From assembly GCA_041946735.1 (NCBI GenBank), contig JBHGAY010000003.1, positions 150,951-214,950 on the forward strand: a stretch of 64,000 nucleotides of DNA, given 5' to 3'. The DNA is from Candidatus Eiseniibacteriota bacterium (lineage in GTDB: Bacteria; Eisenbacteria; RBG-16-71-46; CAIMUX01; VGJL01). Below are positions 1 through 64,000 of this stretch, in pieces (positions within the stretch are counted from its first letter, which is position 1; each line of letters opens with the position of its first letter). A model generated the notes under the pieces. That model worked only from the letters and a program-made list of their open reading frames with translations. It had not been told where the DNA came from and searched no databases. The position numbers and the translations under genes were made by a program.

Positions 1-2503
1 CGAAGACATAGATCCGTCCTTCGAAGTTCGGCCCGTAGTGAGGCGCGGCTGCGGCAATATCGGAATAGCCGTCGGCGTTGATGTCGCCGATTCCTGCGAC
101 CTTCTCGCCGAGGTAGGCGCCGGCAATGTTCGGCTCGAAGGCGAAGTCGTGGAGTCCATCTACCCCTGCGGGGCCGCCGTGATAGACATAGACGGCCCCT
201 TCCTGGTCCTGCCCGTTCGTGTATCCCGAGGCGCCGACGACGATGTCGCTGTACCCGTCGCCGTTGACGTCGCTGGCGGAGTCGATCGAGATGCCGAACT
301 TCATCCCGGGAAAGCCGCGCCGGATCGTCTGGGAAGGACTGGGGTCGAGATCTCCAGGCGACCCGAAGAAGACGAAGACGACCCCTTCGTTCCCCTGCGC
401 GGTGTCATAGAGCGGAGCGCCTGAGATCACATCCGAGTAGCCGTCGCCGTTGACGTCGCCGGCGCAGGCGACCGAGAAGCCGGCGTTCGCCCCGTCCTGG
501 TTCCCTTCCCAGCCGATGACCGGCGCCGACTGCAAGCCGCCCGCGGAGCCGAGGTACAAGAGCGCGGCCCCTTCATCCGTCTGAGGATTGTCATGGTCCG
601 GCTTGCCAATGATCAAGTCGCCGTAGCCGTCGCCGTTCACGTCCCCGGCCGATGCTGCCGACCAGCCGAAGTCCGAGTCCGCCTGCTGGCCGCGCGCAGA
701 CCAGGAAGGATCGGCGGACAGTCCCGTCGCCGAGCCGTGATGAACCCAGACCTTCCCCTCGTTCGCGAGTACGTCGTCATAGCCGGGAGCGGTGACCGCC
801 ACATCGTCGTACCCGTCGCCGTTGACGTCGCCGGCCGAGGCAATGACGTGGCCGTAGAAGGCGTTCGTCTGATTCCCGTCGCGGTACCAGTCCGCGGGGT
901 TCGAGATCCCCTCGTATCCGCCGAGCCAGCAGTAGGCTCGCCCCTCGTTCGTCTCGCCGGCGTCGTAGAACCAGGCGGCCCCGAGAAGATCGGAGTAGCC
1001 GTCCCCGTTGACGTCGGCCATGCCGACCGCGTGCCCCATTCCCGCTCCGGCCTGGTTGTTCTCGGCGGTGAAGTCGGCGTTGCCGTAGTGGTCGGCGAAG
1101 GCAGCGAAGATCTGAACGCGCCCGCGATTGCTGCCGCCGGCATCGGCGAAGGGAGCGCCCACGAGGATGTCGGAGCGTCCGTCGCCGTCGACGTCGCCCG
1201 CCGTAGCGACCGCCCAGCCGAGCCCCGCAAACGCCTCGTCGGAATCGATCGCGAAGATGCTCGAGCCGGGACCGGTCGGAGAGCCGCAGTAGGCGAGCAC
1301 CGAGCCCTCATCCTCCTGGCCGGCGTCCAGGTTCGGCTCGCCGAGGATCACGTCCGCGAAGCCATCGGCGTTGACGTCGCCGGCGGTCGCGACCGCGTCG
1401 CCCAGGTAGGTGTCGCTCTGGTTGCTCTCCCATTCGCGGTGCGGAGTCCCGGCGAGTCCGGTCGCGGAGCCGAGGTAGAGGACCACGTGGCCTTCTCCCA
1501 CCTGACCGTTGTCATAGGCGCCGGCGCCGATCAGGATATCGGAAAAGCCGTCGCCGTTCGTGTCGCCGGCGAATGCGAGTCCCGAGCCGAAGTACTCATC
1601 CGCTTGCACACCGGAACGGAGCCAGTCGGCAGTGTCGTCGACGCCCGCAGCGCTGCCGTGATAGCAGTAGACGGCCCCTTCGTTCGTCGGACCAAGAAGT
1701 CCCTCGTAATAGACCGCGCTGACGAGGACATCATCGTAGCCGTCGCCGTTGACGTCGCCGGCGGTCGCGACACGCCACCCGAACGCGTCCCCCGCACCGG
1801 ATCCGTAGATCGTCCGATGCGGCGAGGATGCGAGACTGTCTGGCCCCCCGAGGAAGATCTGCACCCGTCCCTGCTCGGTCAGGTTGCTCGTGTAGAACGG
1901 GCTGGCGACGATCACGTCGTCGTAGCCGTCGCCGTTGACGTCGCCCGCCGTGGAGACGCAATGACCGAGTCGTGCGCCGTCCTGCCCCCCTTCCCGGGAC
2001 CAGGCGATGCCACCGTTGACTCCCCCGGAGGAGCCGAGGTAGAGCCACGCCGCGCCCTCGCTGTCGTTGCCGTTGGAGTAGTACGGCGCGCCGATGATTA
2101 CGTCGTCGTAGCCGTCGCCGTTTACGTCACCCGCGGTGGAAACCGAGTAGCCGAACTGCGACAGCCCGGCTCCGAAGGCCGACCAATCGGCGGAGTCTCC
2201 GGGGCCGTTGGGGCCGCCTTGGTAGACGCGCGCCCGGCCGTTGTTGTTGCCGAACAGCGCGTCGGCGAGCGGCTCTCCGACGATGACGTCCGCATACCCA
2301 TCGCCGTTCACGTCGCCTGCGGTCGAGACGGACCAGCCAAGGTTCGCGCCGTTCTGGGATCCGTCGAGCGTCCACAGAGGCGTGGCTGCGATCCCGGCGA
2401 GCGATGCGGACGGCGCCAGGATGGCGGCGGACAGAAGCGCCGCGAACGCGGCGATCCATGCGGCCCCGGAGCGCGTGTCAAAGGCGAACAGCTTGCGTTG
2501 CAT
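1..2503 (-). CDS. Secreted FG-GAP (integrin-alpha-like) repeat beta-propeller protein, 3' end outside window
   Basis: Absent from the ORF track because it runs off the edge. Read manually from ATG at 2503 (GAGAGGAA upstream): MQRKLFAFDTRSGAAWIAAFAALLSAAILAPSASLAG...GWSVSTAGDVNGDGYADVIVGEP. At least 13 GDVNGDG-type repeats at about 186 bp spacing. Confidence 0.93.
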   Translation of the reverse strand, partial: MQRKLFAFDTRSGAAWIAAFAALLSAAILAPSASLAGIAATPLWTLDGSQNGANLGWSVSTAGDVNGDGYADVIVGEPLADALFGNNNGRARVYQGGPNGPGDSADWSAFGAGLSQFGYSVSTAGDVNGDGYDDVIIGAPYYSNGNDSEGAAWLYLGSSGGVNGGIAWSREGGQDGARLGHCVSTAGDVNGDGYDDVIVASPFYTSNLTEQGRVQIFLGGPDSLASSPHRTIYGSGAGDAFGWRVATAGDVNGDGYDDVLVSAVYYEGLLGPTNEGAVYCYHGSAAGVDDTADWLRSGVQADEYFGSGLAFAGDTNGDGFSDILIGAGAYDNGQVGEGHVVLYLGSATGLAGTPHREWESNQSDTYLGDAVATAGDVNADGFADVILGEPNLDAGQEDEGSVLAYCGSPTGPGSSIFAIDSDEAFAGLGWAVATAGDVDGDGRSDILVGAPFADAGGSNRGRVQIFAAFADHYGNADFTAENNQAGAGMGHAVGMADVNGDGYSDLLGAAWFYDAGETNEGRAYCWLGGYEGISNPADWYRDGNQTNAFYGHVIASAGDVNGDGYDDVAVTAPGYDDVLANEGKVWVHHGSATGLSADPSWSARGQQADSDFGWSAASAGDVNGDGYGDLIIGKPDHDNPQTDEGAALLYLGSAGGLQSAPVIGWEGNQDGANAGFSVACAGDVNGDGYSDVISGAPLYDTAQGNEGVVFVFFGSPGDLDPSPSQTIRRGFPGMKFGISIDSASDVNGDGYSDIVVGASGYTNGQDQEGAVYVYHGGPAGVDGLHDFAFEPNIAGAYLGEKVAGIGDINADGYSDIAAAAPHYGPNFEGRIYVF

Positions 2504-2852
2504 AGGGTTCCTCTCTCGCCGCGGCCGTACGACGGGGTGTCGACCGTAACAAAGAGAGAATGCCGGTTGCGGAAAAAGCGCACGGACGACGCGGCGCGAG
2601 GTTGAATCAGCGGCAGCCAGCCGGATCCGACCGACCCCTATCGGCGGTGGTCGGAAAGGGGACAGCGGGAGGGGGCGCTCCGGGTGGAGATCGTCCAAGC
2701 GAGCGAGAGGCGGCAGTGCTACCATCATTCCGCCCCGAAGGAAGGGGCGGCCCCGCGGGCCTCCCGAGCCGTGGGTTTCTGGGCATCGTGCGCGAGTGAT
2801 CGAAAGACTGTTCTGTCGCAACGGCCGGCAGAAACAGAAAGGAGGGCCGACG

Positions 2853-3560
2853 ATGAGGGCGATCTTTCTTCTCGCTCTCGGGATCCTTGCTCTTCCCGCC
2901 ACGGCGTTCGCCTTCCCCGAATCGGCAGGATTCCTGTCCGACGTTCCCGTGAGCTTCCCGGACCCGCGCGAGGACATCTACTGCCAATTGCCGTCGGGCG
3001 GTTGGGGCGTGTACAACGCGTCGACCGCTTTCTCATCGGAGATGGCGGACGACATGCCCGCGAACCTGAGCGGCATCTACGTCGGGGGAGTTGCGGTGTG
3101 GGTGGGGGAATGGGGGGGCGTAGATTGGATGCCGTTTACCAGCTTGATCGTCAACATCTACGACGACACCTGTCCTCCACCCCAGGATCCCGTCTTCAGT
3201 GTCGCCGTCCCGTATGACGAGCTGAACGCCATCCAAGTCTATGCGGGAAACTGGTACGTGTACCAGTGCCAGGCCGATGTCTTGGCGCCGATTACGATCG
3301 ATGACGCGACGTCGATCGGCTTCGTCGTTGATCAGGACTGGGGACAGAACCCACCCTATTGCGGCATGGTCATTACCGATGGGGTCCTCTACGGATGCGA
3401 GCTGTACTGGGACGCCGAGTTCTGGGGTTATTCCCGTTGGATTCCGGGCTCGCAATACTTCGGCATTGCCGTAGATCTCGCCTGGTGCCTGGTCCATGGG
3501 ATAGGACCGACCTCGACCGTGGAGACGCACTGGGGCTCGATCCGAGGACTCTTCCGATAG
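2853..3560 (+). CDS. Secreted hypothetical protein with C-terminal WGxIRxxFR tail
   Basis: AGGAGG RBS before ATG 2853; signal peptide MRAIFLLALGILALPATAFA; ends PTSTVETHWGSIRGLFR. Confidence 0.85.
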   Translation: MRAIFLLALGILALPATAFAFPESAGFLSDVPVSFPDPREDIYCQLPSGGWGVYNASTAFSSEMADDMPANLSGIYVGGVAVWVGEWGGVDWMPFTSLIVNIYDDTCPPPQDPVFSVAVPYDELNAIQVYAGNWYVYQCQADVLAPITIDDATSIGFVVDQDWGQNPPYCGMVITDGVLYGCELYWDAEFWGYSRWIPGSQYFGIAVDLAWCLVHGIGPTSTVETHWGSIRGLFR

Positions 3561-3594
3561 CAGTGCTCCCCGCTGTCGGTCGCGCTTCCGATTT

Positions 3595-3634
3595 CGAGAA
3601 CTCCGCCGGATGCTTCCCGCCGGCGGAGTTCTCG
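3595..3634. terminator. Perfect 15-bp inverted repeat between convergent genes, probable terminator hairpin
   Basis: CGAGAACTCCGCCGG, 10-nt loop, CCGGCGGAGTTCTCG; lies between stops at 3560 (+) and 3678 (-). U-tracts are weak. Confidence 0.6.
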
Positions 3635-3677
3635 TTCCGGATCGCCCGGCCCATTGCCTGACCGAGATCGGCCCTGC

Positions 3678-5159
3678 CTACCGAATGCGGATCAGCCGGC
3701 CGGTGCCGGTTGCACCGTCGAGACGATAGAAGTAGAAGCCGGTGCCCAGGGCATCGCCTGCGTCGGTCTTCCCGTCCCAGCGGATCTCGCCGGCCCCGCC
3801 GCCGATCGGCAGCGATCGCACGATCCGCCCGGCCACGTCGAAGATCCGCAGGCTTCCGCTAGCGCCACGCGGGATCTGGAACGCCACTTGATTCGTGAAC
3901 GGATTCGGCGCGCAGAGAATGCTCGTCGCGGCGCCGGGTCCCAAGTCCTCGACCCCGGCCGCCGACGCGATCCCTTGCGCGGAATAGACGCCCTGCATGA
4001 ACGCACTCTCGCGGTTATCGAGCCAGGCCACGTCGAGGTTGCAGATCGCGTCGACGGTGATCACCGGTTGAAGGGCGTCCGACTGGCCGCTCGTGATCGA
4101 CTCGGCCTGACCGAAGTAGATCCCATGAATGTTCATGTATCGGATGACGTTTCCTTCCGGCATGTACTCCCGCCACACGACGTGGACGTCGGCAGGGCCT
4201 TCGCCACAACGGCTGGTGGCCAGATGCGCGCCGTCCGATCCGTCGAAGGCGAGTTGGGTGAGTCCCTGCCATCCGGTGGCGCCGAGCTTGGAGTAGCAGA
4301 CTCGATCCTGATTGCCGAATTCACGGACCATTACGGCGTGCACGCCACCCGTAAGGCTCACGGCGATGTCCGGATGTCGGACCGGCTCGGCTTCGTCTCC
4401 GATCACAACGGCGGTCGACCAGACACCTGCGACGCGCTGGCGATGATACACCTGATCGGCGCCGCTCTCGTTGTCCTGCCAGAGGACGTGAACGTCACCG
4501 TTGGGGGCGACGGCGATGGCCGGCTCCTGGGCGGAATCAATGCCTTCGGTCAGCGGCTCCTGAGGCGACCAGACGGCGCCGTCCCAGTGCGAGTAGTAGA
4601 TGTTGGAGAAGGTAGGCGGGGGATAGAAGTCGCCTTGCTGCCATACGAGGTGCACGGTCCCATCCGGGTCAGCGGCCAGGCGCGGATGGTCGGCCGTGCG
4701 GCCATTGTAGTCGTTGATCCGCTCGATGGGCGTCCACTCGCCGGACTCGAATCGTCGGTAGAAGATTCCGTCCATGCCGCTGGCCCAATCCGACCAGACG
4801 ACATGGACCCGTCCTTCCCGATCGACGGCGACCGCTGGATACGAGGTTCCGTCGGAGTCGGAGAGCTGCACGACCGGGTCCCAGTCGTCTCCGTGCCCCG
4901 AGCGGTAGAAGACCTGATCCCCCAGGTCCTCGCCGATCTGCTCGGACCACACGATGTGCACCTTCGAATCGGGTCCCGTCGCAATGGCGGGACCGGTGAG
5001 GGACCACATGGGGAAGGAGCTGATCTTGACGTCCTCCTGCCACTCGACCGCGACGGCGGAACCGGGGTGAGTGGCGGGAAGGACGCAGAGGAAGCCAAGA
5101 GCGATTGCGACCGTCGAGCAACCGGTCCGATGGCGAAACGAGGAACGTCGCGGTCTCAT
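3678..5159 (-). CDS. Secreted beta-propeller-type repeat protein with C-terminal FlgD-Ig/T9SS-like domain
   Basis: Signal peptide; about 7 repeats of P.IA.D..G.VH.VW....IYY; C-terminus APNPF...LRIFDVAGRIVRSL...WDGKTDAG...GFYFYRL. Confidence 0.85.
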   Translation of the reverse strand: MRPRRSSFRHRTGCSTVAIALGFLCVLPATHPGSAVAVEWQEDVKISSFPMWSLTGPAIATGPDSKVHIVWSEQIGEDLGDQVFYRSGHGDDWDPVVQLSDSDGTSYPAVAVDREGRVHVVWSDWASGMDGIFYRRFESGEWTPIERINDYNGRTADHPRLAADPDGTVHLVWQQGDFYPPPTFSNIYYSHWDGAVWSPQEPLTEGIDSAQEPAIAVAPNGDVHVLWQDNESGADQVYHRQRVAGVWSTAVVIGDEAEPVRHPDIAVSLTGGVHAVMVREFGNQDRVCYSKLGATGWQGLTQLAFDGSDGAHLATSRCGEGPADVHVVWREYMPEGNVIRYMNIHGIYFGQAESITSGQSDALQPVITVDAICNLDVAWLDNRESAFMQGVYSAQGIASAAGVEDLGPGAATSILCAPNPFTNQVAFQIPRGASGSLRIFDVAGRIVRSLPIGGGAGEIRWDGKTDAGDALGTGFYFYRLDGATGTGRLIRIR

Positions 5160-5363
5160 CGGGAACCTCCGTGTCTCTCGCTGGGAAACAGAACCGCTGA
5201 ACTCGACCGCCTAATAGGATACGCCGGTCGGGGAAAGTCGGCTAGGGGAGTGGACCGATGCGGTGGGCGCGGCGCTCGACCGGGGCCGTGCCCACCGAAG
5301 CAACGCTCTCCGCCTGAAGCACGAGAGCCTACCTCAGACACACACCGGAGGACGGCCGCGACG

Positions 5364-5990
5364 CTACTTCTTCCAGAAGACTCCGCTATCCTCCATCCCC
5401 CGGACGAAGCCGACAGCGAAGTCGTCGATCGCGTCCAGCACGGAGTTGGGATCCACGGTCCGCGATTGACCGCTCCAGATCAGCCGCTCGTCTTTCATGG
5501 AGTAGACGTTCGTCTCCACCGTCGCGACCGGATACTGGCGCAGGTAGCCAGGCGTCGTGACCAAGGTGTAGGAGGTGTAGTAGTAGGGGAAGAAGCCGAA
5601 GTAGCTCGGCCCTGGCTTGTAGTAACTCGTTCCAGGGACGTATTCGACTTCTTCAGAGAGCCCCAGCACGCGGGTGACCGCGACGAGGTCGATGCCGTTC
5701 TCTTCGCAGTACTTCCGGCCGCCCGTCGTGTCGAGAGGGGCGCCCGCCGGAATGAACGTGGACCCCATGATCGCCACGATGTTGCGCCTCTTCAGTTCGT
5801 TGGCCATCGCGCTCTCGAATACCCGGACATTGCTCTCGTTCTCACCCAATCCAATGACAAGCATCTTCTGCTCGGGTGCGGCTCGGTATTCGGGATCACT
5901 CCACACACCGATCATCTGTGTCGAGCTGACGCAGGATAGTTGGAGTGCCACGAACAGCAGGGCAGCGCCCGCGATCCCCGTACGTTTCAT
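5364..5990 (-). CDS. Putative lipoprotein
   Basis: Start at ATG 5990 (GGAGAAGAG upstream); MKRTGIAGAALLFVALQLSC with lipobox-like Cys; Tyr/Gly-rich segment followed by VETNVY...LIWSG. Confidence 0.8.
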   Translation of the reverse strand: MKRTGIAGAALLFVALQLSCVSSTQMIGVWSDPEYRAAPEQKMLVIGLGENESNVRVFESAMANELKRRNIVAIMGSTFIPAGAPLDTTGGRKYCEENGIDLVAVTRVLGLSEEVEYVPGTSYYKPGPSYFGFFPYYYTSYTLVTTPGYLRQYPVATVETNVYSMKDERLIWSGQSRTVDPNSVLDAIDDFAVGFVRGMEDSGVFWKK

Positions 5991-6487
5991 GTCTCTTCTC
6001 CAATCGATCGGCTCCCCGTTTCCGACGGAGGGGCCTTGGTTCGGGAACATCGGATGCGCGCCCTGGCGACCGATCCACATCCCGGTGTGCCTGTCTCCCC
6101 CGCGTTGCCCGGTAGTACGAGCCGGACGGATGCTGTCACCTGGCATCAGGACTGTCAAGCGGATGGGCATCCTCGACGATGGGCTGCGACCGGCGGATCG
6201 AAGCAGCAACCGCGTCCCGGCCTGGTCGTTCGTCGGGAAAGACATGGGCCGAGAAATCATGGAAAGCGTAGCGATGGCGGAGGCTGTTGCAGGCGCGGGC
6301 AGGCGTCTCGCTCACGTTTGGTGTCGACAACCGGCAGGTCCCAAACTAAGATGCTTTACGTTTGGAACGACCGGGGCCCCCGCGAGCTTCGGCTCCGAGA
6401 GCGCTTCCCGCCGACTGCGATTCGTTCGCGTCCCGGTGTAGTCCTGTCGGATGGGCGAGGAGCGAGCTTATTGGAGGGGGGTTCGCA

Positions 6488-7162
6488 ATGATCAGGCCTC
6501 TGCTGCTTTTCGTTGCTTGCATCTTCGTCGGGATCCTCGCCGGGGATGCCGTGGCTCAATCGGACTTGCTTGGACCGAGCAGACGGAGCGGATACTGGGA
6601 CTTCGGTGTGCAGACGCGCTACGTCGGATCCCACGACTACGACTCGAAGGGCGGTTCCCATCTCTCTCTCGAGGACGATCTCGGCTGGGGCTTCAATGTC
6701 GGCTATAGCTTCAAGGAGTGGCTAAACGTCGGCGCCCTGTTCTCGTGGAGAACGGTTGACTACAGCGCGAAAGTCGTGAATTCGGAGAAACCGGACGACA
6801 TCATCCGCTACAGCAGCTGGCTCGATACCGCGACGATCGCGGTCAACGCGACGTGGAACGTGCTGCCGAATCGATTGACACCTTACGTCCAGGGAGCCGG
6901 AGGTGTCGCGATGGTCGATACCAACATTCCCGCGTCGATCGACATGGATTGCTGGTACGACCCCTGGTGGGGGTATACGTGTCTCGGCTACGCGTCCACC
7001 TATGGCGACGACGGATCGTCTTTCAGTGTGGGCGCGGGAATGAGTTGGCAGCTCACGAAGGCCTTTTTCGTTCGGGCAGGATACGAGAAGACTTGGATCG
7101 ACGTGGGCCCGGCGGACGACTTCGACATCATTCGCCTGGACCTTGCGTTCCTCTATCGATAG
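6488..7162 (+). CDS. Outer-membrane beta-barrel protein (OmpW/OmpA-TM-like)
   Basis: GGAGG RBS; signal peptide; amphipathic strands (LGWGFNVGYSF, TPYVQGAGG, FSVGAGMSW); terminal aromatic strand RLDLAFLYR. Confidence 0.8.
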   Translation: MIRPLLLFVACIFVGILAGDAVAQSDLLGPSRRSGYWDFGVQTRYVGSHDYDSKGGSHLSLEDDLGWGFNVGYSFKEWLNVGALFSWRTVDYSAKVVNSEKPDDIIRYSSWLDTATIAVNATWNVLPNRLTPYVQGAGGVAMVDTNIPASIDMDCWYDPWWGYTCLGYASTYGDDGSSFSVGAGMSWQLTKAFFVRAGYEKTWIDVGPADDFDIIRLDLAFLYR

Positions 7163-7768
7163 CTCGGAGCCGGTGGCGCGCGGCGGCCCGCGGCGCCGCC
7201 CCCGATCGATCAGGCGGGCACGGCCCGGTCGAAGGCACCAAGGCGGCGCCGGATGGCCTGGCGGGTACGGACGTGGCGCTCGACTATCTCCTGTGCCGTG
7301 GACATATCCCACCATCTAGGTCCCGCGTTCCTCGATAGGGGAATTTGTGCGCCAATGTTCTGCCTCGTATCCCGCGACCGACCAACCCATCAACCAGCAT
7401 GTTCGGATAGCCCGCGGGGGTCGCGAAGGCGTACAATACGGCGGCACCGATAGAGGCGACATCCTTTCCGTCTGCCAATAGGCGACTTACGAGGAGGGGC
7501 GTCATGGGCCTGATCGGAGGATGGGCTTCCTCTCGCAGTCGCGCTGGCGCATCCTTTGGCCCCGTGCTTCTCCCCGGTCAAGGCCACGAGCCAGCGCGTT
7601 CCTCAGGCTGTTCGGCGTTCTTCCCGAGGCCCCTCGCGGTGGGGATCCCCCGGGTCGCTCCCCTCCCATCCCTGCACGGTGCTCGTCGAAAGGCCCGCGC
7701 GGTCGCCGCTGTCTTCCTTCGGAAGAAACCCCTCCGCCACGAATTTCGAGGACCTAGGAGGTGATTTC

Positions 7769-8950
7769 GTGAGAACCAGCCGGAGAGCTCTCGGAGCCCT
7801 GCCCCTATTGCGCGTCGCGACGATCCTCGCGCTCGGCGTCTCCGCTTGCAGCAGCGGAGAAAAGGGACCGCCGAGCGGGGCGCCTCAGGTGAAGGTCGTC
7901 GCTGCCACGCAGAAAGACGTGCCGATCAGCAAGGAGTGGGTCGGAGAGGTGAAAGGCGCGGTCGACATCGAAGTCCGAGCCAATGTCGATGGCTGGCTGC
8001 AGGGCATGCACTTCAAAGAGGGCACCGAGGTCGAGAAAGGGACCCTTCTCTACACGATCGACACCAGCGAGCTGGAGCAGGCCGTGGCCACGGCCAACGC
8101 GAAGCTCGCCCAGGCGAAGACGCTCTTCGCCAAGGCGGAGTCCGACCTCAACCGGTACCGGCCACTCGCGGCGGCGGGCGCTGTCAGCCAGCGAGACCTC
8201 GAATCCGCCCTCGCGGAATACGGGGCTCGGAAGAGCGAGGTCGATGCTGCGGAAGCTTCGCTGCGATTGTCCGAGATCAACTTCGGATATGCGAGGATCA
8301 CCGCTCCGATCGATGGCCTGATCGGAATGTCAGCCGCGCGCGTCGGAGACTTCGTCGGACGTCCGCCCAATCCTCTCATCCTGAACACCATCTCGCGGAT
8401 CGACTCGGTGGACGTTCGCTTTTCCATCACGGAGCAGGAGTACCTCGCGCTTGCCCGAAAGCTTCAAGCCTCGACGGGCGCGGACCGCGGCCGGCCGAGA
8501 GATCGTTTCGTCTTCCAGCTGATTCTCGCGGACGGTTCCCGGTACCCCTACACGGGAACGGTAAGCACTGCGCAGCGCGAGATCGACCCGGCGACCGGGA
8601 CTCTCCAGTTCGAGGCGTCCTTCCCCAACCCGGATCGCCTCCTCCGTCCCGGGCAGTTTGCGCGGATCGTGTCGGTCGTGGACGTCCGCAAGGGAGCGGT
8701 CGTCGTTCCGTCGCTGGCGGTCATGGAGCTCCAGGGCCAGTACCTGGTCCTTACGGTTGGGCCGGACAGCAAGGTGGGTGTGCGGCGGATCGAGGCGGGG
8801 CCATCGGCCGGCGCCTTCACCGTGATCGATCGGGGGATCGCGCCAGGCGAGAAGGTCATCGTCGAAGGCATGCAGAGGGTGCGGCCCGATATGGCCGTCC
8901 AGGCGATCGAGGTCCCCCCCGATTCCATCATCGCGAAGGGAAGGCGCTGA
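7769..8950 (+). CDS. RND efflux periplasmic adaptor (AcrA/MexA family)
   Basis: AGGAGG RBS before GTG 7769; lipobox VSAC; EVRANVDG, ITAPIDG, IDPATGT and LRPGQF motifs. Confidence 0.95.
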   Translation: MRTSRRALGALPLLRVATILALGVSACSSGEKGPPSGAPQVKVVAATQKDVPISKEWVGEVKGAVDIEVRANVDGWLQGMHFKEGTEVEKGTLLYTIDTSELEQAVATANAKLAQAKTLFAKAESDLNRYRPLAAAGAVSQRDLESALAEYGARKSEVDAAEASLRLSEINFGYARITAPIDGLIGMSAARVGDFVGRPPNPLILNTISRIDSVDVRFSITEQEYLALARKLQASTGADRGRPRDRFVFQLILADGSRYPYTGTVSTAQREIDPATGTLQFEASFPNPDRLLRPGQFARIVSVVDVRKGAVVVPSLAVMELQGQYLVLTVGPDSKVGVRRIEAGPSAGAFTVIDRGIAPGEKVIVEGMQRVRPDMAVQAIEVPPDSIIAKGRR

Positions 8951-8953
8951 GCC

Positions 8954-11900
8954 ATGTCGCGATTCTTCATCAATCGCCCGATCGTGGCGATGGTCATCTC
9001 GATCGTAATGGTGCTGGTCGGCCTGATCGTCATGAGTCGTCTGCCAATCTCGCAGTTCCCCGACATCGTGCCCCCGATGATCAACGTCACGACGACCTAC
9101 GTCGGAGCATCGGCGGTCGACGTCGAGCAGTCGGTAGCCACGCCGCTCGAACTCCAGGTCAACGGCGTGGAGAACATGATCTACATGAAGTCGATCAACG
9201 GGAGCGATGGGACGCTCACACTGCAGGTGTCCTTCGACATCGGCTCCGATCTCGACATCTCCAACATGCTGACGCAGAACCGCGTCACCCAAGCTCAGGC
9301 CGCCTTGCCCTCGGCCGTGAAGAACTACGGCGTGACGACGAAGAAGTCCCTCGTGTTTCCCCTCCTCCTCGTCACCTTGAGCTCACCTGACGAGACCTGG
9401 AACAACACCTTCCTCAGCAACTACGCGGCGATCAACGTCAACGACCGCCTGAGCCGAATCCGGGGAGTCGGGGATGTCAAGCTGTTCGGCGGTAGCGACT
9501 ACGCCATGAGGATCTGGATCAAGCCGGGCATGCTCGCGAAGCTCGGGCTGACCGTCCCGGACATCGTGCGCGCCGCCCAGGAGCAGAACGTCATCAGTCC
9601 CGCCGGGCAAATCGGGGCGCCCCCGGCCCCGGAAGGAACCGATTTTACCTATACGGTTCGGACGCAAGGACGCTTGCTCAACGAGGAGGAGTTCGGCCGG
9701 ATCGTCCTTCGCACGAACCCGGACGGTTCCCAGGTCCGCCTGCGCGACGTCGCCCGCATCGAGCTCGGATCGCTTCTGTACAACCAGGTTGGACGGAACA
9801 ACGGAAAGCCGGCCGCGGTCATCGGCGTCTATCAGCTCCCCGGCTCGAATGCGCTCGCAGTCGCTGACGAGGTCAAGAAGACCATGCAGGAGCTTTCCGA
9901 GCGGTTTCCGCCCGACATGGCGCAGGAGGTGACGCTCGACACGACCTTGGCCGTGAAGGAGGGCATCAACGAGATCGTCCACACCCTCTTCGAAGCCGTG
10001 CTCCTCGTGCTTCTGGTGGTCTTCGTATTTCTCCAGAACTGGCGGGCCACCCTGATCCCGTTGATTACGGTTCCCGTCTCCCTGATCGCGACCTTCATCG
10101 TCTTTCCGCTCCTCGGGTTCTCCATCAATACCCTGTCACTGCTCGGGATGGTCCTCGCCATCGGGATCGTCGTCGACGATGCGATCGTCGTCGTCGAGGC
10201 CGTGATGCACCATATCGAGGAGGGACTCCCACCCAAACAGGCGACGCTGAAAGCGATGGAAGAGGTGTCCGGGCCGGTCGTCGCCATCGCCCTGATCCTG
10301 GCTGCCGTGTTCGTCCCTGTCGGGTTCATCGGAGGAATCACCGGGCGTCTCTACCAGCAGTTCGCGATCACCATCGCGATCTCCGTCCTCTTCTCCGCGT
10401 TCAACGCCCTTACCCTGAGCCCGGCACTGGCCGCGAAGCTGCTCCGACCCCAGGGTAGCGGCAAGCGCTCTCCCCTCCAGGGCTTCTACAACTGGTTCAA
10501 CAAGGGATTCGGGAAATTCACCGGCGGGTACCTGTCCTTCACCGGCATTCTCGTTCGCAAGCTCGCCCGCGGGACGGTGTTCGTAGCCGTTCTCATCGTG
10601 GTCACCGTCCTGCTCCTCAAGCATGTTCCGACCGGCTTCGTCCCGGAGGAGGACAACGGCTACTTCATGATCAACGTCCAGCTTCCGGACGCGGCATCGC
10701 TCGCGCGCACCGACGCGGTCTGCCGGAAGATCGAAACGATTCTCTCGAGGACGAAAGGAGTCGGCAACTACACGACGGTCGCCGGGTACAGCATCAGCTC
10801 CCAGTCCGCCAGCTCGAACGTCGGGACCTTCTTCGTGTCGCTTCAGCCTTGGGAGGAGAGAACGGCGACTGAGGAGCGATCGTTCGAGCTGATCGCAGCC
10901 CTCAACCAGGAGTTCGCTCGCGACATCCCGGAGGCGTTCATCTACGCCTTTGGGCCGCCCGCGATTCAAGGTCTCGGCACCGGCGCCGGCTTCACCTTTC
11001 TCCTCCAGGATCAGTCCGGCAGCACTCCTCAGGACCTCGCAGCGATGACCGACAAGTTCCTGGCCGCCGCTCGCAAGCGCCCCGAGATCGGGAGGATCGC
11101 CAGCTTCTTCCGCGCAAACGTTCCACAGATCTACGCGGAGGTGGATCGCGACAAGGTGCTGAAGCAAGGAGCCAGCATTTCGGACGTCAACACCACCATG
11201 GGGGCTCTCCTAGGCGGCAGCTACATCAATGACTTCAACCGATTCGGCCGCGTCTACAAGGTCTACCTCGCCGCCGAAGGGGAGTACCGGAACGAGACGT
11301 GGGATCTCGGCGAGTTCTTCGTGCGCAACAAGAACGGCACGATGGTGCCTCTCAGCACTCTCGTTACGACGAAGGCGATCTCCGGCCCTCAGTACACGAA
11401 CCGCTTCAACCTTTACCGGTCCGCCGAGCTGACCGGCGTTCCGGCCCCGGGATACAGCTCGGATCAAACCCTCAAGGCGCTGGAGGAGGTGGCGGCGGAG
11501 GTCTTGCCGTCTGGATGGGGCTACGACTGGTCGAACATGTCCTATCAGGAGAAGGAAGCGGCCGGAAAGACGACCGTCGTCTTCGTCCTTGCTCTCCTCT
11601 TCGTCTTCTTGTTGCTCGCGGCGCAGTACGAAAGCTGGGCGCTGCCGCTCAGCGTTCTTCTCGGCACTCCGTTCGCGATCTTCGGAGCTTTGCTGGGCCT
11701 CACGCTCTGCCGTCTGTTCAGTCCCGCGTATGTCGACAACATCTTCGCGCAGATCGGGTTCGTCACGCTGATCGGGCTCGCGGCCAAGAACTCGATTCTT
11801 ATCGTGGAATTCGCAAAGATGCAGAAGGAGAAGGGCCAGCCGGTGATCGAAGCCGCGCTCGCCTCAGCAAGGCTGCGCCTCCGCCCGATCCTGATGACAT

Positions 11901-12139
11901 CCTTCGCTTTCATCCTCGGTGTCGTGCCTCTCGTGAGGGCGGCTGGCGCGGGCGCGGAGGCGAGGAAAGTGATGGGCATGACCGTCTTCTCCGGCCTGCT
12001 CGTCGCGACGAGTCTCGGTATCTTCCTGATACCGACGTTGTTCGTTCTGGTCCAGAAGGTCTTCGTTCGTGAGAAGGCCGCGCCCCTGCCTTCGGGTCTT
12101 GGTGATCTCGCAATGTCCACGGAGAAAGGGGCGCAATGA
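8954..12139 (+). CDS. RND efflux permease (AcrB/MexB, HAE1 family)
   Basis: 1061 aa; FFINRPI start, IGIVVDDAIVVVE, GLAAKNSILIVEFA and RLRPILMTS motifs. Confidence 0.97.
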   Translation: MSRFFINRPIVAMVISIVMVLVGLIVMSRLPISQFPDIVPPMINVTTTYVGASAVDVEQSVATPLELQVNGVENMIYMKSINGSDGTLTLQVSFDIGSDLDISNMLTQNRVTQAQAALPSAVKNYGVTTKKSLVFPLLLVTLSSPDETWNNTFLSNYAAINVNDRLSRIRGVGDVKLFGGSDYAMRIWIKPGMLAKLGLTVPDIVRAAQEQNVISPAGQIGAPPAPEGTDFTYTVRTQGRLLNEEEFGRIVLRTNPDGSQVRLRDVARIELGSLLYNQVGRNNGKPAAVIGVYQLPGSNALAVADEVKKTMQELSERFPPDMAQEVTLDTTLAVKEGINEIVHTLFEAVLLVLLVVFVFLQNWRATLIPLITVPVSLIATFIVFPLLGFSINTLSLLGMVLAIGIVVDDAIVVVEAVMHHIEEGLPPKQATLKAMEEVSGPVVAIALILAAVFVPVGFIGGITGRLYQQFAITIAISVLFSAFNALTLSPALAAKLLRPQGSGKRSPLQGFYNWFNKGFGKFTGGYLSFTGILVRKLARGTVFVAVLIVVTVLLLKHVPTGFVPEEDNGYFMINVQLPDAASLARTDAVCRKIETILSRTKGVGNYTTVAGYSISSQSASSNVGTFFVSLQPWEERTATEERSFELIAALNQEFARDIPEAFIYAFGPPAIQGLGTGAGFTFLLQDQSGSTPQDLAAMTDKFLAAARKRPEIGRIASFFRANVPQIYAEVDRDKVLKQGASISDVNTTMGALLGGSYINDFNRFGRVYKVYLAAEGEYRNETWDLGEFFVRNKNGTMVPLSTLVTTKAISGPQYTNRFNLYRSAELTGVPAPGYSSDQTLKALEEVAAEVLPSGWGYDWSNMSYQEKEAAGKTTVVFVLALLFVFLLLAAQYESWALPLSVLLGTPFAIFGALLGLTLCRLFSPAYVDNIFAQIGFVTLIGLAAKNSILIVEFAKMQKEKGQPVIEAALASARLRLRPILMTSFAFILGVVPLVRAAGAGAEARKVMGMTVFSGLLVATSLGIFLIPTLFVLVQKVFVREKAAPLPSGLGDLAMSTEKGAQ

Positions 12140-13602
12140 TGCTCAGGCTTCTTCCTCCTTTCCTCATCGTCGCGATTCTGGTCGTCGGGATCATGGCGGG
12201 ATGCGCGATCGGTCCGGCCTACCACCGCCCAGCGCTCGAAGCGCCCGGCTCCTGGCCGCACGCCGACAGCACCTTCTACGCGGACACCACGACCGTCCGG
12301 TCGGAGATCTCCTGGTGGCGTTCCTTCGGCGACAGTGTTCTCGCGCAACTGATCGAGACCGGGCTGCAGGAGAACACCGACGTCAGGATCGCGGCAGCGA
12401 AAGTCGAAGAGCTGATGGGACGCTATGGAGTCGCCAAGTCGGACTTCTACCCGAGACCGGTCCTCACCGGGTCCGTCGCCCGGCAGCAGCTGATTCCCGG
12501 CGAGTTGAGCCGAGGGGAGCCGGAGGCCAGAGATCACTTCGAGGTTGACCTCGGCGCCACTTGGGAGATCGATCTCTGGGGCCGGTTGCGTCGTGCCAGT
12601 GAAGCCGCGCGCGCCGATCTTCTCGCCTCGGAGGAAGCCCGCCGTGGAGTCGTCCTCACGACCGTCGCCCTGATTGCGAGCTCGTACATCGATCTTCTGG
12701 CGCTCGACGCGCAGCTCGCGATCGCCAGGGAGACCGTCGAGGGACGGCGCTCGGCCCTCGACCTGTTTGAGATGCGGCGAGAGAGGGGGGATCTGTCCGA
12801 CCTCGTATTCAGCCAGGCGGAATCGGAGTACTGGCTCGCCGCTTCACAGATTCCGCTGATCGAGAAGAACATCGTCTTCGTCGAGAACCGGATCAACTAC
12901 CTGCTCGGCCGGAACCCCGGACCTGTCGCACGAGGAATGCTCCTGGATGATCTCCGGTTGCCGGAGGTTTCTGCCGGTTTGGCCTCAGACTTACTGGACC
13001 GGCGGCCCGATGTCCGTTTCGCCGAAGAGCAGTTGCGGGGCGCCAACGCCCGGATCGGGGTGGCGAAATCCCTCTACTTCCCGACGATCTCGCTCTCCGG
13101 CTTCCTCGGATATGCGAGCGACGAGCTTTCTTCGCTGTTCAGCGACGATACGAAGACCTGGAGCATTGGCGCGGACGCATACCAGCTCGTATTCCCTTTC
13201 CTCGAGGTCGGCGGGCAGGTGAAGGCGGCCGAGGGCCTTCACGAGCAGGCTCTCTACAGCTATGTCCAGACGGTGCGGAACGCATTTCGTGAGACGGAGA
13301 ACGCTCTTGTCGACCGGGGCCGCACCGGGGCCCAGGCACGTGCGGAAGCGAGCCGCGTCGCGGCGCTGGCGACGTACGTGCGCCTTGCGCGAATGCGGTA
13401 CGACGAAGGCGTGACGAGCTACCTCGAGGTTCTCGACGCCGAACGCGCCCTCTTCGCCACGGAGCTCGACTACACTCAGACCAAAGCGGAGATGTACAAG
13501 AGCGTCGTAGCGATTTACGAGGCGTTGGCGGGAAGCTGGCTGGATGAAGCGGCAGCGGCGTCGTTCCGGATCGAGGAGGACATCGCCCCCCGGGATCGAT
13601 GA
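12136..13602 (+). CDS. RND outer-membrane factor lipoprotein (OprM/NodT family)
   Basis: ATGA overlap with permease; lipobox MAGC; WEIDLWG, LLDRRPDV and YLEVLDAER motifs. Confidence 0.95.
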   Translation: MMLRLLPPFLIVAILVVGIMAGCAIGPAYHRPALEAPGSWPHADSTFYADTTTVRSEISWWRSFGDSVLAQLIETGLQENTDVRIAAAKVEELMGRYGVAKSDFYPRPVLTGSVARQQLIPGELSRGEPEARDHFEVDLGATWEIDLWGRLRRASEAARADLLASEEARRGVVLTTVALIASSYIDLLALDAQLAIARETVEGRRSALDLFEMRRERGDLSDLVFSQAESEYWLAASQIPLIEKNIVFVENRINYLLGRNPGPVARGMLLDDLRLPEVSAGLASDLLDRRPDVRFAEEQLRGANARIGVAKSLYFPTISLSGFLGYASDELSSLFSDDTKTWSIGADAYQLVFPFLEVGGQVKAAEGLHEQALYSYVQTVRNAFRETENALVDRGRTGAQARAEASRVAALATYVRLARMRYDEGVTSYLEVLDAERALFATELDYTQTKAEMYKSVVAIYEALAGSWLDEAAAASFRIEEDIAPRDR

Positions 13603-13850
13603 GCCAAGAGTCGTCGCGGCGCTCTTGCCAGGCGCGAGGCAGAACCACCCAGAACCGGCCTCGCTCTCGCCGACGGAGAAGCTCCTTCGATTCGCCCCTC
13701 CACGGAGCCGCTCTGCGAGCCCCCAAAGAAACCCTGGCGGCTTCCGGCCGCTCTTTTCGTACTGAGACTGTCCATCCCGCGAGGCGCCGCCCTGCAGGAG
13801 TCCCGCGGGCATCTCCCCTGGTTCTGGGATCGGCCGCCGAAGGAGTTCGC

Positions 13851-14603
13851 ATGCACGTTCGCTGGATCGTCCTCCCGGTGGCCACTCTCGCTCTGTTCCT
13901 CCAGGCCGCCCCGAGCGTGGCGGAAATCGATCCCTCCAGGTTCCGGCAAGGGTCACTCTCCGGGGTGACCGACGGCCTCCACACCATCTTCACGGTGCCC
14001 CAAGGACAAACCTTCGTGCTCACGGACCTAACGTTCGACGCCAACCCGGGATCGAACGAAAACTTGCACATCATGCTGCAGCTGAAGCGGGCGGGCGAAG
14101 TCTCCTGGAATGCGACCAGCGACATCTACACGCCTCAGGGCCAAGCGCATCAGCTGATGCCGGTAGAGGCGCACTGGATTACCGGTCTCGCCTGGGGCCC
14201 GGGGGAGCCCGTGGCATTGGGCGTCAACGCGCTCGACCACGATTGGATCTGCTCCTGGTCCGGGTACCTCGTGCCGACGTCGCTCTCCGCCTTGGAAGAC
14301 TCCGGGCCCGACGTCCCGAACGCGCGGGAATCGCTTGTTCGCCTACGGGCGAATCCCTTCCGCGCGAGTACCGAGATCGAGTTTCACATTCCGCGGTCCG
14401 GCAAGATCGCGCTGCGCCTCTATGGTCCCGATGGACGTCTCGTCCGCAGACTCGTGGAGGAGGACGCCCAACCGGGCCAAAGGTCGATTGCATGGAACGG
14501 AGAGGACGACAAGGGCCGGGACCTGGCGTCCGGAACCTACTTCTACGAGTTCGCGCTGGACGGAGACACCATCGATTCCGGCAAGGCGGTCCTTCTGAGA
14601 TAG
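13851..14603 (+). CDS. Secreted protein with C-terminal FlgD-Ig/T9SS-like domain
   Basis: AAGGAG RBS before ATG 13851; signal peptide; C-terminus ANPF...LYGPDGRLVRRL...WNGEDDKGRDLASGTYFY. Confidence 0.85.
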   Translation: MHVRWIVLPVATLALFLQAAPSVAEIDPSRFRQGSLSGVTDGLHTIFTVPQGQTFVLTDLTFDANPGSNENLHIMLQLKRAGEVSWNATSDIYTPQGQAHQLMPVEAHWITGLAWGPGEPVALGVNALDHDWICSWSGYLVPTSLSALEDSGPDVPNARESLVRLRANPFRASTEIEFHIPRSGKIALRLYGPDGRLVRRLVEEDAQPGQRSIAWNGEDDKGRDLASGTYFYEFALDGDTIDSGKAVLLR

Positions 14604-14832
14604 CTCGGCTTGCTGAGGATGGCCGGCTCGATCGCCACTTGGATGGTCGAATGCGAAGCCTCCACCCATGGGCATTTCTGCTACCATTCCCTGCGCCTGG
14701 GAGACAGCCGGTCGGCGTGAGGCCGCAAACCCGCGGTGGAACGAGCAGCTCCCAAGCCCAGCTTGTCCTTCTCGCCGGCCGCCGGCGCTAGGAACGCCAC
14801 ACTCCCTGGCGTACGAGAGGAGGATTCGAGCC

Positions 14833-15558
14833 ATGTTTCTCGCATGCGCAACCGCACGCCTCCTGATCCCGTGCCTCGCTCTTCTCCTGGCAACGTATGC
14901 AAACGCAGAAGTGTTCCTCGAGAACTTCGACGACGATGCGATCGATCCGGCTCTCTGGACTGCCGTCGTCTATGGGAACGGTCCTCAGATCGCAGAGACG
15001 AATCATCAGCTCGAGATCTCAGTGCCCGGTTGGTCCTACGGACAGGACTTCGGTGCCAAGCTGTCTACGCGCTTCCTCTTTCACGGCGACTTCGACGTGC
15101 AGGTCGACTTTCGCCTTCTGGTCTGGCCCTTCGGCAACGGAGTCCGGACCGCGCTCGGCCTCGATCATGGCTATCTCTTTCCGCCCGGGGTCGAGCGGAT
15201 CAGCTTCGGGCAGGACGACTATCCGTGGGAGCCGCGGGAGTCGTATCTCACCGATCTGGACGGCACCGTCTGCGGGGTCACGGCGACCGACGACATGACA
15301 GGCACGCTGCGGCTGGTCCGGGCTGGCGCCGAGCAGACCGGCTACTACCGGTCCGGCGGTTGGGTCGAGATCTGCGCAGCGCCTGCGCCGACCGGAGACA
15401 TGCCTGTTCAGATCTCGGTATTCACTGCGTACCAGTTCATGGGCTGGGACGTGAGCATGGCCTTCGACAACTTCCAGGTAAACAGCGGCGAACTGGTGGA
15501 CTTCCCCGTGGCGACGCTGGCAACGACTTGGGGCGCTGTTCGGGGGCTGTACCGGTAG
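14833..15558 (+). CDS. Secreted hypothetical protein (beta-sandwich-like) with C-terminal TWGxVRxxYR tail
   Basis: GAGGAGG RBS; signal peptide; GDFDVQVDF and FDNF strands; ends PVATLATTWGAVRGLYR. Confidence 0.82.
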   Translation: MFLACATARLLIPCLALLLATYANAEVFLENFDDDAIDPALWTAVVYGNGPQIAETNHQLEISVPGWSYGQDFGAKLSTRFLFHGDFDVQVDFRLLVWPFGNGVRTALGLDHGYLFPPGVERISFGQDDYPWEPRESYLTDLDGTVCGVTATDDMTGTLRLVRAGAEQTGYYRSGGWVEICAAPAPTGDMPVQISVFTAYQFMGWDVSMAFDNFQVNSGELVDFPVATLATTWGAVRGLYR

Positions 15559-15738
15559 CGGGCGCGGCGCGGCGTGCTTCCAACCCGCTCCGCCCATCCT
15601 TCGCGCACCGCCGCTGACACACCGCGCTGGCGCGTACGCGAGGCGCACCGGACGATGCTGCCCGCCCCCGGGGTGAGGGCGGGCCGCACGTCACAGAGCG
15701 GCGGAGTCAGCGGAGCGGTTCGCGCACCCGCCCGCCAC

Positions 15739-17985
15739 TCACCGCACGATCACTAGACGCGCTACTTCGGTCCTGTCCGGACCGGACACCCGGAGGAAGT
15801 AGGCTCCCGCAGCCACCGGACGGCAGCGATCGTCACGGCCATCCCAGAGGAAGCGGTGGTCGCCAGCTCGAAGAACCGTCGAGGACAGCTCACGGACGCG
15901 GCGGCCTGCTACATCGTGCACTGTTACGAGGACGTTGCCATCGATCATCGTATGGAAGCGGAGGAGCGTCTCACTCGTTCCTGGATTCGGAGATAGCGTC
16001 AGCCTGGCAGCGGAGGAGCCCCTGTTCTCCTCGAAGGAAACCGCTGAAGATGCGTCGCACTGAACGGGCAGGATGGAGAGGCCGGCATCGCCATCGGCGA
16101 CGTAGGCGTAGCCGGCCGCGACCACCACGCCGTTCGTCGATTGAGGCCTGTCGATCCCCCCGACGATCCGCAGATCCGTAGGATCGGTCACGTCGATGAC
16201 CTGGAGACCGCAGGAGGCGTCGGCGACGTAGGCGCAAGCACCCGAGACGGCCACGCCTCGAGCCCCTCCGGGCGTCGGCGCGCTTCCTAGAATCTGGGGA
16301 GTGAAGGGAGTCGTGACGTTGATCACCTGCAGGCCTCCGGTGGCATCCGCGACGTAGGCTCTTCCCTCAGCGACCTCCACGTCTTGTGCCGCCCCGGGGG
16401 TGTCCGCGCTGCCGATGACGTGCGGGCTCGAGGGATCCGAGATATCGACGACCAGCAGACCGTAAGAAGAATCGGCAATGTAAGCGTGGCCGTTCTCGAC
16501 CGCCACACCAAGCGCAAGGCCCGGCGTGTCGACGCTCCCCACGATCTGGAGGTCCGCGAGATCCGCGAGATCGATCACCTGAAGGCCGGCATCGCCGTCC
16601 GCAACGTAGGCATAGGTGCCGGCGATGGCGACATCCTGTGCAGTCCCCGGCGTATTGACGGTCCCAACCAGAGCGGGCAGATACGGATCGCCGACATCGA
16701 TCACCTGCAGGCCGTAACTATCGTCCGCCAGATATGCATGGCTCCCCGAGATGTCGACGTTCCAGGAGAGTCCTGGAGTATCGTAGCCGCCCACCAACTG
16801 GGGATCTTCGGGGTTCGACACGTCGATCATCTTGAGACCTCGGGTCTCGTCGGCGACATACGCCACCATGCCGGAAACGCTCACACCACAAGCCCGACCG
16901 GGTGTGTCCCGGACGCCGAGGACCTGCGGGATGGCCGGGGGGACGATGTCGAGGATCTGCAGGCCGTAGTACTCGTTAGCAATCAGGGCGTATTCGCCCG
17001 AAACCGTCACGCCGTATGCGTCCCCCAGAGCATCTACGCTTCCGAGGATCGCGGGACTCATCGGGTCGGTGACATCGATCACTTGGGCGCCCGAGATGCC
17101 ATCCGCGACGATCACCGTGTTTCCAGATACATCCACGCCGGTGGCCACGCCCGGCGTGTCCACGCTGCCAAGGATCTGAGGGTTCGTGGGATCTGTAATG
17201 TCGGCCACTTCCAGGCCGCGATTATCGTCGGCGAGGTAGGCGTAGGTTCCCGAAACGGCCACGCTCTGAACCACTCCCGGTGTGTCCAAGCTGCCGACGA
17301 TCTGCGGATCCGAAGGATCCGAGATGTCAACGACCTGAAGTCCGGATGCCGTGTCTGAGACATAGGCGTAGTCGCCGGCCACAACGACGTCCCACGCTCG
17401 GGACGGTGTGTCGACGCTGCCCAGGATCTGGGGATCAGTCGGGGTCGAGATGTCGATGACCTTGAGCCCTGCCGCATCGTCCGCGACGTAGGCGTAGTTG
17501 CCGCGGACGGCTACCGCGTACGCCTTCGATGTGGGAACGTGCGAGACGATATGAGGGCTCGCAGGATTCGTTACGTCGATCACCTGGAGACCTTGAGTTT
17601 CGTCCGCGAGATAGGCGTAGTTGCCCGACGCCGCGACTCCCAGGCCGTAGCCCGGCGTGTTCACGCTACCCACGATATGGGGGTCTCGGCGATTCGAGAT
17701 GTCGATCACCTCAAGGCCGAAGCTGTCATCGGCCACGTAGGCGTAGTCGCCAGATATGGCGACCCGCCAGGACTTCCCCGGGGTATCCACGCCGCCGCAC
17801 CAATGCACGTAGTCGCCGTAATCGATGCAGTCCGCGACGGCAACCCCGGCGCTACCGAGCCCGCCGCTGCTCACGGCGATGACGATCGCTACGAGCGCCA
17901 TGCGCCCATGCCTTCCCCGGGCTGTACCGCTTTGCGCACTACGAAGACCAGAGCGCGAATACCACGTTCGGATAAGCTCGTTCAT
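15739..17985 (-). CDS. LVIVD-repeat beta-propeller protein with C-terminal FlgD-Ig/T9SS-like domain
   Basis: 14 repeats of about 42 aa (YAYVAD...GLQVIDVS.P..P.IVGSVDTPG); C-terminus SPNP...HDVAGRRVREL...WDGRDD...GAYFLR. Start 17985 chosen for its AGGAGG RBS; 18003 is possible. Confidence 0.92.
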   Translation of the reverse strand: MNELIRTWYSRSGLRSAQSGTARGRHGRMALVAIVIAVSSGGLGSAGVAVADCIDYGDYVHWCGGVDTPGKSWRVAISGDYAYVADDSFGLEVIDISNRRDPHIVGSVNTPGYGLGVAASGNYAYLADETQGLQVIDVTNPASPHIVSHVPTSKAYAVAVRGNYAYVADDAAGLKVIDISTPTDPQILGSVDTPSRAWDVVVAGDYAYVSDTASGLQVVDISDPSDPQIVGSLDTPGVVQSVAVSGTYAYLADDNRGLEVADITDPTNPQILGSVDTPGVATGVDVSGNTVIVADGISGAQVIDVTDPMSPAILGSVDALGDAYGVTVSGEYALIANEYYGLQILDIVPPAIPQVLGVRDTPGRACGVSVSGMVAYVADETRGLKMIDVSNPEDPQLVGGYDTPGLSWNVDISGSHAYLADDSYGLQVIDVGDPYLPALVGTVNTPGTAQDVAIAGTYAYVADGDAGLQVIDLADLADLQIVGSVDTPGLALGVAVENGHAYIADSSYGLLVVDISDPSSPHVIGSADTPGAAQDVEVAEGRAYVADATGGLQVINVTTPFTPQILGSAPTPGGARGVAVSGACAYVADASCGLQVIDVTDPTDLRIVGGIDRPQSTNGVVVAAGYAYVADGDAGLSILPVQCDASSAVSFEENRGSSAARLTLSPNPGTSETLLRFHTMIDGNVLVTVHDVAGRRVRELSSTVLRAGDHRFLWDGRDDRCRPVAAGAYFLRVSGPDRTEVARLVIVR

Positions 17986-18418
17986 CTTCCTAGCCTCCTG
18001 CATCCTCGGACACTTCGAGACCGTGGAAAGCTGAAGCTGAGCGCGGGCACGACTCGGGGCTCGGTCCTTATTCCCTCACCAGATCGCCTGAAGTCCGGAG
18101 ACCGGATGGCCCTAGTCGAGGGCCGCGCCGTTAGGCCGTTCAGGAATCCCAGGCATGACGCAACAGAGACGAGACAAGGGCCAGGACGGCGCCAAGTAGA
18201 CTAGCACCAGGTGGCGCCGGGATCCAGAGTGAGATTGTGATGGTGATGCATCGGGTCATTTGTGACACGTTCTGCGAGGCGAGGGAATCCAGGCCGTGGC
18301 CGATCGACCAGGAACTGCTTTTTGGGAGGTGGGCAGTGTCCGGCTCTGCTTTGCGGGCGGAGTTCCCCCAGCGGCGCACTTAGAACCGGCCATGGACCGG
18401 ACGAAAGGGGAAACCGGA

Positions 18419-18460
18419 GACGCCGCCGCCTCGGATCGGAATCTCCGGGGCGGCGGCGTC
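18419..18460 (-). terminator. 17-bp inverted repeat (one mismatch) downstream of the 18507-19133 gene
   Basis: GACGCCGCCGCCTCGGA...TCCGGGGCGGCGGCGTC, followed on the minus strand by a pyrimidine run (GTTTCCCCTTTC). Confidence 0.5.
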
Positions 18461-18506
18461 AGTAGGTTGGCCGCCAGGTCATGGACGCGGCGCGCGGCCG
18501 CGCGAG

Positions 18507-19133
18507 CTAGCGATACATGTGCTTGACTTTTCCCCACGTGGACTGGTCGACCGCCGTCGGCTCGTGGGAGCCGAAGAACTTCGCCATCCAGTAGAAGCTC
18601 ATTCCAGGACCCTCCCAAAGGGAGCAATCCCAACTCCAGCAGTGGGGGATGATGTCGCCGTAGAGCGCGAACGAGCTGACGCTCTCGACGACCACGCGGT
18701 AGTTGATGTGATACGTCTGACCGGCCTGTACGTATACCGCCGGGGCGAGATCGACGCCCTGCCAACCGATAGCCTCCACCTGCTGGAATTCCCCGCTCGC
18801 GAGGATGGCTCCGGTCGGACAGCCTGAGCCGTCGTCCTCGCGGATCTCCACCGACGCCGGCCCCGCGATCTCACCGGCCATGAACTCGACGCGCTCGAGA
18901 TAGTAGCTCTGACCAGCGACGTACGTGGGTCCCTGGCACTGCGCGCCGTAATGCCACGTTCCATCGAGGGGAAGATCGACATTCCATCCTTCGATGAAAT
19001 CCCTGCGCCCCTCGATCGTGATCCCGAGTGGATCGCCCGACTGGATCGATCCGTTCAGAACGCCATCTGCCGAGGCGGTCGCGGCCAAGGTCGCGACGAA
19101 AAGCGTAGCCAACACGATGAGCGAAAACCTCAT
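18507..19133 (-). CDS. Secreted hypothetical protein with C-terminal TWGKVKxxYR tail
   Basis: AAGGAGG RBS before ATG 19133; signal peptide MRFSLIVLATLFVATLAATASA; ends EPTAVDQSTWGKVKHMYR. Confidence 0.87.
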   Translation of the reverse strand: MRFSLIVLATLFVATLAATASADGVLNGSIQSGDPLGITIEGRRDFIEGWNVDLPLDGTWHYGAQCQGPTYVAGQSYYLERVEFMAGEIAGPASVEIREDDGSGCPTGAILASGEFQQVEAIGWQGVDLAPAVYVQAGQTYHINYRVVVESVSSFALYGDIIPHCWSWDCSLWEGPGMSFYWMAKFFGSHEPTAVDQSTWGKVKHMYR

Positions 19134-19300
19134 GGTGACCTCCTTCGCTGGACCTTCAGGCATGCAAGGAATCCTGCGCCAGCAAGGATACATCATTTCG
19201 GGGTCCGCCGCAGCCGATTTCGCGGCAATTGCCTGCGATTGTGGACAGCCGGAATTGGCAAGAGCACGAGAGGGCCGCTGCCCGAGCCCCGCCACCCTTG

Positions 19301-22045
19301 TCAAGGGATCCGGCGGAAGCGTACGACGCGCCCGGGCATCGAGACCTCGACTCCCGGTTCCGCCCCGTCGAGGTCGAAGCGCGCCGTCACGCCTTCGGCC
19401 CCCTGAAGCCGGAAGCGGAGGCCCTCCTCCCACAGCAGAGCAGCCGGCGCATCCCCTTCGCGATACACACTCAGAGTGGAATCCGGCGCGAAGCCAACGC
19501 GGAAGGACCATCCGTCCGGCGCCGCGTAGCTCCCGGTGAGCCGGGCGAGAGCCGGCGCGCCCGGACCGGCGGCGGCGCGCGGGGCCGGCCGCACCCGGGG
19601 TGCCGCGAGCCCGGCGGTCGCCTCGGCATGCGCGCCATCCGCATCGGGAAGCCGGAGCGCCTCGGCGTACCAGCGAAGCGCCTCGTCCCGCCGTCCTGCT
19701 GCATCGCACGAATGCCCCAAGCGCAGCGACGCGATCGTGACTGCAGGATCGAGCGCCATCCAGGGGCGGCGCCCCTCGACCGCGTCGCGCCAGCACTCCT
19801 CTGCGGCCGCGAAGTCCCCCTGCGCCTCCAGGCACGCACCTCGTTCGACTCGCTCGCTCGCCGTTTTGCCGGCCGCCGTACGGAACCGATCGAGACGCGC
19901 GAGGGCAGAGTCGATACGCCCCGCCGCGCGCAGGGCCGCGGCGTTTTCGAGCTCGCCCAGATGCCGGCGCTCTTGGGTCCATCTCAAGATCTTCAGGCGT
20001 GGATCGAACACTACCGTGTCGGGCTTCTCCTCCACTCGGATGGAGAACGGCGTCTCTGCCGCGTCCACCCGGACCCGCTCGAAACGCGCCTCGTTGCCGC
20101 GGACGATCGCGATCTCGGCGTCCACCGGGAAGACCGTGCCCGCCTGCTTCACGGCTCCGCGGACGATCCATCCGCCCTTCCCGTCCGTCACCCGCTCCGT
20201 CCGGGCATCCATCGCGAACTCCGGCGCTCCGCTCTGCTCAAACCAGGCGGCGAAAAAGGGGCGAAGATCCTGGCCGCTCGCGTCCTCCCATTTCCTGCGC
20301 AGATCCTCGAGCGAGATCGTCCGGCGCGCGAAGTCGCGCACCGCCGCACGCAGGCCGGCCGTGAACGCCGCCTCGCCGATCCGCTCGCGCAGCATTTCGT
20401 AGACGAACTGTCCCTTCCGGTCGGCCAGGGAATGCAGCGTCATCTGATCCCTCGTCCCCGGCCGCGGCGCGGCGGCGATCGGCAGGTCCAGCTCCGGCCT
20501 CCCCGCGAAGCTCGTGAAGTACTCGCGCGCGGATTGCCGGTAGGCCGGGACGCCGTTGTTCAGGAAGACAAGCGCGGCTTCGTCCCCCTCGATTGCGCGG
20601 ATCGCGCGAACCGCCATCATCTGCGCGAGCCCCTCGGACACGACGGCGCCGGCGCTGCCCACCAGATTGCCCCACCAACTGTGGCCCAGCTCATGCGCGA
20701 GAAGGGGCAGCGGGACCCGGTCGTCCGGCAGCATACCTGTCGGAAAGAGGTTCATTCCCTGCTCGCTCGATCCGCCGAGCGAGCCGACGCGCGTCGCGGG
20801 GATCTCGACGATCGCATAGCCGTCGTAGGGGTACATTTCGTGCGTCTCGCGCTCGACCGCGAGGATCCGCGCGAGCATGGGAAGATAGAGGTCGGCCTTC
20901 GCCTGCCCCCCCTCCAGCAAGTGGACTGCAACCGGCGTCCCTGTGACCTGCTCCTCCCGGTCGAACGTGCGCGCGGCCGCGAAGGAGAAGTCGCTCGGGA
21001 CGGAGACTTTGAACCGCTGCTCCTCGCGAGCGTCGCCGAGCGCCGGCGTCTTGCCCGCAGGCCGGCCACTGCAGGCGACCGTGAGTCCCGCGGGCACCTC
21101 GAAGCGGATCGTCCCGCGCGCCTTCGAACCATCTCCCAAGAGCCGCGGATACCAGTTCGTTACCCAGCTCGCGAAGGAGCCCTCCGGCGAGATAGCGACC
21201 TGCGAGTAGCCGAACTCCTTCGTCTCGTTGAACAAACTTCCCGCGTAACGCACCGTGAACTGGACCGTATCCCCATCCTTGGCCGCCTTCGGCAGGGTCA
21301 CGAAGAGCGCATCGGCGCGCCGCTCGAACGCAAGCTCTTCACCATCCTTCCCCGTGACCTTGGAAACGGCGAGGCCGCGATTCAAGGAAAGGACGGCGAC
21401 GTCGAGATCCGGTTCGAGTGCGCGGAGCTTGATTGCCGCCTCCGCTTCCATCCGTCCCTCTTCCGGAAAGAGGGCCACAGCGAGATCGGTCTTCTCGGCG
21501 CGCGCGACCTCGCGAGTCTCCTTCTCCGCGATGATCCAGACGCGGCAGTCGCGCGAACGCAGGTCGATCCGGCTCCACGCGGGGATCACATGCTCCCTCC
21601 CGTTCTGGCGGTAGAGGACCCATTGCATCACGAGCGCTCGCCAGGGGTTCGGCGGCTTTCCGGTGATCCCGGCCAGCCGGTGCCCGCACTCCAGGCTGTC
21701 CAATGCGAAGAGCCCTTGCAGATCGTCGCGGGTCTTTTGCCTCAGCGACGCGTCCGTATCGTCGTAGAGATCGAGGACGGCGGCGGTGTCCTTCGCCGCC
21801 ATCCCCTCGTCGCGCCGCGTCAAGATCCGTTCGACGATCTCGTGATCGGTCAGCGGAGCGTACCCGTCGGCGGCCCGCGCCTCCTGCGGGCGCACGCCGA
21901 TGAGCGCCGCGGCGCACACCGTCGCGCACGTCGCTGCGACGAGGAGTGCCGGGATCGTGAACCGCGCGAATCTCCGGCCAGCCCTAGCGCGCCCGCCAGC
22001 CGGCCTGCAACCCGATCGTGTCGAGATCCCGAGGATCGAAGACAT
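19301..22045 (-). CDS. Exported M1-family (gluzincin) aminopeptidase-like protein with TPR-like repeats
   Basis: AHELGHSWWG...SEGLA zinc motif; M1 N-domain motifs (VRYAG, NWYP, YPYDGY); DPRLKILR then helical TPR-like repeats. Start codon uncertain (overlaps gntR). Confidence 0.8.
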   Translation of the reverse strand: MSSILGISTRSGCRPAGGRARAGRRFARFTIPALLVAATCATVCAAALIGVRPQEARAADGYAPLTDHEIVERILTRRDEGMAAKDTAAVLDLYDDTDASLRQKTRDDLQGLFALDSLECGHRLAGITGKPPNPWRALVMQWVLYRQNGREHVIPAWSRIDLRSRDCRVWIIAEKETREVARAEKTDLAVALFPEEGRMEAEAAIKLRALEPDLDVAVLSLNRGLAVSKVTGKDGEELAFERRADALFVTLPKAAKDGDTVQFTVRYAGSLFNETKEFGYSQVAISPEGSFASWVTNWYPRLLGDGSKARGTIRFEVPAGLTVACSGRPAGKTPALGDAREEQRFKVSVPSDFSFAAARTFDREEQVTGTPVAVHLLEGGQAKADLYLPMLARILAVERETHEMYPYDGYAIVEIPATRVGSLGGSSEQGMNLFPTGMLPDDRVPLPLLAHELGHSWWGNLVGSAGAVVSEGLAQMMAVRAIRAIEGDEAALVFLNNGVPAYRQSAREYFTSFAGRPELDLPIAAAPRPGTRDQMTLHSLADRKGQFVYEMLRERIGEAAFTAGLRAAVRDFARRTISLEDLRRKWEDASGQDLRPFFAAWFEQSGAPEFAMDARTERVTDGKGGWIVRGAVKQAGTVFPVDAEIAIVRGNEARFERVRVDAAETPFSIRVEEKPDTVVFDPRLKILRWTQERRHLGELENAAALRAAGRIDSALARLDRFRTAAGKTASERVERGACLEAQGDFAAAEECWRDAVEGRRPWMALDPAVTIASLRLGHSCDAAGRRDEALRWYAEALRLPDADGAHAEATAGLAAPRVRPAPRAAAGPGAPALARLTGSYAAPDGWSFRVGFAPDSTLSVYREGDAPAALLWEEGLRFRLQGAEGVTARFDLDGAEPGVEVSMPGRVVRFRRIP

Positions 22046-22943
22046 ACCGCACCTCGTGCACGCGCGGATCTCGCCGCGCCGTTTCGGACAACCTCCCCCA
22101 TTCGCGCGGGGGGAAGAGGATCGAATTTCTGCTTCGCGTTCTCGCGAGCCACGTCTCGGGGCTCTTCACGATCACAGTCCGCAGGCGGAACTCGCTCTCG
22201 GGCAGGATCCGCGAGAGGTCCGCCGCGATGTTCCGCGCCATGGATTCGACGCGGTCACACAGTAGGACGGAGATGCGACCGGCCAGCCCGCGCGCCGCAT
22301 GCCGCAATCGGTCGCGCAGCGCCGGATCGGGGACGATGGCGGCGAAGCGGACTTCCGCCAGCCGCGCGCCGAGGAGCCGCCGCAGGTCGTTGTAGTGGAA
22401 CCAGGTCGCGACGAGGGGACCCTCGGGCGGTGTGGAGGCCGGATCGAGCGGCCAGGGAAGCGCTTTGACGTCCCAATGCGCCTCGAGCTGGGCGGCGAGA
22501 TCCAGGCACTGCGTCCGGCTGCACTCGATGACGTGAAGACGCGGTGTGCCGCCGCGCGGTGGCCGGGTCGCGCGATGCGCCTCGAGGAGCGCGATCAGCT
22601 CTTGCGCGCCGAGACCGTGCTCCTGCCGTGCGCGCAATAGGATTTCCTCGACGAACCTCGCCCGTCCGGGAGTGCCGCGCCGCCCAGGCAGCTCCGCCCC
22701 CGCCTGATCGGGGAGCACGCGGGTCCCGTGCGTCCCTTCTGTCATCACCATCCCGAGCCGCTCGAGCTCGCCGTAGGCGCGTCGGACCGTGTGGAGGTTC
22801 ACGCCCCAGAGGGCCGCCGCCTGGCGAAGCGGAGGCAGGCACACGCCCGCGGCGATCGCGCCGGTCGCGATCCGGTAGCGAATCGCTTCGGAGAGCTGGT
22901 GGTAGAGGGGGATGGGGCTGCGGGGGTCGAGGTTCAGGCGCAT
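21984..22943 (-). CDS. GntR-family transcriptional regulator (YtrA-like wHTH with long C-terminal domain)
   Basis: SPIPLYHQL...LPPLRQAA...VNLHTVRRAYGELE...GT wHTH pattern. Confidence 0.9.
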   Translation of the reverse strand: MRLNLDPRSPIPLYHQLSEAIRYRIATGAIAAGVCLPPLRQAAALWGVNLHTVRRAYGELERLGMVMTEGTHGTRVLPDQAGAELPGRRGTPGRARFVEEILLRARQEHGLGAQELIALLEAHRATRPPRGGTPRLHVIECSRTQCLDLAAQLEAHWDVKALPWPLDPASTPPEGPLVATWFHYNDLRRLLGARLAEVRFAAIVPDPALRDRLRHAARGLAGRISVLLCDRVESMARNIAADLSRILPESEFRLRTVIVKSPETWLARTRSRNSILFPPREWGRLSETARRDPRVHEVRYVFDPRDLDTIGLQAGWRAR

Positions 22944-22949
22944 GCGCGC

Positions 22950-22978
22950 ATGTTATAGAACACTAGAACACGCGTCAA
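22950..22978 (-). promoter_or_regulatory. Sigma-70-like promoter (TTGACG-N17-TAACAT) overlapping a GntR/YtrA-type palindrome
   Basis: Minus strand TTGACG (22978-22973) and TAACAT (22955-22950); palindrome TGTTATAG-aaca-CTAGAACA at 22951-22970; ATG follows the -10 box after 6 nt with no SD. Confidence 0.7.
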
Positions 22979-23273
22979 GCGCGCATCGCGGCGCGGGGTC
23001 GGGCGGGCGAAAGACGCATCTCCCCGCGGCCCGGCGCCGGTGACGGAGACGAGCGGTGCGCGGGGTGGCTCCATGGGCACCTGCCGTGAACATGCGGACT
23101 CCCCGCGCACACCGAGGATCGTTCGCAATTCCCCGCAGTTATCTGCGCAATGCGGCCGGCGGCGCAAGATCGCGCAGTCGGCATCGCCCTCATGCTTGTA
23201 TCGTATGCAGGATTCACGCGCGTCGGTCTCAGGCAAGCGCGGCAGAGAGGTCGCGGAGCTGAAGGAGGCGGTC

Positions 23274-23768
23274 ATGGCATCGAAGAACCTGTCGAAGATC
23301 TATCCGTTTCTCTGGTACGCCACCGAGGCCGAGGAAGCGGCGAGATTCTACGCGTCGATCTTCCCGGACTCCCACGTCGATCGAGTGACGCCGCTGATGG
23401 CTGACACCCCCAGCGGTCCTCCGGGTTCGGTCAAGGTCGTGGACTTCACGCTCTTCGGTCAGCGATTCCAGGCGATGAGCGCTGGACCTCATCATGAGTT
23501 CAACGATGCGATCTCCCTCACGGTGGAGTGCGAGGACCAGGCGGAAATCGATCGGTACTGGGACGCGCTCCTCCAGGGAGGTGGCCAACCGCAAGCGTGC
23601 GGATGGCTGATCGACCGGTTCGGTGTGCGCTGGCAGATCGTCCCAGCGATCATGGGAAAGCTGATGGCCGACGACGACCCGGCGCGCGCGAAGAGGGCGG
23701 CGGAGGCCATGTTGCAGATGATCAAGTTCGACGTGGCGGCGCTCGAGAAGGCCGCGAGGCAGGCATGA
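23274..23768 (+). CDS. VOC/PhnB-like protein (3-demethylubiquinone-9 3-methyltransferase family)
   Basis: AAGGAGG RBS; KIYPFLWY, AEEAARFYAS, QAEIDRYWDAL and CGWLIDRFGVRWQIVP motifs. Confidence 0.92.
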   Translation: MASKNLSKIYPFLWYATEAEEAARFYASIFPDSHVDRVTPLMADTPSGPPGSVKVVDFTLFGQRFQAMSAGPHHEFNDAISLTVECEDQAEIDRYWDALLQGGGQPQACGWLIDRFGVRWQIVPAIMGKLMADDDPARAKRAAEAMLQMIKFDVAALEKAARQA

Positions 23769-23808
23769 TCGCATCGGGATCCGATCCGATGGCCCCTGCT
23801 AGGGCGGC

Positions 23809-24456
23809 ATGAGCCGGCTCCGCTTCGGCATCACGATGTCAGCCGACGGCTACGTCGCCGGCCCTCGCCAGAGCTTGCAGAATCCGCTGGGCGAGGGTGG
23901 CGAGAAGCTTCATGAGTGGGTGGTCGGGCTGCGGACGTTCCTCGCGATCCATGGCAAGGAAGGCGGAGCGACCGGTCCGGACGACGAGGTGGTCGCCGAG
24001 TCCGTCCAGAACATCGGCGCGACGATCATGGGCCGGCAGATGTTCGGCGGGGGCGATGGCCCGTGGGGGAGCGATCCTCCTTGGCGCGGATGGTGGGGCG
24101 ACGACCCGCCGTTCCACCATCCGGTCTTCGTCCTCACGCACCATGAGCGCGAACCGCTGCCGATGAAGGGCGGCACGACCTTCTACTTCGTCACGGACGG
24201 CATTCGCGCGGCGCTCGATATGGCGAGGAAGGCCGCGAAGGGCAGGGACGTGAACCTGGCAGGCGGCGCCGACGCCGCTCAGCAATACCTGCGCGCCGGC
24301 CTGATCGACGAGATGGAGATCCACGTAGTCCCCTTGATGCTGGGGGACGGCGCGCGGCTCTTCGAGAACACGGAGGGCCGCCAGGCCGAGTACGAATGCG
24401 TCCGGGTCCTCGGCTCTCCATCCGTGAGCCACTTCAAGTACCGGCGAAAGCCCTAG
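23809..24456 (+). CDS. Dihydrofolate reductase-like protein (RibD C-terminal domain)
   Basis: MSADGYVAG, IMGRQMF, PVFVLTH and GGA...YLRAGLIDE.....VP.MLGDG.RLF motifs. Confidence 0.92.
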   Translation: MSRLRFGITMSADGYVAGPRQSLQNPLGEGGEKLHEWVVGLRTFLAIHGKEGGATGPDDEVVAESVQNIGATIMGRQMFGGGDGPWGSDPPWRGWWGDDPPFHHPVFVLTHHEREPLPMKGGTTFYFVTDGIRAALDMARKAAKGRDVNLAGGADAAQQYLRAGLIDEMEIHVVPLMLGDGARLFENTEGRQAEYECVRVLGSPSVSHFKYRRKP

Positions 24457-24555
24457 ATCGAAGATGAAGGGCGCGATGCCGGTGACCTGCTTGTCGGAGA
24501 AGCAGACGCTTCCGAGTCGATCTCGAGTCAGGCTCCCCTCTCTCGACTTGTCGAC

Positions 24556-25260
24556 CTATCGGTATTGGGCCCTGATCGCCGACCAGCTTACGATCCGCAC
24601 AGAAGACGGCTCGATGGGATTGGTGACAACCACCTCGAACTGGCCGATGTTGTTGGACCATTCGCAACTGTCCATCGGGCCCAGATAGAGGCGGGTGGCT
24701 CCCTCGGGCACGATGATCTGTTGCTGGACGCCGTTCGATGTCAGGCCGTCGCCGATGAAGAACACCTGCTTCAACAACGGTGACAGCGTCAGGTAGTCGC
24801 GACTCTCTGGTGTGCCAAAATCCAAGCCCTCAGGAGCCGGAGTGTGATCCGGTTGATCGTCATTCAAGAAGACGCCGATGCAGCTCGATATCGGGCCGTT
24901 GAAGGTCGAAATCCCATTGTCCTCCCCATCCTCGTGAGGCGTCACATACCCGCCGTCGGGATGTTCCAGAGGATAATACGGATCTTGTGCCGTCCCGCCC
25001 GTCACGTTGAAGCTCATCGCCACGTCGGCCTCGAGGTGGAGGCCGGCCACCACCTCTGGGGACTCGGACGGCGAAGAATCGCAAAGGATGCCGCCGTAAC
25101 AACAACTCGCGGTGGCCCCGTCAGGCATTCCAGCCAGCCAGGGGTCCGAATGGCCCGGGATCACGACCTCGACTACCTCGGCTCTCACTGGTGTCCAGCC
25201 AGATGCCATCAGCAAAGCGGTGAGGAGAGGAATCGACCACAGGACAGCGCACGGTCTCAT
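24556..25260 (-). CDS. Secreted hypothetical protein with C-terminal SWSxIRxxYR tail
   Basis: AAAGGA RBS; signal peptide; SDPWLAG, LKQVFFIGDG and VPEGATRLYLG domain; ends EPSSVRIVSWSAIRAQYR. Confidence 0.85.
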   Translation of the reverse strand: MRPCAVLWSIPLLTALLMASGWTPVRAEVVEVVIPGHSDPWLAGMPDGATASCCYGGILCDSSPSESPEVVAGLHLEADVAMSFNVTGGTAQDPYYPLEHPDGGYVTPHEDGEDNGISTFNGPISSCIGVFLNDDQPDHTPAPEGLDFGTPESRDYLTLSPLLKQVFFIGDGLTSNGVQQQIIVPEGATRLYLGPMDSCEWSNNIGQFEVVVTNPIEPSSVRIVSWSAIRAQYR

Positions 25261-25618
25261 GACCTGGTCCTTTCTCTGGGAGCCTTCCCCGTACTCGGGA
25301 TTAGGCGGGATCCGTTCTCCGATTCAGTTCGCGTGTACGCTCACCATCGACAAGAGTCGCGCTGAAGAAACGCTGTGGAGTTGCGGCAAAAGCGACCGGG
25401 TTCGTGTTCGGCTTGTCCCGACGCACCTGCGGGTGGTGACTTCCCATCCGAGAACCTGCAGCAGGGTGGACTGGAGCTGCGTGCCACGTCGGCGGTCTGC
25501 CGCATCGAACCTTTGGGTACATCGTGGCATCCTGAGAAAACACCGAACCACATCTGAACTGCCGGCCACAATCCTACGCCCCGCTGGGCTCCCGGATCCA
25601 GGCGGGGAAGAGCTGACG

Positions 25619-26134
25619 TCAGACTCTTTCGCCGTCAAGCCATGCGGCAACCCGCGCCACCGCCACCGGCACCGCACCTGCCACGGCCGGCGTCAACTCC
25701 TCGCGGATCGTCTCGAGATCGACCGCCTCGGCGACGAGGATTGCGATCTCTTCGGGCATCGTGGCGCCCACATGCCGGCCCAGCTCGAGCGCGGTCGCGA
25801 GGTCGATCGAGTGGGATCCACCCAGTGCGCGCCCCGCGGAGGCCTCTTCGACCCTGAGCGGGAACAGAGCGCCCGGGTGGCGCTGCCCAGTCCGGACGAC
25901 ATCTAGGATCAACACACGCCGGCGGCCCTGGATCAGGTCGAGCAGGTGGAAGCCGGCGACCGAGGCCTCCACGATCTCCACCCCAGGGCGCGCGGCAAGG
26001 CCCGCTGCCTCGCAAGCCCGCGCGACGACCGGCCCGAAGCCATCGTCGCTGATCAGGTCGTTACCGAGGCCGAGAACGAGAACCGGGGCGCGGACCGACT
26101 CGGCCCGAGCCCCGGTCGACGATTCCTCCGCCAT
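25619..26134 (-). CDS. Hydrogenase maturation protease (HybD/HycI family)
   Basis: VLVLGLGNDLISDDGFG, ILDVV and SH motifs; immediately downstream of the large subunit. Confidence 0.93.
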   Translation of the reverse strand: MAEESSTGARAESVRAPVLVLGLGNDLISDDGFGPVVARACEAAGLAARPGVEIVEASVAGFHLLDLIQGRRRVLILDVVRTGQRHPGALFPLRVEEASAGRALGGSHSIDLATALELGRHVGATMPEEIAILVAEAVDLETIREELTPAVAGAVPVAVARVAAWLDGERV

Positions 26135-26135
26135 C

Positions 26136-27617
26136 TCAGCAGAACCGCCGGATCGTCTCGCGCACGTCGCCATCCGGCTCATGGATCACGATCTCCATCG
26201 GCATCTTGCCGGCCGCTGCGTGCGTCGCGCATCCGAAGCAGGGATCGTAGGCGCGGAAGGCCATCTCGACCGTGTTCAGCACCTCGTCGGTGACGGCCGT
26301 CCCCTTCTTGATCAATCCGGCGGCCGCCTTCTTGATCGAGAGCGAGATGCCAGCGTTGTTGTTCGTGGTCCCGACGATCAGGTTCGCCTCCTTGATGTAG
26401 CCCTTCTCGTCGGTCTTGTAGTGGTGTGTGAGGATCCCGCGGGGCGCCTCGACGACGCCGACCCCCTCGCCGACGATCGAGGTCGGCGGCGTGTGGATCC
26501 GGTCGCTCGTGATCTCCTCGTCCTGCGCCCGCTGCGCCACGGCCTCGCACGCGAACACCATCTCGACGACCCGCGCCCAGTGGATCGCGAGGGTGGAGTG
26601 CACCGGCTTCGCCCCGCTGCCGTCGCCGGTAAGCGTCTTGTACAGCTTCTCGTACTCCGCCTGGGCGAGCGGCGTCGCCATCCCGCCGCTCACGTTCAGC
26701 CGGCTCATCGGCGTGGCACGATAGACGCCGGAGTCGCGCCCGTCGACCAGGCCCTTCCATCCCACCTTCCTCAGATACGGGTACTTGAGATAGCTGTAGG
26801 GCAGCACCGCCTCGGCGAGGTGGTCGAGGTACTGCTTCGGCTCGTATTCGGCGAAGAGCTTGCCGTCCGGGTCGACGATCCGCACCTTCCCGTCGTAGAA
26901 GGTGACCTTCCCGTTGTCGTCGACCAGGCCGATCGAGTAGGTCTCGTGCCGGAACATGTCGGAGAGGATCAGGTCGACGTACGCTTTGTTGGCGAGGACG
27001 ATCTGCTCGAAGACCCCGATCGTGGTCTTCGCGAACTCGACCATCTCCCGGCCGATCTGGATCAGCTCCTGCTGCTCCTCCTTCGTCACGCGCTTCGCCA
27101 TCCCACCCGGCAGCGCGGTGACCGGGTGGATCGCCTTGCCGCCGATGATCTGCACGACGCGCTGCCCGCGCGCCCGCTGGCGGATCACCTCGGCCCCCAG
27201 CTCGAGACCGACCTTCGCCACGACGCCGAGAATGTTTCGCTGCGCCTTCGGCGCGCCCGGTCCGACGACGAAGTCGGGACCGCCGAGCGCGTAGAAGTGC
27301 GTGGTGTGATCGCCGGCGTAGAAGCCGTTGTACATCAGCTCGCGCAACTTGCGCGCCGCGCTCGGGATCGTCACGCCGTAGACCGCGTCCGCAGCCTTCA
27401 CCGACGCCATGTGGTGCGCTTCGGGGCAGACGCCGCAGATGCGCGTCGTGATCCGCGGCATCTCCTCGACCGGCCGCCCTCGCGCGAACACCTCGAAGCC
27501 GCGCAGCTCGGGGATCTGCAGGTAAGCGTTCGCCAGCTCCCCATCGTCCCCGACGAACAGGTGGATCTTGCCGTGCCCCTCCAGCCGGGTGATCGGATCG
27601 ATCGTGATCTCGCGCAT
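26136..27617 (-). CDS. mvhA: [NiFe]-hydrogenase large subunit, group 3c (MvhA-like)
   Basis: ITRLEGHG; L1 RICGVC; EAPRG; L2 RAYDPCFGCATH followed by a cleavable C-terminal extension. Confidence 0.95.
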   Translation of the reverse strand: MREITIDPITRLEGHGKIHLFVGDDGELANAYLQIPELRGFEVFARGRPVEEMPRITTRICGVCPEAHHMASVKAADAVYGVTIPSAARKLRELMYNGFYAGDHTTHFYALGGPDFVVGPGAPKAQRNILGVVAKVGLELGAEVIRQRARGQRVVQIIGGKAIHPVTALPGGMAKRVTKEEQQELIQIGREMVEFAKTTIGVFEQIVLANKAYVDLILSDMFRHETYSIGLVDDNGKVTFYDGKVRIVDPDGKLFAEYEPKQYLDHLAEAVLPYSYLKYPYLRKVGWKGLVDGRDSGVYRATPMSRLNVSGGMATPLAQAEYEKLYKTLTGDGSGAKPVHSTLAIHWARVVEMVFACEAVAQRAQDEEITSDRIHTPPTSIVGEGVGVVEAPRGILTHHYKTDEKGYIKEANLIVGTTNNNAGISLSIKKAAAGLIKKGTAVTDEVLNTVEMAFRAYDPCFGCATHAAAGKMPMEIVIHEPDGDVRETIRRFC

Positions 27618-27626
27618 GCTTCTGCC

Positions 27627-28598
27627 CTACCCCTGCCGCCGCCGGAGCGTCGAGCCCGGCAGGCTGAAACGGTAGAAGGTTCCCACCATGTCCGGGATCT
27701 CTCCCACGAGCCGTTCGATCTCGTCGGGATCGTCCACTGCGAGCACGCCAGCCAGCGCCGAAGCCATCTTCGCTCCCTGATCCCGCACGTTCGCCGGCAG
27801 CCCATAGCAGCCGCGGCACGGCATGTTCGCCTTCACGCAGTTCGCGCCGCATCCGGCGCGCGTCGCAGGACCGAGACAGACGATTCCCTGCTCCAGCAGG
27901 CAGATCTCCGGGTCGGCGACGACCTCGTGCGGGCGGACGAACTTCGAGATCTTCTTGATGTCCTTCTTGCGCGTGCACTCCTCGCAGAGCGAGCGGGCGT
28001 CGGCGCCGAGCACCGTCCCCTTGGGCGGGAGCGGCTTGCCGTTCTTCAGGATGTCGACGACCGCGTCGACGACGAGCCCGATCTGATGCGGCTGAGGCGG
28101 GCACCCCGGAACGATGTAGTCCACGTCGACCACCTGCGCGAGCGTCCGCACCGTGTTCCACAGGTGCGGGAGGTGCACTTTGCCTTCCGGGACCTCGCAG
28201 GTCGTCTGCGGCCGCACCTTCTCGGCGTTCACCGTCGAGGGGGAGCCGTCGTAGACGTAGTCGAGGATCTGATCGCGGGTCGTCAGGTTCGCGAGCCCCG
28301 GGATGCCGCCGTCCGAGGCGCACGATCCGAACGCGCAGAGGACGACGGACTTCCGTCTCAGGAGCTGCGCGATCTCGTAGTTCTCGGAGTTCCGGATCGC
28401 GCCGTTCCATAGCGTCAGGGTGATCGAGCCGTCCTCCATCGCGCGCACGTCGTCGTACTTGAAGTCGGTTGCGCAGGGCCAGAAGACGATGTCGAAGAAG
28501 TCGGCGATCTCGAGGACCTTCAGCTCGGTGTCGAGGACGGCGATCTCGCAGCCCCCGCACGAAGCGGCCCAGTAGAGGGCGAGTTTCGGCTTGGCCAT
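27627..28598 (-). CDS. mvhG: [NiFe]-hydrogenase small subunit (MvhG-like)
   Basis: ASCGGCE, FGSCA, PGCPP, CLLEQG.VCLGPATRAGC and PCRGCYG motifs. Confidence 0.95.
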   Translation of the reverse strand: MAKPKLALYWAASCGGCEIAVLDTELKVLEIADFFDIVFWPCATDFKYDDVRAMEDGSITLTLWNGAIRNSENYEIAQLLRRKSVVLCAFGSCASDGGIPGLANLTTRDQILDYVYDGSPSTVNAEKVRPQTTCEVPEGKVHLPHLWNTVRTLAQVVDVDYIVPGCPPQPHQIGLVVDAVVDILKNGKPLPPKGTVLGADARSLCEECTRKKDIKKISKFVRPHEVVADPEICLLEQGIVCLGPATRAGCGANCVKANMPCRGCYGLPANVRDQGAKMASALAGVLAVDDPDEIERLVGEIPDMVGTFYRFSLPGSTLRRRQG

Positions 28599-28619
28599 GC
28601 TTGCTTCCCCCTCTCCCTC

Positions 28620-29126
28620 TCAGGCATGCCCGGCTGGCGCATCGGCGCCGCTGTGCTCGAGCTGCTCTTCGGCCGCCACGCGGTCGAACTCGCGATCCTC
28701 GAGCTTCAGAGGCCCCAGCGCCCGGATCTGCTCGGTGAACTCGGAGATCACCTCGGCGAACCGCGTCGCCTCGGAAGCCGAGACCCATTCGAGACGGATT
28801 CGCCGCGGATCGATCCCCATCTGCTCCGCCAGCTTCTTCGCGACCGGCAGCCGCCGCTGGCATTTGTAGTTCCCCTCGACGTAGTGACAGTCGCCCGGAT
28901 GGCAGCCGCAGACGAGCACGCCGTCGGCGCCCCGCGCGAGAACGTCGAACAGGAAGTTCGGATCGACGCGCCCGGAGCACATCACCCGGACGATCCGCAC
29001 GTTCGGCGGATACTTCATTCGCGCCGTCCCGGCGAGATCGGCTCCGGTGTAGCTGCACCAAGTGCAGAGGAAACCGACCAGATTCGGTTCGAAACCATGC
29101 CGTTCGCTCGTCTTCGTCTCGCTCAT
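28620..29126 (-). CDS. mvhD: Hydrogenase iron-sulfur subunit MvhD/FlpD ([2Fe-2S])
   Basis: ATG 29126 with ATGA overlap; FLCTWCSYTGAD, VMCSGRV and GCHPGDCHY motifs. Confidence 0.95.
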   Translation of the reverse strand: MSETKTSERHGFEPNLVGFLCTWCSYTGADLAGTARMKYPPNVRIVRVMCSGRVDPNFLFDVLARGADGVLVCGCHPGDCHYVEGNYKCQRRLPVAKKLAEQMGIDPRRIRLEWVSASEATRFAEVISEFTEQIRALGPLKLEDREFDRVAAEEQLEHSGADAPAGHA

Positions 29127-30874
29127 GAGAGGATTCCCTCGATCTCCGCGTAGATCTGCTCGTCGGTGAAGTGCAGGCCCTGGATCGCGCCGCTCGGACA
29201 GCCGGCGACGCAGGTCCCGCAGGCCTTGCAGACCGCGGTGGTGACGGCCGACACCTTCTTCTCGGGGTCGTAGGTGATCGCCCCGTAGGGGCAGAGGTCG
29301 TTGCACAATCGGCACCCGCTGCACAGGTTCTCGTCGATCGAGGCGCAGGCCGCGTCCATCTCCACCTCGCCGCGGATGATCAGCGACATCGCCTGCGCCG
29401 CCGCCGCGCCCCCCTGCGCGACCGAGTCGGGAATGTCCTTCGGCCCCTGGCAGACGCCGGCGAGGAAGATCCCGTCGGTCGTCGTGGAGACCGGCCCCAG
29501 CTTCGGGTGACGTTCGATGAACCAGCCGTCCGCGCCGACCGAGATGCCGAAGCGCCTCCCTGTCTCCTTCGCGTCGGCCTGGGCTTCGAGCGCCGTGCAG
29601 AGGATCACCATGTCGACCGGGATCTCCCGGAAGCGGCCGGCCAACGTGTCCTCGCAGCGGACGAGCAGGTGCCCTTCGTCCGTCCCGATCGAACGGACCA
29701 CCTCCGCCCCCTTGCCGCGGATCACGTTCACGCCCTCGGTCAGGATCCGTTGGAAGAACTCCTCGTATCCCTTGCCGAAGGAGCGCATGTCGATGTAGAG
29801 CTGGTACACCTCGGCGGAGGTCTTCTCCTTGACGAGGTGCGCGAACTTCAGCGCGTACATGCAGCAGACACGGCTGCAGTAGGGATGGTGCGCCTCGTCG
29901 CGGCTGCCGATGCAGTGGAGGATCGCGATGGCGCGCGGCTCGCTGCCGTCCTCGAGAACGACCTTGCCATTGGTCGAGCCGGCGGCGTTGTTCATCCTCT
30001 CGAATTCCATCGAGGTGATGACGTTCGGCAGCCGCCCGTAGCCGTACTGCTTGAGCGGCGTCGGATCGAGATCGCGGAAGCCGGTCGCAAGCACGACCGC
30101 CCCGACTTCCACCTCCTCCGTCTCCTCGACCGCCTCGTGATCGATGCATTCCTTCGGGCAGACCTGCGCGCAGACCTTGCATCCTCCGGTGCGGAAGTGG
30201 ACGCAGTACTCCGGCTGGATGTGCGGGACGTTCGGCACCGCCTGCCGGAACGGCACCGAGATTGCCGCGTTCGGCCCGAGATGCACCTCCGGGTGGACGA
30301 TCTCGCGACCCCTCGCCTCCTCCATGCGGATATGGCCGGTCGGACAGAGCGCCGCGCAAGCGCCGCAGAGGATGCAGGCGTCCGAGTCGACGGAGAACGG
30401 CGTCGTCACCGTGCGCTCGGCACCGCGCGAGGCAAAGCCGATCGCCTGCGCGCCGACGATCTCGTCGCAGACGCGCACGCACAGGCCGCACAAGATGCAG
30501 GTGTCCGTGCCCCAGCCCCAGCGCGGCTCCTCGATCCCGAGCTTCTTCCCCAGCTCGAGCAGGATCGGATGCGGCTTGCAGCGAGACATCAGCATCTCGA
30601 GGTTCAACCGGCGCGCCGCGAGAATGCGCGGGGTGTGGGTCAGGATCTCCATCCCGTCAGCGACGGGGAAGTTGCACGCCGTGACGACACGGTTGCGCCC
30701 GCGCTTGTCGAACGTCTCGACGACGCAGATGCGGCAGGCGGCGTACGGCTTGACGTACTTGAAGAAGCAGAGGGTCGGGATCTCGATTCCGAGCTGCTCC
30801 GCAGCCTGGAGGATGTACGTTCCCTCCTCCAGTGTGATCGGGCAGCCATCGATCCGGATCGTCGCCTGGGCCAT
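29123..30874 (-). CDS. hdrA: Fusion of a NuoG/HoxU-like Fe-S domain ([2Fe-2S] plus 2x[4Fe-4S]) with the C-terminal half of HdrA
   Basis: N part: IPTLC...ACRICVVE...TAC, CILCGLCVRVC, CILCGACAALCP. C part: PFRQAVP, C...CKVCAQVCP, VGAVVLATG, HCIGSRD...YCSRVCC, YIDMR, GPKDIPDSVAQG and a terminal 2x[4Fe-4S] ferredoxin. Confidence 0.9.
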   Translation of the reverse strand: MAQATIRIDGCPITLEEGTYILQAAEQLGIEIPTLCFFKYVKPYAACRICVVETFDKRGRNRVVTACNFPVADGMEILTHTPRILAARRLNLEMLMSRCKPHPILLELGKKLGIEEPRWGWGTDTCILCGLCVRVCDEIVGAQAIGFASRGAERTVTTPFSVDSDACILCGACAALCPTGHIRMEEARGREIVHPEVHLGPNAAISVPFRQAVPNVPHIQPEYCVHFRTGGCKVCAQVCPKECIDHEAVEETEEVEVGAVVLATGFRDLDPTPLKQYGYGRLPNVITSMEFERMNNAAGSTNGKVVLEDGSEPRAIAILHCIGSRDEAHHPYCSRVCCMYALKFAHLVKEKTSAEVYQLYIDMRSFGKGYEEFFQRILTEGVNVIRGKGAEVVRSIGTDEGHLLVRCEDTLAGRFREIPVDMVILCTALEAQADAKETGRRFGISVGADGWFIERHPKLGPVSTTTDGIFLAGVCQGPKDIPDSVAQGGAAAAQAMSLIIRGEVEMDAACASIDENLCSGCRLCNDLCPYGAITYDPEKKVSAVTTAVCKACGTCVAGCPSGAIQGLHFTDEQIYAEIEGILS

Positions 30875-30890
30875 CGCTCCTCCTGATCCT

Positions 30891-32930
30891 CTAGACGCTC
30901 ATCGACGCCGCGTCGGCTGCCGCCGACGCCGTTGCCGCCGCCTTGCGCTCCTTGACCGGTACCCACTGCTTGCGCGCGTGGTCTTGGACGATGTCCGCTT
31001 CCATCCGCTTCACGCGCTTGATCGCGTCGAACTTGCACACCTGGTAGCACGCGTCGCACTGAATGCACTTTGCCTGGTCGATCCGGTAGAGCCCCTTCGG
31101 CTCCCCGGAGATCGCCGTGGTCGGGCACGCCGCCACGCACTGGCCGTCTCCGATGCACGCCTCGCTGATCGCGTAACCGACGAGCGCCTTGCAGACGCCG
31201 GCCGGGCACCGCTTGTCGTGGATGTGCGCGTCGAACTCGTCCCGGAAATAACGGATCGTCGACAGTACCGGGTTCGGCGCGCTGCCGCCGAGCTGGCAGA
31301 GACTCGTGTCGATCAGCACGTTCCCGATCTCCTGCAGGGTGTCGATGTCTCCCGGCTCGCCCTCGCCCTGCGTGATCCGCTCGAGGATCGAATGGAGCAT
31401 GCGAAGGCCTTCGCGGCAGGGGAGACACTTCCCGCACGACTCCTCGATGAGGAAGTGGATGAAGTACTTCGCGACATCGACCATGCAGGAGTCCTGGTCC
31501 ATCACGATCATGCCGCCCGATCCCATCATCGAGCCGGCCTTTGTCAGTTCGTCGAAGTCGATCGGGAGATCGAGGAGCGACTCGGCCGCCTCGTCGACGG
31601 CCAGCTCGCCGCTCCGGACCATCGAGCGATGGATCTTCTCGTCGGCGGTCTCTACGATCAGCGTGCCCCCGGAAGGGCCACCGGTCTGGACCGCCTTGAA
31701 CTTCTTCTTTCCGGGGACGCCGCCGCCGATGTCGTGCAGGATCTCGCGGAGGGTGATCCCCATCGGCACCTCGACCAGGCCTGTGTTGTTGATTCTTCCT
31801 GTGAGCGCGAAGAGCTTGGTTCCCTTGGAATTCTCGGTCCCGATCGAGGCGAACCACGCCGAGCCGTTCTCGAGGATCAGCGGGACGTTCGCCCAGGTCT
31901 CGACATTGTTGAGGTTGGAAGGCTTGTCCCAGAGGCCGAACTCGACCGTGTGGACGTACTTCGCGCGCGGTTCCCCGATCTTCCCTTCGAGCGAAGCCAT
32001 CAGTGCGGTCGACTCCCCGCAGACGAACGCTCCGCCGCCCCGGCTGACGTCGATGTCGAAGGCGAAGCCGCTCCCGAAGAGATTGTCACCGAGCAGGCCC
32101 CGGGCCCTCGCCTGCTCCAGCGCAATCCGGAGGTTCTTTACCGCAAGGCGGTACTCATGGCGCACGTACACGTAGCCTCGATGGGAACCGATCGCGAAGG
32201 CGCCGATGATCATGCCCTCGATGACAGAGTGGGGATTCCCCTCCAGAACCGACCGGTCCATGAACGCCCCGGGGTCCCCCTCGTCGGCGTTGCAGATGAC
32301 GTACTTCGGCTCACCCGTCGCGTTGCGGCAAGTCTCCCACTTCTTGCCGGCAGGGAACCCGCCACCCCCGCGCCCGCGCAGACCGGACGCTTTGATCTCC
32401 TCGATCACCATCTCCGGGGACATTGCGGTCAGCGCCTTCGCCGCCGACTGGTAGCCGCCCAGCGCGATGTAGTCGTCGATCGAGTTGGGATCCATCATCC
32501 GATTCTTCCCGAGGATCAGACGCATCTGCTTTTTGTAGAAGGGGATGTCGTCCTCGAGCTCGATGCGCTTCTTCGTCGTCGGATCGCGGTAGAGCAGCTT
32601 GTGGACGATCTGGCCATGCTTGATCGTCTGTTCGAAGATGAGGTCGACATCCGCCGGCTTGATCTGCTGATAGAAGATCCCCTGGGGATGGATGACCGCA
32701 AGCGGCCCGCGCTCGCAGAAGCCGCGACAGCCGGTCAGCTTGAGACCGACCACCTCCTCGAGCTTCTCCTCCGCGATCTTCTTGCGAAACGCGTCCGCCA
32801 CCGCCTGGCAGCCGCACGCGTTGCAGCCGGTGCCTGCGCAGAGGTGGATCGAGAGGCGATTGCGGTCCTTCGCTTCGACCAAACGCGCCTGCAGCGCCTT
32901 GAGATCCTCGGGGCTCTTGATCCTCGTCAT
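30891..32930 (-). CDS. nuoF: NuoF/HydB-like FMN- and NAD(H)-binding flavoprotein subunit
   Basis: N-terminal thioredoxin-like [2Fe-2S] domain; GLRGRGGGGFP, NADEGDPGAFMDR, FVCGESTAL, GGPSGG, ESCGKCLPCREG, HIHDKRCPAGVC; C-terminal ferredoxin. Confidence 0.95.
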   Translation of the reverse strand: MTRIKSPEDLKALQARLVEAKDRNRLSIHLCAGTGCNACGCQAVADAFRKKIAEEKLEEVVGLKLTGCRGFCERGPLAVIHPQGIFYQQIKPADVDLIFEQTIKHGQIVHKLLYRDPTTKKRIELEDDIPFYKKQMRLILGKNRMMDPNSIDDYIALGGYQSAAKALTAMSPEMVIEEIKASGLRGRGGGGFPAGKKWETCRNATGEPKYVICNADEGDPGAFMDRSVLEGNPHSVIEGMIIGAFAIGSHRGYVYVRHEYRLAVKNLRIALEQARARGLLGDNLFGSGFAFDIDVSRGGGAFVCGESTALMASLEGKIGEPRAKYVHTVEFGLWDKPSNLNNVETWANVPLILENGSAWFASIGTENSKGTKLFALTGRINNTGLVEVPMGITLREILHDIGGGVPGKKKFKAVQTGGPSGGTLIVETADEKIHRSMVRSGELAVDEAAESLLDLPIDFDELTKAGSMMGSGGMIVMDQDSCMVDVAKYFIHFLIEESCGKCLPCREGLRMLHSILERITQGEGEPGDIDTLQEIGNVLIDTSLCQLGGSAPNPVLSTIRYFRDEFDAHIHDKRCPAGVCKALVGYAISEACIGDGQCVAACPTTAISGEPKGLYRIDQAKCIQCDACYQVCKFDAIKRVKRMEADIVQDHARKQWVPVKERKAAATASAAADAASMSV

Positions 32931-32946
32931 CGTCCCTCCGGCTCCT

Positions 32947-33528
32947 TCAGGAGCGGCCTTCGGCCGCGGTGGTCGCGTGCTCCGTGCCCGCCTGTTCGGG
33001 CCTCTCCGTGTCGGCGGGGGCCGCCGAGCCGGTCGCTCCGGCGGCCCTGTCGTCCTCGCGGATCGCGGCGAGCATTTTGTCGACGTCCGACACGGTCAGA
33101 TGGCCCCAGTACTTCTCGTCGGCGACGACGACCGGCCCGAGCGCGCAGGCGCCCACGCAGTTCACCGTCTCGAGCGTGAACATACCGTCCTTCGTCGTGT
33201 GGCCGCGGTCGACGTGGAGGTCGCGCTCGAGCTTCTCCACGATGCTGCGGGAGTTGCGAACATGGCAGGCGGTCCCGGTGCAGACGCATACGTGGTGCTT
33301 CCCACGCGGCTCGAGGCTGAATGCCTTGTAGAAGGTAGCTACCCCGTAGACCTGGGAGAGGGCGAGATCCATCCGTTTGCTGATCTGCTTCATCGCCTCC
33401 CGGGGGAGGTAATAGAACTCCTGCTGGACCTCCTGCAGGATCATGATCAGCGCGGTCGGCTTCGCCTCGTAGGAGGCGATGATCTCGTCGATCCGTTCGG
33501 ACATCCGATCCTGGGATTCCATCGGCAT
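32947..33528 (-). CDS. nuoE: NuoE/HydC-like [2Fe-2S] subunit
   Basis: YGVATFY, VCTGTACH and NCVGACALGP motifs. Confidence 0.95.
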   Translation of the reverse strand: MPMESQDRMSERIDEIIASYEAKPTALIMILQEVQQEFYYLPREAMKQISKRMDLALSQVYGVATFYKAFSLEPRGKHHVCVCTGTACHVRNSRSIVEKLERDLHVDRGHTTKDGMFTLETVNCVGACALGPVVVADEKYWGHLTVSDVDKMLAAIREDDRAAGATGSAAPADTERPEQAGTEHATTAAEGRS

Positions 33529-34545
33529 CTAGTCCTCCCTCACGCGCACGCCGGTGCGGCTGACGCGCGCCTCGTGCTTCTGTTCGGGGGCGAGAACGCG
33601 CGGGCTTCCTTCGCGATAGACGCGATCGCCGATCAGCATCCGACGCTGCGTCGGAAACGGGCGCGACGGGCAGGCCTCATAGCAGGTGCCGCAGCTGTTG
33701 CACTTGGTGACGTCGACGTAGCGCGGGTGCTTCTTGATCTTGACCTTGAAGTTGCCGACGTACCCCTCGACCTCCTGCACCTCCGCCATCGTCATGAGGC
33801 GGATGTTCGGGTGCTGCGCCACGGCCACCATCTTCGGCGTGAGGATGCAGGCGGCGCAGTCGAGGGTCGGGAAGGTCTTGTCGAAGTTCGCCATGTGTCC
33901 GCCGATCGAGGACTCCCGCTCGACGAGGATCACCTGGAGCCCCGCATCGGCGAGCTGAAGGGCGGTCTCGATTCCCGCGATCCCGCCACCAACGACGAGC
34001 GCGCGCGGCGTGATGTTCACGTGGCGCATCTCGAGCGGGGCGTGGAACGCGACGCGGCGGATCGCGGCGCGGATCTGCGCCGCCGCCTTGTCGGTCGCCG
34101 CGCCTCCATCGATCGTGACCCACGACACCTGCTCGCGAATGTTCGCCATGGCGAATAGGTAGCGGTTCAGACCGGCCTTCGCGACCGCCTTCCGGAACGT
34201 CGGCTCGTGCATCAACGGGCTGCACGCGGCGACGACGACCCGGTCGAGCTGCATCTCCCGGATGTCCTTCTGGATCAGCTCCTGCCCCGGGTCGCTGCAC
34301 ATGAATTTGTAGTCCCGCGAGACGACGACGTGCGGCTCGCTCTTCATCCGCCGCGCGACCTCGGCGACGTCGACGGTCTTCGCGATGTTCGTTCCGCAGT
34401 GGCAGACGTAGACGCCGATGCGCAGGGGACGGGACGGTGCGCGATCTCCGTTGCCGTTGCCGCTTCCCTTCCCGTTGCCGTTCCCGTTCCCTGCGTCGCC
34501 CGCACCGCCGCGTCCGTCCTGGGCGTTGCCGCTTTCGGGTGTCAT
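33529..34545 (-). CDS. hdrA: N-terminal half of heterodisulfide reductase subunit A (split HdrA)
   Basis: ATG 34545 overlaps the hdrB stop; IGVYVCHCGTNIA, AACSP, ANIRE, GGGIAG, FDKTFPTLDC and PRYVD..KCNSCGTCYEACP, then stop after about 45 aa. Confidence 0.92.
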   Translation of the reverse strand: MTPESGNAQDGRGGAGDAGNGNGNGKGSGNGNGDRAPSRPLRIGVYVCHCGTNIAKTVDVAEVARRMKSEPHVVVSRDYKFMCSDPGQELIQKDIREMQLDRVVVAACSPLMHEPTFRKAVAKAGLNRYLFAMANIREQVSWVTIDGGAATDKAAAQIRAAIRRVAFHAPLEMRHVNITPRALVVGGGIAGIETALQLADAGLQVILVERESSIGGHMANFDKTFPTLDCAACILTPKMVAVAQHPNIRLMTMAEVQEVEGYVGNFKVKIKKHPRYVDVTKCNSCGTCYEACPSRPFPTQRRMLIGDRVYREGSPRVLAPEQKHEARVSRTGVRVRED

Positions 34546-35420
34546 GCCGGCACCTCGCTCAGGCGACTGACGATCCGCCTGACATCGATCACCATCTGGT
34601 CGAGGAGCATCTCCTCCGCCGTGAAGCCGAGAGCGAGGCCGAGGAGCTGCGTGAAATAGACGATCGGAAGCCGGTAGGACGTCCCGAAGACCTTGTTGAT
34701 CTTCTGCTGGTACGCCTCGAGGTTCATCTGGCACATGGGGCAGGTGGTGATCAGAACTTCCGCGTCGCTCTGTACCGCCGCCTCGAGGATCTCCCGATTC
34801 AGCTTCAGCGCGACATCCTCGTAGGTCGTCATGAGCATCCCGCCGCAGCATCGAAGCTTTGCGCTGAACGGGACGACAGCGCCACCAATGGCGGCCATGA
34901 GATTGTCGAGCTGCTGCGGGTCCTCGCGATCGTCGAACCTTCCATAGGGACGGACGAGCTGGCATCCGTAATAGGGCGCGATGCGCACGCCGGTCAGCGG
35001 CCGGACGACCTTCTCGACGATCCTCTCGATGCCGTAGAAATCGACCAGGATCCCGAGGGGATGGAGCACCTCGATCGATGCCTTGTAGGAGAGCCCCACG
35101 GAGGAGAGCACCTCGTTGATCTTGTCCGCGTGCTCCTCGCCCCAGCGCATGTGCCGGTTCACCTTCGAGAGGATCGTGTAGCAGGAGCTGCAAGGGGCGC
35201 AGACGTTCATCCCCATCTTCTCGGCGTTCGCGAGGTTCCGCGCGCAGATCGAGTAGGCGGCGAGCTTGTTCATGGAGATGTAGGAGGTTGCGCCGCAGCA
35301 GTTCCAGTCGTCGATCTCGGTCAGGCCGATCCCGAGCTTCTGGAAGACGCGCCGCACCGAGACGTCATAGGGCCGGCCGGTTGCCTCGAGACTGCAGCCG
35401 GGGTAGTAGGCATATTCCAT
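34542..35420 (-). CDS. hdrB: Heterodisulfide reductase subunit B (two CCG domains)
   Basis: YYPGC, WNCCG, PCSSC, YYGC, RCCG and TCPMC motifs. Confidence 0.95.
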   Translation of the reverse strand: MEYAYYPGCSLEATGRPYDVSVRRVFQKLGIGLTEIDDWNCCGATSYISMNKLAAYSICARNLANAEKMGMNVCAPCSSCYTILSKVNRHMRWGEEHADKINEVLSSVGLSYKASIEVLHPLGILVDFYGIERIVEKVVRPLTGVRIAPYYGCQLVRPYGRFDDREDPQQLDNLMAAIGGAVVPFSAKLRCCGGMLMTTYEDVALKLNREILEAAVQSDAEVLITTCPMCQMNLEAYQQKINKVFGTSYRLPIVYFTQLLGLALGFTAEEMLLDQMVIDVRRIVSRLSEVPA

Positions 35421-35421
35421 C

Positions 35422-36018
35422 TCAGTTGTCTCCCAGCGATTCGGCTTTCTTCATGATCGCCCTCACCTCGTCGACGCGACGGATCGCCTTCGGTCTCGTC
35501 GCGAGGCGGTGGCGCCGCAACATCGTGATCGCGAAGCGTTGCAGGTCGGGGGAGAGAAGCTTCCGTGGTCCTGCCTCCAGGTAGTAGCGGAGTCCGAGCC
35601 ACAGCTCCCAGTTGCGGCCGAAGCGGCGGATGTTGCCGACGAACGCTTCGGAGAGCGCGTGCGCAGGAAATGTCCGCGGAAAGACCCCCTTCTGGGCAGC
35701 CACGCGCTTCAGCGCATAGAGGTTGTCGGTCACCCGGATCCCGACGGGGCAGCGGACGGTGCAGGCGTAGCACGACGCGCAGATCCAGATCGCGCGGCTG
35801 CGCAGGATCGGCTCGAGCATGCCGGCCCGGAACAGGGCGACGATCTGCCGCGGGGTGATATCCATCGCATGGGCGACCGGGCAGGACCCCGTGCAGCTCC
35901 CGCATTGGATGCAGTTCTTGACCTTGTATCCGTCAGGGAAGGTCGCGACCTGTTCGAGATAGGCGGCACGTAGGTCCGCTTCCTTCGGAGGGATGGCGGC
36001 AAGGGCGGCGTTGGGCAT
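35422..36018 (-). CDS. hdrC: Heterodisulfide reductase subunit C (2x[4Fe-4S])
   Basis: CIQCGSCTGSCP and IWICASCYACTVRCP motifs; GGAGG RBS before ATG 36018. Confidence 0.93.
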   Translation of the reverse strand: MPNAALAAIPPKEADLRAAYLEQVATFPDGYKVKNCIQCGSCTGSCPVAHAMDITPRQIVALFRAGMLEPILRSRAIWICASCYACTVRCPVGIRVTDNLYALKRVAAQKGVFPRTFPAHALSEAFVGNIRRFGRNWELWLGLRYYLEAGPRKLLSPDLQRFAITMLRRHRLATRPKAIRRVDEVRAIMKKAESLGDN

Positions 36019-36091
36019 CCTGCCTCCACGTTCTGCGCCCTGTGCGATCACGCAGCCTGTCCGGTCGGGCGCGATCCGGTGGCCGGCTGAC

Positions 36092-36109
36092 TTGTGAACT
36101 TCTTCTCAT
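36092..36109. promoter_or_regulatory. Putative Rex (NADH/NAD+ sensor) operator
   Basis: TTGTGAA-CTTC-TTCTCAT matches the Rex consensus TTGTGAA-N4-TTCACAA at 12 of 14 positions; about 75 bp upstream of hdrC. Confidence 0.6.
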
Positions 36110-36124
36110 GCAGGATCGGAGCCA
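36109..36124 (-). promoter_or_regulatory. Putative sigma-54 (-24/-12) promoter of the hdr-nuo-mvh operon
   Basis: Minus strand TGGCTCCGATCCTGCA has GG-N10-GC spacing and resembles TGGCAC-N5-TTGCW; oriented toward hdrC. Confidence 0.5.
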
Positions 36125-36371
36125 TCGGAAGGCGTGACCGCGTAGGCGGCTTGGTTGCAGTCGGTTGCCGAGGATCGGGAGGAAGCGGCGGCGCCAAAGC
36201 GGAGCAGTGCGTATGGGGCGATCCGCCTCACGATGGGGCGCATCGCCCCGTGGGTCATGTCGCGAGGCGATGGGGGAGCTGCGCTCGAGCCGTCCACGCT
36301 GCACGCACCGATATCTCGACGGGTGCCGCTAGCGGGCCGCGATCCTGTAGCGTGGCAGCAAGGAGCCAGCG

Positions 36372-36587
36372 ATGCGCAAGCAAGCCAAGAGAGGGTTACT
36401 CGAGGGTACCGAGCGCTGTCCGCACTGCCTGCAACTCCACGTCCTCGAGCAGGAGTACCGCTGCGTCCTCTGCGACGGGCCGGTCTGTCCCTTCTGTGTC
36501 GTGATCGAGGAGGGCGCCCAGGACATCCTCTGCCCGAGCTGCAGCGACGCCGAGCGACGAGGAAGAGGAAAGCCGCATGCCGGCTAG
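36372..36587 (+). CDS. Small zinc-finger protein with four CxxC motifs
   Basis: AAGGAG RBS; CPHC, CVLC, CPFC and CPSC in 71 aa; overlaps the start of ku1. Confidence 0.72.
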   Translation: MRKQAKRGLLEGTERCPHCLQLHVLEQEYRCVLCDGPVCPFCVVIEEGAQDILCPSCSDAERRGRGKPHAG

Positions 36588-37356
36588 AGCGATCTGGAAG
36601 GGTGTGCTCGCGCTCGGCGACGACATCGAGCTGCCGGTCAAGCTCTACTCCGCGGTGCAGGACCGCACGGTCCACTTCCGTCTTCTCGATTCGAAGGACC
36701 GCCAGCCGGTCGCTCAGGAGATGGTCGAGCCAGAGACGGAAGAGGAGGTCGCTGCCAAGGAGATCCGGAAGGGGGCCGAAGTCGAGCCGGGCGTGTTCGT
36801 TCTCCTGAAGGACGACGAGGTCGAGAAGCTCGAGCCGCCCGCCTCGCGAATCATCCAGATCGAGCGGTTTCTCAACGCCGGAGAGATCTCCCATCTATGG
36901 TACGAGCGGCCCTACTACCTCGGTCCGGACGAAGGGGGCGATCGGGAGTACTGGGACTTCGTCGAGGCGTTGGAGCGGACGGAGAAGGAGGGAGTCGCAC
37001 GCTGGGTCATGCGGAAGAGACGCTATCTGGGCTCGCTCAAGGCGATCGATGGTTTCCTGATGCTGATCACCCTTCGGTTCGCGGACGAGGTCATCACAGC
37101 GGAAGATCTTACCCCCCCACCCGGTCGCGATCTGGACGCCAAGGAGGTGACCATGGCGCGCCGGCTCGTGGAGGCGATGGCTGGGGAGTTCGACCCCGGG
37201 GAGTTTCATGACGAGTTCCGCGCACGGGTCCTCGAGCTGATCGAGGCAAAGAAGAAGGGAAAGAAGATCCGCGCGAGAAAGCCCGAGCGCAAGCCGCGCC
37301 CCGAGTCGCTGGCGGGCGCTCTGCAGGCGAGCCTGGCGGCGGCGAGGAAGCGATGA
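36577..37356 (+). CDS. ku: Non-homologous end-joining protein Ku (copy 1)
   Basis: RAIWKG, PVKLYSA, IRKGAEV, YERPYYLGP and TLRFADEV motifs. Confidence 0.92.
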   Translation: MPARAIWKGVLALGDDIELPVKLYSAVQDRTVHFRLLDSKDRQPVAQEMVEPETEEEVAAKEIRKGAEVEPGVFVLLKDDEVEKLEPPASRIIQIERFLNAGEISHLWYERPYYLGPDEGGDREYWDFVEALERTEKEGVARWVMRKRRYLGSLKAIDGFLMLITLRFADEVITAEDLTPPPGRDLDAKEVTMARRLVEAMAGEFDPGEFHDEFRARVLELIEAKKKGKKIRARKPERKPRPESLAGALQASLAAARKR

Positions 37357-37399
37357 TCTCCGCGGCGATACCGCCCCGTGAAGGATCGAGGAATCCCTG

Positions 37400-38437
37400 A
37401 TGCCGGCGAAGAGAGCGCAATCGAAGACGGGAAGAGACGCGGGCGCCGCCCGGGCGTCGCGCGCGAGAGCGAAGAGCAAGCCGGCGCGTGCTCGCAAGAC
37501 AACAGCGAGTCGTGCCGGTTCGCGGCGCGATCCCGAGAGGCTGCGCAAGCCGCCGCGCCGGGCCGGCAAGTCGTCCCGGGAGACAACGGCATCGAAGGCG
37601 GCGGCGGGAGTCGACCGGGCCGCCGCTGTTCGCCTCGACGAAAATCCGGAGGAGTCGACGGCGCCGCGGCCGATCTGGTCCGGGGCGATCAGCTTCGGCC
37701 TGGTCAACGTCCCGGTGAACCTGTTCCCGGCATTGCGCCCTCACGGCGTGCACCTGCGCATGCTCGATCCCTCCGGGACGCCACTCAATCGCCGCTACGT
37801 CTCCTCGAACAGTGGCGAGCCGATCGATCCGGATCATATCGTGAGGGGCTACGAGGTCGAGAAGGGGAAGTTCGTGCTCGTCAGCGACGAGGAGCTCGAG
37901 GCTCTCGAGCCGCAGCGATCGCGCGAGATCGATCTCCGCCGCTTCGTCGACGTCTCGACGATCCCGCCCTACTACTTCGAGCGTCCGTACTTCCTGACTC
38001 CGGCCGGCCGCAGCAACAAGGCGTACCGCCTCCTTGCGGCGGTGATGGAGAAGGAGGGAAAGGCAGGCCTCGCCACCTTCGTGATGCGGGAGAAGGAGTA
38101 TCTCGTCGCGATCCTCTCGGACGGCGGGATCCTGCGCGCTCAGACGCTGCGTTTCGCGGACGAGATCCGCCGCCCGCAGGATGTTGGCCTTCCGGAGCGG
38201 AAGCCGGCGCGGGCGAAGCAGGTCGCGAAGATCGGAAAGACGATCCGCGACCGCACGAAGTCGCGACTTGCCCGGGAGGATCTGGGCGACGACGTCACCG
38301 CCAAGCTCGAGAAGCTGATCGAGAAGAAGGTCGCACAGGGACGCGACATCGTGACGCTCGAGGCGACACCGGAGTCGAAGGCGGAGTTCGTCGATCTGAT
38401 GGAGGTCCTGAAGCAGCGGATGCGGGGAGCGGCGTGA
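37400..38437 (+). CDS. ku: Ku protein (copy 2) with basic N-terminal extension
   Basis: RPIWSGAISFGLVNVPVNL, IVRGYEV, YFERPYFL, AYRLL and TLRFADEIR motifs; first about 85 aa are K/R/A-rich. Confidence 0.92.
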   Translation: MPAKRAQSKTGRDAGAARASRARAKSKPARARKTTASRAGSRRDPERLRKPPRRAGKSSRETTASKAAAGVDRAAAVRLDENPEESTAPRPIWSGAISFGLVNVPVNLFPALRPHGVHLRMLDPSGTPLNRRYVSSNSGEPIDPDHIVRGYEVEKGKFVLVSDEELEALEPQRSREIDLRRFVDVSTIPPYYFERPYFLTPAGRSNKAYRLLAAVMEKEGKAGLATFVMREKEYLVAILSDGGILRAQTLRFADEIRRPQDVGLPERKPARAKQVAKIGKTIRDRTKSRLAREDLGDDVTAKLEKLIEKKVAQGRDIVTLEATPESKAEFVDLMEVLKQRMRGAA

Positions 38438-38440
38438 GGC

Positions 38441-39826
38441 TCATCGCAAGCGGTAGCCTCGAATCTTCCGCCAGAGCGTCTTCCTGTCGATCCCAAGCAG
38501 CGCCGAGGCGCGCCCGAGACGCCAGCCCGTCAAGTCCAGCACCTTGAGGATGTGCTGCGACTCGAGGGTGGCCAGCCGCAGATCGCTCGCGTCCCCGCCG
38601 TCCGTCTCGGTGGCCGGCGCCCCTCCCCGCATGAAGTGGAGATCCTCCGATCGGATCTCCGGCCCCTGGGCGAGCACGAGGGCACGCTCGAGCGTGTTCT
38701 CCAGCTCTCGAACGTTGCCGGGCCAGTTGTAGGCCTGCAACGTTTCGATGCACTCCGCCGACAGTCGTTTCAGCTCGAGCAGTTTGCGCTCGCACAACCG
38801 CCGGACGAGAACCGTAGCTAGGGACGGAATGTCTTCTCGCCGGTCGCGCAACGGCGGCACCTCGATCAGCACCACGCTCAGCCGGTAGAACAGATCCTCG
38901 CGAAAGCCGCCGGCGGCCATCGCCGCGCGCAGATCGCGGTTCGTCGCGGCGAGAATCCGCACGTCGACATGCACCGGCTCGCTCCCCCCCACCTTCGTGA
39001 CCTCGCGCTCCTGGATCACCCGCAGGAGCTTCGTCTGGATCGTGGGCGTGAGGTTGCCGATCTCGTCGAGGAAGATGGTCCCGCCATGCGCCAGCTCGAA
39101 ACGGCCGGGACGTGTCGACACGGCTCCCGTGAAGGAGCCGCGGACATGGCCGAACAGCTCGCTCTCGAAGAGCGTCTCGACGATCGCGCCGCAATCGACC
39201 GTCAGGAACGGCTTCTCGCGCCGCGCGCTCGCCCGATGGATGGAGCGCGCCACCAGCTCCTTGCCCGTTCCGCTCTCGCCGAGGATCAGGACGGTGGCGT
39301 CGGTCTGCGCGACGCGCTCGACCCATCCTCGGAGCTGCTCGATCGCTCGGCTCTCGCCGGTCAAGACCTCGGCATGCGCTTCCTCGCGGATTTGCTCCTT
39401 GAGCGCCCGGTTCTCGAGCGAGAGCGCCCGCTTCTCCAGCGCCCGGCCGACCACGAGCCGGAGGGAGTCGGCGTCGAACGGCTTCGGCAGGTAGTCGTAC
39501 GCTCCGAGGCGCATGCACTCCACCGCCGATCCGACGCTCGAATATCCCGTGATGACGATGACGTCGAGGTCGGGAGCGTCGCGATGGAGCCGTTCGAGCA
39601 GCGTCATTCCGTCCATGCCCGGCATCTTCAGATCGAGGAGGACGAGATCGAGCCGGTCGTGCTGGACCTTGCGCAATGCTTCGAGGCCGTCGCGCGCCGT
39701 CTCGACCCTGTAGTTCGAGCGTTCCAGCGCCTGCCGGCAGGAATCCCGGATCCCCTCTTCGTCGTCGACGACGAGGATCGTTCGCTGCGGCTCCATTCCT
39801 CCTCCTTCGGGTAGCCGAGCGCTCAT
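38441..39826 (-). CDS. Sigma-54-dependent response regulator (NtrC family)
   Basis: Receiver domain (LVVDDE, LLDLKMP), GESGTGKE, ESELFGH..GSFTGA, FLDEI, WPGNVREL and a Fis-type HTH. Confidence 0.96.
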   Translation of the reverse strand: MSARLPEGGGMEPQRTILVVDDEEGIRDSCRQALERSNYRVETARDGLEALRKVQHDRLDLVLLDLKMPGMDGMTLLERLHRDAPDLDVIVITGYSSVGSAVECMRLGAYDYLPKPFDADSLRLVVGRALEKRALSLENRALKEQIREEAHAEVLTGESRAIEQLRGWVERVAQTDATVLILGESGTGKELVARSIHRASARREKPFLTVDCGAIVETLFESELFGHVRGSFTGAVSTRPGRFELAHGGTIFLDEIGNLTPTIQTKLLRVIQEREVTKVGGSEPVHVDVRILAATNRDLRAAMAAGGFREDLFYRLSVVLIEVPPLRDRREDIPSLATVLVRRLCERKLLELKRLSAECIETLQAYNWPGNVRELENTLERALVLAQGPEIRSEDLHFMRGGAPATETDGGDASDLRLATLESQHILKVLDLTGWRLGRASALLGIDRKTLWRKIRGYRLR

Positions 39827-40893
39827 ACCGGCGCGACGTCCGGCTCGACGGGGAGCAGGACGCGGAAGGTCGTCCCGCTTCCGGCGGTCGACTGCGCCTC
39901 GATCTCCCCACCATGTTGCCGGACGATTCCGTAGCTGATCGAAAGTCCGAGGCCGACGCCCTCGCCGACCTCCTTCGTCGTGAAGAACGGCTCGAACACC
40001 CGAGGCAGATGCTCCTCGGGAATCCCGACTCCGGTGTCGGTGAACGCGACGCGGCAGAATCCGTCACGCTCCGAGAAGCCGCTGCGGATCGTGAGCGTCC
40101 CGCCATGAGCGCGCATCGCGTCGAGGGCGTTCATCAGGACGTTCAAGAACACCTGCTGGATTTTCTGGACGTCGATCCGCACCCATAGAGGGACCGGGCT
40201 GAGCTCCTTGCGGAGCTGGACGTTTCGCCATCCCGGATGGCGTTCGACGAGCGCGAGCGACTCGACGAGGACCTGGTTCAGATCGACCCGCTCGATGCGA
40301 GGCGGGTTCTGCCGCGCGAAGTCGAGCAGGCCGCGGACGATCTCCTTCGCCCGGCTAGCCTGCCCGACGATCTTCTTCATGTTCTCGTAGCGTGGATCGT
40401 CGGGCTGGGTCGATTCGACGAGGAGATTGCCGTAGAGGAGGATGCCGCCGATCGGATTGTTGATCTCGTGCGCGACGCCGGCCGCGAGCTGCCCGACCGT
40501 GGCGAGCTTCTCGGACTGCTGCAAGCGCTCCGCCGCGCGGAGGCGAGCTGTTTCGTCCCGCACCTGGAGCGAGGAAGCCATGCGGTTCAAGGCGGCGGCA
40601 AGCGGGCCGAGGCGCGCGAGGCGGGGACCGTCGATACGGTACTCCAGCTCACCGCGACCCCAGCGACTCGCAGCGCGGATGAGCGGCTCGTCGGACACCA
40701 CGGCGGCTCGACGGAGCAGCAACACCGGCAGGGCGCAGGCCACCGCGGCGAGCCCAGCGGCGCAGAGCCACCCTGCCGGATGCCCGCGAAGGAAGGGGGA
40801 GAGGATCCACGCCAGCAGCACGAGGACCACCGGCGGGAGCAGGAGCGCTCCCCAGGTCCTTGCCGAAATGCGCGAACCGAGCGGCCCATCCAT
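39823..40893 (-). CDS. Sensor histidine kinase (2 TM, HAMP-like, HisKA, HATPase)
   Basis: AHEINNP H-box, QVFLNVLMNA N-box, DTGVGI, FEPFFTTK and GLGLSISYG motifs. Confidence 0.95.
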   Translation of the reverse strand: MDGPLGSRISARTWGALLLPPVVLVLLAWILSPFLRGHPAGWLCAAGLAAVACALPVLLLRRAAVVSDEPLIRAASRWGRGELEYRIDGPRLARLGPLAAALNRMASSLQVRDETARLRAAERLQQSEKLATVGQLAAGVAHEINNPIGGILLYGNLLVESTQPDDPRYENMKKIVGQASRAKEIVRGLLDFARQNPPRIERVDLNQVLVESLALVERHPGWRNVQLRKELSPVPLWVRIDVQKIQQVFLNVLMNALDAMRAHGGTLTIRSGFSERDGFCRVAFTDTGVGIPEEHLPRVFEPFFTTKEVGEGVGLGLSISYGIVRQHGGEIEAQSTAGSGTTFRVLLPVEPDVAPV

Positions 40894-41106
40894 GTTCGGC
40901 CACCTCCGCCCGTATTCGGGGCGGGCGAAATGGAGTCACGCAACGCCCCCGGCATCCCGCCCCCGATCGAGCGTAAGCCATTGTAGCGTGCTGCGGGGCG
41001 GCGGGACAGGGGGCTGGATGAGGCTCGGGTGTGTACGCCCCCTCAGTCCCGCGGTGGAGCTGCGGGCGGCCGTGCGCCTGCGGAGGACGATCCGCCTGCC
41101 GTCTGG

Positions 41107-41565
41107 TCAGCGGCGCCAGTAGGTGAGGACGAGATGGGTCGAGTCCTCCTCGGCTGCGCGAGTGATCGTGATCGTGACCAGATGGTCCCTCGTCACCTGC
41201 GTCAGCACGCGAGCCTCGATGCCTGCCTCCTGCAGCCGGCGAGAGTCGTTGCAGCTCACGGTCATCTTGCCGTTGCCACCATGCATGCAGTTCGCCGACA
41301 GATGCTCCCCAAGCTGCTTCTCGTAGAACGCGAGGATCGACGAGACCGAGTCGGAAGTCACCATCGTGACCTGTCGTAAGTCTCCGCTTCCGAGATTCGA
41401 GATGACCCCCACCCCCGCATCCACGTAGAGAAGCTCGCGGAGCGGATCGTCGGGATCGAGAGTGGCGAGAGGGGGAGGTCCGTCGGGACGCCCGTCCTCG
41501 TCCTGGGCGGGAGCGGGGCTCTGCAACAGCAGGACGAGCGCAGAGAGAACGAACAGCAGGCGCAT
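41107..41565 (-). CDS. Secreted hypothetical protein
   Basis: AGGAGG RBS; signal peptide MRLLFVLSALVLLLQSPAPA; TSDSVSSILAFYEKQL segment. Confidence 0.7.
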   Translation of the reverse strand: MRLLFVLSALVLLLQSPAPAQDEDGRPDGPPPLATLDPDDPLRELLYVDAGVGVISNLGSGDLRQVTMVTSDSVSSILAFYEKQLGEHLSANCMHGGNGKMTVSCNDSRRLQEAGIEARVLTQVTRDHLVTITITRAAEEDSTHLVLTYWRR

Positions 41566-41670
41566 TTCTCTTCCTCCTGGATGCCCGGGCGGGACCGGAT
41601 GCCGCACAGCGAAGCGGCCGGCCGGGCTCGAGCGCGATCATTCCAGACAGCCTGAGGAACGCCGGAAAGT

Positions 41671-42954
41671 CTACTGCCCCTGGACGACGAGGTCGACGCG
41701 CCGGTTCTTCTGCCGCCCCTCCTCCGTCGAGTTGTCCGCGACCGGCCGGGTCAGCCCGTATCCTTCGACCGTCATCCGCTCCGCGGACACTTCCTGCTGG
41801 ACCAGGAACTCGTACACGGCCTGCGCGCGCCGCTTGGACAGATCGAGGTTGTACTCCGCCGTACCGATGTCGTCGGTGTGTCCTTCGACCGCGATCTGCA
41901 TCTCCGGGAACTGATTCAGGATGGTCGCCACCTTGACGAGGCTGAACTCGACGTTGCGCTTGAGCGTCGCCTTGTCGAAGTCGAACAGGATGTCGGCGAG
42001 GCTGACGATCGCCCCGCGCGCCGTTTGCGTGATGTGCGCGTACTTACCCTCGATGGACTTCAACGCGTCGTAGAGGCTCGACTGCCGCTGCCACGCTTCC
42101 TCACGAGTTCGTTCCAGCTCGGCGCGCAGATCGTCCCGAAGTCCCCGCTCCATGTCGAGGGTCGCCTGCAAAGCCTGGTCGCGCCCATTTCCGAGACGAG
42201 CGACCAGCGCCGCCCCACGCACGCAAGTCGCGCGCGCATCGGCGGCCCGCACGCGGTAGGCCAGCTCCTGCAAGATCGCCCCGGAGACGCGGAGCCGCTG
42301 GGCTCTCTCGTCCTTGCCCGCTCCCTTGCGCACGGGGTCGATCTGCGCGGCGAAGCGAGGCGCGAGGTCCGCGACCGCGACGGTGCGCGCGCCCGCCAGG
42401 TTGGTCCGCTCCTCCCACGCCTTTTCCTGCTCCTCGAGCGGGGGAGGGGGCGCGCCCGCGTCCTCCGTCTCGGAGCCGGGAATTTCCGGCCACCCGGCAG
42501 GCGGCGTCAGGAACTCCTCGATCTCCGGATCTTCCCGGAGGATCTCGGGATTGTTCCGGTTCGCCGCCTTCTCCGTGCGTTCGAGCGCGATGAGCGCCTG
42601 CTGCCACCCCTCGCGCGCCGCAGCAACCGCCTGCCGGCATCCGTCCGCTTCGGCGCTTGCGCGCTCGAACTCGGCGCGGGCGCGCGCCGCGCGCATCGTG
42701 GCGAGGCCTCGCTCGAGGATCGGCGCCGCCTGACCGTCCTTTCCCTTCTGGACGAGAGGAGCCGCGGCGTCCCGTTGCTGCTGGGCGAGGTGGAGGGTCG
42801 GTGATGGATCCGGCCCGGGAGCGATCGCCAGGGCCTCCTTCTCCGTCTCGTTGATCTCCTCGAGCAGTACGCCAGCGGGCGGATGGCTGCCGCCGCAGCC
42901 CGCCCCCATGACCGCCAGTGCGGCAAGAAGCATGAGCGCTCCGCTTCGTCTCAT
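41671..42954 (-). CDS. OmpA-family lipoprotein with long helical N-terminal region
   Basis: Lipobox GAGC; C-terminal ILFDFDKATL, VEGHTD, NLDLSKRRAQAV and NRRV motifs. Confidence 0.92.
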   Translation of the reverse strand: MRRSGALMLLAALAVMGAGCGGSHPPAGVLLEEINETEKEALAIAPGPDPSPTLHLAQQQRDAAAPLVQKGKDGQAAPILERGLATMRAARARAEFERASAEADGCRQAVAAAREGWQQALIALERTEKAANRNNPEILREDPEIEEFLTPPAGWPEIPGSETEDAGAPPPPLEEQEKAWEERTNLAGARTVAVADLAPRFAAQIDPVRKGAGKDERAQRLRVSGAILQELAYRVRAADARATCVRGAALVARLGNGRDQALQATLDMERGLRDDLRAELERTREEAWQRQSSLYDALKSIEGKYAHITQTARGAIVSLADILFDFDKATLKRNVEFSLVKVATILNQFPEMQIAVEGHTDDIGTAEYNLDLSKRRAQAVYEFLVQQEVSAERMTVEGYGLTRPVADNSTEEGRQKNRRVDLVVQGQ

Positions 42955-43216
42955 CCTTGGTCCTCCCTCCTTCGCCCGACAGCCGGAGCCTTTCGTAGGC
43001 CGGCCGGGCAAGACCCGGGGGAGATGGTAGCGCTCGCTGGCTACGGCGGGAATTGGCGTCGATGGCTCTCCGACGTCAGCTCGTGCTCTGCTTGCTTCCG
43101 GGGCTGGGCCGCCCCTTGGCAGGCCCGTCGTGCATGCGAAGGTCCCCGGGCGCGGTGAAGCGCTCGGGGACCGGTCGGGCAAGGACGCGTGAACGTCCGC
43201 GGATCAGAGGACTTCG

Positions 43217-46200
43217 TTACTCGGGACGGATCACCTTCACGGTTCGCTTCTCCGCCCCCGCGACGAGACGGACGAAGTAGAGTCCTCCGGAGGCGGAATG
43301 GCCGCCGTCGTCCCGGCCATCCCAGGTGAAGGAGTACCGGCCCGCCTGCATCTCCCGCGTTTCGAGCGATCGCACACGCCGGCCATGCACGTCGAACACG
43401 GAGAGATCGACGTCGGCATCGCTGGGCAGCGCGAGCTCGAAGACGGTCGGCGCGGCGCTCGGCATCGCACCCGTGATGCGGAACGAGAGCTGCGTGGGGA
43501 GCGCCGGCTCGCCCGCGCCCGCGGGAGCGTCGGCGTCTCGGACCTGGATCCGGTAGCCGCCTGCGACGCCGTTCTCGTTCGTCACCACGAGCCCGTAGAT
43601 GTCGCCCGCCGTGATGTCGACGACGATCCGTTCGGCCGCTCCGGCACCGTAGTCGTTGGCGTGCTCGAGCGCCTCGTTCGATCCCTGAGCGAAGAAGACG
43701 GGGCCGGACCGGTGCAATGAGACTCCGACATCGAGTCCCGTCACGAGGGGAGTGACGATGATCTCCTGACGGATCGGGACAACGCGAGCGGAGAGAGCCC
43801 AGACCTGCGCCACCTCGTGCGAACCGAAGGTGCCTTCGGCAATCTCCACCTGTCCCGGATCGTCGAAGACGATCGACTGCCCGGCCGCGTTGTCGCAGGA
43901 GATCGTCTGCGCACCCGTCCCGACGGTCCGCTCGAAGCGCGGGTAGAAGGTTTGCCCGGGCGCGTACTCCCCGTCGACGACTACGTAGCGCAGTCCGGGC
44001 AGGGACAGATCCCCGGTCACGTAGCAGCTGTTCGCGTAGCTCTCGCAGTCCCAGAGGTGCGCCTCCGATTCGGATCCGCTCCCCGGTCGCACCGCCGCTA
44101 CGCTCCAGGTGCTGCTCGCCGGAATGTCCGCCCAGACCAGCTCGTCGGGCCAGCTTTGCGGGACTTTCGGCGTGAGAGAGACGCGGGGTCCGACGCCGAC
44201 CGTGTACGGTCCGGAGGAGTCCTCGTCGTTCGTGATCATCACGAAGCCGTACCAGTCGTCGGCGGGCGGGGTGTACAGGAACCATTCCCCGGCGCCCCCG
44301 TGGCCGGCGCTGCCGGCTGCTGCGCCGCTACGCTGCACGTACCGGTTCCCGTCGGCGGAGCTCATCACGTAGATCCCCGCGTCGATCGGAGAGGCCAGGG
44401 ATTCGTACTGCCGGAAAAGGTAGGGCTGCCCGCCGAGCAAGTGCGCGTCCCACACCTTGGCGATGTGCTCCGCTCCCCAGCTCGCCGAATAGAAACCGGA
44501 GAGAAGGTCCGGCCCCTGTTCCCATTCCGTCGCATAGGAGTTGACGCCGCTCTGGCGCAACACGCGCAGATAGTCGGTCGACCATCCAGGGTTATAGTCC
44601 GCCGCGATGAACTCCACGCCCGGGTAGGCGCCCGAGGTGGCGAGGAGGTCCTGGAACGTCGCGTCGCCGTAGAGCTGCAGGCGCAGGTTCGTGTTCTCGC
44701 CGGGCCGGGCGGCTGAGACGGCCCAGTAGTCGGTGTAGGGGGAATACCTGTAGAGCCGGAGATCGAGGAACGTCGTGGCCGGGTCCGCTTCGGGCAGCGT
44801 CTGGATGGTCGGGCCGATCTGGATCGTGAAGTCGCCGTCGACTTCGCTGTTCGCCCAGACGACGAGACCGTAGACGTCCGTGGCCGGGACCGTATAGGTG
44901 TACTCCTCGCTCAGCCCGGCGGGCCAGTCGTCCTCCTCCCACTCGGCCCCTGCCCGGCCGGCGTAGTAGGACGACCCGTTCGACCGGAAGAGGGCCATGC
45001 CGAGGTCGAGCCCCGGGGTGTCCATGTCGAGGAAGAACGAGATCTTCTCCCCCGCGATCAGCGGGACGTCCCAGACGCGGACCACGTTCGTGTCGTTCCA
45101 GTTGCCCGCGCGCTCGACCCCGTCGGGATAGAGCATCTGATTCCCCGATTCGAACGACAGGACGTACTGTCCGTTCCCGGATACCTTCCTCAGCTTGATG
45201 AAATCCTGACCAAGATTGTTATGGTTGCCGTCGCCGACGACGAAGTCGACCTCCTGGCCGGGCTTCTGCGAAAAGCCCTCCCACCAGCGGAAGTTGTTGT
45301 CGCCGTAGACATCGATCTGATAGTCGGAGGTTCCGCGGGAACGCACGCCGATCGCGCTCCAGCTCGTCCACCGCTCGCTCGCGACCATTCCCCAGTCCGT
45401 ATTCGTGTGGATGAAGTAGCCGTTGTGGTACAGCTCGTAGAGGTTCTGCGCCGTTCCGGCGTCGTTCCACAAGGTCGTATCGAGCAGGCCGTCCTCGTTC
45501 CCGTCGACCCATGCCCAGTTGCGGACGGTGTACTCGCACGGAGGCTCGAGACCCCCCGGAACGTCGTACTTCATGATGCACGTCACCGAACCGGTGCAGG
45601 GATTCGCTTCGCAATTGCCGTTGGGAACGTCGTCGGTCAGGTAGCAGCTCTGGCACACCCAGTCGCACAGGTGGCCGTTGCACGAGCCGTTCTCCTCGTA
45701 CTCGTCGCACGAGCCGAAGCAGTGCCCCCATTCGTGCGCGTAGGTGGTCCATCCCTCGGAATAGCCGACCTGGCAGGCGCCGCGCTCGACCGAGGCGTTG
45801 GCGCGGAAGAAGAGACCAGCGGGCTGGAACACGGCGATGACGTTGTCCCATCCGCCGCCCCATGCCTGCAGCAGAATGGTCAGATCATCCGAGTAGTAGC
45901 CGTCGCCGTCGGAGTCGGCCACTCCGAGGGCCTGGCAGGCGTCGTTGACCCAGTCTCCCCAGTGAGCCCCGTTCACGACGATCTCGTAGGGGAGTGTCGG
46001 ATTGAAGTAGTAGAAGCCCGGATCGTCCTCGTGATCGAAGCGGACCCAGGCGTTCGACGGAGCATGGTCCATGTAGTACTGGCGGGCGAGGGTCGAGCGC
46101 GATCCGATGTTGTCGATCTGTCCGTCGGAGAAGCTCGCGCCCGCATGGTTGACCAGGATGTGCCAGATCAACGTCGTTCCGCGGACGTAATGCGCCGTGT

Positions 46201-46444
46201 CGTCGTTGTTGAAGATGATCGGGCACCAGTCGCCCCCGGCGACCGGCAGCTCGGAGACCACAATGCAGCTGCCTTCGAGGTTCATTGGCGGGGCCTCGCG
46301 GTCCTCCGCGCGGGCCGCCTCGATCTGCTCGGGCCGGAACAGGCGCTCCTGAGCGGGCGGGAGCGCTGCGGCGGGCCGGGCCGCAGCCGCCATCACGCCG
46401 AAGCCGAGGAGCAGCGCGGCGAGAAGAGGATTGCGGGCGCTCAT
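43217..46444 (-). CDS. Secreted zinc metalloprotease (HExxHxxGxxD) with repeated beta domains and C-terminal FlgD-Ig/T9SS-like domain
   Basis: ATG 46444; signal peptide; AHEWGHCFGSCDEY, Cys-rich segment and CIM Met-turn-like motif; three internal repeats; C-terminus FDVHGRRVRSL...WDGRDD..GLYFVRL. Confidence 0.85.
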   Translation of the reverse strand: MSARNPLLAALLLGFGVMAAAARPAAALPPAQERLFRPEQIEAARAEDREAPPMNLEGSCIVVSELPVAGGDWCPIIFNNDDTAHYVRGTTLIWHILVNHAGASFSDGQIDNIGSRSTLARQYYMDHAPSNAWVRFDHEDDPGFYYFNPTLPYEIVVNGAHWGDWVNDACQALGVADSDGDGYYSDDLTILLQAWGGGWDNVIAVFQPAGLFFRANASVERGACQVGYSEGWTTYAHEWGHCFGSCDEYEENGSCNGHLCDWVCQSCYLTDDVPNGNCEANPCTGSVTCIMKYDVPGGLEPPCEYTVRNWAWVDGNEDGLLDTTLWNDAGTAQNLYELYHNGYFIHTNTDWGMVASERWTSWSAIGVRSRGTSDYQIDVYGDNNFRWWEGFSQKPGQEVDFVVGDGNHNNLGQDFIKLRKVSGNGQYVLSFESGNQMLYPDGVERAGNWNDTNVVRVWDVPLIAGEKISFFLDMDTPGLDLGMALFRSNGSSYYAGRAGAEWEEDDWPAGLSEEYTYTVPATDVYGLVVWANSEVDGDFTIQIGPTIQTLPEADPATTFLDLRLYRYSPYTDYWAVSAARPGENTNLRLQLYGDATFQDLLATSGAYPGVEFIAADYNPGWSTDYLRVLRQSGVNSYATEWEQGPDLLSGFYSASWGAEHIAKVWDAHLLGGQPYLFRQYESLASPIDAGIYVMSSADGNRYVQRSGAAAGSAGHGGAGEWFLYTPPADDWYGFVMITNDEDSSGPYTVGVGPRVSLTPKVPQSWPDELVWADIPASSTWSVAAVRPGSGSESEAHLWDCESYANSCYVTGDLSLPGLRYVVVDGEYAPGQTFYPRFERTVGTGAQTISCDNAAGQSIVFDDPGQVEIAEGTFGSHEVAQVWALSARVVPIRQEIIVTPLVTGLDVGVSLHRSGPVFFAQGSNEALEHANDYGAGAAERIVVDITAGDIYGLVVTNENGVAGGYRIQVRDADAPAGAGEPALPTQLSFRITGAMPSAAPTVFELALPSDADVDLSVFDVHGRRVRSLETREMQAGRYSFTWDGRDDGGHSASGGLYFVRLVAGAEKRTVKVIRPE

Positions 46445-46980
46445 CGTCCCTCCTCCTCTCCGCCGGCCGTGCTGTCGGGCGTCGTCACCTGCATCGCTCC
46501 CGCCTCGTCGGTCCCCGGTCGCGGGACGATGATCTGCGGAGCCTGATTCGCGAGGCGCTCGAGCTTCGAAGCTTCTGCCTGTTCGGGCGAGACGATCGCG
46601 CGATCCTCTCGCCGGATCTCGCGCGTTCCCGCCGCCTCGGCCGCCGCGATCGCCGCGCGGGCCATCTCGATCTTCCGCTGCTCGAGTTCCGTGAGCGCCT
46701 GCCGGGAGTCGGCGGGCAGCCCCGCAGCGCCGTCGGAGACGATCGCGACGACGGTGCCGTCGGCCGAACGGATCTCCCGCGGGACGACATCCTCGAGAGG
46801 CTGGACCGGCGCGCCGCCGCCTTCCGGCGCTTCCGCGGCGGAGGGGCCGGCCTCGCCGGCGGCCTGACCGGCGTCCGGGCCTCCGGGGGTCTCCGAGATC
46901 GCGGGGGGGTTGGAGAGGATCAGCATGAGGAGCGTTGCGCTCCCCAGCGCTCCGATTCGTATCGTTCGCATCGTTCCCAT
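46441..46980 (-). CDS. Small exported hypothetical protein coupled to the protease gene
   Basis: AAGGAAAGGA upstream of ATG 46980; signal peptide-like N-terminus; ATGA overlap with the protease start. Confidence 0.65.
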   Translation of the reverse strand: MGTMRTIRIGALGSATLLMLILSNPPAISETPGGPDAGQAAGEAGPSAAEAPEGGGAPVQPLEDVVPREIRSADGTVVAIVSDGAAGLPADSRQALTELEQRKIEMARAAIAAAEAAGTREIRREDRAIVSPEQAEASKLERLANQAPQIIVPRPGTDEAGAMQVTTPDSTAGGEEEGR

Positions 46981-47188
46981 TGCTTTCTTCCTTTCCTTCG
47001 ACGACCGCGGCGCTCCTGGAGAAGCCGGGCTGCTTTGCGCCGCGACGCTTGTCAGGGCCTCTTCTTCCCGGCATCCGAGAGGACATGCGCGAAGCGAGGC
47101 CGATCTGACACCTGGAGAGGGGGCAAAAGATGGGAGAGGGATGGAAGCGAATCGTTGTTCGTTCGCTCGTTCGCTCGCTCGCCCCGCT

Positions 47189-50100
47189 TCAGGAGGAGGC
47201 GGAGTCCAGGCGGACGAGCAGCTCCTCGACGGACAGGACGGGCGCGCTTTCGACCGCTTCGTCGAACGCCTGCCGGCCGACCGCCTCGAGGATCCGGCGT
47301 TCGAGATCGGCCCGCCAACCGGACTCCCATCGCGCATCGCCGCGCGGGACGCCCTCGCGGAGCCGGCGCGCGAGCGCGACCAGGCGAAGCGCCTCGCGGG
47401 GACTGCCCGAGGCGTCCGCCACGAAGGCGAGCAAGTCGAGCGGCTGCGCCGCGACGTCGCGGCGAAGACGAGGCGACTCACGAAGCGCTTCGATCGCATG
47501 CCGGCGAGCGTCGTCGAGGCGTCTCTCCTCCAGAGCGACGAACGCGAGGCCGAGCTGAGCGGTCCGTCCCGAGATCCCGCCGGAAGAGGAAGCGGAGATC
47601 GCGAGACTTTCCTCTAAGGTGAGGCGGGCGGCGGCGAGGTCGCCCTGAAGGAAGCGGGTGAATCCGAGCCCGCCGAGAAGCCGTGCCTCGCCGGATCGAT
47701 CGCCGATCGCCCGCGCGAGCGCGAGCCCTTCGGAGAAGCGATCGACGGCTCGGTCCAGCCTCTCGCGCTCCGTTCGCGGCTGCGCGCAGATGTTGTTCTC
47801 GAGATTCCCGAGATTCAGGAGGGTCAGAAGGATTCCGGGACGATCGTCGATCTTCCGCTTGTGCTCGAGGCTTTCCTCGAGGAGGGCCCGGGCTTCGTCG
47901 AACGCCCCCATCTCCTTGCGGATCAGCCCGAGCCCGTTGAGCACGTGCGCGACACCGCGCTCGTCGCCGATCTCCTGCTTCACCCGCAGGCTCTCGCGGA
48001 AGTCCGCCTCCGCCTCCGCAAAACGCCCCTGCTCGGCGAAGGCGACACCTCGATTGAAGACGACGCCGGCGTAGTGCCAAGGGTCGGAGCCGGGATCCAG
48101 GTGCGCGAGGCAGGCATCGTACGAGCGGCGCGCGCTCTCGAAGTCCTCGAGAAGCTTCGCCACGTTCCCCAGCTCGTTGTGACAGCTGCTCTGCAGCCGG
48201 TCGTCGCCGAACTCGGTGGCGATCGCGAGGGCTTCGCGCGCCAGAGAGGAGGCGGCCTCGAGGTCCCCTTGGCTGCGGGCAAGCTCCGCGCAGGAGTGGG
48301 CGACGGCGCCATACAACCGAGTGCGTCCATCGCCCGCTTCCCGCAGCTCCACGAGGAGAGAGGCGAGGGTCCGCCGGCCCTCCTCCCATCGCCCGAGGCG
48401 GATCCAGAACCCTGTCAGCTTGAGCCCGAAGGCGGCGGCGTCCGAAGGGGCGATCGCGGACGTGTGACGCGCGGCGAGCGTGGCGCGCAAGTTGTCCTCT
48501 TCCTCTCGGAAGCGGGCGATCCAGTCGGTTTGCTCGGGACCAACCAGCCTGCGAGCCTCGAAGATCCGGTGGAACGCCTCGAAGCGGCGCTTCAGGAACT
48601 CCGCCTCCTCTCCGGCCTCGCGGAGCTTCTCCTCCGCGTACTCCCGGAAGGTCTCGAGCATCCGGTAGCGGGACGTCCCGGGCCGCTCCGCCGACGGGAC
48701 TCTTTCGATGACCGACTTGGCGAGCAGCGAGCGCATCCGATCGAGCGAACCCCATCCCGCCTGGTCGGGGCGCAGGCAAACCTGTTCGGCGGTCTCGAGC
48801 GACCATCCGCCGTGAAAGACCGAGAGCCGCCGGAAGAGCGCCCTCTCCTCTTCGGAAAGGCGATCGTGGCTCCAGTCGATCATCGCGCGCAGGCCGGTGT
48901 GGCGAGGATCGGTCGCGGTCGCATCCGTGGAACCGGGTCCGCCCGTCCGGTCGAGGAGCGCGAGGCGCTGCTCGAGGCGCGCGAGGATTTCGCCCGGCGC
49001 GAGGACGTCCGCCCAGGTGGCAGCGAGCTCGATCGCGAGAGGGATGCCGTCCAGGCGATGGCAGATCCGTCCCACGACCGCCAGGGCATCGGCATCCTCT
49101 GAAAAGGCAGGATCGCGGGCGCGCGCGCGGTCGAGGAAGAGCGCGGTCGCCGTCTCCTCCCCGTGGTCGTCGAGACGTCCGAGGCGTAGCACGCTCTCGC
49201 CCTCGATCGAGAGCGCCTCGCGCGTCGTCGTCAGGATCGAGAGGCCCGGGCAGGCGCGGAGCAGCTTCCACGCGAGATCGGCGCAGGCGGAGACCATGTG
49301 CTCGGCGTTGTCGAGGAGGAGCAGGAGGCGCTTGTCGCGCAGCCCCTCGATCAATCTGTCGGTGTCGCTCCGCCCGGCGGCCCGTGGCACGCGGAGGGAC
49401 ACGGCGAGCTTTTGCGGCAAGAGGGCCGGGTCGCGGAGGGTCGCGAGATCGACGAAGCGGACACCATCCGGATAGCGATTCGCGCAGCGGACCGCGACTT
49501 CGACGGCGAGCCGGGTCTTGCCGCTTCCTCCGATGCCGGTCAGCGAGACGACTCGCGATCCGGCGAGCCTCTCCTCGAGCGCTTCGATCTCGCGCGTGCG
49601 GCCGAGGAAGCGGGTGAGGTAGACGGGAAGACCGGATCGATCCGGCCGGCCCGGCTCGCCAGGTTCGCCCGGTTCGCCGGTAGAGCGCGCCGATGCGCGG
49701 ACGTCTCGGGCGTCGGACGCCTCGCACAGACGATCGAGGATGCGCCGAGCCTCGGTGATCGAGGCGGGGCGGGCAGCGGGATCGCGGGCGAGCAGGCGCG
49801 GCAGGAGATCGCGAAGTGGAGCGGGGAGATCGGCGGGAAGGCGTCCGGCATCGTATTCCTCGTCGACGGTCGCGCGAAGGCGGTCCGCCGTCGATCCCGG
49901 GAAAGCCGGCGAGCCGGTCAGGCACTCGTGCAAGATGCAGCCGAAGGACCAGATGTCCGCAGGCGCGTCGGCCGGCTCGCCGCGAATCTGCTCCGGGCTC
50001 ATGTACCCCGGAGTCCCGGCGGGCCCGGTGGGAACCGACCCGGCGCCCGGGGGAGCCTCCTCCGCTTCGAAGCCGCGGATCGTTCCCCCGGCGGTGGGGG

Positions 50101-50806
50101 CGGTGATCAGCTTGGCGATGCCGAAGTCGAGGACCTTGAGAAGTCCCTCCTCGGTGAGCAGCAGGTTCGCCGGCTTGAGGTCGCGGTGGATCACCCCGCT
50201 CGCGTGCGCCGCCTCGAGCGCGGAGGCGAGCTGGCGCGCGATCGGCAGGAACTGCTCGAGGGGGATCGGGCCGCTCTCCATCCGTTCGGCCAGAGTGACT
50301 CCGGGAATGCGCTCCATCGTGAGGAAGATGTGGCCTTCGTCGTCCCGCTCGAGCGAGAAGAGGGTCGCGATGTTCGGATGGTTGAGGCGGGCGAGGGCCC
50401 GGGCCTCTTGGCGGAAGCGCTCGACCGCAAAGGGAAACGCGGAGAGCAGGTCGGGGAGCACTTTGACTGCCACCTCGCGGCCGAGGTCGGGGTCGACCGC
50501 GAGGTAGACGATCCCCATTCCGCCGGCGCCCAGCGTGCCGAGGATGCGGTAGCGGCCGAGACGCGAGAGAGTCTCGGTGGAGGCCGCTTCGGGGCTTGCT
50601 GCGCCGTCGTCGATGCCATCGTCGATGGCATCGAGGTGCAGAGAGGGATCACGGGGATCGTCATGCGCGAGCAGGCGAAGCACGGCCGCCTCGATCTCGA
50701 GATCGTCACTGGCCCGGCGGCGGATCCATGCCGAGCGCTTCTGCTCGGGGACGGAGGTCGCCTCGAGGAGCAGGTCGCGGACCCGCGCAAACTTCTCGGG
50801 CGTCAT
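47189..50806 (-). CDS. Ser/Thr protein kinase fused to a STAND (NB-ARC-like) ATPase and TPR repeats
   Basis: LGAGGMG.VY, VAVK, HRDLKPAN, DFG and GTPGYMSPEQ; FLGR, GIGGSGKT, LLLDN and DGIPLAIELAA; C-terminal TPRs. Confidence 0.93.
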   Translation of the reverse strand: MTPEKFARVRDLLLEATSVPEQKRSAWIRRRASDDLEIEAAVLRLLAHDDPRDPSLHLDAIDDGIDDGAASPEAASTETLSRLGRYRILGTLGAGGMGIVYLAVDPDLGREVAVKVLPDLLSAFPFAVERFRQEARALARLNHPNIATLFSLERDDEGHIFLTMERIPGVTLAERMESGPIPLEQFLPIARQLASALEAAHASGVIHRDLKPANLLLTEEGLLKVLDFGIAKLITAPTAGGTIRGFEAEEAPPGAGSVPTGPAGTPGYMSPEQIRGEPADAPADIWSFGCILHECLTGSPAFPGSTADRLRATVDEEYDAGRLPADLPAPLRDLLPRLLARDPAARPASITEARRILDRLCEASDARDVRASARSTGEPGEPGEPGRPDRSGLPVYLTRFLGRTREIEALEERLAGSRVVSLTGIGGSGKTRLAVEVAVRCANRYPDGVRFVDLATLRDPALLPQKLAVSLRVPRAAGRSDTDRLIEGLRDKRLLLLLDNAEHMVSACADLAWKLLRACPGLSILTTTREALSIEGESVLRLGRLDDHGEETATALFLDRARARDPAFSEDADALAVVGRICHRLDGIPLAIELAATWADVLAPGEILARLEQRLALLDRTGGPGSTDATATDPRHTGLRAMIDWSHDRLSEEERALFRRLSVFHGGWSLETAEQVCLRPDQAGWGSLDRMRSLLAKSVIERVPSAERPGTSRYRMLETFREYAEEKLREAGEEAEFLKRRFEAFHRIFEARRLVGPEQTDWIARFREEEDNLRATLAARHTSAIAPSDAAAFGLKLTGFWIRLGRWEEGRRTLASLLVELREAGDGRTRLYGAVAHSCAELARSQGDLEAASSLAREALAIATEFGDDRLQSSCHNELGNVAKLLEDFESARRSYDACLAHLDPGSDPWHYAGVVFNRGVAFAEQGRFAEAEADFRESLRVKQEIGDERGVAHVLNGLGLIRKEMGAFDEARALLEESLEHKRKIDDRPGILLTLLNLGNLENNICAQPRTERERLDRAVDRFSEGLALARAIGDRSGEARLLGGLGFTRFLQGDLAAARLTLEESLAISASSSGGISGRTAQLGLAFVALEERRLDDARRHAIEALRESPRLRRDVAAQPLDLLAFVADASGSPREALRLVALARRLREGVPRGDARWESGWRADLERRILEAVGRQAFDEAVESAPVLSVEELLVRLDSASS

Positions 50807-51414
50807 ACCGAGCCTGCTCCTGGCGCGTCCGTCTCCTCGCCCGACTCCAGGCCGGCCAGCTCGGCGCGGAGCCACATGGAGGCGACGCGCCAGTCGTCCA
50901 CCACCGTCTTGCGGGAGACGCCAAGCAAGAAGGCGATCTCCTTCCCCGTCATGCCCGAGAAGACGCGAAGCTCGACGACCCGGGCCATGCGGGGGTGAAG
51001 CGAGGCGAGCCGCTCGAGCGCGCGCTCCATGTCGATCGCGTCGATCTCGCCGTCCCGTACCGGGATCGGGGAGCCGGTCAGCGAGACGCGCTGCCAAGCG
51101 CCGCCGCGCTTTGCGGTCCCGCGGCGGCGCGCATGGTCGATCAGCACCTGCCGCATCGCATGGGAAGCGATACCGAAGAAATGCGCGCGGTTCTGCCAGC
51201 GGATCTGCGAGTGATCGACGAGACGGAGATACGCCTCGTTCAGGAGGGCCGTCGGCTGGAGCGTGTGGCCGCTGCGCTCCCTCCGCATTTCGCGCTGGGC
51301 GAGCCGGCGCAGCTCCTCATAGGCGACCGAGAAGATCCGGTCCGCGGCGGAACGGGGCAGGGGATCTCCCTGGGCGGTGGCGAGCAGGAGTGCAGTGATC
51401 TCTCGTTCCGGCAT
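50803..51414 (-). CDS. ECF sigma factor of the kinase-associated type
   Basis: YEELRRLA, HTLQPTALLNEAYLRL, RAHFFGIA..AMRQVLIDHAR and VVELRVFSG motifs; ATGA overlap with the kinase. Confidence 0.93.
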   Translation of the reverse strand: MPEREITALLLATAQGDPLPRSAADRIFSVAYEELRRLAQREMRRERSGHTLQPTALLNEAYLRLVDHSQIRWQNRAHFFGIASHAMRQVLIDHARRRGTAKRGGAWQRVSLTGSPIPVRDGEIDAIDMERALERLASLHPRMARVVELRVFSGMTGKEIAFLLGVSRKTVVDDWRVASMWLRAELAGLESGEETDAPGAGSV

Positions 51415-51626
51415 GCGACCTCCGTGAACCCCACGGCGGCCGAGCGGGAGCTGGGCCGGTAGCCGGGGTGCCGGGCATCGGACATTCGCGAGGCACCCAG
51501 GAGACGACGACCGGACAGGGATTCTCGCATGCGCCGGCATGCCAGGGGAAGGCGGCACCCGTCGCCGTGTGCCGCCTTCTGAGAGGTCCGGGGAAGAGTC
51601 CGCCCGCGAACACGCGAACTCGCCGA

Positions 51627-53297
51627 TTATCTCCCGCGCAGCACCAGCACCGTCCTGTTGGCGACGGTCCGACCCTCGGCGGACACCCGGAGGAAGTAGA
51701 TGCCGGATGGGAGGCCTTGCAGTTCGTCGATACGGACCTCGTGCCGCCCGGGCGCAAGCTGGCGCGCCCACGCGCGCGGCAGTGCCCGCCCGCTCGCGTC
51801 GAAGATCCGGATCTCGGTGTGAACGACCCGCATCGCTTCGAGCGCGATCGTGAACTCCTCACCGGAGTGCAGCGGGTTCGGGCCCGAGCCGCGCAGCCGC
51901 AGAGGGCTCATGCCGGCCTCGGAGGGAAGGTCCGCCGTTCCTTCTCCAACGGAGGCAAGCACGGGCGAGTCGCTCAGATCGATGTCGAGCCAGTAGCCGG
52001 ATTGGGAGAGGGTCGTCGCCGACGCGCGGAGAACCTCCGCGTGCGTCGCGACCTGGGAGTCGTGGAAGATCGCAGCCTCCTCATCGGGGCTCGGCCCGGC
52101 GTCGAGGATGGCGAGGACGGTCCCGAACGTAGTCAAGCTCGGGAAGTAGATGCCGGAGCGATCGAGGAGATCGTCCGCGGCGTCGATCTCCCACTGGGGC
52201 ACGGCCGCCATGCCGTTTTGCTGAACCGCCTGCATGAAGGCGCGGAAGTCGTCCAGCGTTCCGGGGCGGAAGAACTCGATGAGGCGCCGAGGCTGATCGT
52301 CCGGCGAATGCACGAGCGGGACCTGGTCGAGCATCGAAGATACGGCTTGAAGCGCCTGCAACATCTGCAGGGCCGCCTGGATCACCTGGGTATTGTCGCA
52401 GCCGGGCCCGCCGTTCTCGACATGGCAGGGATCGTCCGGAGGCGGTGGCTGGTTGGCTGCCTGGAGGACCTCCTGCAGAGCGAACATCCCATCGCGCCAC
52501 GCAGCCCGGAGCGTTCCGAGCGATCCGTCCGCAAGCTCCACCTGCGCGGGGACGACCTCGAGCGCCTCCATCCGCTCGGCGGACGCCTCCATGAGCGGTG
52601 GGATCGCCTGAAGCTCCGCCTGCGCGTCGGCGACCGCCTGCAGCACCTCGTCGCCACGGTGGTCGGTCGCGGCGGCGGCGCCGCGCGCGAGCTGGAAGAA
52701 GAGCCGCAACGCCCCCTTCATGTAGTCCCAGGAGAGGGCAGCATCGCCGGTGAAGTCCGCCTCCGTCAGTTCGACGTCGAAGAGGCTGTGGAGCATTCCG
52801 GGGATCGGCGCTTCGATCTCTTCGTCGGTCGGCGGGACGTAATGGCTCCCGGGGACCGTCCATGTCGCATCGCAGACCGGATCCCAGCACAAGTCGGAGA
52901 TCGCGTATCCGAGCTGGAAGAATCCGGTGCCTGCCATGAAGCCCGCGGCCGCCGCAGTCGCGATCGCGAGCGCGTTCTTCGCAGTCGCAAGGGCGGCCTG
53001 GGCGGCGGCGAGGCGGGCCGCGGCGGCTTGCATCGCCGCGAGCGTCGCCGCCGTCGTCGCTGGGTTGCCGTTCGCCAGATCATAGTTCTGCTTGGCGACT
53101 TCGAACGCCCGCTGCCACACCACCACCTGGGCCGCCGCGGCCGCCACGGCCGCCGCGGCGTCCTTGTACACTTGCTGGACTCGTTCGGTGTGCGCGATCG
53201 CTTTCTTGTACTCGGGATCGGCCGGCGCCGATGTCACGAGTGTTGCGGCCAGGATCAGCGCCATGGCCGCGGCGGCGATGCGATGCGAGGTTGGCAT
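51627..53297 (-). CDS. Secreted all-helical hypothetical protein with C-terminal FlgD-Ig/T9SS-like domain
   Basis: AAGGAG RBS; signal peptide; Ala-rich helices; C-terminus GPNP...IFDASGR...LPSGIYFLRV. Confidence 0.8.
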   Translation of the reverse strand: MPTSHRIAAAAMALILAATLVTSAPADPEYKKAIAHTERVQQVYKDAAAAVAAAAAQVVVWQRAFEVAKQNYDLANGNPATTAATLAAMQAAAARLAAAQAALATAKNALAIATAAAAGFMAGTGFFQLGYAISDLCWDPVCDATWTVPGSHYVPPTDEEIEAPIPGMLHSLFDVELTEADFTGDAALSWDYMKGALRLFFQLARGAAAATDHRGDEVLQAVADAQAELQAIPPLMEASAERMEALEVVPAQVELADGSLGTLRAAWRDGMFALQEVLQAANQPPPPDDPCHVENGGPGCDNTQVIQAALQMLQALQAVSSMLDQVPLVHSPDDQPRRLIEFFRPGTLDDFRAFMQAVQQNGMAAVPQWEIDAADDLLDRSGIYFPSLTTFGTVLAILDAGPSPDEEAAIFHDSQVATHAEVLRASATTLSQSGYWLDIDLSDSPVLASVGEGTADLPSEAGMSPLRLRGSGPNPLHSGEEFTIALEAMRVVHTEIRIFDASGRALPRAWARQLAPGRHEVRIDELQGLPSGIYFLRVSAEGRTVANRTVLVLRGR

Positions 53298-53651
53298 GTT
53301 GGCTCCTTCCCCATCGGGACGACCGGCGGTCGACCGTGGGTCCTCTGGGCCGCGCGGCTGCGGGCATCGCCCCTCGGTCCTCATCCAGATCCCAGGAGGA
53401 GAACCTGCTGCTCGCTGCCACGCGGCCGTCTCCACGAGCGGGCCTCGATGCGGATTCGGCGGTCCTGGGGGCTCTGCGGGCCGCATCGGGGAATGCCGAT
53501 CACCGCTCTTGAGAAGCAACCTTAGCCATCCTTCTTACCGGCTTCTTACGCACGCAAGCCCTTTGACCGAGACGGAGATCAGCAACTCATTCTCCGGCTA
53601 TGGATTGCATCGCTTTGAGGATGGCGCCGGTCCGTCTACCCTTGGTGCACC

Positions 53652-56600
53652 ATGAATCGTCCCGCCGCCAGCCCGCTTCTCCCTCGGCCCCGCCTGCTCC
53701 GCGCCTTGCGTGAAGGGTGCAAAGCGGTCCTGCTGACGGCGCCTGCCGGGTGCGGGAAGACCGCTCTGCTGACCCAGTTCGCGGCGCGAGCCGATCCTCT
53801 CTGGTGCCGGCTCCGTCCGGAAGACAAGGACCCGGGCCACCTGCTCGGGAGCCTTCTTGCCTGCGCCGGCCGGCTCCGCAACCCGATTGGATCCTCGACA
53901 CGCGCGCTCTACGACGCCCGGAGGGACATGGAGCGCGACGGCGGTTTCCTGACCTCGACCTTCCTCTCCGACCTGATCGCCGGCCGGCGCACGCGGTGGC
54001 TGGTGTTCGATGATGCCCACCAGGTGCGGGAATCGCCCGATGCGGTGCGATGGCTGCAGTACCTCATCGAGGAGTCAGGCCCCTCGGTCCGCTTCCTGCT
54101 CTCCTCGCGAGAGGAGATCCCGTTGCGGACCGCCCGCCTGAGCCTTCTCGGGGGCGCGCGCACCCTGACCGCCTCCGATCTGGCTTTCTCACGCCACGAG
54201 ATCGTCCAGGTCGTCCGCCACAGGACGGGGCGAATCCTCTCCCGTCAGCAAGCCGCGTCTTTGCGGGGGCAGACAGGGGGTTGGGCCGTGGCTGTCAGCT
54301 TCGCGGCCCGTCTGCTCGAGGACCGGAAGATCCACGTCGACGACTTGTTGCGCGACTGGGGCGCGCATGCGAACCGGGATCTGGCGGCGTACCTGTCCCA
54401 GGAGGTGCTCGCCTCGCTTCCAGAGATAATGCGCGACGCGCTCCTTCAACTGTCTCCGCTCGAGGATCTCGATCCGGTCTCGGTCCGCTTCGTCCTCGGC
54501 GAGCGGCGCGGCGACGCGTTCCTCGCCGAGGTCCACCGCCTGGATCCCTTCTTGCGCACCCCTCTGGATGCGGACGAGCCGCCCCGTTTCCATCCGTTCT
54601 TCCGCGACTTCCTGCGGAGCGAGATGCAGGCACGCGTTCCGCGCGCGAAGTCTCGGGCTGCCTGGCGCCGCCTGACGGCCCACCAGGCGCGACTCGGGCA
54701 CGAAACGCTGGCAATACGAACCGCGCTCGCCGCCCGGGACGCGACGGCGGCCGTGCGGCTCTTCGAGCAGGCGAGACGCAGTCGCTGTCCGCCCTCCTTC
54801 GGCGTCCTGGTCCACCTTGCGGACCGGATTCTCACCGAGTGTCCGGGCGGCTCTTCCGATCCGCTCCGCCATCCGTGGATTCACTTTCATGCCGCCCATC
54901 AGTCTCAGAAGCTCCGGCGCTTCGAGGAAGCGCTCTCGCGACACCGCGCCTCCCGCATCGGGTTCCTCGCGAACGGCAACCACCTGCAGGCGGCGCGCTC
55001 GTTTCGCCAGGAAGCGGCCACCGCGACCATGACCGGCGCCATGGAGGAGACGATTCGCGAAGGGAAGCAACTTCTCAGGTTGCTCCCCGCTCACGCGAAG
55101 CACGCACGCGGAATCGTCCATTTGGAGATCGGAGCGCTTCAGCTCGGCGCCGGCGATCCGACGCACGCGCGAAGGTCGATCGAGCTGGCGCAGAGACTGC
55201 TCGCGCGATGCGAGCTGCATGAAGAGACCGCGAACGCCCGGGAGCGCCTGGCGGACCTGGCCTTCACCGAGGGCCGATGGGATCAGTACCTCCTGGAGAC
55301 CGGCCCCGTCCTCCGTTTCCTGATCCGCTCGGGCCGGGCCACACGGGAACAGTCGCTTCGCATCAATCGTGCGGAGGCGCTGATCTACCTCGGGAGGGAA
55401 GAAGAGGCGCAGGCGAGCCTGTCGGTGGCCGAGGCGTTGGCGGGCCGGTCGTTTCTTACCGCGAACCGCGCGTTGATCGCGATCGGTCGTGCGCGCGCGG
55501 CCTCCGACGCGTGGCAGACCGGTGGGCTACGATCCCTCTTCGCTCACGCGAGGAAGATCGCGCGATCCGCCGGCTCTCCGGTGTCTGCGCTCCAGCTCGA
55601 TCTATGGGAAGGGGTCGCCGAGCGCCGACGCGGCAGACGCGCGGCCGCATCGCGGCTGCTTCGCCGCGCGATGGAGGGATTCGCCGAACTCGGCTCCGAA
55701 TCGTGGCAGGCTCGAGCCGCGATCGAGGTCGGGCTGATTCAAGGGCTCGAGGGGCGGACGGCGCAGGCTTTGAGCCTCCTGGATGCGGCGGTTCGAGTCT
55801 CCCGAGCGCACCGCGATCGAAAGGAGGAAGCGTACGTCCTTCTCGCGCGGGCTTGCATCCTCCGGACCGCTGGGCGGGCCTATCGGCCGGCTCTTCACTC
55901 TTGCCTCGAAATCCTCGAGTCCGAGGACTACTTCGTCCTGCTGCGGAAAGAGCGGGATCTTGCAGTCCCACTGCTCCGCGATGCCTTCCGGGGTGGATAC
56001 AGCGCTTCCCGGATCTCTCGGGCGGTCGCCGCCCTGCCCGATGAGCTGCGCGAAGAGGTGCACAAGGCGTCGCGACCCGCACCGGACCGTACGATAGGCA
56101 CGCGTGCGCGGCCGCGCGTCGAGGTCCAGCTCCTCGGGATCTTCCGGGTTCTTGTGGATGGACGCGAGGTGCCGTTTCCTCGGAAGGGGTCGCGTGCCCT
56201 GATCGCGCACCTGGCGCTCACGCGCTGCCCTGTCTCTCGCGACTTGCTCGCCGAGCGGATCTGGCCGGGTGCGCCTGCGAACGCGAGCCGCAACCGCTTC
56301 GACGTCACGCTGTCCATCGCGAGGCGGTGCCTCGAACCAGGGGCCGGCCCGCGAGGTCCGTTTCGTCTGTTGCTCTCGGAGTCCGGCATGTGCCGGCTTG
56401 CCGAGGGGGAGATCCGACTGGATGTCCGCGAGTTCGAGCGCAAGGCTCGCGCATGCGATCCTCTGGTGCTACGCCTGCTGGAAGGGGCCGCTGCAACGGC
56501 AGGAGGAAGGAGAATCGTCGACCGTCCACCGCCAAGCGCGCGGGACATCGACTTGCTGCAGGATGCGATCGCCACCTACCGAGGGGATCTCCTCGATGGC

Positions 56601-56984
56601 GAGTCCGCGGACGCCTGGATCGCAGCTCGCCGAGAGGACCTGCGGGAGCGTTTCCAGCGGCTGCTGATCGCCTCCGGGCGGCTGGCCCTCTGGCGGAATC
56701 GACCGGAGGAGGCGCTCGAGGCCGCGCGCCGCATCCTGGAGGCCGATCCTCTTTCCGAGGCTGCGATGGAGATCCGGATGCTCGCCCTCGCGCGGACGGG
56801 TCAGAGCCCGGTGGCGATCCGCGACTATGCGCGTTTCGTCAAACGCCTCGCCCGCGGGGTCGGCGCGGCGCCCGATCCACGGCTCGAGGCCGCGTACCGG
56901 GACCTCATGGCTGAGCGTTTCCCTCGCCCCCGGCTGCGCCTCGATGTCAGCGGCCGACCGGAGTCGACGCGTCCGGTCCGATGA
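53652..56984 (+). CDS. MalT-like STAND transcriptional regulator with C-terminal wHTH and BTAD (SARP) domains
   Basis: LLPRPRLL, APAGCGKT, VFDDAH, TGGWAV and RFHPFFRDFL; C-terminal QLLG.F.V, ERIWP, YRGDLL and DPLSE motifs. Confidence 0.9.
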   Translation: MNRPAASPLLPRPRLLRALREGCKAVLLTAPAGCGKTALLTQFAARADPLWCRLRPEDKDPGHLLGSLLACAGRLRNPIGSSTRALYDARRDMERDGGFLTSTFLSDLIAGRRTRWLVFDDAHQVRESPDAVRWLQYLIEESGPSVRFLLSSREEIPLRTARLSLLGGARTLTASDLAFSRHEIVQVVRHRTGRILSRQQAASLRGQTGGWAVAVSFAARLLEDRKIHVDDLLRDWGAHANRDLAAYLSQEVLASLPEIMRDALLQLSPLEDLDPVSVRFVLGERRGDAFLAEVHRLDPFLRTPLDADEPPRFHPFFRDFLRSEMQARVPRAKSRAAWRRLTAHQARLGHETLAIRTALAARDATAAVRLFEQARRSRCPPSFGVLVHLADRILTECPGGSSDPLRHPWIHFHAAHQSQKLRRFEEALSRHRASRIGFLANGNHLQAARSFRQEAATATMTGAMEETIREGKQLLRLLPAHAKHARGIVHLEIGALQLGAGDPTHARRSIELAQRLLARCELHEETANARERLADLAFTEGRWDQYLLETGPVLRFLIRSGRATREQSLRINRAEALIYLGREEEAQASLSVAEALAGRSFLTANRALIAIGRARAASDAWQTGGLRSLFAHARKIARSAGSPVSALQLDLWEGVAERRRGRRAAASRLLRRAMEGFAELGSESWQARAAIEVGLIQGLEGRTAQALSLLDAAVRVSRAHRDRKEEAYVLLARACILRTAGRAYRPALHSCLEILESEDYFVLLRKERDLAVPLLRDAFRGGYSASRISRAVAALPDELREEVHKASRPAPDRTIGTRARPRVEVQLLGIFRVLVDGREVPFPRKGSRALIAHLALTRCPVSRDLLAERIWPGAPANASRNRFDVTLSIARRCLEPGAGPRGPFRLLLSESGMCRLAEGEIRLDVREFERKARACDPLVLRLLEGAAATAGGRRIVDRPPPSARDIDLLQDAIATYRGDLLDGESADAWIAARREDLRERFQRLLIASGRLALWRNRPEEALEAARRILEADPLSEAAMEIRMLALARTGQSPVAIRDYARFVKRLARGVGAAPDPRLEAAYRDLMAERFPRPRLRLDVSGRPESTRPVR

Positions 56985-57246
56985 CCGTCGTCCACTCGCG
57001 CACGCGCCAGCTCTTCACCAGTCCCTCGCGAACGTAGATGTCGGAGCGCGCGAACTCTTCCGCCGCCTTCGGCGACTCGCCGCGGAAGAGCAGGATCGCT
57101 TGATCGACCGGGTCCGCGAGGGCGCCGCCGAGGATCAGTTCGCCGCGCGCAACCGACGCCCGGGCGAGATCGAGATGCGCCGCGCGCAGCGGCTGCCGGC
57201 GCGTCACGTAATCGTCGGCGAGATCGTAGATCAGCAGGTAATGCAT
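56947..57246 (-). CDS. yciI: YciI family protein
   Basis: R..LRAAHL, LGGAL and FARSDIYVREGLV motifs; GGAGGA RBS. Confidence 0.9.
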   Translation of the reverse strand: MHYLLIYDLADDYVTRRQPLRAAHLDLARASVARGELILGGALADPVDQAILLFRGESPKAAEEFARSDIYVREGLVKSWRVREWTTVIGPDASTPVGR

Positions 57247-57366
57247 CGCTTCCTCCTCCGTCTCCCCCCTGCATCCCCATGAGAAGCGGCGGCCCCGTCT
57301 CGCCGGAGCCGCCGCCCGATGGACCGCCGATCGCGGCTAGCGCAAGAGCGGCGCCGTCGCTTCGCC

Positions 57367-58689
57367 TTACAGCGTGAAGGTGAAGTCCTCGATCAGCGCC
57401 CCCGGGAGCTTGAAGCTCCCGACCGATCGCGCCCCGTAGGTCGTCGAATCGAGGACCATCTCCGTCTGATCGGTCAGCCCGACGAGATTCTCCCCGAACA
57501 TCCGGTAGATCGTCTCGTCGAAGCGCATGACCGACAGCGGCGCCTGGATCACCCCGTTCTCGACCCAGAACGTCGCGAAGCGGGTCATGCCGGTCATCCG
57601 GCAGCCGGGACGGTCCGAATAGTTCAGGTACCATAGGTTCCCGATCCAGACCCCCGTCCCCAGCCTCTCGAGCGCCTTTGCGGTAGGCACGGAGCCGGGA
57701 AGCATCTCGACCGATTCCGGCGCCTCCCAGGGAGAGGCGCCGTTCGTCTCCACCCCGTACTCCTTGGCGGAACGGGGCGAGACGAGCGAGTCCTTGTACC
57801 GTCCGTTCTCGATCAGGACGACCCGGTCCGGCTTGAGGAATCCCTGTTCCTGGAAGTCGGGCGCCACTCCCTCCGCGGTGTTCTCGCGGATCGTCACGGA
57901 GGGATGAAGCTTCGCCTCCCCTGTGATCAGCCGGAGGAGCGGAGATTGCTTCGTCCGGTTGTCCTTGAGGCCGAATCCGCCCCATCCCAGCATGCCCATG
58001 ATCTCGACCACGGCCGTCGGGCTCAGGTAGACCCGATAGTGCCCGGGTGGGACGGTACGCGGCGTGCGCGACAGGACGGAAAGCTGCTCCGCCGCGGTGT
58101 CGATCTTCGCCCGGAAGGCCGCCGCATCCCACTCGAACCCGGCGTATGCGCTCTTCACCGCCTTGTCGCCGGAATGGTAGAAGCTCCAGTCGAAGTTGAA
58201 CGAATAGGTGGAGAACCAATTGCGCTGCCCGAGAGAGTTCGCGAAGCCGGCGTGGATCCCGCCCGAGGCATAGATGCCGACGAGGTCCCGCCCTCGGCCG
58301 GCATCAAGGATCGCGTCGATCGCCTGCTTCGGCGAAGGCAGGCGATTCTCCTGATGCCGCTCGCGGGAGCGCACTTCGGTCGCGTAGAGGAGGTGCGGAT
58401 CCTCGGGAACGAGGGCCAGGTTGGCACGAAGCCTCTCGACCAGTTCGGCCGTCTTCGCCCGGTCCGTCTCCGGATCGCCGGTGAGGCTCACCGTTCCGGC
58501 GGCGTGCCGCTGGCCGTGAACCAGGTCCACGCTCAGGTATCGCTGCGTCACGCGGCCCGGCTGCCGGAGGAGGCTCTTGTTGAAGCGGACGAAGTCGGAT
58601 ACCTCTCCGCGGAACGTCGTGATGTGGACCTCGCCGGGACGCAGCAGCGTGTTCAGATGATCGGCCAGATCGTAGAAGTCCTGCTGCAT
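57367..58689 (-). CDS. tldE: TldE/PmbA-family protein
   Basis: FVRFN, PGHYRVYLSP and TGMTRFA..WVENG motifs; lacks HExxxH; adjacent to tldD. Confidence 0.88.
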   Translation of the reverse strand: MQQDFYDLADHLNTLLRPGEVHITTFRGEVSDFVRFNKSLLRQPGRVTQRYLSVDLVHGQRHAAGTVSLTGDPETDRAKTAELVERLRANLALVPEDPHLLYATEVRSRERHQENRLPSPKQAIDAILDAGRGRDLVGIYASGGIHAGFANSLGQRNWFSTYSFNFDWSFYHSGDKAVKSAYAGFEWDAAAFRAKIDTAAEQLSVLSRTPRTVPPGHYRVYLSPTAVVEIMGMLGWGGFGLKDNRTKQSPLLRLITGEAKLHPSVTIRENTAEGVAPDFQEQGFLKPDRVVLIENGRYKDSLVSPRSAKEYGVETNGASPWEAPESVEMLPGSVPTAKALERLGTGVWIGNLWYLNYSDRPGCRMTGMTRFATFWVENGVIQAPLSVMRFDETIYRMFGENLVGLTDQTEMVLDSTTYGARSVGSFKLPGALIEDFTFTL

Positions 58690-58690
58690 C

Positions 58691-60124
58691 TCACACACCT
58701 CCGAAGACGTCGACGCCGGTGAACATGCAGGCGGGGGAGGCGTGGCCCACACGGATCACCTGGTTCGGCTCCCCCTTGCCGCAGTTCGGAGTTCCCATCA
58801 CGAGGAACGACGCCTCGTTGCCGACCATCTTGAGGCTCCGCCAGAACGTGGCGGAGATCCCGCGATAGTTCGGGTTCTTGACGATCGTCGTCAGCTTGCC
58901 GTTCTCGATCCTTTGCCCCCACTCGCATCCGAACTGGAACTTGTTTCGCGAGTCGTCGATCGACCAGGAGCGGTTGGTCTTCATGTACACGCCGTCCTCG
59001 ACCGCCGCGATCATCTCCTCGAGCGTGGAGGAGCCGGCCTGGAGGTTCAGGTTCGCCATGCGGTCGATCGGCGGACGGTTCCATCCGGAGGCGCGCGCGT
59101 TGGCCACGCCCGGAATGCCGGACCGTCCCCGCGACGTCGTGCCGCCCAGCGTCCGCTTCAAGATCCCCTTCTCGATGATGTACTCGCGCTCCGCCTTCTG
59201 CCCTTCGTCGTCGAATCCGTAGCTCGCGAGCTGCTCGGTTCTCGTCGGGTCGAAGAGGATGTTCAGCAGATCCGATCCATACCTGTACGTCCCGACCATG
59301 TCGGGAGTGACGAAGCTCGTGCCGGCATAGTTGCGCTCGTCGCCGAGGATCCGGTCGAGCTCGAGGGGATGCCCGATCGATTCGTGGATCTGCAGGATCA
59401 TCTGGTCGGGATCGAGGACCACGTCGAGCTTTCCGGACGGACAGTTCGGCGCAGCGAGCAGCTCGAGCGCCTCCGTAGCGATCCGGCGCGCCGAGCCGTG
59501 GAAGCCGACCGCCTCGAGGATCTCGAGGCCGCCCTGGCGGCAGAAGCCCCGGCTTCCGAGACTCCGCGTCTGCGTCTCGGACCCCTCGTTGGCGGTTGCC
59601 GCCAGCATCGGGATCAGGAACGAGAAGGACTGCGTCGCCTCGTGCCCGTCCGCGGTCAGATAGAGCGAATCGACGTTGCCGTAGGAGATCGCGGAGTTCC
59701 AGTCGACGATCCGCCGGTCGATCGCCAGCTTCTTCGACTCCTCCATGACGATCGCCAGTTTCTCGTTCAGTGGGACCGACTCCCAGGGCCTCTCGACCTT
59801 GCCCTGGTAGTGCCCGTCGGGACGGTCCATCGCGATCTTCGAGAAGTCGGTCACGGCCCGGCCGGCGCTCGCCCGCGCCCAAGCGACCGCGTCCTCGGCC
59901 GCCCGCCGGAGCCCGGAGAGGGAGAGATCGCTGGTCGCCGCGTAGCCCAGCCCCCCGTGGTCGACGACCGTGATCATCGCTCCAAAGTCCTCCGAATACT
60001 GGAGCGGCTGAGGGATGTCCTGTCGAACGTGGACCAGCTCGTTCCGCTCGTTGACGAAGCGAAGCGAGCAGAAGTCGGCGGCGGGAGCGATCTCCCGGAA
60101 CCGCTGCTTGAGTTGCGCTTCCAG
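58691..60124 (-). CDS. tldD: TldD metalloprotease
   Basis: HESIGHPLE, FDDEG, DRMANL and NCGKGEP motifs; probable CTG start 6 nt after AAGGAGG. Confidence 0.92.
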   Translation of the reverse strand: MEAQLKQRFREIAPAADFCSLRFVNERNELVHVRQDIPQPLQYSEDFGAMITVVDHGGLGYAATSDLSLSGLRRAAEDAVAWARASAGRAVTDFSKIAMDRPDGHYQGKVERPWESVPLNEKLAIVMEESKKLAIDRRIVDWNSAISYGNVDSLYLTADGHEATQSFSFLIPMLAATANEGSETQTRSLGSRGFCRQGGLEILEAVGFHGSARRIATEALELLAAPNCPSGKLDVVLDPDQMILQIHESIGHPLELDRILGDERNYAGTSFVTPDMVGTYRYGSDLLNILFDPTRTEQLASYGFDDEGQKAEREYIIEKGILKRTLGGTTSRGRSGIPGVANARASGWNRPPIDRMANLNLQAGSSTLEEMIAAVEDGVYMKTNRSWSIDDSRNKFQFGCEWGQRIENGKLTTIVKNPNYRGISATFWRSLKMVGNEASFLVMGTPNCGKGEPNQVIRVGHASPACMFTGVDVFGGV

Positions 60125-60334
60125 AGGGCACCTCCTTGCCGGGTGGGATCGCCGTGGATCCCGAGGCTTTCGGGGCAGGGGTCCGAAACTGGGCAAGAAT
60201 ACCACGCTCGACGCAGGCCCCGGGAGACGGATCGTGGGCGATGCCGCCGCAATTCGAAAAATCCCTCTTGACCGTACCCCCCCGGCTCGTCGATACTGCC
60301 GACCACGCAGGAAAACCCAGGAGGAGACGATTTC

Positions 60335-60409
60335 ATGATGGGCATCCGAATGATCAACCCAGAGAAGGCCGTGCTCGGTTTTGCGAGCGCGGCCTGGGCG
60401 GGTGCCTGA
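60335..60409 (+). CDS. Putative 24-aa leader peptide MMGIRMINPEKAVLGFASAAWAGA
   Basis: Strong AGGAGGAG SD before ATG 60335; TGA at 60407-60409; followed by alternative hairpins; upstream of the ABC exporter. Below the ORF-track size cutoff. Confidence 0.55.
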   Translation: MMGIRMINPEKAVLGFASAAWAGA

Positions 60410-60445
60410 CGCAGTAACCCTCTGCTGAAAGAGGCGTGAACCTCG

Positions 60446-60474
60446 GACCCGCTCCCAGCCACGAGCGGGTCTTT
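60446..60474 (+). terminator. Attenuator-like hairpin in the ABC exporter leader
   Basis: GACCCGCTC, 8-nt loop, GAGCGGGTC, then TTT (short U-tract). Confidence 0.45.
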
Positions 60475-60666
60475 CCGTATCCGACCATTCCGGACTCCCC
60501 GCTCGCCGCTGGCCAGACGGCCACCCTCGACCCTTTCGGGTCGACCGACGACGACAAACGGTTGCGCTCCGGCTCGGACTCGGGCCGGAGCCGGAGACTC
60601 TCCATCCTCCGGCCTCGCCCGCCGCGGGCCCGGCGGCCGACGGGGGAGAGACGACGGGACGGGACG

Positions 60667-62829
60667 ATGCGATCGAAGTACCGGATGATCTGGGACCAGA
60701 TGCAGGGGGAGCGCCTGCGCTACGGCGCCGCGATCGCCTCGATGGCGATCGCCTCGATCCTGCTCTACCTCGTTCCCCTCGTGCCGCAGGCCGTCATCGA
60801 CGGCGTGATCGCGAGCGATCCCGGCAAGGCCTCGCCGCTCTCGCGCCGGATCATCGAGATGGCGGGCGGGCGGGAGGTTCTGCGCGAGCGGCTCTGGATG
60901 GCCGGAGCGGCGATGGCCGGGCTGACGGCGCTTGCCGGGATCTTCACCTACCTGCGCGGGCGCTGGTCCGCCATGGCGAGCGAAGCGATCGCGCGGAAGG
61001 TGCGCGACAGGCTCTACGACCATCTGCAGCACCTTCCGTGCGCCTATCACGACAAGGCGCCGACGGGAGATCAGGTGCAGCGCTGCACTTCCGACGTCTC
61101 GACGCTGCGCCAGTTCCTGGCGACGCAGGTCGTGGAGGTCGGGCGCGCCATCCTGATGCTGGTGGTTCCCCTGCCGCTCATGCTCGCGCTCGATGTGCGG
61201 ATGACGCTCGCCTCGCTCGTCGTCATTCCGCCGATCGTCCTCTTCTCGATCGTCTTCTTCCGGAAGGTGAAGCGTTCGTTCCTGAAGGTGGACGAAGCGG
61301 AAGGGCGCCTGACCGCGACGGCGCAGGAGAACCTGACCGGGATCCGGGTCGTGCGCGCCTTCGCGAGGCAGGAGTACGAGGAGCGGAAGTTCGACGGTGT
61401 GAACCGGACGCATCGCGATCTCGACAACCGGCTCTACCGGCTGATGGCCTGGTATTGGTCGGTTTCCGACCTGATGTGCATGGGCCAGAAGGCGATCGTG
61501 CTGGCGGTCGGGGGCTATGCGCTTGCGCAGGGGTCCCTGCCCGCCGGGACCTTCTTCTTCTTCCTTGCGGCGGTCAACCTCTTCATCTGGCCGATCCGGA
61601 TGATGGGGCGGATCCTGACCGACCTGGGGAAGGCAACGGTCGCCATCGGGCGGATCGAGGAGATCCTGGCGCAGCCGCGCGAAGCGGAGCCGCCACTTGG
61701 CCTGCTGGCCGCGGCCGCCCCGGCTGCTTCGGCCGCTGCGCAAGCTTTGGCCTCGTCGCATGCTTCGGCCGCCCCGGCTGCCTCCGCCGCGGCGCATGCT
61801 TCGGCCGCGGCGCATGTCTCGGCCGCCGCGGATAGTTCGCCGGTGTCGGCTTCGTCCGTGTCTCCGGCGGGCAGGAGTTTGACGACCCGCGGGCGCCTGC
61901 GGCGTGGCGGCATCGTCTTCGATCGGGTCTGGTTCGGCCATGGCTCGGCCGACGTCCTCCACGGCGTCTCCTTCCGGATCGAGCCCGGAGAGACCCTGGC
62001 GCTTCTCGGTCCGTCCGGATCCGGGAAGTCGACGATCGTGAGCCTCCTGCTGCGCTTCTACGATCCGCAGTCGGGAACGATCGAGATCGACGGGCACGAC
62101 ATCGGAACGCTTCCTCGCAAGGAGGTGCGCTCCGCGATCGCGGTGGTGATGCAAGAGCCGTTCCTCTACTCGAAGACGATCGCCGAGAACATCCGCCTGG
62201 GCAGGTCGGGAGCGCGAACGGAGGAGATCGTCGAGGCAGCATCGCGGGCGCGCGTGCACGAGGCGATCGCCGAGTTCGAGGCGGGGTACGAGACCCTGGT
62301 CGGCGAACGTGGGATCACGCTCTCGGGCGGACAGAGGCAGCGCGTCGCGATTGCGCGCGCCCTCCTCGACCCGGCTCCGATTCTGGTCCTCGACGACGCG
62401 TTGAGCGCCGTCGACACCGAGACGGAGGCGGAGCTTCTGGCCTCCCTGCGTGGTCGCAGAGGAGAGCGGACGACGATCCTGATCGCGCACCGGCTCTCGA
62501 CGCTTCGCGAAGCGGACCGGATCCTCGTCCTCGAGAATGGCCGCGTCGTTCAGGAGGGGACGCACGAAAGCCTCCGCCGCGGGGACGGGCTCTACGCGCG
62601 GCTATGGAAGATCCAGGCGGCCGTCGAGGCGGAGGGAGACGAAGCAGCGATTGGCGTGGCGGCCGGCCTGCCCGCGAACGAGGCGGCGGCGGCCGCGAAC
62701 CTGGCCACGAATGCAGCGACCGCGAACCTGGCCACGAATGCAGCGGCCGCGGATGTGACGGCGAACCTGACCGCTTTCCGGCGGAGCGGCCCGTCGAGCG
62801 GCGGCCGGCAACAAGAGGTGGCGTCATGA
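60667..62829 (+). CDS. ABC exporter subunit 1 (TMD+NBD, MsbA/TmrAB-like heterodimer)
   Basis: ENLTGIRVVRAF, GPSGSGKST, LSGGQRQR, ILVLDDALSAVD (Walker B followed by D rather than E) and IAHRLST motifs. Confidence 0.95.
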   Translation: MRSKYRMIWDQMQGERLRYGAAIASMAIASILLYLVPLVPQAVIDGVIASDPGKASPLSRRIIEMAGGREVLRERLWMAGAAMAGLTALAGIFTYLRGRWSAMASEAIARKVRDRLYDHLQHLPCAYHDKAPTGDQVQRCTSDVSTLRQFLATQVVEVGRAILMLVVPLPLMLALDVRMTLASLVVIPPIVLFSIVFFRKVKRSFLKVDEAEGRLTATAQENLTGIRVVRAFARQEYEERKFDGVNRTHRDLDNRLYRLMAWYWSVSDLMCMGQKAIVLAVGGYALAQGSLPAGTFFFFLAAVNLFIWPIRMMGRILTDLGKATVAIGRIEEILAQPREAEPPLGLLAAAAPAASAAAQALASSHASAAPAASAAAHASAAAHVSAAADSSPVSASSVSPAGRSLTTRGRLRRGGIVFDRVWFGHGSADVLHGVSFRIEPGETLALLGPSGSGKSTIVSLLLRFYDPQSGTIEIDGHDIGTLPRKEVRSAIAVVMQEPFLYSKTIAENIRLGRSGARTEEIVEAASRARVHEAIAEFEAGYETLVGERGITLSGGQRQRVAIARALLDPAPILVLDDALSAVDTETEAELLASLRGRRGERTTILIAHRLSTLREADRILVLENGRVVQEGTHESLRRGDGLYARLWKIQAAVEAEGDEAAIGVAAGLPANEAAAAANLATNAATANLATNAAAADVTANLTAFRRSGPSSGGRQQEVAS
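61708..61830 (+). repeat. Degenerate Ala/Ser/His repeat in the TMD-NBD linker of ABC subunit 1
   Basis: Recurrent GCATGCTTCGGCCGC and GCCCCGGCTGC units encoding AAAPAASAAAQALASSHASAAPAASAAAHASAAAHVSAAA. Confidence 0.7.
62693..62745 (+). repeat. 27-bp-period tandem duplication in the C-terminal tail of ABC subunit 1
   Basis: CCGCGAACCTGGCCACGAATGCAGCG occurs twice (ANLATNAA repeats). Confidence 0.85.
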
Positions 62830-64000
62830 TCGCAGACGAGCTGAGAGAAGAAGGCGAAGCGAAGCGCCGGATCGACGTCGGACTGTGGCGGCGCATCCTG
62901 CGGCACGCGGCGCCCTACCGGGCGCTGCTCGCCGGCATGGCCCTTTCCGGCCTCGCCGTGGCCGCGGTCGACACTCTGCTGCCGCGCGTGACCGGTTCGT
63001 TGATCGACACGGCCATCGCCGAAGGGTACGGGCCGAAGCTCTTGCGCAGCCTCGGCCAGTATCTCGCGCTGATCGTCGCTCTGGCGGCGCTCGTCTGGGT
63101 CTTCATCGTGCTGGCGGGGAAGATCGCGACCGGCTTCGCCTACGACGTGCGCCGGGCATCGTTCGCCCGCCTGCAGCAGCTTTCGCTCTCGTTCTTCGAC
63201 CACCGGCCGGTCGGCTGGCTGCTCGCCCGCGTGACTTCCGACTGCGAGAAGGTCTCGTCGATCCTGCCGTGGTTCCTCCTGGACATCGTCTGGGGAACCG
63301 CCCTGATCGCGGGAGCCAGCGTGAGCATGCTGCTCTTGAACGCGCGTCTCGCCCTGTTCGTGATCGCGCTGCTTCCGCTCGTCGTCGCCGCCAGCGTCTT
63401 CTTCCAGAGGCGGCTCCTGCAGAGCCAGCGCGACGTCCGCCGCGTCAACTCCGAGATCACGGCGAGCTTCACCGAGGCGATCCTCGGCGTCCGGACGACG
63501 AAGTCGCTCGTGCGCGAGGAGGAGAGCCTGCGCGAGTTCCAGCTCCAGTCCGATGCGATGTACCGCCACTCGGTCCGCAACGCGACCTACGCGGCGGTCT
63601 ATCTGCCGACCGTCCTCAGCTTCGGCGCCATCGGGACGGGCCTGGCTCTCTGGCAGGGAGGGATCCAAGCGCCCTTCGGCATCAGCCTGGGCACGCTCGT
63701 CGCCTTCCTGCAGTACGCGGCGTTCTTCTATGCGCCGGTGGAGGAAATGGCGGAACGCTTCACGGCGCTCCAAGCGGCGCAGGCATCGGCCGAGCGGATC
63801 CAGACCCTGCTCGACACGGAGCCGGAAATCGCCGACTCGCCGGCCGTGCTGCGCGCCATCGCATCCCACGAAGCCGCGCGGGCGCGCGGCGAGACGGCGG
63901 GCACGGCGGGCACGGCGGGCATGGCGAGCATCGCGGGCACGGCGGGCATGGCGAGCATCGCGGGCACCGCGGGCATGGCGAGCATCGCGGGCACCGCGGG
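62826..64000 (+). CDS. ABC exporter subunit 2, partial (runs off window)
   Basis: ATGA overlap; read manually as MIADELREEGEAKRRIDVGLWRRILRHAAPY..., with FFDHRPVGWLLARVTSD, EAILGVRTTK and QAAQASAERI. Confidence 0.92.
   Translation, partial: MIADELREEGEAKRRIDVGLWRRILRHAAPYRALLAGMALSGLAVAAVDTLLPRVTGSLIDTAIAEGYGPKLLRSLGQYLALIVALAALVWVFIVLAGKIATGFAYDVRRASFARLQQLSLSFFDHRPVGWLLARVTSDCEKVSSILPWFLLDIVWGTALIAGASVSMLLLNARLALFVIALLPLVVAASVFFQRRLLQSQRDVRRVNSEITASFTEAILGVRTTKSLVREEESLREFQLQSDAMYRHSVRNATYAAVYLPTVLSFGAIGTGLALWQGGIQAPFGISLGTLVAFLQYAAFFYAPVEEMAERFTALQAAQASAERIQTLLDTEPEIADSPAVLRAIASHEAARARGETAGTAGTAGMASIAGTAGMASIAGTAGMASIAGTA
63894..64000 (+). repeat. Tandem repeat of 9-bp subunits forming a 27-bp unit, in the linker of ABC subunit 2
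   Basis: ACGGCGGGC twice, then AC(G/C)GCGGGCATGGCGAGCATCGCGGGC three or more times, encoding TAGMASIAG. Confidence 0.9.

Follow-up and report, generated by a model that had tools for sequence, protein, structure and literature searches.

What reads a short peptide that recurs at the very end of secreted proteins with dissimilar bodies? The question arises from a 64,000-nucleotide stretch of a Candidatus Eiseniibacteriota genome (hereafter the window), in which an initial annotation, made from the sequence alone, had described four open reading frames with a signal peptide and a common C-terminal tail. All four, with their tails, are present as quoted, two of them on the minus strand (Table 1); Pro at -17, Trp at -9 and a final Arg are found in 4/4, the four N-termini are signal-peptide-like as read from the sequence, and BLASTP gives no match between any two of the bodies. 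[quoted passage not shown]

Table 1. Tail proteins, their tails and neighbouring genes in the window
Feature	Positions	Strand	Description
Tail protein 1	2853..3560	+	235 aa; signal-peptide-like N-terminus, acidic body without Pfam match, TWG tail
Tail 1	3507..3560	+	17 codons and TAG
Neighbour gene	3678..5009	-	ends in FlgD-Ig/type-A-like T9SS CTD
CTD-bearing gene	13851..14603	+	immediately upstream of tail gene 2
Tail protein 2	14833..15558	+	241 aa; TWG tail
Tail 2	15505..15558	+	
LVIVD beta-propeller gene	15739..17901	-	ends in T9SS type A CTD (above the TIGR04183 cut-off); located between tail genes 2 and 3
Tail protein 3	18507..19133	-	208 aa; DUF4082 (PF13313), TWG tail
Tail 3	18507..18560	-	
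Tail protein 4	24556..25260	-	234 aa; TWG tail, W-S variant
Tail 4	24556..24609	-	

A terminal, protein-level motif on small proteins

The tail spans 17 residues with the consensus P-[TV]-A-[TV]-x-x-[TS]-[TS]-W-G-x-[VIL]-[KR]-x-L-[YF]-R, and 84-85 ORFs of the source genome end in it, their products being small and mostly having an export-signal-like N-terminus; the three paralogs of tail protein 1 in the genome all have it. Across the whole genome (54,109 stop-to-stop ORFs) the regular expression W[GS]x[IVL][RK]xx[YF] has 87 matches, 71 of them with the Trp exactly at -9; 80 lie 13 residues or fewer from the stop and 7 elsewhere. A position matrix built from those 71 copies finds 84 matches above a score of 18 in the whole-genome ORFs, 84/84 of them terminal, and 86 above 15, of which 85 are terminal; no internal copy scores above 18. 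A crude signal-peptide test is passed by 58/79 tail proteins vs 422/2580 other soluble proteins (67/79 tail proteins if alternative starts are allowed), and the motif is thus not found internally or on cytoplasmic proteins as often as it is found at the ends of proteins with a signal peptide. The median length of tail proteins is 245 aa, vs 682 aa for CTD proteins, and 0/79 have a TM helix downstream of the signal region, which bears out the annotation's remark that the tail is unlike PEP-CTERM in lacking such a segment. Nor does an existing model cover it: searches against NCBIfam and Pfam give a match for 0/39 tails at E values up to 10, and the NCBIfam search gives no match to TIGR02595. 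A literature search outside subscription journals and supplements, judged in part by titles and the first lines of abstracts, returned nothing on the motif, and PMC5317091 and PMC10515386 contain no relevant passage.

The tail might be a non-functional relic, such as a truncated CTD stub, or might act at the level of DNA as a repeat or a recoding signal. Its W-G-x-I-K...L-[YF] core does resemble the start of CTDs to which the motif is fused in some proteins (see below), and TAG stops are enriched in tail genes (52/85 vs 33% genome-wide). However, synonymous positions of the tail codons vary freely, so the constraint acts on the protein and not on the DNA; tail genes in low-GC genomes stop with TAA; and W, G, I, K, F and R are invariant across 45 aligned single-copy tail proteins, 25 rows of which were originally found by that pattern. 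The lengths of stop read-through after the tail are scattered, and a DNA repeat or read-through signal was rejected on this ground and on the synonymous variation. The codon pattern largely refutes the relic or DNA-signal reading, which we consider highly improbable.

Exchange and fusion with T9SS domains

In the source genome 0/256 CTD proteins also have a tail, and for 22/84 tail bodies there is a paralog in which a CTD begins at the tail's junction, these 22 bodies leading to 6 CTD proteins in about four domain families. Relatives of two of the window proteins end interchangeably in a tail, a CTD or PEP-CTERM. The best 150 relatives of tail protein 2 comprise 4 with the tail, 4 with a CTD-like domain, 12 with PEP-CTERM-like tails and 130 with other ends; among the matches listed for tail protein 4, 119 relatives divide into 26 with the tail, 3 with a T9SS CTD, about 70 that are PEP-CTERM-like and 20 others. 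Tail protein 3 keeps the tail in 12/12 relatives found, and the choice-of-anchor V domain is among the tail-bearing bodies. Such swapping on the same bodies supports the modular C-terminal address signal that the annotation had proposed.

The tail also occurs together with CTDs. In 12/121 metagenome loci the motif is fused immediately before a CTD, between the putative cut site and the CTD, and 4/4 fused proteins tested pass TIGR04183. Because the tail precedes the CTD in these proteins, their export cannot depend on the tail alone, and its role may be accessory. The FN3 domain of a single-copy tail protein, described below, also occurs in two T9SS cargo proteins of the source genome, where it comes before the CTD. 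Tail genes adjoin CTD genes in 19/79 cases vs 279/2580 for other genes.

These observations bear on whether the tail is an export signal at all. It could instead be a T9SS-associated docking peptide with a core that binds PorU, the attachment complex or a partner protein with a CTD; the tail protein would leave the cell with that partner or by another route (e.g. a secretin) and would then be docked or cut at the surface. The position of the motif beside an existing export signal in the 12 fused proteins speaks for this, as do the adjacency of tail and CTD genes, the secretins of the source genome, and a modelled tail-CTD fusion in which the motif is unpacked with pLDDT <50, as a linear binding motif would be. 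Secretins, found in 4/5 tail genomes tested, would offer another exit and count against the tail as a T9SS export signal. On the other hand, tail genes are not accompanied by any fixed partner gene, the tail takes the place of the CTD one for one at the junction, which is the pattern expected of an alternative signal, and one tail genome, G275, has no secretin match. We regard docking as unlikely.

A candidate PorU cut site in the tail head

The head of the tail resembles published PorU cut sites, a likeness that is seen in the sequences. Passages of PMC11969387 give a PT/GI consensus for such sites, and passages of PMC4560394 give X/(GSA)(VLI), with EPT/ATE for HBP35. The pattern [GSA][VLIT] occupies positions -15/-14 in 62/85 tails vs 6.6% of other C-termini, and the strict [GSA][VLI] in 28/85 vs 5.0%. 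In the CTD linkers of the genome, P[TSVA][GAS][VIT] occurs in 37/205 vs 3 upstream (shuffle mean 7.75, maximum 16); a tail-head matrix is only weakly enriched there, with 45/205 vs a shuffle mean of 34 and maximum of 48.

Co-occurrence with SprA and PorU

The tail is found in 113/121 genomes of the source phylum, and the source genome encodes SprA, PorU and 12 PorV-like genes. In a second sample of 151 genomes (55 with a tail gene, 65 other SprA genomes and 31 without SprA), the tail ends one single-copy FN3 protein in each of the 55; SprA is present in 55/55 tail genomes and a tail gene in 0/31 SprA-less genomes, co-occurrence counts that rest on related genomes, and the pattern of presence and absence may amount to only two or three loss events. 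PorU was matched in 38/38 tail genomes tested. GldN, in contrast, was found in 0/55 tail genomes vs 37/65 other SprA genomes, and GldM in 0/27 hand-picked tail genomes vs 21/31 in the comparison set; because the tail genomes tested have no GldM or GldN match, the T9SS that serves the tail would be a variant without the GldLM motor and GldKN hub. Such a motor-less system does not need the tail, since 28 SprA-positive, GldN-negative genomes do not have it.

SprA was not found in five tail genomes of the phylum itself (G042, G065, G113, G116 and G119; 120-440 contigs, 87-94% complete), and G128 has a weak SprA match only. It was not found either in G126, which is titled Acidobacteriota and has four tails; this genome is likely mis-binned, because 28/30 of its relatives give no hit (the other 2/30 are weak) and CTD-type proteins are encoded on two of the four contigs that have its tails, and on these grounds we set it aside as a counter-example to the SprA link.

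The phylogenetic confounding of SprA co-occurrence leaves room for an envelope anchor or address independent of the T9SS, in which the basic aromatic C-terminus would bind the membrane, LPS or peptidoglycan, or else a periplasmic receptor or protease dedicated to it, with SprA shared through ancestry. The tail end is indeed basic and amphipathic with a strongly conserved free C-terminal Arg, the same bodies take PEP-CTERM from an unrelated system, and the source genome has a separate exosortase system with two exosortases and about five PEP-CTERM proteins. Rhombosortase- and exosortase-type signals require a TM segment, however, which the tail proteins lack, and the reading leaves unexplained the PorU-like head in register, the fusion before CTDs and the restriction of tail genes to genomes with SprA in the 151-genome sample. 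We consider it quite improbable.

Comparison with known signals

The closest known signal is the T9SS type A CTD (TIGR04183/PF18962, here in the FlgD_ig-like PF13860 form), which 0/4 of the window tail proteins match. Like this CTD, the tail takes the C-terminal slot on the same bodies behind an N-terminal signal peptide, has a similar small-residue/hydrophobic candidate cut-site motif before its core, and, in nearly every genome tested, occurs only where SprA and PorU are encoded too. Unlike it (about 70-90 residues, with PorV as carrier and PorU as sortase), the tail has 17 residues, no profile match and no beta-sandwich, its alignment contains none of the CTD motifs B, D and E, it sits on smaller cargo, and it is not found with GldM/GldN. 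The short CTDs of Prevotella intermedia, as described in passages of PMC11969387, set a precedent for a minimised T9SS signal with a PT/GI-type cut site, though with 43-55 aa, three beta-strands and motifs B, D and E; the tail has one third of this length and an unrelated sequence. A further precedent for short T9SS signals is Hbp35, of which the last 22 residues are enough for GFP secretion. The type B CTD (TIGR04131), with its alternative carrier barrels, illustrates that several signal classes can be served by one translocon (PMC10994853); it is a folded domain, unlike the tail, and no carrier gene tracks or adjoins the tail. With PEP-CTERM/exosortase (TIGR02595, PF07589, PF09721) and other tripartite signals the tail shares a short C-terminal tag with a basic end, swapped among the same bodies; it differs in having no TM helix, and the PEP-CTERM proteins of the genome form a separate set.

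Tail structure and the search for a reader

The annotation had called the tail an amphipathic basic helix. AlphaFold predicts a helix (pLDDT ~68), but strand periodicity gives a hydrophobic moment no lower (0.58-0.60 at 170-180 degrees) than helix periodicity (0.49 at 110 degrees), which qualifies the description as an amphipathic helix. An ESM Atlas search with the tail gave a single 29-aa cluster at 0.78, which is uninformative, and a predicted complex of PorV with the single-copy FN3-tail protein of G121 scored 0.01, a value that carries no weight for or against.

In a quick tree of 109 PorV-type proteins from 16 genomes, with incomplete paralog sets (2 each for G162 and G267, 8/12 for G288), no clade is shared by all tail genomes and at the same time absent from the rest. 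No recurring reader or processing-enzyme gene was found within ±1.5 kb at 34 loci of small tail proteins, nor a linked reader gene among 111 tail-gene neighbours in the source genome; the neighbourhoods hold housekeeping genes only. A 1111-aa SprA-like protein was rejected as reader as it tracks SprA (103/151) and not the tail. For the FN3-tail protein, fold searches return generic FN3 matches only and PDB sequence searches nothing significant; an identity with BamP was rejected, BamP having, in a passage of PMC12611786, two domains and a loop that lies in BamA.

A proposed route and its implications

The annotation had looked to an uncharacterised export system as the reader. That is not the likeliest answer: the nesting within genomes that have SprA and PorU, the PorU-like cut site and the fusion before T9SS domains point to the T9SS. 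We therefore consider it a little likelier than not that the tail is a short T9SS signal of a new kind, borne by small cargo and cleaved by PorU, and that the T9SS concerned is one without the GldLM/KN motor. Tail proteins, given their signal-peptide-like N-termini, would be exported by Sec to the periplasm, where a carrier barrel or SprA/PorU might bind the W-G-x-[IV]-K-x-x-[YF]-R core; the cargo would pass through SprA, as the nesting in SprA genomes suggests; and PorU could cut the P-[TV]/A-[TV] head between -16 and -15, by its likeness to measured PorU sites, after which the cargo would be transferred to surface glycan or released.

A bolder version, which we think somewhat doubtful, is that the tail forms a third class of T9SS signal, of peptide size, marking an ancestral motor-less T9SS (Eisenbacteria/Krumholzibacteria, Latescibacterota, Ignavibacteria and neighbours), in which a 17-residue tag would suffice for export and covalent anchoring; the single-copy FN3-tail protein would then be a dedicated part, so far unrecognised, or an obligate client of that system, perhaps with a role in releasing cargo without energy from GldLM.

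Known T9SS signals are folded domains. If the preferred reading of the tail as a short T9SS signal is true, a peptide of 17 residues would join them as a further signal class, and another way to power export would be implied, T9SS cargo release having been reported to require the GldLM motor (PMC10994853). The question is testable in culturable bacteria, because records titled Melioribacter roseus and Rosettibacter primus (loci L124 and L132) include the single-copy carrier. Dozens of hypothetical proteins per genome, in several phyla, would be reannotated as surface cargo, and the tail would be a very small display tag.

A terminal peptide found genome-wide

The initial annotation held that four unrelated secreted proteins in the window end in a common tail, a candidate sorting signal. 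All four are true ORFs with the ends it quoted, and Pro at -17, Trp at -9 and a final Arg are present in 4/4; those at 2853-3560 and 14833-15558 read on the plus strand and the other two on the minus strand, the plus-strand frames of the latter being nonsense. In the organism's own genome (4.89 Mb in 72 contigs, searched as 54,109 stop-to-stop ORFs) the motif as first written occurs 87 times, 80 of these no more than 13 residues from the stop and 7 elsewhere, with the Trp nine residues from the stop in 71. Used as a training set, those 71 copies give a position matrix that returns 84 matches above 18, all 84 terminal; the working cut of 17.5 gives 85 ORFs. Their consensus reads P-[TV]-A-[TV]-x-x-[TS]-[TS]-W-G-x-[VIL]-[KR]-x-L-[YF]-R-stop, and since third codon positions vary freely, the tail is a signal at the protein level. 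Pfam and NCBIfam have no model matching any of 39 tails compared, and a literature search, with subscription journals and supplements outside its scope, returned no paper on the motif; the tail is genuine and uncatalogued. TAG is the stop codon of 52 of the 85 tail ORFs; its share among all called genes is 33%, and low-GC genomes use TAA.

Gene calling with a hexamer model recovered 79 of the 85 tail ORFs. A crude signal-peptide test is passed by 58 of these 79, compared with 148 of 250 proteins bearing a type IX secretion system (T9SS) C-terminal domain (CTD) and, among the other soluble proteins, 422 of 2580; the 79 contain no lipobox and no transmembrane helix beyond the signal region. Tail proteins are small (median 245 aa, versus 682 aa for CTD proteins), acidic and Cys-rich (3.9% versus 1.1-1.2%), and those with Pfam matches among 38 scanned carry CHRD, PPC, beta-helix, Spondin_N or DUF7901 domains. 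The description of the carriers as unrelated needs softening: because the 85 proteins form 35 similarity groups, the largest of 41, there is more kinship among them across the genome than one would guess from the window's four.

Positions of tail-bearing genes and other features; the first six rows are window positions, the others locus or genome:contig positions (G000, own genome)
Position	Strand	Feature
2853-3560		Tail-bearing protein
14833-15558		Tail-bearing protein
18507-19133		Tail-bearing protein; tail kept in 12/12 relatives
24556-25260		Tail-bearing protein
25619-36018		Hydrogenase and NADH-oxidising cluster: HycI maturation protease, Nuo51-like and ferredoxin-rich subunits
47189-53297		Consecutive genes: Ser/Thr kinase with TPR repeats, small regulator-like gene, T9SS type A cargo gene
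G000:C12:58068-58691		~210-235-aa tail protein; also at loci L149, L151, L153, L154, L045
G000:C67:99864-100616		Exosortase
C3:9466-10221		Exosortase
L302:4204-7536 (G000:C11:85200-88535)	minus	1111-aa protein with short SprA-like stretch, unannotated
L081:1000-1530		Membrane-anchored-looking 177-aa protein with TWG-like tail, Bacteroidia-titled record

Exchange with known sorting signals

The own genome encodes a T9SS: PorU and SprA both score above NCBIfam cut-offs, and a local profile finds 12 PorV-like genes, 7 of the 12 scanned passing NF033709 unaided, plus one OmpA fusion. A FlgD-Ig/type-A-like CTD ends 256 proteins, none of which also has the tail. A CTD-bearing paralog exists for 35 of 84 tail bodies, and 22 of the 84 align with theirs up to the junction, where one continues into the tail and the other into the CTD; as these 22 share 6 CTD partners, drawn from about four domain families, independent swaps are few. 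Among 119 listed relatives of the 24556-25260 protein, 26 end in the tail, 3 in a CTD, about 70 under a permissive pattern, or 52 under a tighter one, in a PEP-CTERM-like sequence and 20 otherwise; the best 150 relatives of the 14833-15558 protein divide into 4, 4, 12 and 130, respectively. A choice-of-anchor V domain bears the tail in one compared genome (G019). By sequence comparison, the tail occupies the sorting-signal slot. It would work like a T9SS CTD, but it differs from the type A class in having no profile match and no beta-fold, and from PEP-CTERM-type signals in lacking a TM helix. Alongside the T9SS and the tail, the genome has the two exosortases listed above and about five PEP-CTERM proteins.

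The motif can also precede a CTD. A metagenome scan, without taxonomic labels, for the tail core with a CTD motif after it yielded 121 loci and 39 in-frame matches, with 12 clear cases among the 121 loci of A/S-V...W-G-x-[IVLM]-K immediately before the CTD. All four fused proteins tested pass TIGR04183; in a model from 11 sequences the motif is of low confidence and unpacked against the CTD. The tail might then be a T9SS-linked docking peptide that is itself no export signal, a reading we think unlikely but worth keeping in view.

The head of the tail

The consensus of published T9SS cleavage sites is PT/GI in PMC11969387; PMC4560394 gives X/(GSA)(VLI) and, for HBP35, EPT/ATE as measured. At -15/-14, [GSA][VLIT] is found in 62 of 85 tails against 6.6% of 3,419 other C-termini, and the strict [GSA][VLI] form in 28 of 85 against 5.0%. 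P[TSVA][GAS][VIT], a pattern composed after viewing both tails and CTD linkers, occurs in 37 of 205 CTD linkers, versus 3 in the upstream control and 7.75 in shuffles (maximum 16); a matrix from tail heads alone is only weakly enriched in the same 205 linkers (45 versus 34 in shuffles, maximum 48). By these comparisons, the head resembles the sites at which PorU cuts.

Distribution and co-occurrence with SprA

The tail profile matches 113 of 121 genomes of the phylum and all 63 genera. Scored copies reach 73 per genome and number 0-4 in one family. Family f8 is tail-poor but still retains the ~210-235-aa tail protein, which may be the core carrier of the phylum. Of the same 121 genomes, 114 have a SprA match; five tail-bearing ones, all fragmented, gave none.

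Over GTDB a strict DNA pattern finds at least 124 loci. By eye, all but about four of the matches listed are true terminal tails, from records whose titles include Eisenbacteria, Krumholzibacteria, Latescibacterota, Gemmatimonadota, Zixiibacteriota, Ignavibacteria, Kapaibacterium, Calditrichaceae, KSB1 and Kryptoniota. Among records of the final five groups named, the tail closes a conserved ~130-aa protein (29 of 34 loci examined form one cluster) that consists of a signal peptide, an FN3 fold and S-[GS]-V-K-R-T-W-G-S-I-K-A-M-F-R. This FN3-tail protein is the sole tail match in each of four such genomes examined. At E 1e-10 its relatives number 4,185, those listed being unnamed or hypothetical save for one stray label; its domain also directly precedes the CTD in two of the own genome's cargo proteins. 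The L081 protein is the only Bacteroidia-titled match not of the FN3 type among the 80 records listed. A TWG-like stretch about 380 residues before the end of a 2410-aa ORF (L389, in G239:C7; G290:C14) is probably due to chance.

Among 151 genomes of the phylum of G121, a source of the FN3-tail gene, this gene is present in 55, SprA in 120 and GldN in 37, genomes being counted singly even where related and so not independent. All 55 FN3-tail genomes have SprA and none has GldN (0/55), the gene is found in none of the 31 SprA-less genomes, and 28 genomes with SprA and no GldN lack it; the pattern may stem from two or three losses. In hand-picked sets, all 38 tail genomes examined give a PorU match, whereas 4 of 20 others do not; for GldM the matches are 0 of 27 among tail genomes (the own genome is one of them) and 21 of 31 among others. 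Five tail genomes have unexpected titles: SprA exceeds the cut-off in three, is weakly matched in one small genome and was not found in G126, whose tails are probably mis-binned.

Proposed route

We lean, with little more than even confidence, towards the tail being a T9SS signal, exported by SprA and cut by PorU. Tail proteins would leave the cytoplasm by Sec, a T9SS component would bind the W-G-x-I-K-x-x-F-R core, the protein would pass through SprA, and PorU would cut at the head, followed by anchoring or release. Of the rival readings, an anchor independent of the T9SS seems quite doubtful and a relic highly improbable. In Flavobacterium, according to PMC10994853, the translocon uses separate carriers for separate signal classes, and cargo release requires GldLM energy. 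A search for a reader found no candidate gene linked to the tail genes and no PorV clade tracking the tail; the 1111-aa SprA-like protein does not track it either. This protein, encoded in a cluster with a PorV-family, a BamA-like and a SurA-like gene, has single-copy relatives in 103 of the 151 genomes, by eye all inside the SprA-positive set, and its Atlas clusters are all "hypothetical"; it is possibly an unrecognised T9SS component.

No GldN is matched in 83 of the 120 SprA-positive genomes, and the own genome, which encodes SprA, PorU and PorV, gives no match to GldM. Judged by gene content, a predicted T9SS without the known motor is widespread.

Follow-up and report, generated by a model that had tools for sequence, protein, structure and literature searches.

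Ten genes occupied positions 25619 to 36018 on the minus strand of the window, that is, of the whole 64,000-nucleotide stretch of DNA analysed. They were co-directional and closely packed, contained no internal stop, and followed the order given for them in the first-pass annotation. GC3 was of coding type across all ten ORFs (0.81 to 0.94). Intergenic spacing was -4 to +21 nt throughout the operon except at the hydrogenase maturation protease gene (25619..26182), whose first ATG gave a 47-nt overlap with mvhA; the likely start is the second ATG, at 26134, which left a 1-nt gap. Every gene label was supported by Pfam and NCBIfam models. A scan for promoters and terminators returned no promoter-like site and terminator-like sites at the chance level, none of them 3' of the protease gene.

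At the 5' end, hdrC (35422..36018; minus strand, as for all features below) encodes a 198-aa protein with two [4Fe-4S] motifs, whose best NCBIfam match, TIGR03290, was under the cut-off, and hdrB (34542..35420) encodes a 292-aa protein with two CCG domains and all ten cysteines of the non-cubane clusters. At the 3' end are mvhD (28620..29126), for a 168-aa [2Fe-2S] adaptor (PF02662), mvhG (27627..28598), for a 323-aa small hydrogenase subunit with VhuG as the best NCBIfam model, and mvhA (26136..27617), for a 493-aa [NiFe] large subunit with CxxC motifs at Cys61/64 and Cys460/463 and a cleavable C-terminal extension. The protease matched PF01750 and TIGR00072 above the cut-off. The best solved relative of MvhA was 5ODC_F (401 bits), and the large subunit of NiFe-Bfu, 7T2R_D, scored 358 bits; the score with the VhuA model was 395, against a cut-off of 800. 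With MvhA/VhuA as the nearest proteins, both Ni-binding CxxC motifs kept, and mvhD and hdr genes in the same operon, the hydrogenase probably belongs to group 3c.

Between these two parts, hdrA was found in two pieces. The N-half (33529..34545) is a 338-aa ORF with the N-terminal domain, a CxxC and the FAD-binding GxGxxG, and corresponded to positions 1-255 of the HdrA model NF040770; in the alignment, it goes on into the inserted ferredoxin domain, of which it holds the first half, and then into a variable tail. The C-half (29123..30289) comprises residues 196-583 of the fusion ORF 29123-30874, which carries the NuoG'/BfuA domain in front of it, covalently joined. The C-half contains the remaining parts of the inserted ferredoxin domain and of the FAD domain, together with the C-terminal 2x[4Fe-4S] domain, and residues 196-581 of the fusion corresponded to model positions 262-640, so that the two ORFs jointly spanned NF040770 1-640 except for 6 positions. 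Since the two ORFs match complementary parts of one model, three nuo-like genes interrupt a single hdrA. The split point lies inside the inserted ferredoxin domain, between its two cysteine motifs, and HdrA as a single chain with this domain intact was not found. The N-half carries an unpaired ferredoxin motif (33670..33702; Cys282, 285, 288 and 292), a motif that all 24 complete HdrA-N ORFs from insert-bearing loci had kept. The third ferredoxin motif of the fusion (30158..30205; Cys224, 232, 235 and 239) has no partner motif in its own chain and was kept in 236 of the 240 homologues listed. Since motifs 1 and 2 of the fusion pair within its WorA-like domain, one unpaired motif is left on each HdrA half.

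The C-half of the fusion aligned with the HdrA of 8RVU and 5ODC, and its Lys343 corresponded to the methanogen CCMYxxK lysine. HdrA-type bifurcating flavoproteins have a conserved lysine at the flavin N5. The complete domain set of such a protein was recovered over the two ORFs, with the FAD site and the conserved lysine, and the lysine motif was kept in 238 of the 240 listed homologues. In methanogen HdrA, electrons leave through the inserted ferredoxin domain, on which FmdF/MvhB dock, according to the accessible part of PMC12350162, and in class II benzoyl-CoA reductase (BCRII) BamBC docks on the same domain (bioRxiv 10.64898/2026.04.10.717634). BfuA was fused at the same place of HdrA also on double-HdrA and MvhD-fused HdrA proteins, and therefore this graft point appears to be reusable. 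A single-chain model of the fusion had a mean pLDDT of 59.6 and was reliable in the BfuA part only; the modelled HdrA half was poor (about 25 Å rmsd to solved HdrA) and is evidence for neither side.

A split gene within one assembly can be artefactual, and a broken gene or an assembly error was considered as an explanation of the locus. Among 77 related loci, the insert was found in 31, which came from several phyla, and 42 had an intact HdrA in an otherwise identical operon; 4 further loci were interrupted at contig ends. Both forms occurred together in one MAG, as loci L002 and L017. All ten genes were present in 27 of the 31 insert-bearing loci, the remaining 4 stopping at a contig edge. 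Since the ten genes recur in this way, the arrangement is due neither to chance nor to assembly error. Fusion-bearing protein clusters numbered in the hundreds (609 and 941 matches at E<=1e-40), with invariant ligands on both halves; the named carriers encountered were MAGs without exception. The conserved layout refutes the artefact, which retains practically no credibility. In quick and FastTree trees of a sample chosen by likeness to the protein of this operon, insert-bearing and intact-HdrA loci were separated by a 99-100% branch for each of MvhA, HdrB, HdrA-N and HdrA-C. Since four subunits each divided the same way, the parts of the operon travel together.

The interrupting genes resemble those of the Bfu family. 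The nuoE/hydC/bfuC gene (32947..33528) encodes a 193-aa thioredoxin-like [2Fe-2S] protein with the C1 cluster cysteines 83, 88, 124 and 128. The nuoF/hydB/bfuB gene (30891..32930) encodes a 679-aa protein with an N-terminal [2Fe-2S] cluster, an FMN/NAD site, a [4Fe-4S] cluster, a Cys/His B2-Zn site and a C-terminal 2x[4Fe-4S] domain. The nuoG'/bfuA domain (30320..30874; fusion residues 1-185) has clusters A1, A2 and A4, and was colinear with WorA (9MQX_A), its model superposing at 2.1 Å over 188 columns. The His-ligated A3 is missing from it, and the A3 motif was found in none of 33 loci and none of the 240 listed homologues. Type 2 Bfu enzymes have a BfuA without A3 and A5 and take up electrons through A4; entry at A4 is described for WorA in the accessible part of PMC12318220. 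Since BfuA has no A3, the entry used in NiFe-Bfu is missing, and A4, which adjoins the junction, would be the entry as in WorA. The lack of A3 and the predicted entry by A4 thus point to type 2; however, the partner is fused to BfuA, which is a type 1 trait, so that neither type fits cleanly.

BfuB was nearest to the characterised bifurcating enzymes 8A6T, 7T2R and 9MQX. The motifs GDPGAFM, GGPSG, B1, B4 and B5 were present in all 27 complete BfuB homologues, and the B2/Zn cysteines and histidine were invariant in 21 of 21 alignment rows. A BfuB with the FMN site and clusters B1-B5, together with a BfuC with C1, argues for membership of the Bfu family. One diagnostic residue is described relative to a tyrosine of Nqo1, which we take to be that within GAGAY. 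The accessible part of Losey 2020 names A/E232, M234 and GGPSG 427-431 (T. maritima numbering) as Bfu residues, and these were found as Ala222, Met224 and GGPSG 417-421, at an offset of 10. The same part names Phe instead of Tyr at T. maritima position 367, which corresponded to Ser357 by number and, by the description of the Nqo1 tyrosine, to Phe302, which would agree with the criterion; the mapping was thus not clean.

If the fused module were a plain diaphorase, handing low-potential electrons on to NAD(P)+ with no link to ferredoxin, the only bifurcation would be that at HdrA. Two features mark a divergence from characterised BfuB: an insertion of about 25 aa behind GGPSG (23 of 27 homologues), and Asp595 in place of one cysteine in a C-terminal cluster, which was also Asp in 7 of 27 relatives and could weaken ferredoxin reduction. 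However, a normal cysteine was present at this position in 16 of the 27 homologues and a cysteine with longer spacing in 4 more, and three features that non-bifurcating NuoF lacks were retained: B5, the B2/Zn ligands and the C-terminal domain for ferredoxin docking. We thus regard the diaphorase as improbable. NADP specificity was also considered, on the basis of the CGES motif common with the NADP-using T. kivui HydB, and was rejected because the NAD-linked WorB has CGES too.

The high-potential arm was kept as well, hdrB and hdrC having their full ligands in 27 of 27 loci. In HdrB, the position after Cys153 is Gln and not the His of the methanogen protein, a replacement found in 26 of 27 insert-bearing loci, and the score with the CoB-CoM reductase model was 200 bits, under the cut-off of 345, so that HdrB did not classify as a CoM-S-S-CoB heterodisulfide reductase. 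Given the Gln and the low score, its chemistry may differ from that of methanogen HdrB. The first-pass annotation had noted that dsrC was absent from the window, which holds, and had proposed a genome search for dsrC, CoM synthesis and hyp genes. The search returned hypA, C, D, E and F and, on another contig (C31), a DsrC-like protein with CX10C; comA was not found in the genome, which is 95% complete. Strong DsrC matches were found in 22 and dsrA in 2 of 40 fusion-carrying entries searched, some of which possibly come from the same genome. A DsrC-like gene was present in 17 of 32 other genomes of the same order and in only 2 of 5 other genomes of the phylum with the fusion. This distribution shows no specific link to the fusion, and DsrC was therefore rejected as the dedicated HdrB substrate.

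That MvhA is related to the NiFe-Bfu large subunit too would suit another wiring, in which HdrA is a non-bifurcating wire from Mvh to Bfu, H2 reduces NAD+ and ferredoxin as in NiFe-Bfu, and HdrBC is a side branch. Such a wire is hard to reconcile with the nearly universal bifurcation lysine motif and with the retention of HdrBC ligands and the history that these subunits have in common with the other parts. We consider it quite unlikely.

The first-pass annotation had proposed that H2, NAD(H), ferredoxin and an HdrB substrate could be linked by a single soluble complex. The anatomy supports such a complex well, as judged from the fusion and the signature residues in both bifurcating cores; a loose hub is not what it suggests, since the fusion point is the low-potential exit of HdrA and the modules are thus likely arranged in series. 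Gene order, split point, BfuA::HdrA-C fusion, kept cofactor ligands and cross-phylum conservation were observed directly. On this basis, we estimate the chance to be about even that the operon encodes an MvhADG-HdrABC-type enzyme whose HdrA is split by BfuABC at its ferredoxin exit, forming one complex with two serial bifurcations. We propose more tentatively, with the balance slightly against it, that the low-potential output of the HdrA FAD is hard-wired through a two-chain ferredoxin domain into the FMN/FeS centres of Bfu in an H2-driven enzyme that would be the first of its kind.

In the preferred scheme, the HdrA halves would re-assemble, and the two unpaired motifs would together complete the inserted 2x[4Fe-4S] domain across the two chains. 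Electrons from H2 would pass from MvhA through MvhG, the C-terminal clusters of HdrA and MvhD to the FAD, as in methanogens. The high-potential electron would reach a disulfide or persulfide through HdrC and HdrB; the low-potential electron would leave through the rebuilt ferredoxin domain to A4, A2 and A1 of BfuA and on to B1, as in WorABC. BfuBC would then split the arriving electrons between NAD+ and ferredoxin. The predicted net reaction is 4 H2 + 2 RSSR + NAD+ + 2 Fd(ox) -> 4 RSH + NADH + 2 Fd(red) + 3 H+. Taking E' as -280 mV for NAD and -500 mV for ferredoxin, this reaction was computed to stay favourable at H2 levels about 72-fold below those for plain Mvh-Hdr, at any disulfide potential, with half the ferredoxin yield per H2. 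The accessible part of PMC12318220 gives strict coupling of NAD and ferredoxin in Wor-Bfu and a donor of about -520 to -560 mV.

The same wiring could also run mainly in reverse, or with no net uptake of H2. Bfu would then confurcate electrons from NADH and reduced ferredoxin, which enter the inserted domain, and HdrA would pass them to HdrB for disulfide reduction or, with thiol oxidation, to H2 evolution in a fermenting or syntrophic cell. Bfu is the confurcating input in BCRII (bioRxiv 10.64898/2026.04.10.717634), group 3 hydrogenases are reversible (HydDB), and the reversed reaction was computed to be favourable below about 1-220 Pa H2, as set by the disulfide potential. Moreover, neither acetyl-CoA synthase nor dsrA was found in the 95% complete host genome, so that an H2-consuming lifestyle is not evident. 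Nevertheless, H2 evolution by double confurcation requires H2 to be about 70-fold lower than with plain Mvh-Hdr, and the genome has simpler H2-evolving options in a separate HydABC (C8) and a group 3b-like enzyme (C1). We therefore judge the reversed direction to be unlikely, with perhaps one-quarter of our belief. The host also has Stn-like and Flx-Hdr systems, and since these and HydABC are already present, the need for the enzyme described here is not obvious. Neither Rnf nor a [NiFe] group 4 enzyme, which would pump ions from ferredoxin, was found in the genome.

If the H2-driven reading is true, ferredoxin would be reduced at single-digit-pascal H2, or at higher H2 to potentials well below -600 mV, in many uncultured sediment and wetland lineages, with an undescribed disulfide or persulfide as the sink; this would suggest how trace H2 is exploited by non-methanogenic bacteria with group 3c hydrogenases. 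The system would test whether the low-potential electron of HdrA can undergo a second split, with the fused Bfu as a fixed acceptor for studying the HdrA mechanism, and three of its four ends (H2, NAD and ferredoxin) have simple, assayable substrates. Hundreds of these proteins are named only 'heterodisulfide reductase subunit A' or '4Fe-4S protein', which is an annotation trap. No description of an HdrA divided by a Bfu module was found in the accessible parts of the literature searched, including PMC5736913, PMC7325909 and bioRxiv 10.1101/2024.09.26.615249.

Two bifurcating modules in one enzyme are precedented. The class II benzoyl-CoA reductase of Geobacter metallireducens, Bam[(BC)2DEFGHI]2, likewise has serial HydBC-type and HdrA-type modules in one soluble complex (bioRxiv 10.64898/2026.04.10.717634), with an MvhD homologue, an HdrBC-like high-potential arm and a non-methanogenic host. 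In Bam, however, the inserted ferredoxin domain carries the tungsten enzyme and Bfu delivers electrons at the MvhD/input side; BamE consists of two fused HdrA units, and BamD, whose site is occluded, hands its electrons to ETF. Here a [NiFe] hydrogenase is at the input, Bfu is fused at the inserted domain of a split HdrA, and none of the ten genes is of the AOR family, so that the operon does not belong to that class and instead mirrors the one bifurcating enzyme with two modules for which a structure is described. Methanogen MvhAGD-HdrABC (5ODC, 8RVU; group 3c) and its unsplit bacterial relatives (such as L025 and L017) share the six subunits and the protease, the order in the 3' and 5' parts, the HdrA domains, the bifurcation lysine and the ten HdrB cysteines. 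The present system differs from them in its two-chain HdrA, in an exit taken up by BfuA in place of free ferredoxin, MvhB or FmdF, in the HdrB Gln and in a genome where comA was not found. NiFe-HydABCSL of Acetomicrobium mobile (7T2R) also joins H2, NAD and ferredoxin through a [NiFe] hydrogenase and BfuABC, but its entry is A3 and it has neither HdrABC nor MvhD. WorABC of A. mobile (Wor-Bfu, 9MQX, type 2) has the same BfuA clusters, the nearest BfuB FMN/NAD region, with GGGAFVCGES and PRxKY(I/V)H in common, and a low-potential donor entering at A4. Its WorS-recruiting zinc finger and C-terminal helix are replaced here by the HdrA C-half, and the proposed donor is a bifurcating flavoprotein instead of an aldehyde oxidoreductase.

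The first-pass annotation had drawn ten co-directional genes at window:25619-36018 as one operon, and this layout was borne out on the minus strand: all ORFs were intact, the intergenic gaps ranged from -4 to +21 nt, and Pfam and NCBIfam backed each of the ten gene labels. The first ATG of the protease gene overlaps the upstream gene by 47 nt, and a later ATG at 26134 is a better fit. The GC content of the operon was the same as that of the surrounding window. The window is part of contig C23 in a source genome of 4.9 Mb that is 95% complete, and the nearest named relatives in gene trees were Ca. Eisenbacteria MAGs. Two tandem Ku-domain genes (window:36577-38437 (+)) diverge from the operon, a histidine kinase and sigma-54 response regulator pair (window:38441-40893 (-)) lies about 2.4 kb upstream, and a 234-aa protein with a signal peptide-like start and no Pfam match is encoded directly downstream (window:24556-25260 (-)).

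In profile matches to NF040770, an HdrA model, positions 1-255 were covered by HdrA-N (338 aa) and positions 262-640 by residues 196-581 of the BfuA::HdrA-C fusion (583 aa), the break point being the loop that separates the two cysteine motifs of the inserted ferredoxin domain. Three ferredoxin motifs precede the FAD domain in the fusion. Motifs 1 and 2 lie within residues 6-184, a stretch colinear with WorA, a subunit of the bifurcating Wor-Bfu from Acetomicrobium mobile. In an AlphaFold2 model of the fusion, the confidently predicted region superposed on WorA at 2.1 Å over 188 columns. Since these two motifs belong to the WorA-like stretch, one unpaired motif is left at the HdrA-N end and one in the fusion; the former was kept in all 24 complete HdrA-N ORFs and the latter in 236 of the 240 fusion homologues among the matches listed. 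In the simplest reading of the sequences, the unpaired motifs would together complete the ferredoxin domain across two chains. Passages of PMC12350162 describe this domain in methanogens as the docking place of FmdF or MvhB and the expected electron exit, and in the class II benzoyl-CoA reductase (BCRII) of Geobacter metallireducens it supplies the low-potential output (passages of bioRxiv 10.64898/2026.04.10.717634). The products very probably form one complex of some kind, given that the link is partly covalent. BfuA grafts at this domain were also observed on other HdrA architectures (P0251, P0277, P0263, and P0244), namely double-HdrA proteins of 1087-1101 aa and an HdrA-C fused to MvhD; in P0244, the HdrA order was permuted.

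A species-genome scan, keeping the best 80 of 319 relatives, gave 77 loci. Among these, the nuoE-nuoF-nuoG' insert lay between the HdrA halves in 31 (27 with all ten genes), the fusion was present at a contig edge in 4, and HdrA was unsplit in 42, most of which share the hdrCBA-mvhDGA-protease operon but lack nuoEFG. The carriers, every one a MAG, were named as Eisenbacteria, Acidobacteriota, Ignavibacteria, Zixibacteria, Calditrichota, and others. Protein searches with the junction region yielded 609 and 941 clusters (E<=1e-40), with Aminicenantes and KSB1 names among the matches. Among the 240 matches listed, one being the fusion itself, 234 had the full fusion architecture and none had the Rossmann motif of the HdrA N-half. 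Within the phylum, the distribution was patchy (6/201 genomes searched). Insert-bearing and intact loci were separated by a single branch with 99-100% support in each of the HdrA-C (quick IQ-TREE), MvhA, HdrB, and HdrA-N (FastTree) trees, which were unrooted and built on a sample chosen by likeness. The insert was longer by about 3 kb or more in L069, L073, L077, L120, and L121. In L069, L077, and L121, a separate HydD-like gene was present in the insert alongside DRTGG, CBS or Fe-S, PHP, and kinase genes, suggesting that hdrA originally received an entire Bfu operon, which has since been pared down. The L121 BfuB has canonical CGEE and PPYPA motifs; therefore, at least three BfuB types occupy the same slot. 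One Acidobacteria MAG carries both split (L002) and unsplit (L017) Mvh-Hdr operons, a natural comparison pair, and L033 has, next to the first operon and on the opposite strand, a second mvhDGA set.

MvhA was closest to methanogen MvhA and kept both Ni-binding motifs in each of the 31 insert-bearing loci where the gene is complete. The first-pass annotation had proposed a search for hypA-F; the genes checked, hypA, C, D, E, and F, were found on contig C1. The CCMYxxK lysine of HdrA, aligned with methanogen HdrA, was present in 238 of 240 homologues among the matches listed, and in BamE a lysine of this sort marks the bifurcating FAD (passages of bioRxiv 10.64898/2026.04.10.717634); that HdrA is a mere wire appears improbable. 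The closest solved relatives of BfuB were the bifurcating HydB and WorB. GDPGAFM, AFVCGE, GGPSG, and the B1, B4, and B5 motifs were found in all 27 complete BfuB homologues, and the B2/Zn ligands in all 21 aligned rows. Two of the three Losey residue criteria for bifurcation were found in BfuB, the third having no clean position mapping. Two points speak against a functional BfuB core: Asp replaces one C-terminal cluster cysteine in the operon's BfuB and 7 of 27 relatives, and an insertion of about 25 aa directly follows GGPSG (window:31584-31661 (-); 23/27 homologues), which is absent from the solved BfuB structures examined. A fused module working as a non-bifurcating diaphorase is, in our estimate, improbable.

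We give about an even chance that the complex oxidises H2 by double bifurcation in series, for which the net reaction would be 4 H2 + 2 RSSR + NAD+ + 2 Fd(ox) -> 4 RSH + NADH + 2 Fd(red) + 3 H+. The A3 cluster motif of BfuA was found in 0/240 homologues among the matches listed, so the NiFe-Bfu entry is closed; by analogy with WorA, A4, which adjoins the fusion junction, is likely the electron entry. Wor-Bfu is a precedent for a Bfu that draws on a low-potential donor while coupling NAD and Fd strictly (passages of PMC12318220 and PMC9304861). With potentials from passages of Schut et al. (PMC9304861), the computed equilibrium H2 pressure of double bifurcation was 72-fold below that of plain Mvh-Hdr, falling, for instance, from 67 Pa to 0.9 Pa with a disulfide at -140 mV, or from 1.5 kPa to 21 Pa if -220 mV is assumed. 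Identical wiring running in reverse is a possible alternative of lower likelihood.

HdrB kept ten cysteines in all 27 insert-bearing loci, and Gln replaced the methanogen His in 26 of them. This His is a cluster ligand in methanogen HdrB. Such a role fits BamD, whose cluster ligands are given as five Cys and a His in passages of bioRxiv 10.64898/2026.04.10.717634. No match to comA, dsrA, RnfD-family, or acetyl-CoA synthase genes was found in the 95% complete source genome. The dsrC search proposed in the first-pass annotation did yield a gene for a DsrC-like CX10C protein (G000:C31:24858-25160), and a link to the operon failed to emerge, with no tie in the cross-genome comparison; the protein is one candidate HdrB substrate among several. 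One run on C31 (L079:10790-14464) encodes the DsrC-like protein, a membrane protein, a CCG/4Fe-4S DsrK-like protein, and a cysteine desulfurase. Elsewhere in the genome, C5 (L080:105-6765) carries a Flx-Hdr-like set in which a second hdrCBA, its HdrA intact, precedes genes for an MvhD-domain fusion, a Fer4_22 protein, and an NAD-binding protein; C8 (L081) carries an [FeFe] HydABC operon with a sensory [FeFe]-kinase gene, and an Stn-like Bfu operon lies on C71 (L082). Beyond the operon's BfuB, the genome has four Bfu/Nuo F homologues.

The layout is real and conserved, and is assembled from known parts. In Schut et al. 2022 (PMC9304861), the HdrA-linked Bfu given is Bam-Bfu, and the passages covered, with the whole of section 5, hold no description of Mvh-Hdr-Bfu; their supplement text (8,449 characters), possibly not Supplementary Table 1, gave no match. 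The literature search, covering passages of PMC7311640, PMC12318220, PMC12350162, PMC10021017, PMC5037454, PMC5861303, PMC5736913, PMC7325909, and bioRxiv 10.1101/2024.09.26.615249, returned no account of a split-HdrA/Bfu layout, the likeliest source, Appel et al. 2021, lying outside its scope. The dual-module idea is already known, since BCRII couples HydBC and HdrA modules in series, a coexistence stated as previously unreported in passages of bioRxiv 10.64898/2026.04.10.717634. In the enzyme predicted here, the wiring is reversed relative to BCRII, and covalent; this wiring, not found in print, gives a sharp and testable prediction.

Follow-up and report, generated by a model that had tools for sequence, protein, structure and literature searches.

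A heterodisulfide reductase HdrA encoded in two pieces around a HydBC/Bfu-type NAD(H) module in an uncultured bacterium

The stretch analysed here (the window; 64,000 nucleotides of a Candidatus Eiseniibacteriota contig) carries one tightly packed minus-strand operon in the order hdrC, hdrB, hdrA-N, nuoE, nuoF, fusion, mvhD, mvhG, mvhA and hycI. All the features that an earlier note had described from the letters alone are present where it had placed them.

35422..36051, minus strand: hdrC, 209 aa, 2x[4Fe-4S] subunit (Pfam Fer4_8/Fer4_17)
34542..35420, minus strand: hdrB, 292 aa, two CCG domains, the disulfide-reducing site (Pfam CCG, 2 stretches, E 2.3e-24)
33529..34545, minus strand: hdrA N half (HdrA-N), 338 aa (5odc_A match and HdrA2 profile 1-255)
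32947..33528, minus strand: nuoE / hydC / bfuC-like [2Fe-2S] subunit, 193 aa (Pfam 2Fe-2S_thioredx positions 1-144 of 145, E 2.5e-51)
30891..32930, minus strand: nuoF / hydB / bfuB-like FMN-NAD(H) subunit, 679 aa (Pfam Complex1_51K, NADH_4Fe-4S, 2Fe-2S_thioredx, Fer4)
29123..30874, minus strand: whole fusion gene, 583 aa, BfuA/HydA-N-type domain plus HdrA C half (Pfam, PDB, HdrA2 profile)
30305..30874, minus strand: fusion residues 1-190, BfuA/HydA-N-type domain (Pfam Fer2_4 residues 5-81, Fer4_7 residues 125-180)
29123..30304, minus strand: HdrA C half of the fusion gene (8rvu_a residues 244-653, HdrA2 profile 262-640, invariant Cys)
28620..29126, minus strand: mvhD, 168 aa, [2Fe-2S] adaptor linking the hydrogenase to HdrA (Pfam FlpD positions 2-123 of 123, E 3.4e-55; HdrA2 profile 643-775)
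27627..28598, minus strand: mvhG, [NiFe]-hydrogenase small subunit, 323 aa (Pfam Oxidored_q6)
26136..27617, minus strand: mvhA, [NiFe]-hydrogenase large subunit, 493 aa, group 3c signature (Pfam NiFeSe_Hases)
25619..26182, minus strand: hycI-type hydrogenase maturation protease (Pfam HycI, E 7.6e-14)

The top NCBIfam match of HdrC is CoB-CoM heterodisulfide reductase subunit C, under the curated cut-off; the matches of HdrB to TIGR03288 (HdrB, E 3.4e-59) and of MvhG to VhuG (its top match, E 3.9e-61) are also under cut-off. MvhA has VhuA as its top match (E 2.7e-118) and contains ICGVCPEAH and AYDPCFGCATH, in agreement with the MvhA L1/L2 motifs in PMC6085437. The junctions are as tight as first described: ATGA overlaps join hdrB to hdrA-N and the fusion to mvhD, nuoE starts immediately after the hdrA-N stop, and gaps of 16 nt separate nuoE from nuoF and nuoF from the fusion. 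The genome is a 72-contig draft, and such a layout might arise from assembly or binning. An independent study's contigs, however, cover 28900-32223 (a 4813-nt record) with 0 differences and 33417-33883 with 1 difference, thereby bridging both gene-split junctions, and 30 loci from separate assemblies have this gene order too. An artefact, already refuted by these contigs, has a negligible probability.

Residues 42-308 of HdrA-N align to HdrA residues 5-271 in PDB 5odc_A (E 2.1e-99). They contain the N-terminal cluster domain, the FAD-binding loop (GGGIAG), DKTFPTLDCAAC, DCAAC and Cys motif 1 of the inserted ferredoxin domain (C282-P293), the CNSCGTCYEACP motif being present in a single copy. 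The chain had been thought to stop right after this motif; the single copy stands, but the chain continues for 45 residues, of which the initial ~15 align with the linker of HdrA itself. This tail varies in length and sequence among homologues. Residues 157-582 of the fusion match HdrA residues 244-653 in 8rvu_a (E 1.1e-111). The NCBIfam HdrA2 profile (777 positions) is tiled without overlap by HdrA-N (1-255), the fusion (262-640) and MvhD (643-775), and the two halves are complementary and non-redundant as had been claimed; an overlap of both on HdrA 239-271 in phmmer is a generic ferredoxin-motif match. Alignment to methanogen HdrA (5odc_A, 8rvu_a), a comparison the earlier note had suggested, places the break inside the inserted ferredoxin domain, after its first cysteine motif and before its second. 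The FAD fold is likewise shared out between the chains: HdrA-N has the GxGxxG loop, and the fusion, which has no FAD-binding loop, has the remainder. Neither chain alone is a complete flavoprotein. Among HdrA-N homologues (identity 55-70%), all 22 of 22 sequences keep C282, C285, C288, C292 and P293, the DCAAC cysteines and every cluster and FAD motif unchanged; the cysteines of motif 2, CSRVCC and the ferredoxin domain at the C terminus are invariant in all 26 fusion homologues.

We modelled the fusion together with HdrA-N residues 40-338, the HdrA-N/fusion pair of the assembly that had been proposed for modelling. The pair scored 0.81 in three runs, with 0.00 for the best of 3 controls; 116 of 157 solved complexes attain the mark it passed, as do 2 of 215 mismatched pairs. 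Between runs, at least 93% of contacts were in common and partner pLDDT was at least 86, with HdrA-N 281-306 and 310-318 contacting fusion residues 162-175, 181-190 and 211-246. The model supports association of HdrA-N with the fusion, although the pass may reflect resemblance to solved HdrA structures.

In a search for the same gene order, 30 of 80 related genome loci had the fusion after nuoF; these 30 bear at least 11 phylum labels. Many uncultured bacterial phyla share the layout, which is not peculiar to this genome. hdrA-N lies upstream in 27 of these split loci, the remaining 3 ending at contig ends, and mvh genes lie directly downstream in 22; the other 8 have no adjacent mvh, indicating that H2 is not always the partner. 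One locus (L066) has HdrA-N and NuoE as an in-frame fusion, and another (L038) encodes a single 777-aa chain in the order HdrA-N, tail, extra 2x[4Fe-4S] domain, HdrA-C, with the extra ferredoxin domain placed between the two Cys motifs. These forms bear on the possibility that hdrA is decaying, leaving HdrA-N as a remnant and the fusion to serve NuoEF and Mvh alone, or that two unrelated enzymes have interleaved genes. Such a reading would fit the physical split and the variable HdrA-N tail. It is hard to reconcile with the conservation of HdrA-N, its presence in 27 of 27 split loci not truncated by a contig end, the missing FAD-binding loop of the fusion, the covalent forms L066 and L038, and the passing complex model, and we consider it very improbable. 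The earlier claim that a nuoE-nuoF-nuoG(N) cassette lies within hdrA, has been retained and adds an NAD(H) branch at the inserted ferredoxin domain is supported by the break-point map, the invariant cysteines, the 30 loci, the L038 chain and the complex model. Its origin in one insertion event is too simple, since the split state does not form one clade in the HdrA C-half tree (AU p 3e-81).

The inserted module was then compared with known NAD(H)-linked enzymes. Residues 6-185 of the fusion match residues 7-186 of the 247-aa BfuA subunit 9mqx_A (E 3.8e-33), and this domain also matches the HydA N terminus (8a6t_A). Its Pfam hits are Fer2_4 (residues 5-81) and Fer4 families. The predicted clusters are one [2Fe-2S] (C36, C47, C50, C67) and two [4Fe-4S] (C126-C136, C167-C177), and all 12 cysteines are invariant in 26 of 26 sequences. 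This cluster set had been recognised earlier and assigned to a NuoG/HoxU type; the assignment does not hold, since the His-ligated cluster of NuoG/HoxU is missing and, by sequence, the nearest relatives are the HydA N terminus and type-2 BfuA. NuoF matches bifurcating HydB over its whole length (8a6t_B, top PDB match, E 3.2e-223; 7t2r_B and 9mqx_B, E 1.4e-221), while the match to complex I Nqo1 is limited to residues 150-420. It has extra domains at both ends, an N-terminal [2Fe-2S] (2Fe-2S_thioredx residues 20-101) and a C-terminal 2x[4Fe-4S] (Fer4 residues 589-638). According to Schut 2022, such extra clusters mark bifurcating Bfu cores and are absent from non-bifurcating homologues. These domains and the HydB match point to a use of NAD(H) plus ferredoxin; the NAD(H) link proposed earlier stands, the plain diaphorase does not, and NuoE/NuoF classify by sequence with the HydBC/Bfu type of electron-bifurcating enzymes.

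NuoEF might still be a simple non-bifurcating diaphorase in the same complex, making the enzyme an NAD-linked hydrogenase/disulfide reductase, Hox-like in function, in which either NAD+ would be the sole acceptor of low-potential electrons from HdrA or NADH would serve as a further donor. The order nuoE-nuoF-nuoG(N), then small and large subunit, resembles hoxEFUYH of the group 3d bidirectional hydrogenase; the top NCBIfam match of NuoE is HoxE/NuoE, and HoxU matches the fusion N domain (E 1e-32). The hydrogenase subunits here are Vhu/Mvh-like rather than Hox-like, however, HdrBC is present, and HdrA-C and MvhD stand between the U-like domain and the hydrogenase. Also in favour of a simple diaphorase, NuoF carries Asp595 at a cluster-Cys position that holds Cys in 24 of 29 aligned homologues and a gap in 4. 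In BamH/HydB this position lies in one of two clusters that exchange electrons with external ferredoxin (bioRxiv 10.64898/2026.04.10.717634), so that ferredoxin coupling may be altered here. The Asp does not occur in the other 28 aligned homologues, and NuoF retains both extra cluster domains and its full-length bifurcating matches. A simple diaphorase is, in our judgement, unlikely.

The ten genes probably encode one soluble enzyme with a two-chain HdrA whose low-potential exit is hard-wired into a Bfu module. It would comprise the MvhAG hydrogenase, MvhD, the two-chain HdrA, HdrBC and the HydBC/Bfu-type NAD(H)/ferredoxin module (NuoE and NuoF). HdrA-N and the fusion would co-fold into an HdrA-like flavoprotein with an inserted ferredoxin domain built from both chains, HdrA-N supplying motif 1 and the fusion motif 2. 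In characterised HdrA enzymes low-potential electrons leave the bifurcating FAD through this domain; here, the BfuA-type [2Fe-2S] plus 2x[4Fe-4S] domain fused right before motif 2 would form an Fe-S wire to NuoF/NuoE. MvhA would oxidise H2 and pass electrons via MvhD to the HdrA FAD, which would send one electron through HdrBC to a disulfide and the low-potential electron to the Bfu module instead of free ferredoxin; the Bfu module would share electrons between NAD+ and ferredoxin. Two bifurcation sites would thus act in series, Hdr first and Bfu second. We infer the membership of NuoEF in the same complex, the direction of flow, the stoichiometry and the use of a disulfide as substrate. H2-driven series bifurcation would conserve less energy per disulfide than the canonical enzyme, which counts against this scheme. 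Elsewhere, the same genome has an FeFe hydrogenase locus that includes a NuoF and another hdr cluster, which is unsplit; this redundancy points to no specific role.

The only characterised enzyme we found that couples HydBC-type and HdrA-type modules is class II benzoyl-CoA reductase (BCRII) of Geobacter metallireducens, Bam[(BC)2DEFGHI]2, which joins BamGHI to BamE, BamF and BamD (bioRxiv 10.64898/2026.04.10.717634) and is named Bam-Bfu in PMC9304861. Its wiring order is opposite: electrons enter by the HydBC module, with BamI passing them to the C-terminal ferredoxin-like domain and MvhD-like BamF, and the inserted ferredoxin domain supplies a tungsten enzyme. In the present operon, which has no tungsten subunit, the hydrogenase holds the input side and the Bfu module the inserted-ferredoxin (output) side; BamE is a fused HdrA dimer, whereas HdrA here is split. 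Neither a description of this layout nor a biochemical study of it was found in the literature searched, in which coverage of key sources was incomplete; the earlier view of an uncharacterised architecture stands to that extent, with BCRII as a relative in concept.

BCRII is also a precedent for a HydBC-type module as confurcating input. The same complex could run mainly in reverse: NuoEF would confurcate NADH and reduced ferredoxin, electrons would pass through HdrA to Mvh to give H2 in fermentation, and HdrBC would be a side branch or have a regulatory role. By record titles, carriers include the fermentative lineages Ignavibacteria, Calditrichota and Aminicenantes, and the genome has pyruvate:ferredoxin oxidoreductase homologues. 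In 13 loci a gap of 3.2-3.9 kb separates hdrA-N from nuoE, and the one examined holds a HydS-like sensory [FeFe]-hydrogenase homologue, a kinase and PHP genes, a set typical of fermentative HydABC operons. The Bfu wire, however, connects to the inserted ferredoxin domain, on the FAD's low-potential side, and not to the MvhD/C-terminal entry used by BamGHI; running the HdrA flavin backwards would require thiol oxidation at HdrBC, which would be thermodynamically poor for H2 formation; and the separate FeFe hydrogenase locus with NuoF is at hand. We regard reversal as quite unlikely.

Close to this enzyme stand MvhAGD-HdrABC of hydrogenotrophic methanogens (PDB 5ODC, 8RVU/8RVV, 7BKB, 9SFI) and the unsplit hdrCBA-mvhDGA operons of bacteria (e.g. 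L021, L041, L046); unsplit bacterial relatives have 54-61% identity over the HdrA C half. These systems have the same subunits, in the order hdrC, hdrB, hdrA, mvhD, mvhG, mvhA, protease, and share the HdrA ligands, CCG domains and group 3c L1/L2 motifs. HdrA here is two chains, and the BfuA-type domain, NuoE and NuoF stand at the inserted ferredoxin domain, the point from which the methanogen enzyme supplies free ferredoxin. Within the Bfu (HydABC) family (T. kivui HydABC 8A6T, A. mobile NiFe-HydABCSL 7T2R/7T30, Wor-Bfu 9MQX), NuoF and NuoE match BfuB and BfuC full length and the fusion N domain matches the 247-aa type-2 BfuA of Wor-Bfu, but BfuA here is the N-terminal domain of half an HdrA and not a free subunit. 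The "third substrate" of Bfu would then be another bifurcating flavoprotein. No Hdr/Mvh class of Bfu is named in the accessible part of the main text of Schut 2022.

The distinction drawn earlier from HdrL fusions and FlxABCD-HdrABC is upheld. HdrL-type HdrA (L068/L069/L071/L077; ANME-1 HdrA, PMC9012536) has an NfnB-like NAD(P)H domain at the same site, the inserted ferredoxin domain, and the added function is alike, a pyridine-nucleotide link. In HdrL a single 1144-aa chain carries Fer4_20 and Pyr_redox_2 as an in-frame insert, whereas here three genes of an unrelated FMN family cut the host gene. The four HdrL-type loci nest within a clade of split forms in the HdrA-C tree. FlxABCD-HdrABC of sulfate reducers is an NAD(H)-linked Hdr in which an FNR-type flavoprotein is joined on the donor side via an MvhD-like adaptor; it has no NuoEF, split or hydrogenase. 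A Flx look-alike cluster lies on contig C5 of the same genome, with hdrC, hdrB, an unsplit 667-aa hdrA, an MvhD-ferredoxin fusion and an NAD_binding_1 protein.

The split hdrA lies within a run of ten consecutive minus-strand genes whose overlaps or gaps do not exceed about 20 nt.

Genes of the split operon (window coordinates).
35422-36051, minus strand: hdrC (Pfam Fer4_8, 2x[4Fe-4S])
34542-35420, minus strand: hdrB (Pfam CCG, two stretches)
33529-34545, minus strand: N half of hdrA, encoding HdrA-N (Pfam/NCBIfam assignment)
32947-33528, minus strand: nuoE (Pfam 2Fe-2S_thioredx, positions 1-144 of 145, E 2.5e-51)
30891-32930, minus strand: nuoF (Pfam/NCBIfam assignment)
29123-30874, minus strand: fusion gene, BfuA/HydA-N-type Fe-S domain plus C half of hdrA (Pfam/NCBIfam assignment)
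28620-29126, minus strand: mvhD (Pfam FlpD, E 3.4e-55)
27627-28598, minus strand: mvhG (Pfam/NCBIfam assignment)
26136-27617, minus strand: mvhA (Pfam/NCBIfam assignment)
25619-26182, minus strand: hycI-type protease (Pfam/NCBIfam assignment)

By sequence, the closest family is MvhAGD-HdrABC. Its MvhD adaptor, the two CCG domains of HdrB and the 2x[4Fe-4S] HdrC were all found by Pfam, and the translated MvhA contains ICGVCPEAH and AYDPCFGCATH, fitting the L1 (ICGxCxxxH) and L2 (AYDPCccCATH) motifs given for MvhA of group 3c (PMC6085437). The best NCBIfam matches on the hydrogenase side are VhuA, VhuG and VhuD, with MvhA matching VhuA at E 2.7e-118, under the equivalog cut-off. None of the ten operon proteins, HdrB and HdrC included, reached an NCBIfam equivalog cut-off, and they are therefore relatives of the methanogen enzymes rather than orthologues.

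HdrA of MvhAGD-HdrABC is one four-domain chain whose inserted ferredoxin domain is free to reduce soluble ferredoxin. In the window, by contrast, HdrA is split between the two Cys motifs of this domain and a BfuA-type domain is fused before the second motif. The break was mapped by aligning both pieces to solved HdrA, including that of methanogens: HdrA-N (338 aa) aligned to 5odc_A residues 5-271 (E 2.1e-99) and residues 157-582 of the fusion (583 aa) to 8rvu_a residues 244-653 (E 1.1e-111). On the NCBIfam HdrA2 profile, whose 777 positions include a fused MvhD, HdrA-N covers positions 1-255, the fusion 262-640 and MvhD 643-775. Because three consecutive proteins cover separate stretches of one profile, the hdrA halves are complementary, in agreement with what the earlier note had read from the DNA. 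HdrA-N retains motif 1, CxxCxxCxxxCP (C282-P293; Cys invariant in 22/22 homologues), and the fusion holds motif 2 (C224, C232, C235, and C239), which places the break inside the inserted ferredoxin domain. The fusion adds, between these motifs, a full [2Fe-2S] site (C36, C47, C50, and C67) and a full 2x[4Fe-4S] domain (C126-C136 and C167-C177). Its cluster Cys are invariant in 26/26 homologues, including all 12 in the BfuA-type domain, which here is part of the HdrA-C fusion and not a free subunit. Residues 6-185 match the 247-aa BfuA of Wor-Bfu (9mqx_A, E 3.8e-33) and also the N-terminal part of HydA (8a6t_A), a subunit of bifurcating hydrogenase.

The DCAAC Cys pair is retained in HdrA-N. 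By our own count on the 5odc_A alignment its second Cys is the counterpart of Cys197, a ligand of the partner's cluster in the dimeric methanogen HdrA (PMC9012536). In unsplit hdrA of five Chloroflexota metagenome-assembled genomes (MAGs; loci L064, L049, L040, L021, and L022), an in-frame TGA occupies the second Cys of DCxxC (DCSA*IL), where the window has Cys; since this is the Cys197-equivalent ligand of a partner cluster, the TGA likely encodes selenocysteine. Residues 1-40 of HdrA-N (window 34426-34545) form a Gly/Asn-rich low-complexity extension, GNGNGNGKGSGNGNG, that is missing or different in the 21 aligned homologues.

The arrangement is not an assembly artefact. Contigs from an independent study's run (X2) cover 28900-32223 with 0 differences and 33417-33883 with 1 difference, thereby bridging the mvhD/fusion, nuoF/fusion and hdrA-N/nuoE junctions as well as the domain junction near 30300; the two positions that the earlier note had singled out for checking, 33529 and about 30300, are both among those bridged.

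We examined the nature of the module in the gap. The earlier note had called it an NAD(H) diaphorase, and a plain diaphorase is one rival reading of NuoEF. Complex I subunits do align to NuoF (679 aa), but only to residues 150-420, whereas bifurcating HydB-type subunits match its full length (8a6t_B, E 3.2e-223; 7t2r_B and 9mqx_B, E 1.4e-221). By Pfam, NuoF adds to its FMN/NADH core a thioredoxin-like [2Fe-2S] domain at the N terminus and a 2x[4Fe-4S] domain at the C terminus. Like BfuB, it carries an N3-type [4Fe-4S]. The cluster Cys of NuoF as a whole are conserved in 29 aligned homologues, except that the window has Asp595 in place of one. Extra clusters of this kind separate bifurcating Bfu (HydABC-type) cores from non-bifurcating NuoF homologues (PMC9304861), and together with the HydB-type matches they identify the 'diaphorase' as a HydBC/Bfu module. 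The operon has both a BfuB-type NuoF and a BfuC-type [2Fe-2S] NuoE, and the module should, judging by its sequence, handle NAD(H) and ferredoxin. The split that the earlier note had observed is confirmed and its reading of the insertion is supported in refined form, with the diaphorase label giving way to a HydBC/Bfu module.

At Asp595 (window 31146-31148), 24/29 aligned homologues have Cys and 4/29 a gap, Asp occurring only in the window, so that motif 1 of the C-terminal ferredoxin domain reads CxxDxxCxxxCP. The codon is covered by an X2 contig with 0 differences. Given the substitution, the cluster at the end facing ferredoxin may be Asp-ligated or of the [3Fe-4S] type. In NuoF of split loci L020, L034 and L035 and in the second NuoF of L031, a GltD/NfnB-like end (CGRVCHHPCE...) stands in place of the 2x[4Fe-4S] ferredoxin domain, a hint that some forms of the cassette may be linked to NADP(H).

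The fusion recurs widely. A protein database holds at least 120 clusters among the matches listed, at 63-82% identity (the window's own at 100%) and about 585 aa; nearly all of those listed contain the 2Fe-2S family PF13510, the noted exceptions P0024 and P0071 being shortened. Of the best 150 representatives in a 50%-identity clustering, three align collinearly across query residues 4-582, and nine further ones span roughly residues 1-500. We then scanned one genome per species, mapping the window proteins by tblastn, and classed 86 HdrA-C copies on 80 related loci by their upstream content. Thirty copies are split, with nuoF and the fused N domain, and this search for the same gene order, proposed in the earlier note, accordingly found the layout well beyond the window; 45 are unsplit, four are of the HdrL type (HdrA with an in-frame NfnB-like insert), two have a partial N domain only and five lie at a contig edge. 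hdrA-N is upstream in 27/30 split loci, the remaining three being cut by the contig end, and mvh genes are directly downstream in 22/30. Going by record titles, the labels of the split loci number at least 11 at phylum level (Zixibacteria, Ignavibacteriota, GN15, Calditrichota, Verrucomicrobiota, Acidobacteriota, Armatimonadota, Aminicenantes, Bacillota, Chloroflexota, and Planctomycetota). Every carrier is a MAG, and the layout is spread over many uncultured lineages of soil, sediment and the subsurface.

nuoE directly follows hdrA-N in 14/27 loci, as in the window, and a gap of 3.2-3.9 kb separates them in 13/27. In L012, the one gapped locus examined, the gap (3763-7234) contains two HATPase genes, a HydS-like [FeFe]-hydrogenase homologue (Fe_hyd_lg_C plus PF04060) and a PHP-domain gene, which looks like a sensory/regulatory set within the split; this content suggests that the cassette was derived from a hydCBA-type operon. 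Two variants speak against the unlikely rival reading that these neighbouring genes encode unrelated enzymes. In a Phycisphaerae MAG (L066, 6789-8090), HdrA-N runs in frame into NuoE as one 434-aa open frame, a covalent link of the two modules. In a Syntrophobacteraceae MAG (L038, 2820-5153), a single 777-aa chain comprises HdrA-N, a tail, a 2x[4Fe-4S] part and HdrA-C, the extra domain resembling residues 125-190 of the fusion without the [2Fe-2S] part; no nuoEF was found near this HdrA. This chain is a natural covalent version, and it settles the order as motif 1, then the extra domain, then motif 2.

Physical association was also modelled. The fusion and HdrA-N, modelled as a pair, scored 0.81 in three runs while the best of three controls scored 0.00, a mark reached by 116/157 solved complexes and 2/215 mismatched pairs. 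At least 93% of contacts were common to the runs and partner pLDDT was at least 86. In the model, the motif-1 segment of HdrA-N (281-318) makes contact with two parts of the fusion, its motif-2 segment (211-246) and the segment of its last BfuA-type cluster (162-190). This pair, one part of the complex that the earlier note had proposed for modelling, passed; as HdrA has already been solved, the pass may reflect likeness to known HdrA more than proof of binding.

The history of the split was traced on a quick maximum-likelihood tree with 87 rows for the HdrA C half. On it, the window lies within an all-split clade of 10 rows (SH-aLRT 98), itself nested in a larger clade with 19 split and 4 HdrL-type rows (SH-aLRT 96), and other split forms are nested among unsplit ones, such as L026 and L031 within Dehalococcoidia. 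Grouping the 31 split rows against 49 unsplit and HdrL rows cost 304.5 log-likelihood units (AU p 3e-81; classes were fixed before tree building and the AU test was run after the tree was seen). A single origin was therefore rejected on this tree, and the split state has been gained, lost or recombined several times. The inserted ferredoxin domain acts as a socket for one of two inserts, a Bfu cassette or an NfnB-like domain. The latter is found in the HdrL form L068 (1144 aa), whose Fer4_20 and Pyr_redox_2 domains are absent by Pfam from both window HdrA pieces, and likewise in the inserted ferredoxin domain of ANME-1 HdrA (PMC9012536).

Electron bifurcation gives anaerobes a route to low-potential reductant without ATP cost. 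In HdrA-type enzymes the FAD bifurcates, the high-potential electron exiting to HdrBC (BamD in BCRII, the class II benzoyl-CoA reductase of Geobacter metallireducens) and the low-potential one by way of the N-terminal cluster and inserted ferredoxin domain (PMC9012536; bioRxiv 10.64898/2026.04.10.717634). The window operon keeps MvhDGA and HdrBC as they are and adds the new Fe-S domain at the inserted ferredoxin domain. From these exit routes and this attachment, we read the low-potential branch as entering the Bfu module: H2 electrons would reach the HdrA FAD, one branch would pass to a disulfide, and the low-potential branch would continue through the Bfu module to NAD+ and ferredoxin. We infer the direction, stoichiometry and substrate of the complex, and a rival reading would run the same parts in reverse, evolving H2. 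The boldest reading, held with confidence somewhat short of even, is an H2-driven two-stage bifurcation machine in which the low-potential electrons of HdrA are never freed to ferredoxin but are wired into the HydBC/Bfu flavin and split again between NAD+ and ferredoxin. It would reverse the module order of BCRII and be a second, independent stacking of two bifurcation families, spread over at least 11 phylum labels, its cassette exchanged at an HdrA socket that also accepts NfnB-like modules.

BCRII is the closest system in concept, and the preprint describing it states that two distinct bifurcation modules in one oxidoreductase supercomplex were unreported before it (bioRxiv 10.64898/2026.04.10.717634). 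There, the HydBC-type module sits on the input side and feeds the C-terminal ferredoxin side of HdrA (bioRxiv 10.64898/2026.04.10.717634); in the window, it is on the output side, at the inserted ferredoxin domain, and the hydrogenase remains the input. No match to the AOR family (tungsten BamB/BamC-type) was found by Pfam among the ten operon proteins. In HoxEFUYH (group 3d), Hox-type large and small subunits partner HoxEFU directly, whereas the window has Vhu-type subunits, with HdrA-C and MvhD intervening. A full-text literature search turned up no account of an hdrA whose two halves flank nuoEF; the Bfu clade table in the PMC9304861 supplement lies outside its coverage and could list this operon type, and one short supplementary file of that paper contains no Hdr or Mvh terms. 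The Caldithrix genome paper notes only that hdr genes adjoin a group 3c hydrogenase, function unassigned, in Caldithrix abyssi (Cabys_1914-1916, with the hdr genes upstream), and that Thermoanaerobaculum aquaticum likewise has hdr beside such a hydrogenase (PMC5317091). Our verdict is that the split operon is a new wiring of known module types, widespread, uncharacterised and testable.

Genome surveys now score such loci as plain 'group 3c MvhADG/HdrABC'. If our reading is true, the interpretation of H2 metabolism in carrier genomes would change, and the operon would follow BCRII as the second enzyme with two bifurcation modules, here in the opposite order and attached to a hydrogenase. It would also offer a natural experiment on coupling the low-potential branch of HdrA to a protein partner, with the inserted ferredoxin domain as a modular socket: plain in canonical HdrA, NfnB-type in HdrL and Bfu-type in the window.

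The split operon is not the sole Hdr of its source, a draft genome of 4.89 Mb in 72 contigs (94.8% complete). A second hdr cluster (L081, G000:C5:1-14000, about 105-6765, minus strand) encodes HdrC, HdrB, an unsplit 667-aa HdrA (57% identical to HdrA-N), a 417-aa MvhD-ferredoxin fusion and a 411-aa NAD_binding_1/DHODB_Fe-S (FNR-type) protein, a gene set like FlxABCD-HdrABC. The genome also has a second [NiFe] hydrogenase, [FeFe] hydrogenase homologues (one with its own NuoF nearby), five NuoF homologues in all, pyruvate:ferredoxin oxidoreductase homologues and four heme-copper oxidase matches; the organism is apparently a facultative anaerobe equipped with several bifurcating systems. A CCG-domain match inside a 752-aa open frame (G000:C31:26804-27070) has, about 1.6 kb upstream, a DsrC-family gene (L082, G000:C31:20000-32000, 4682-5164, plus strand; Pfam E 2e-34) whose product may be a thiol/disulfide partner of the genome's Hdr-type enzymes.

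A sigma-54 promoter for the operon was considered and rejected, the pattern TGGCACN5TTGC with up to 2 mismatches giving 38 matches in the window against 39.5 expected, the chance level. One sigma-54-like match with GG-N10-GC spacing, TGGCTCCGATCCTGC (36110-36124, minus strand), is located about 60 nt upstream of where hdrC starts. Further upstream on the minus strand are genes for a sigma-54-dependent response regulator (38441-39826) and a histidine kinase (39823-40893), and tandem Ku-domain genes (36577-37356 and 37400-38437, plus strand) are divergent from the operon.
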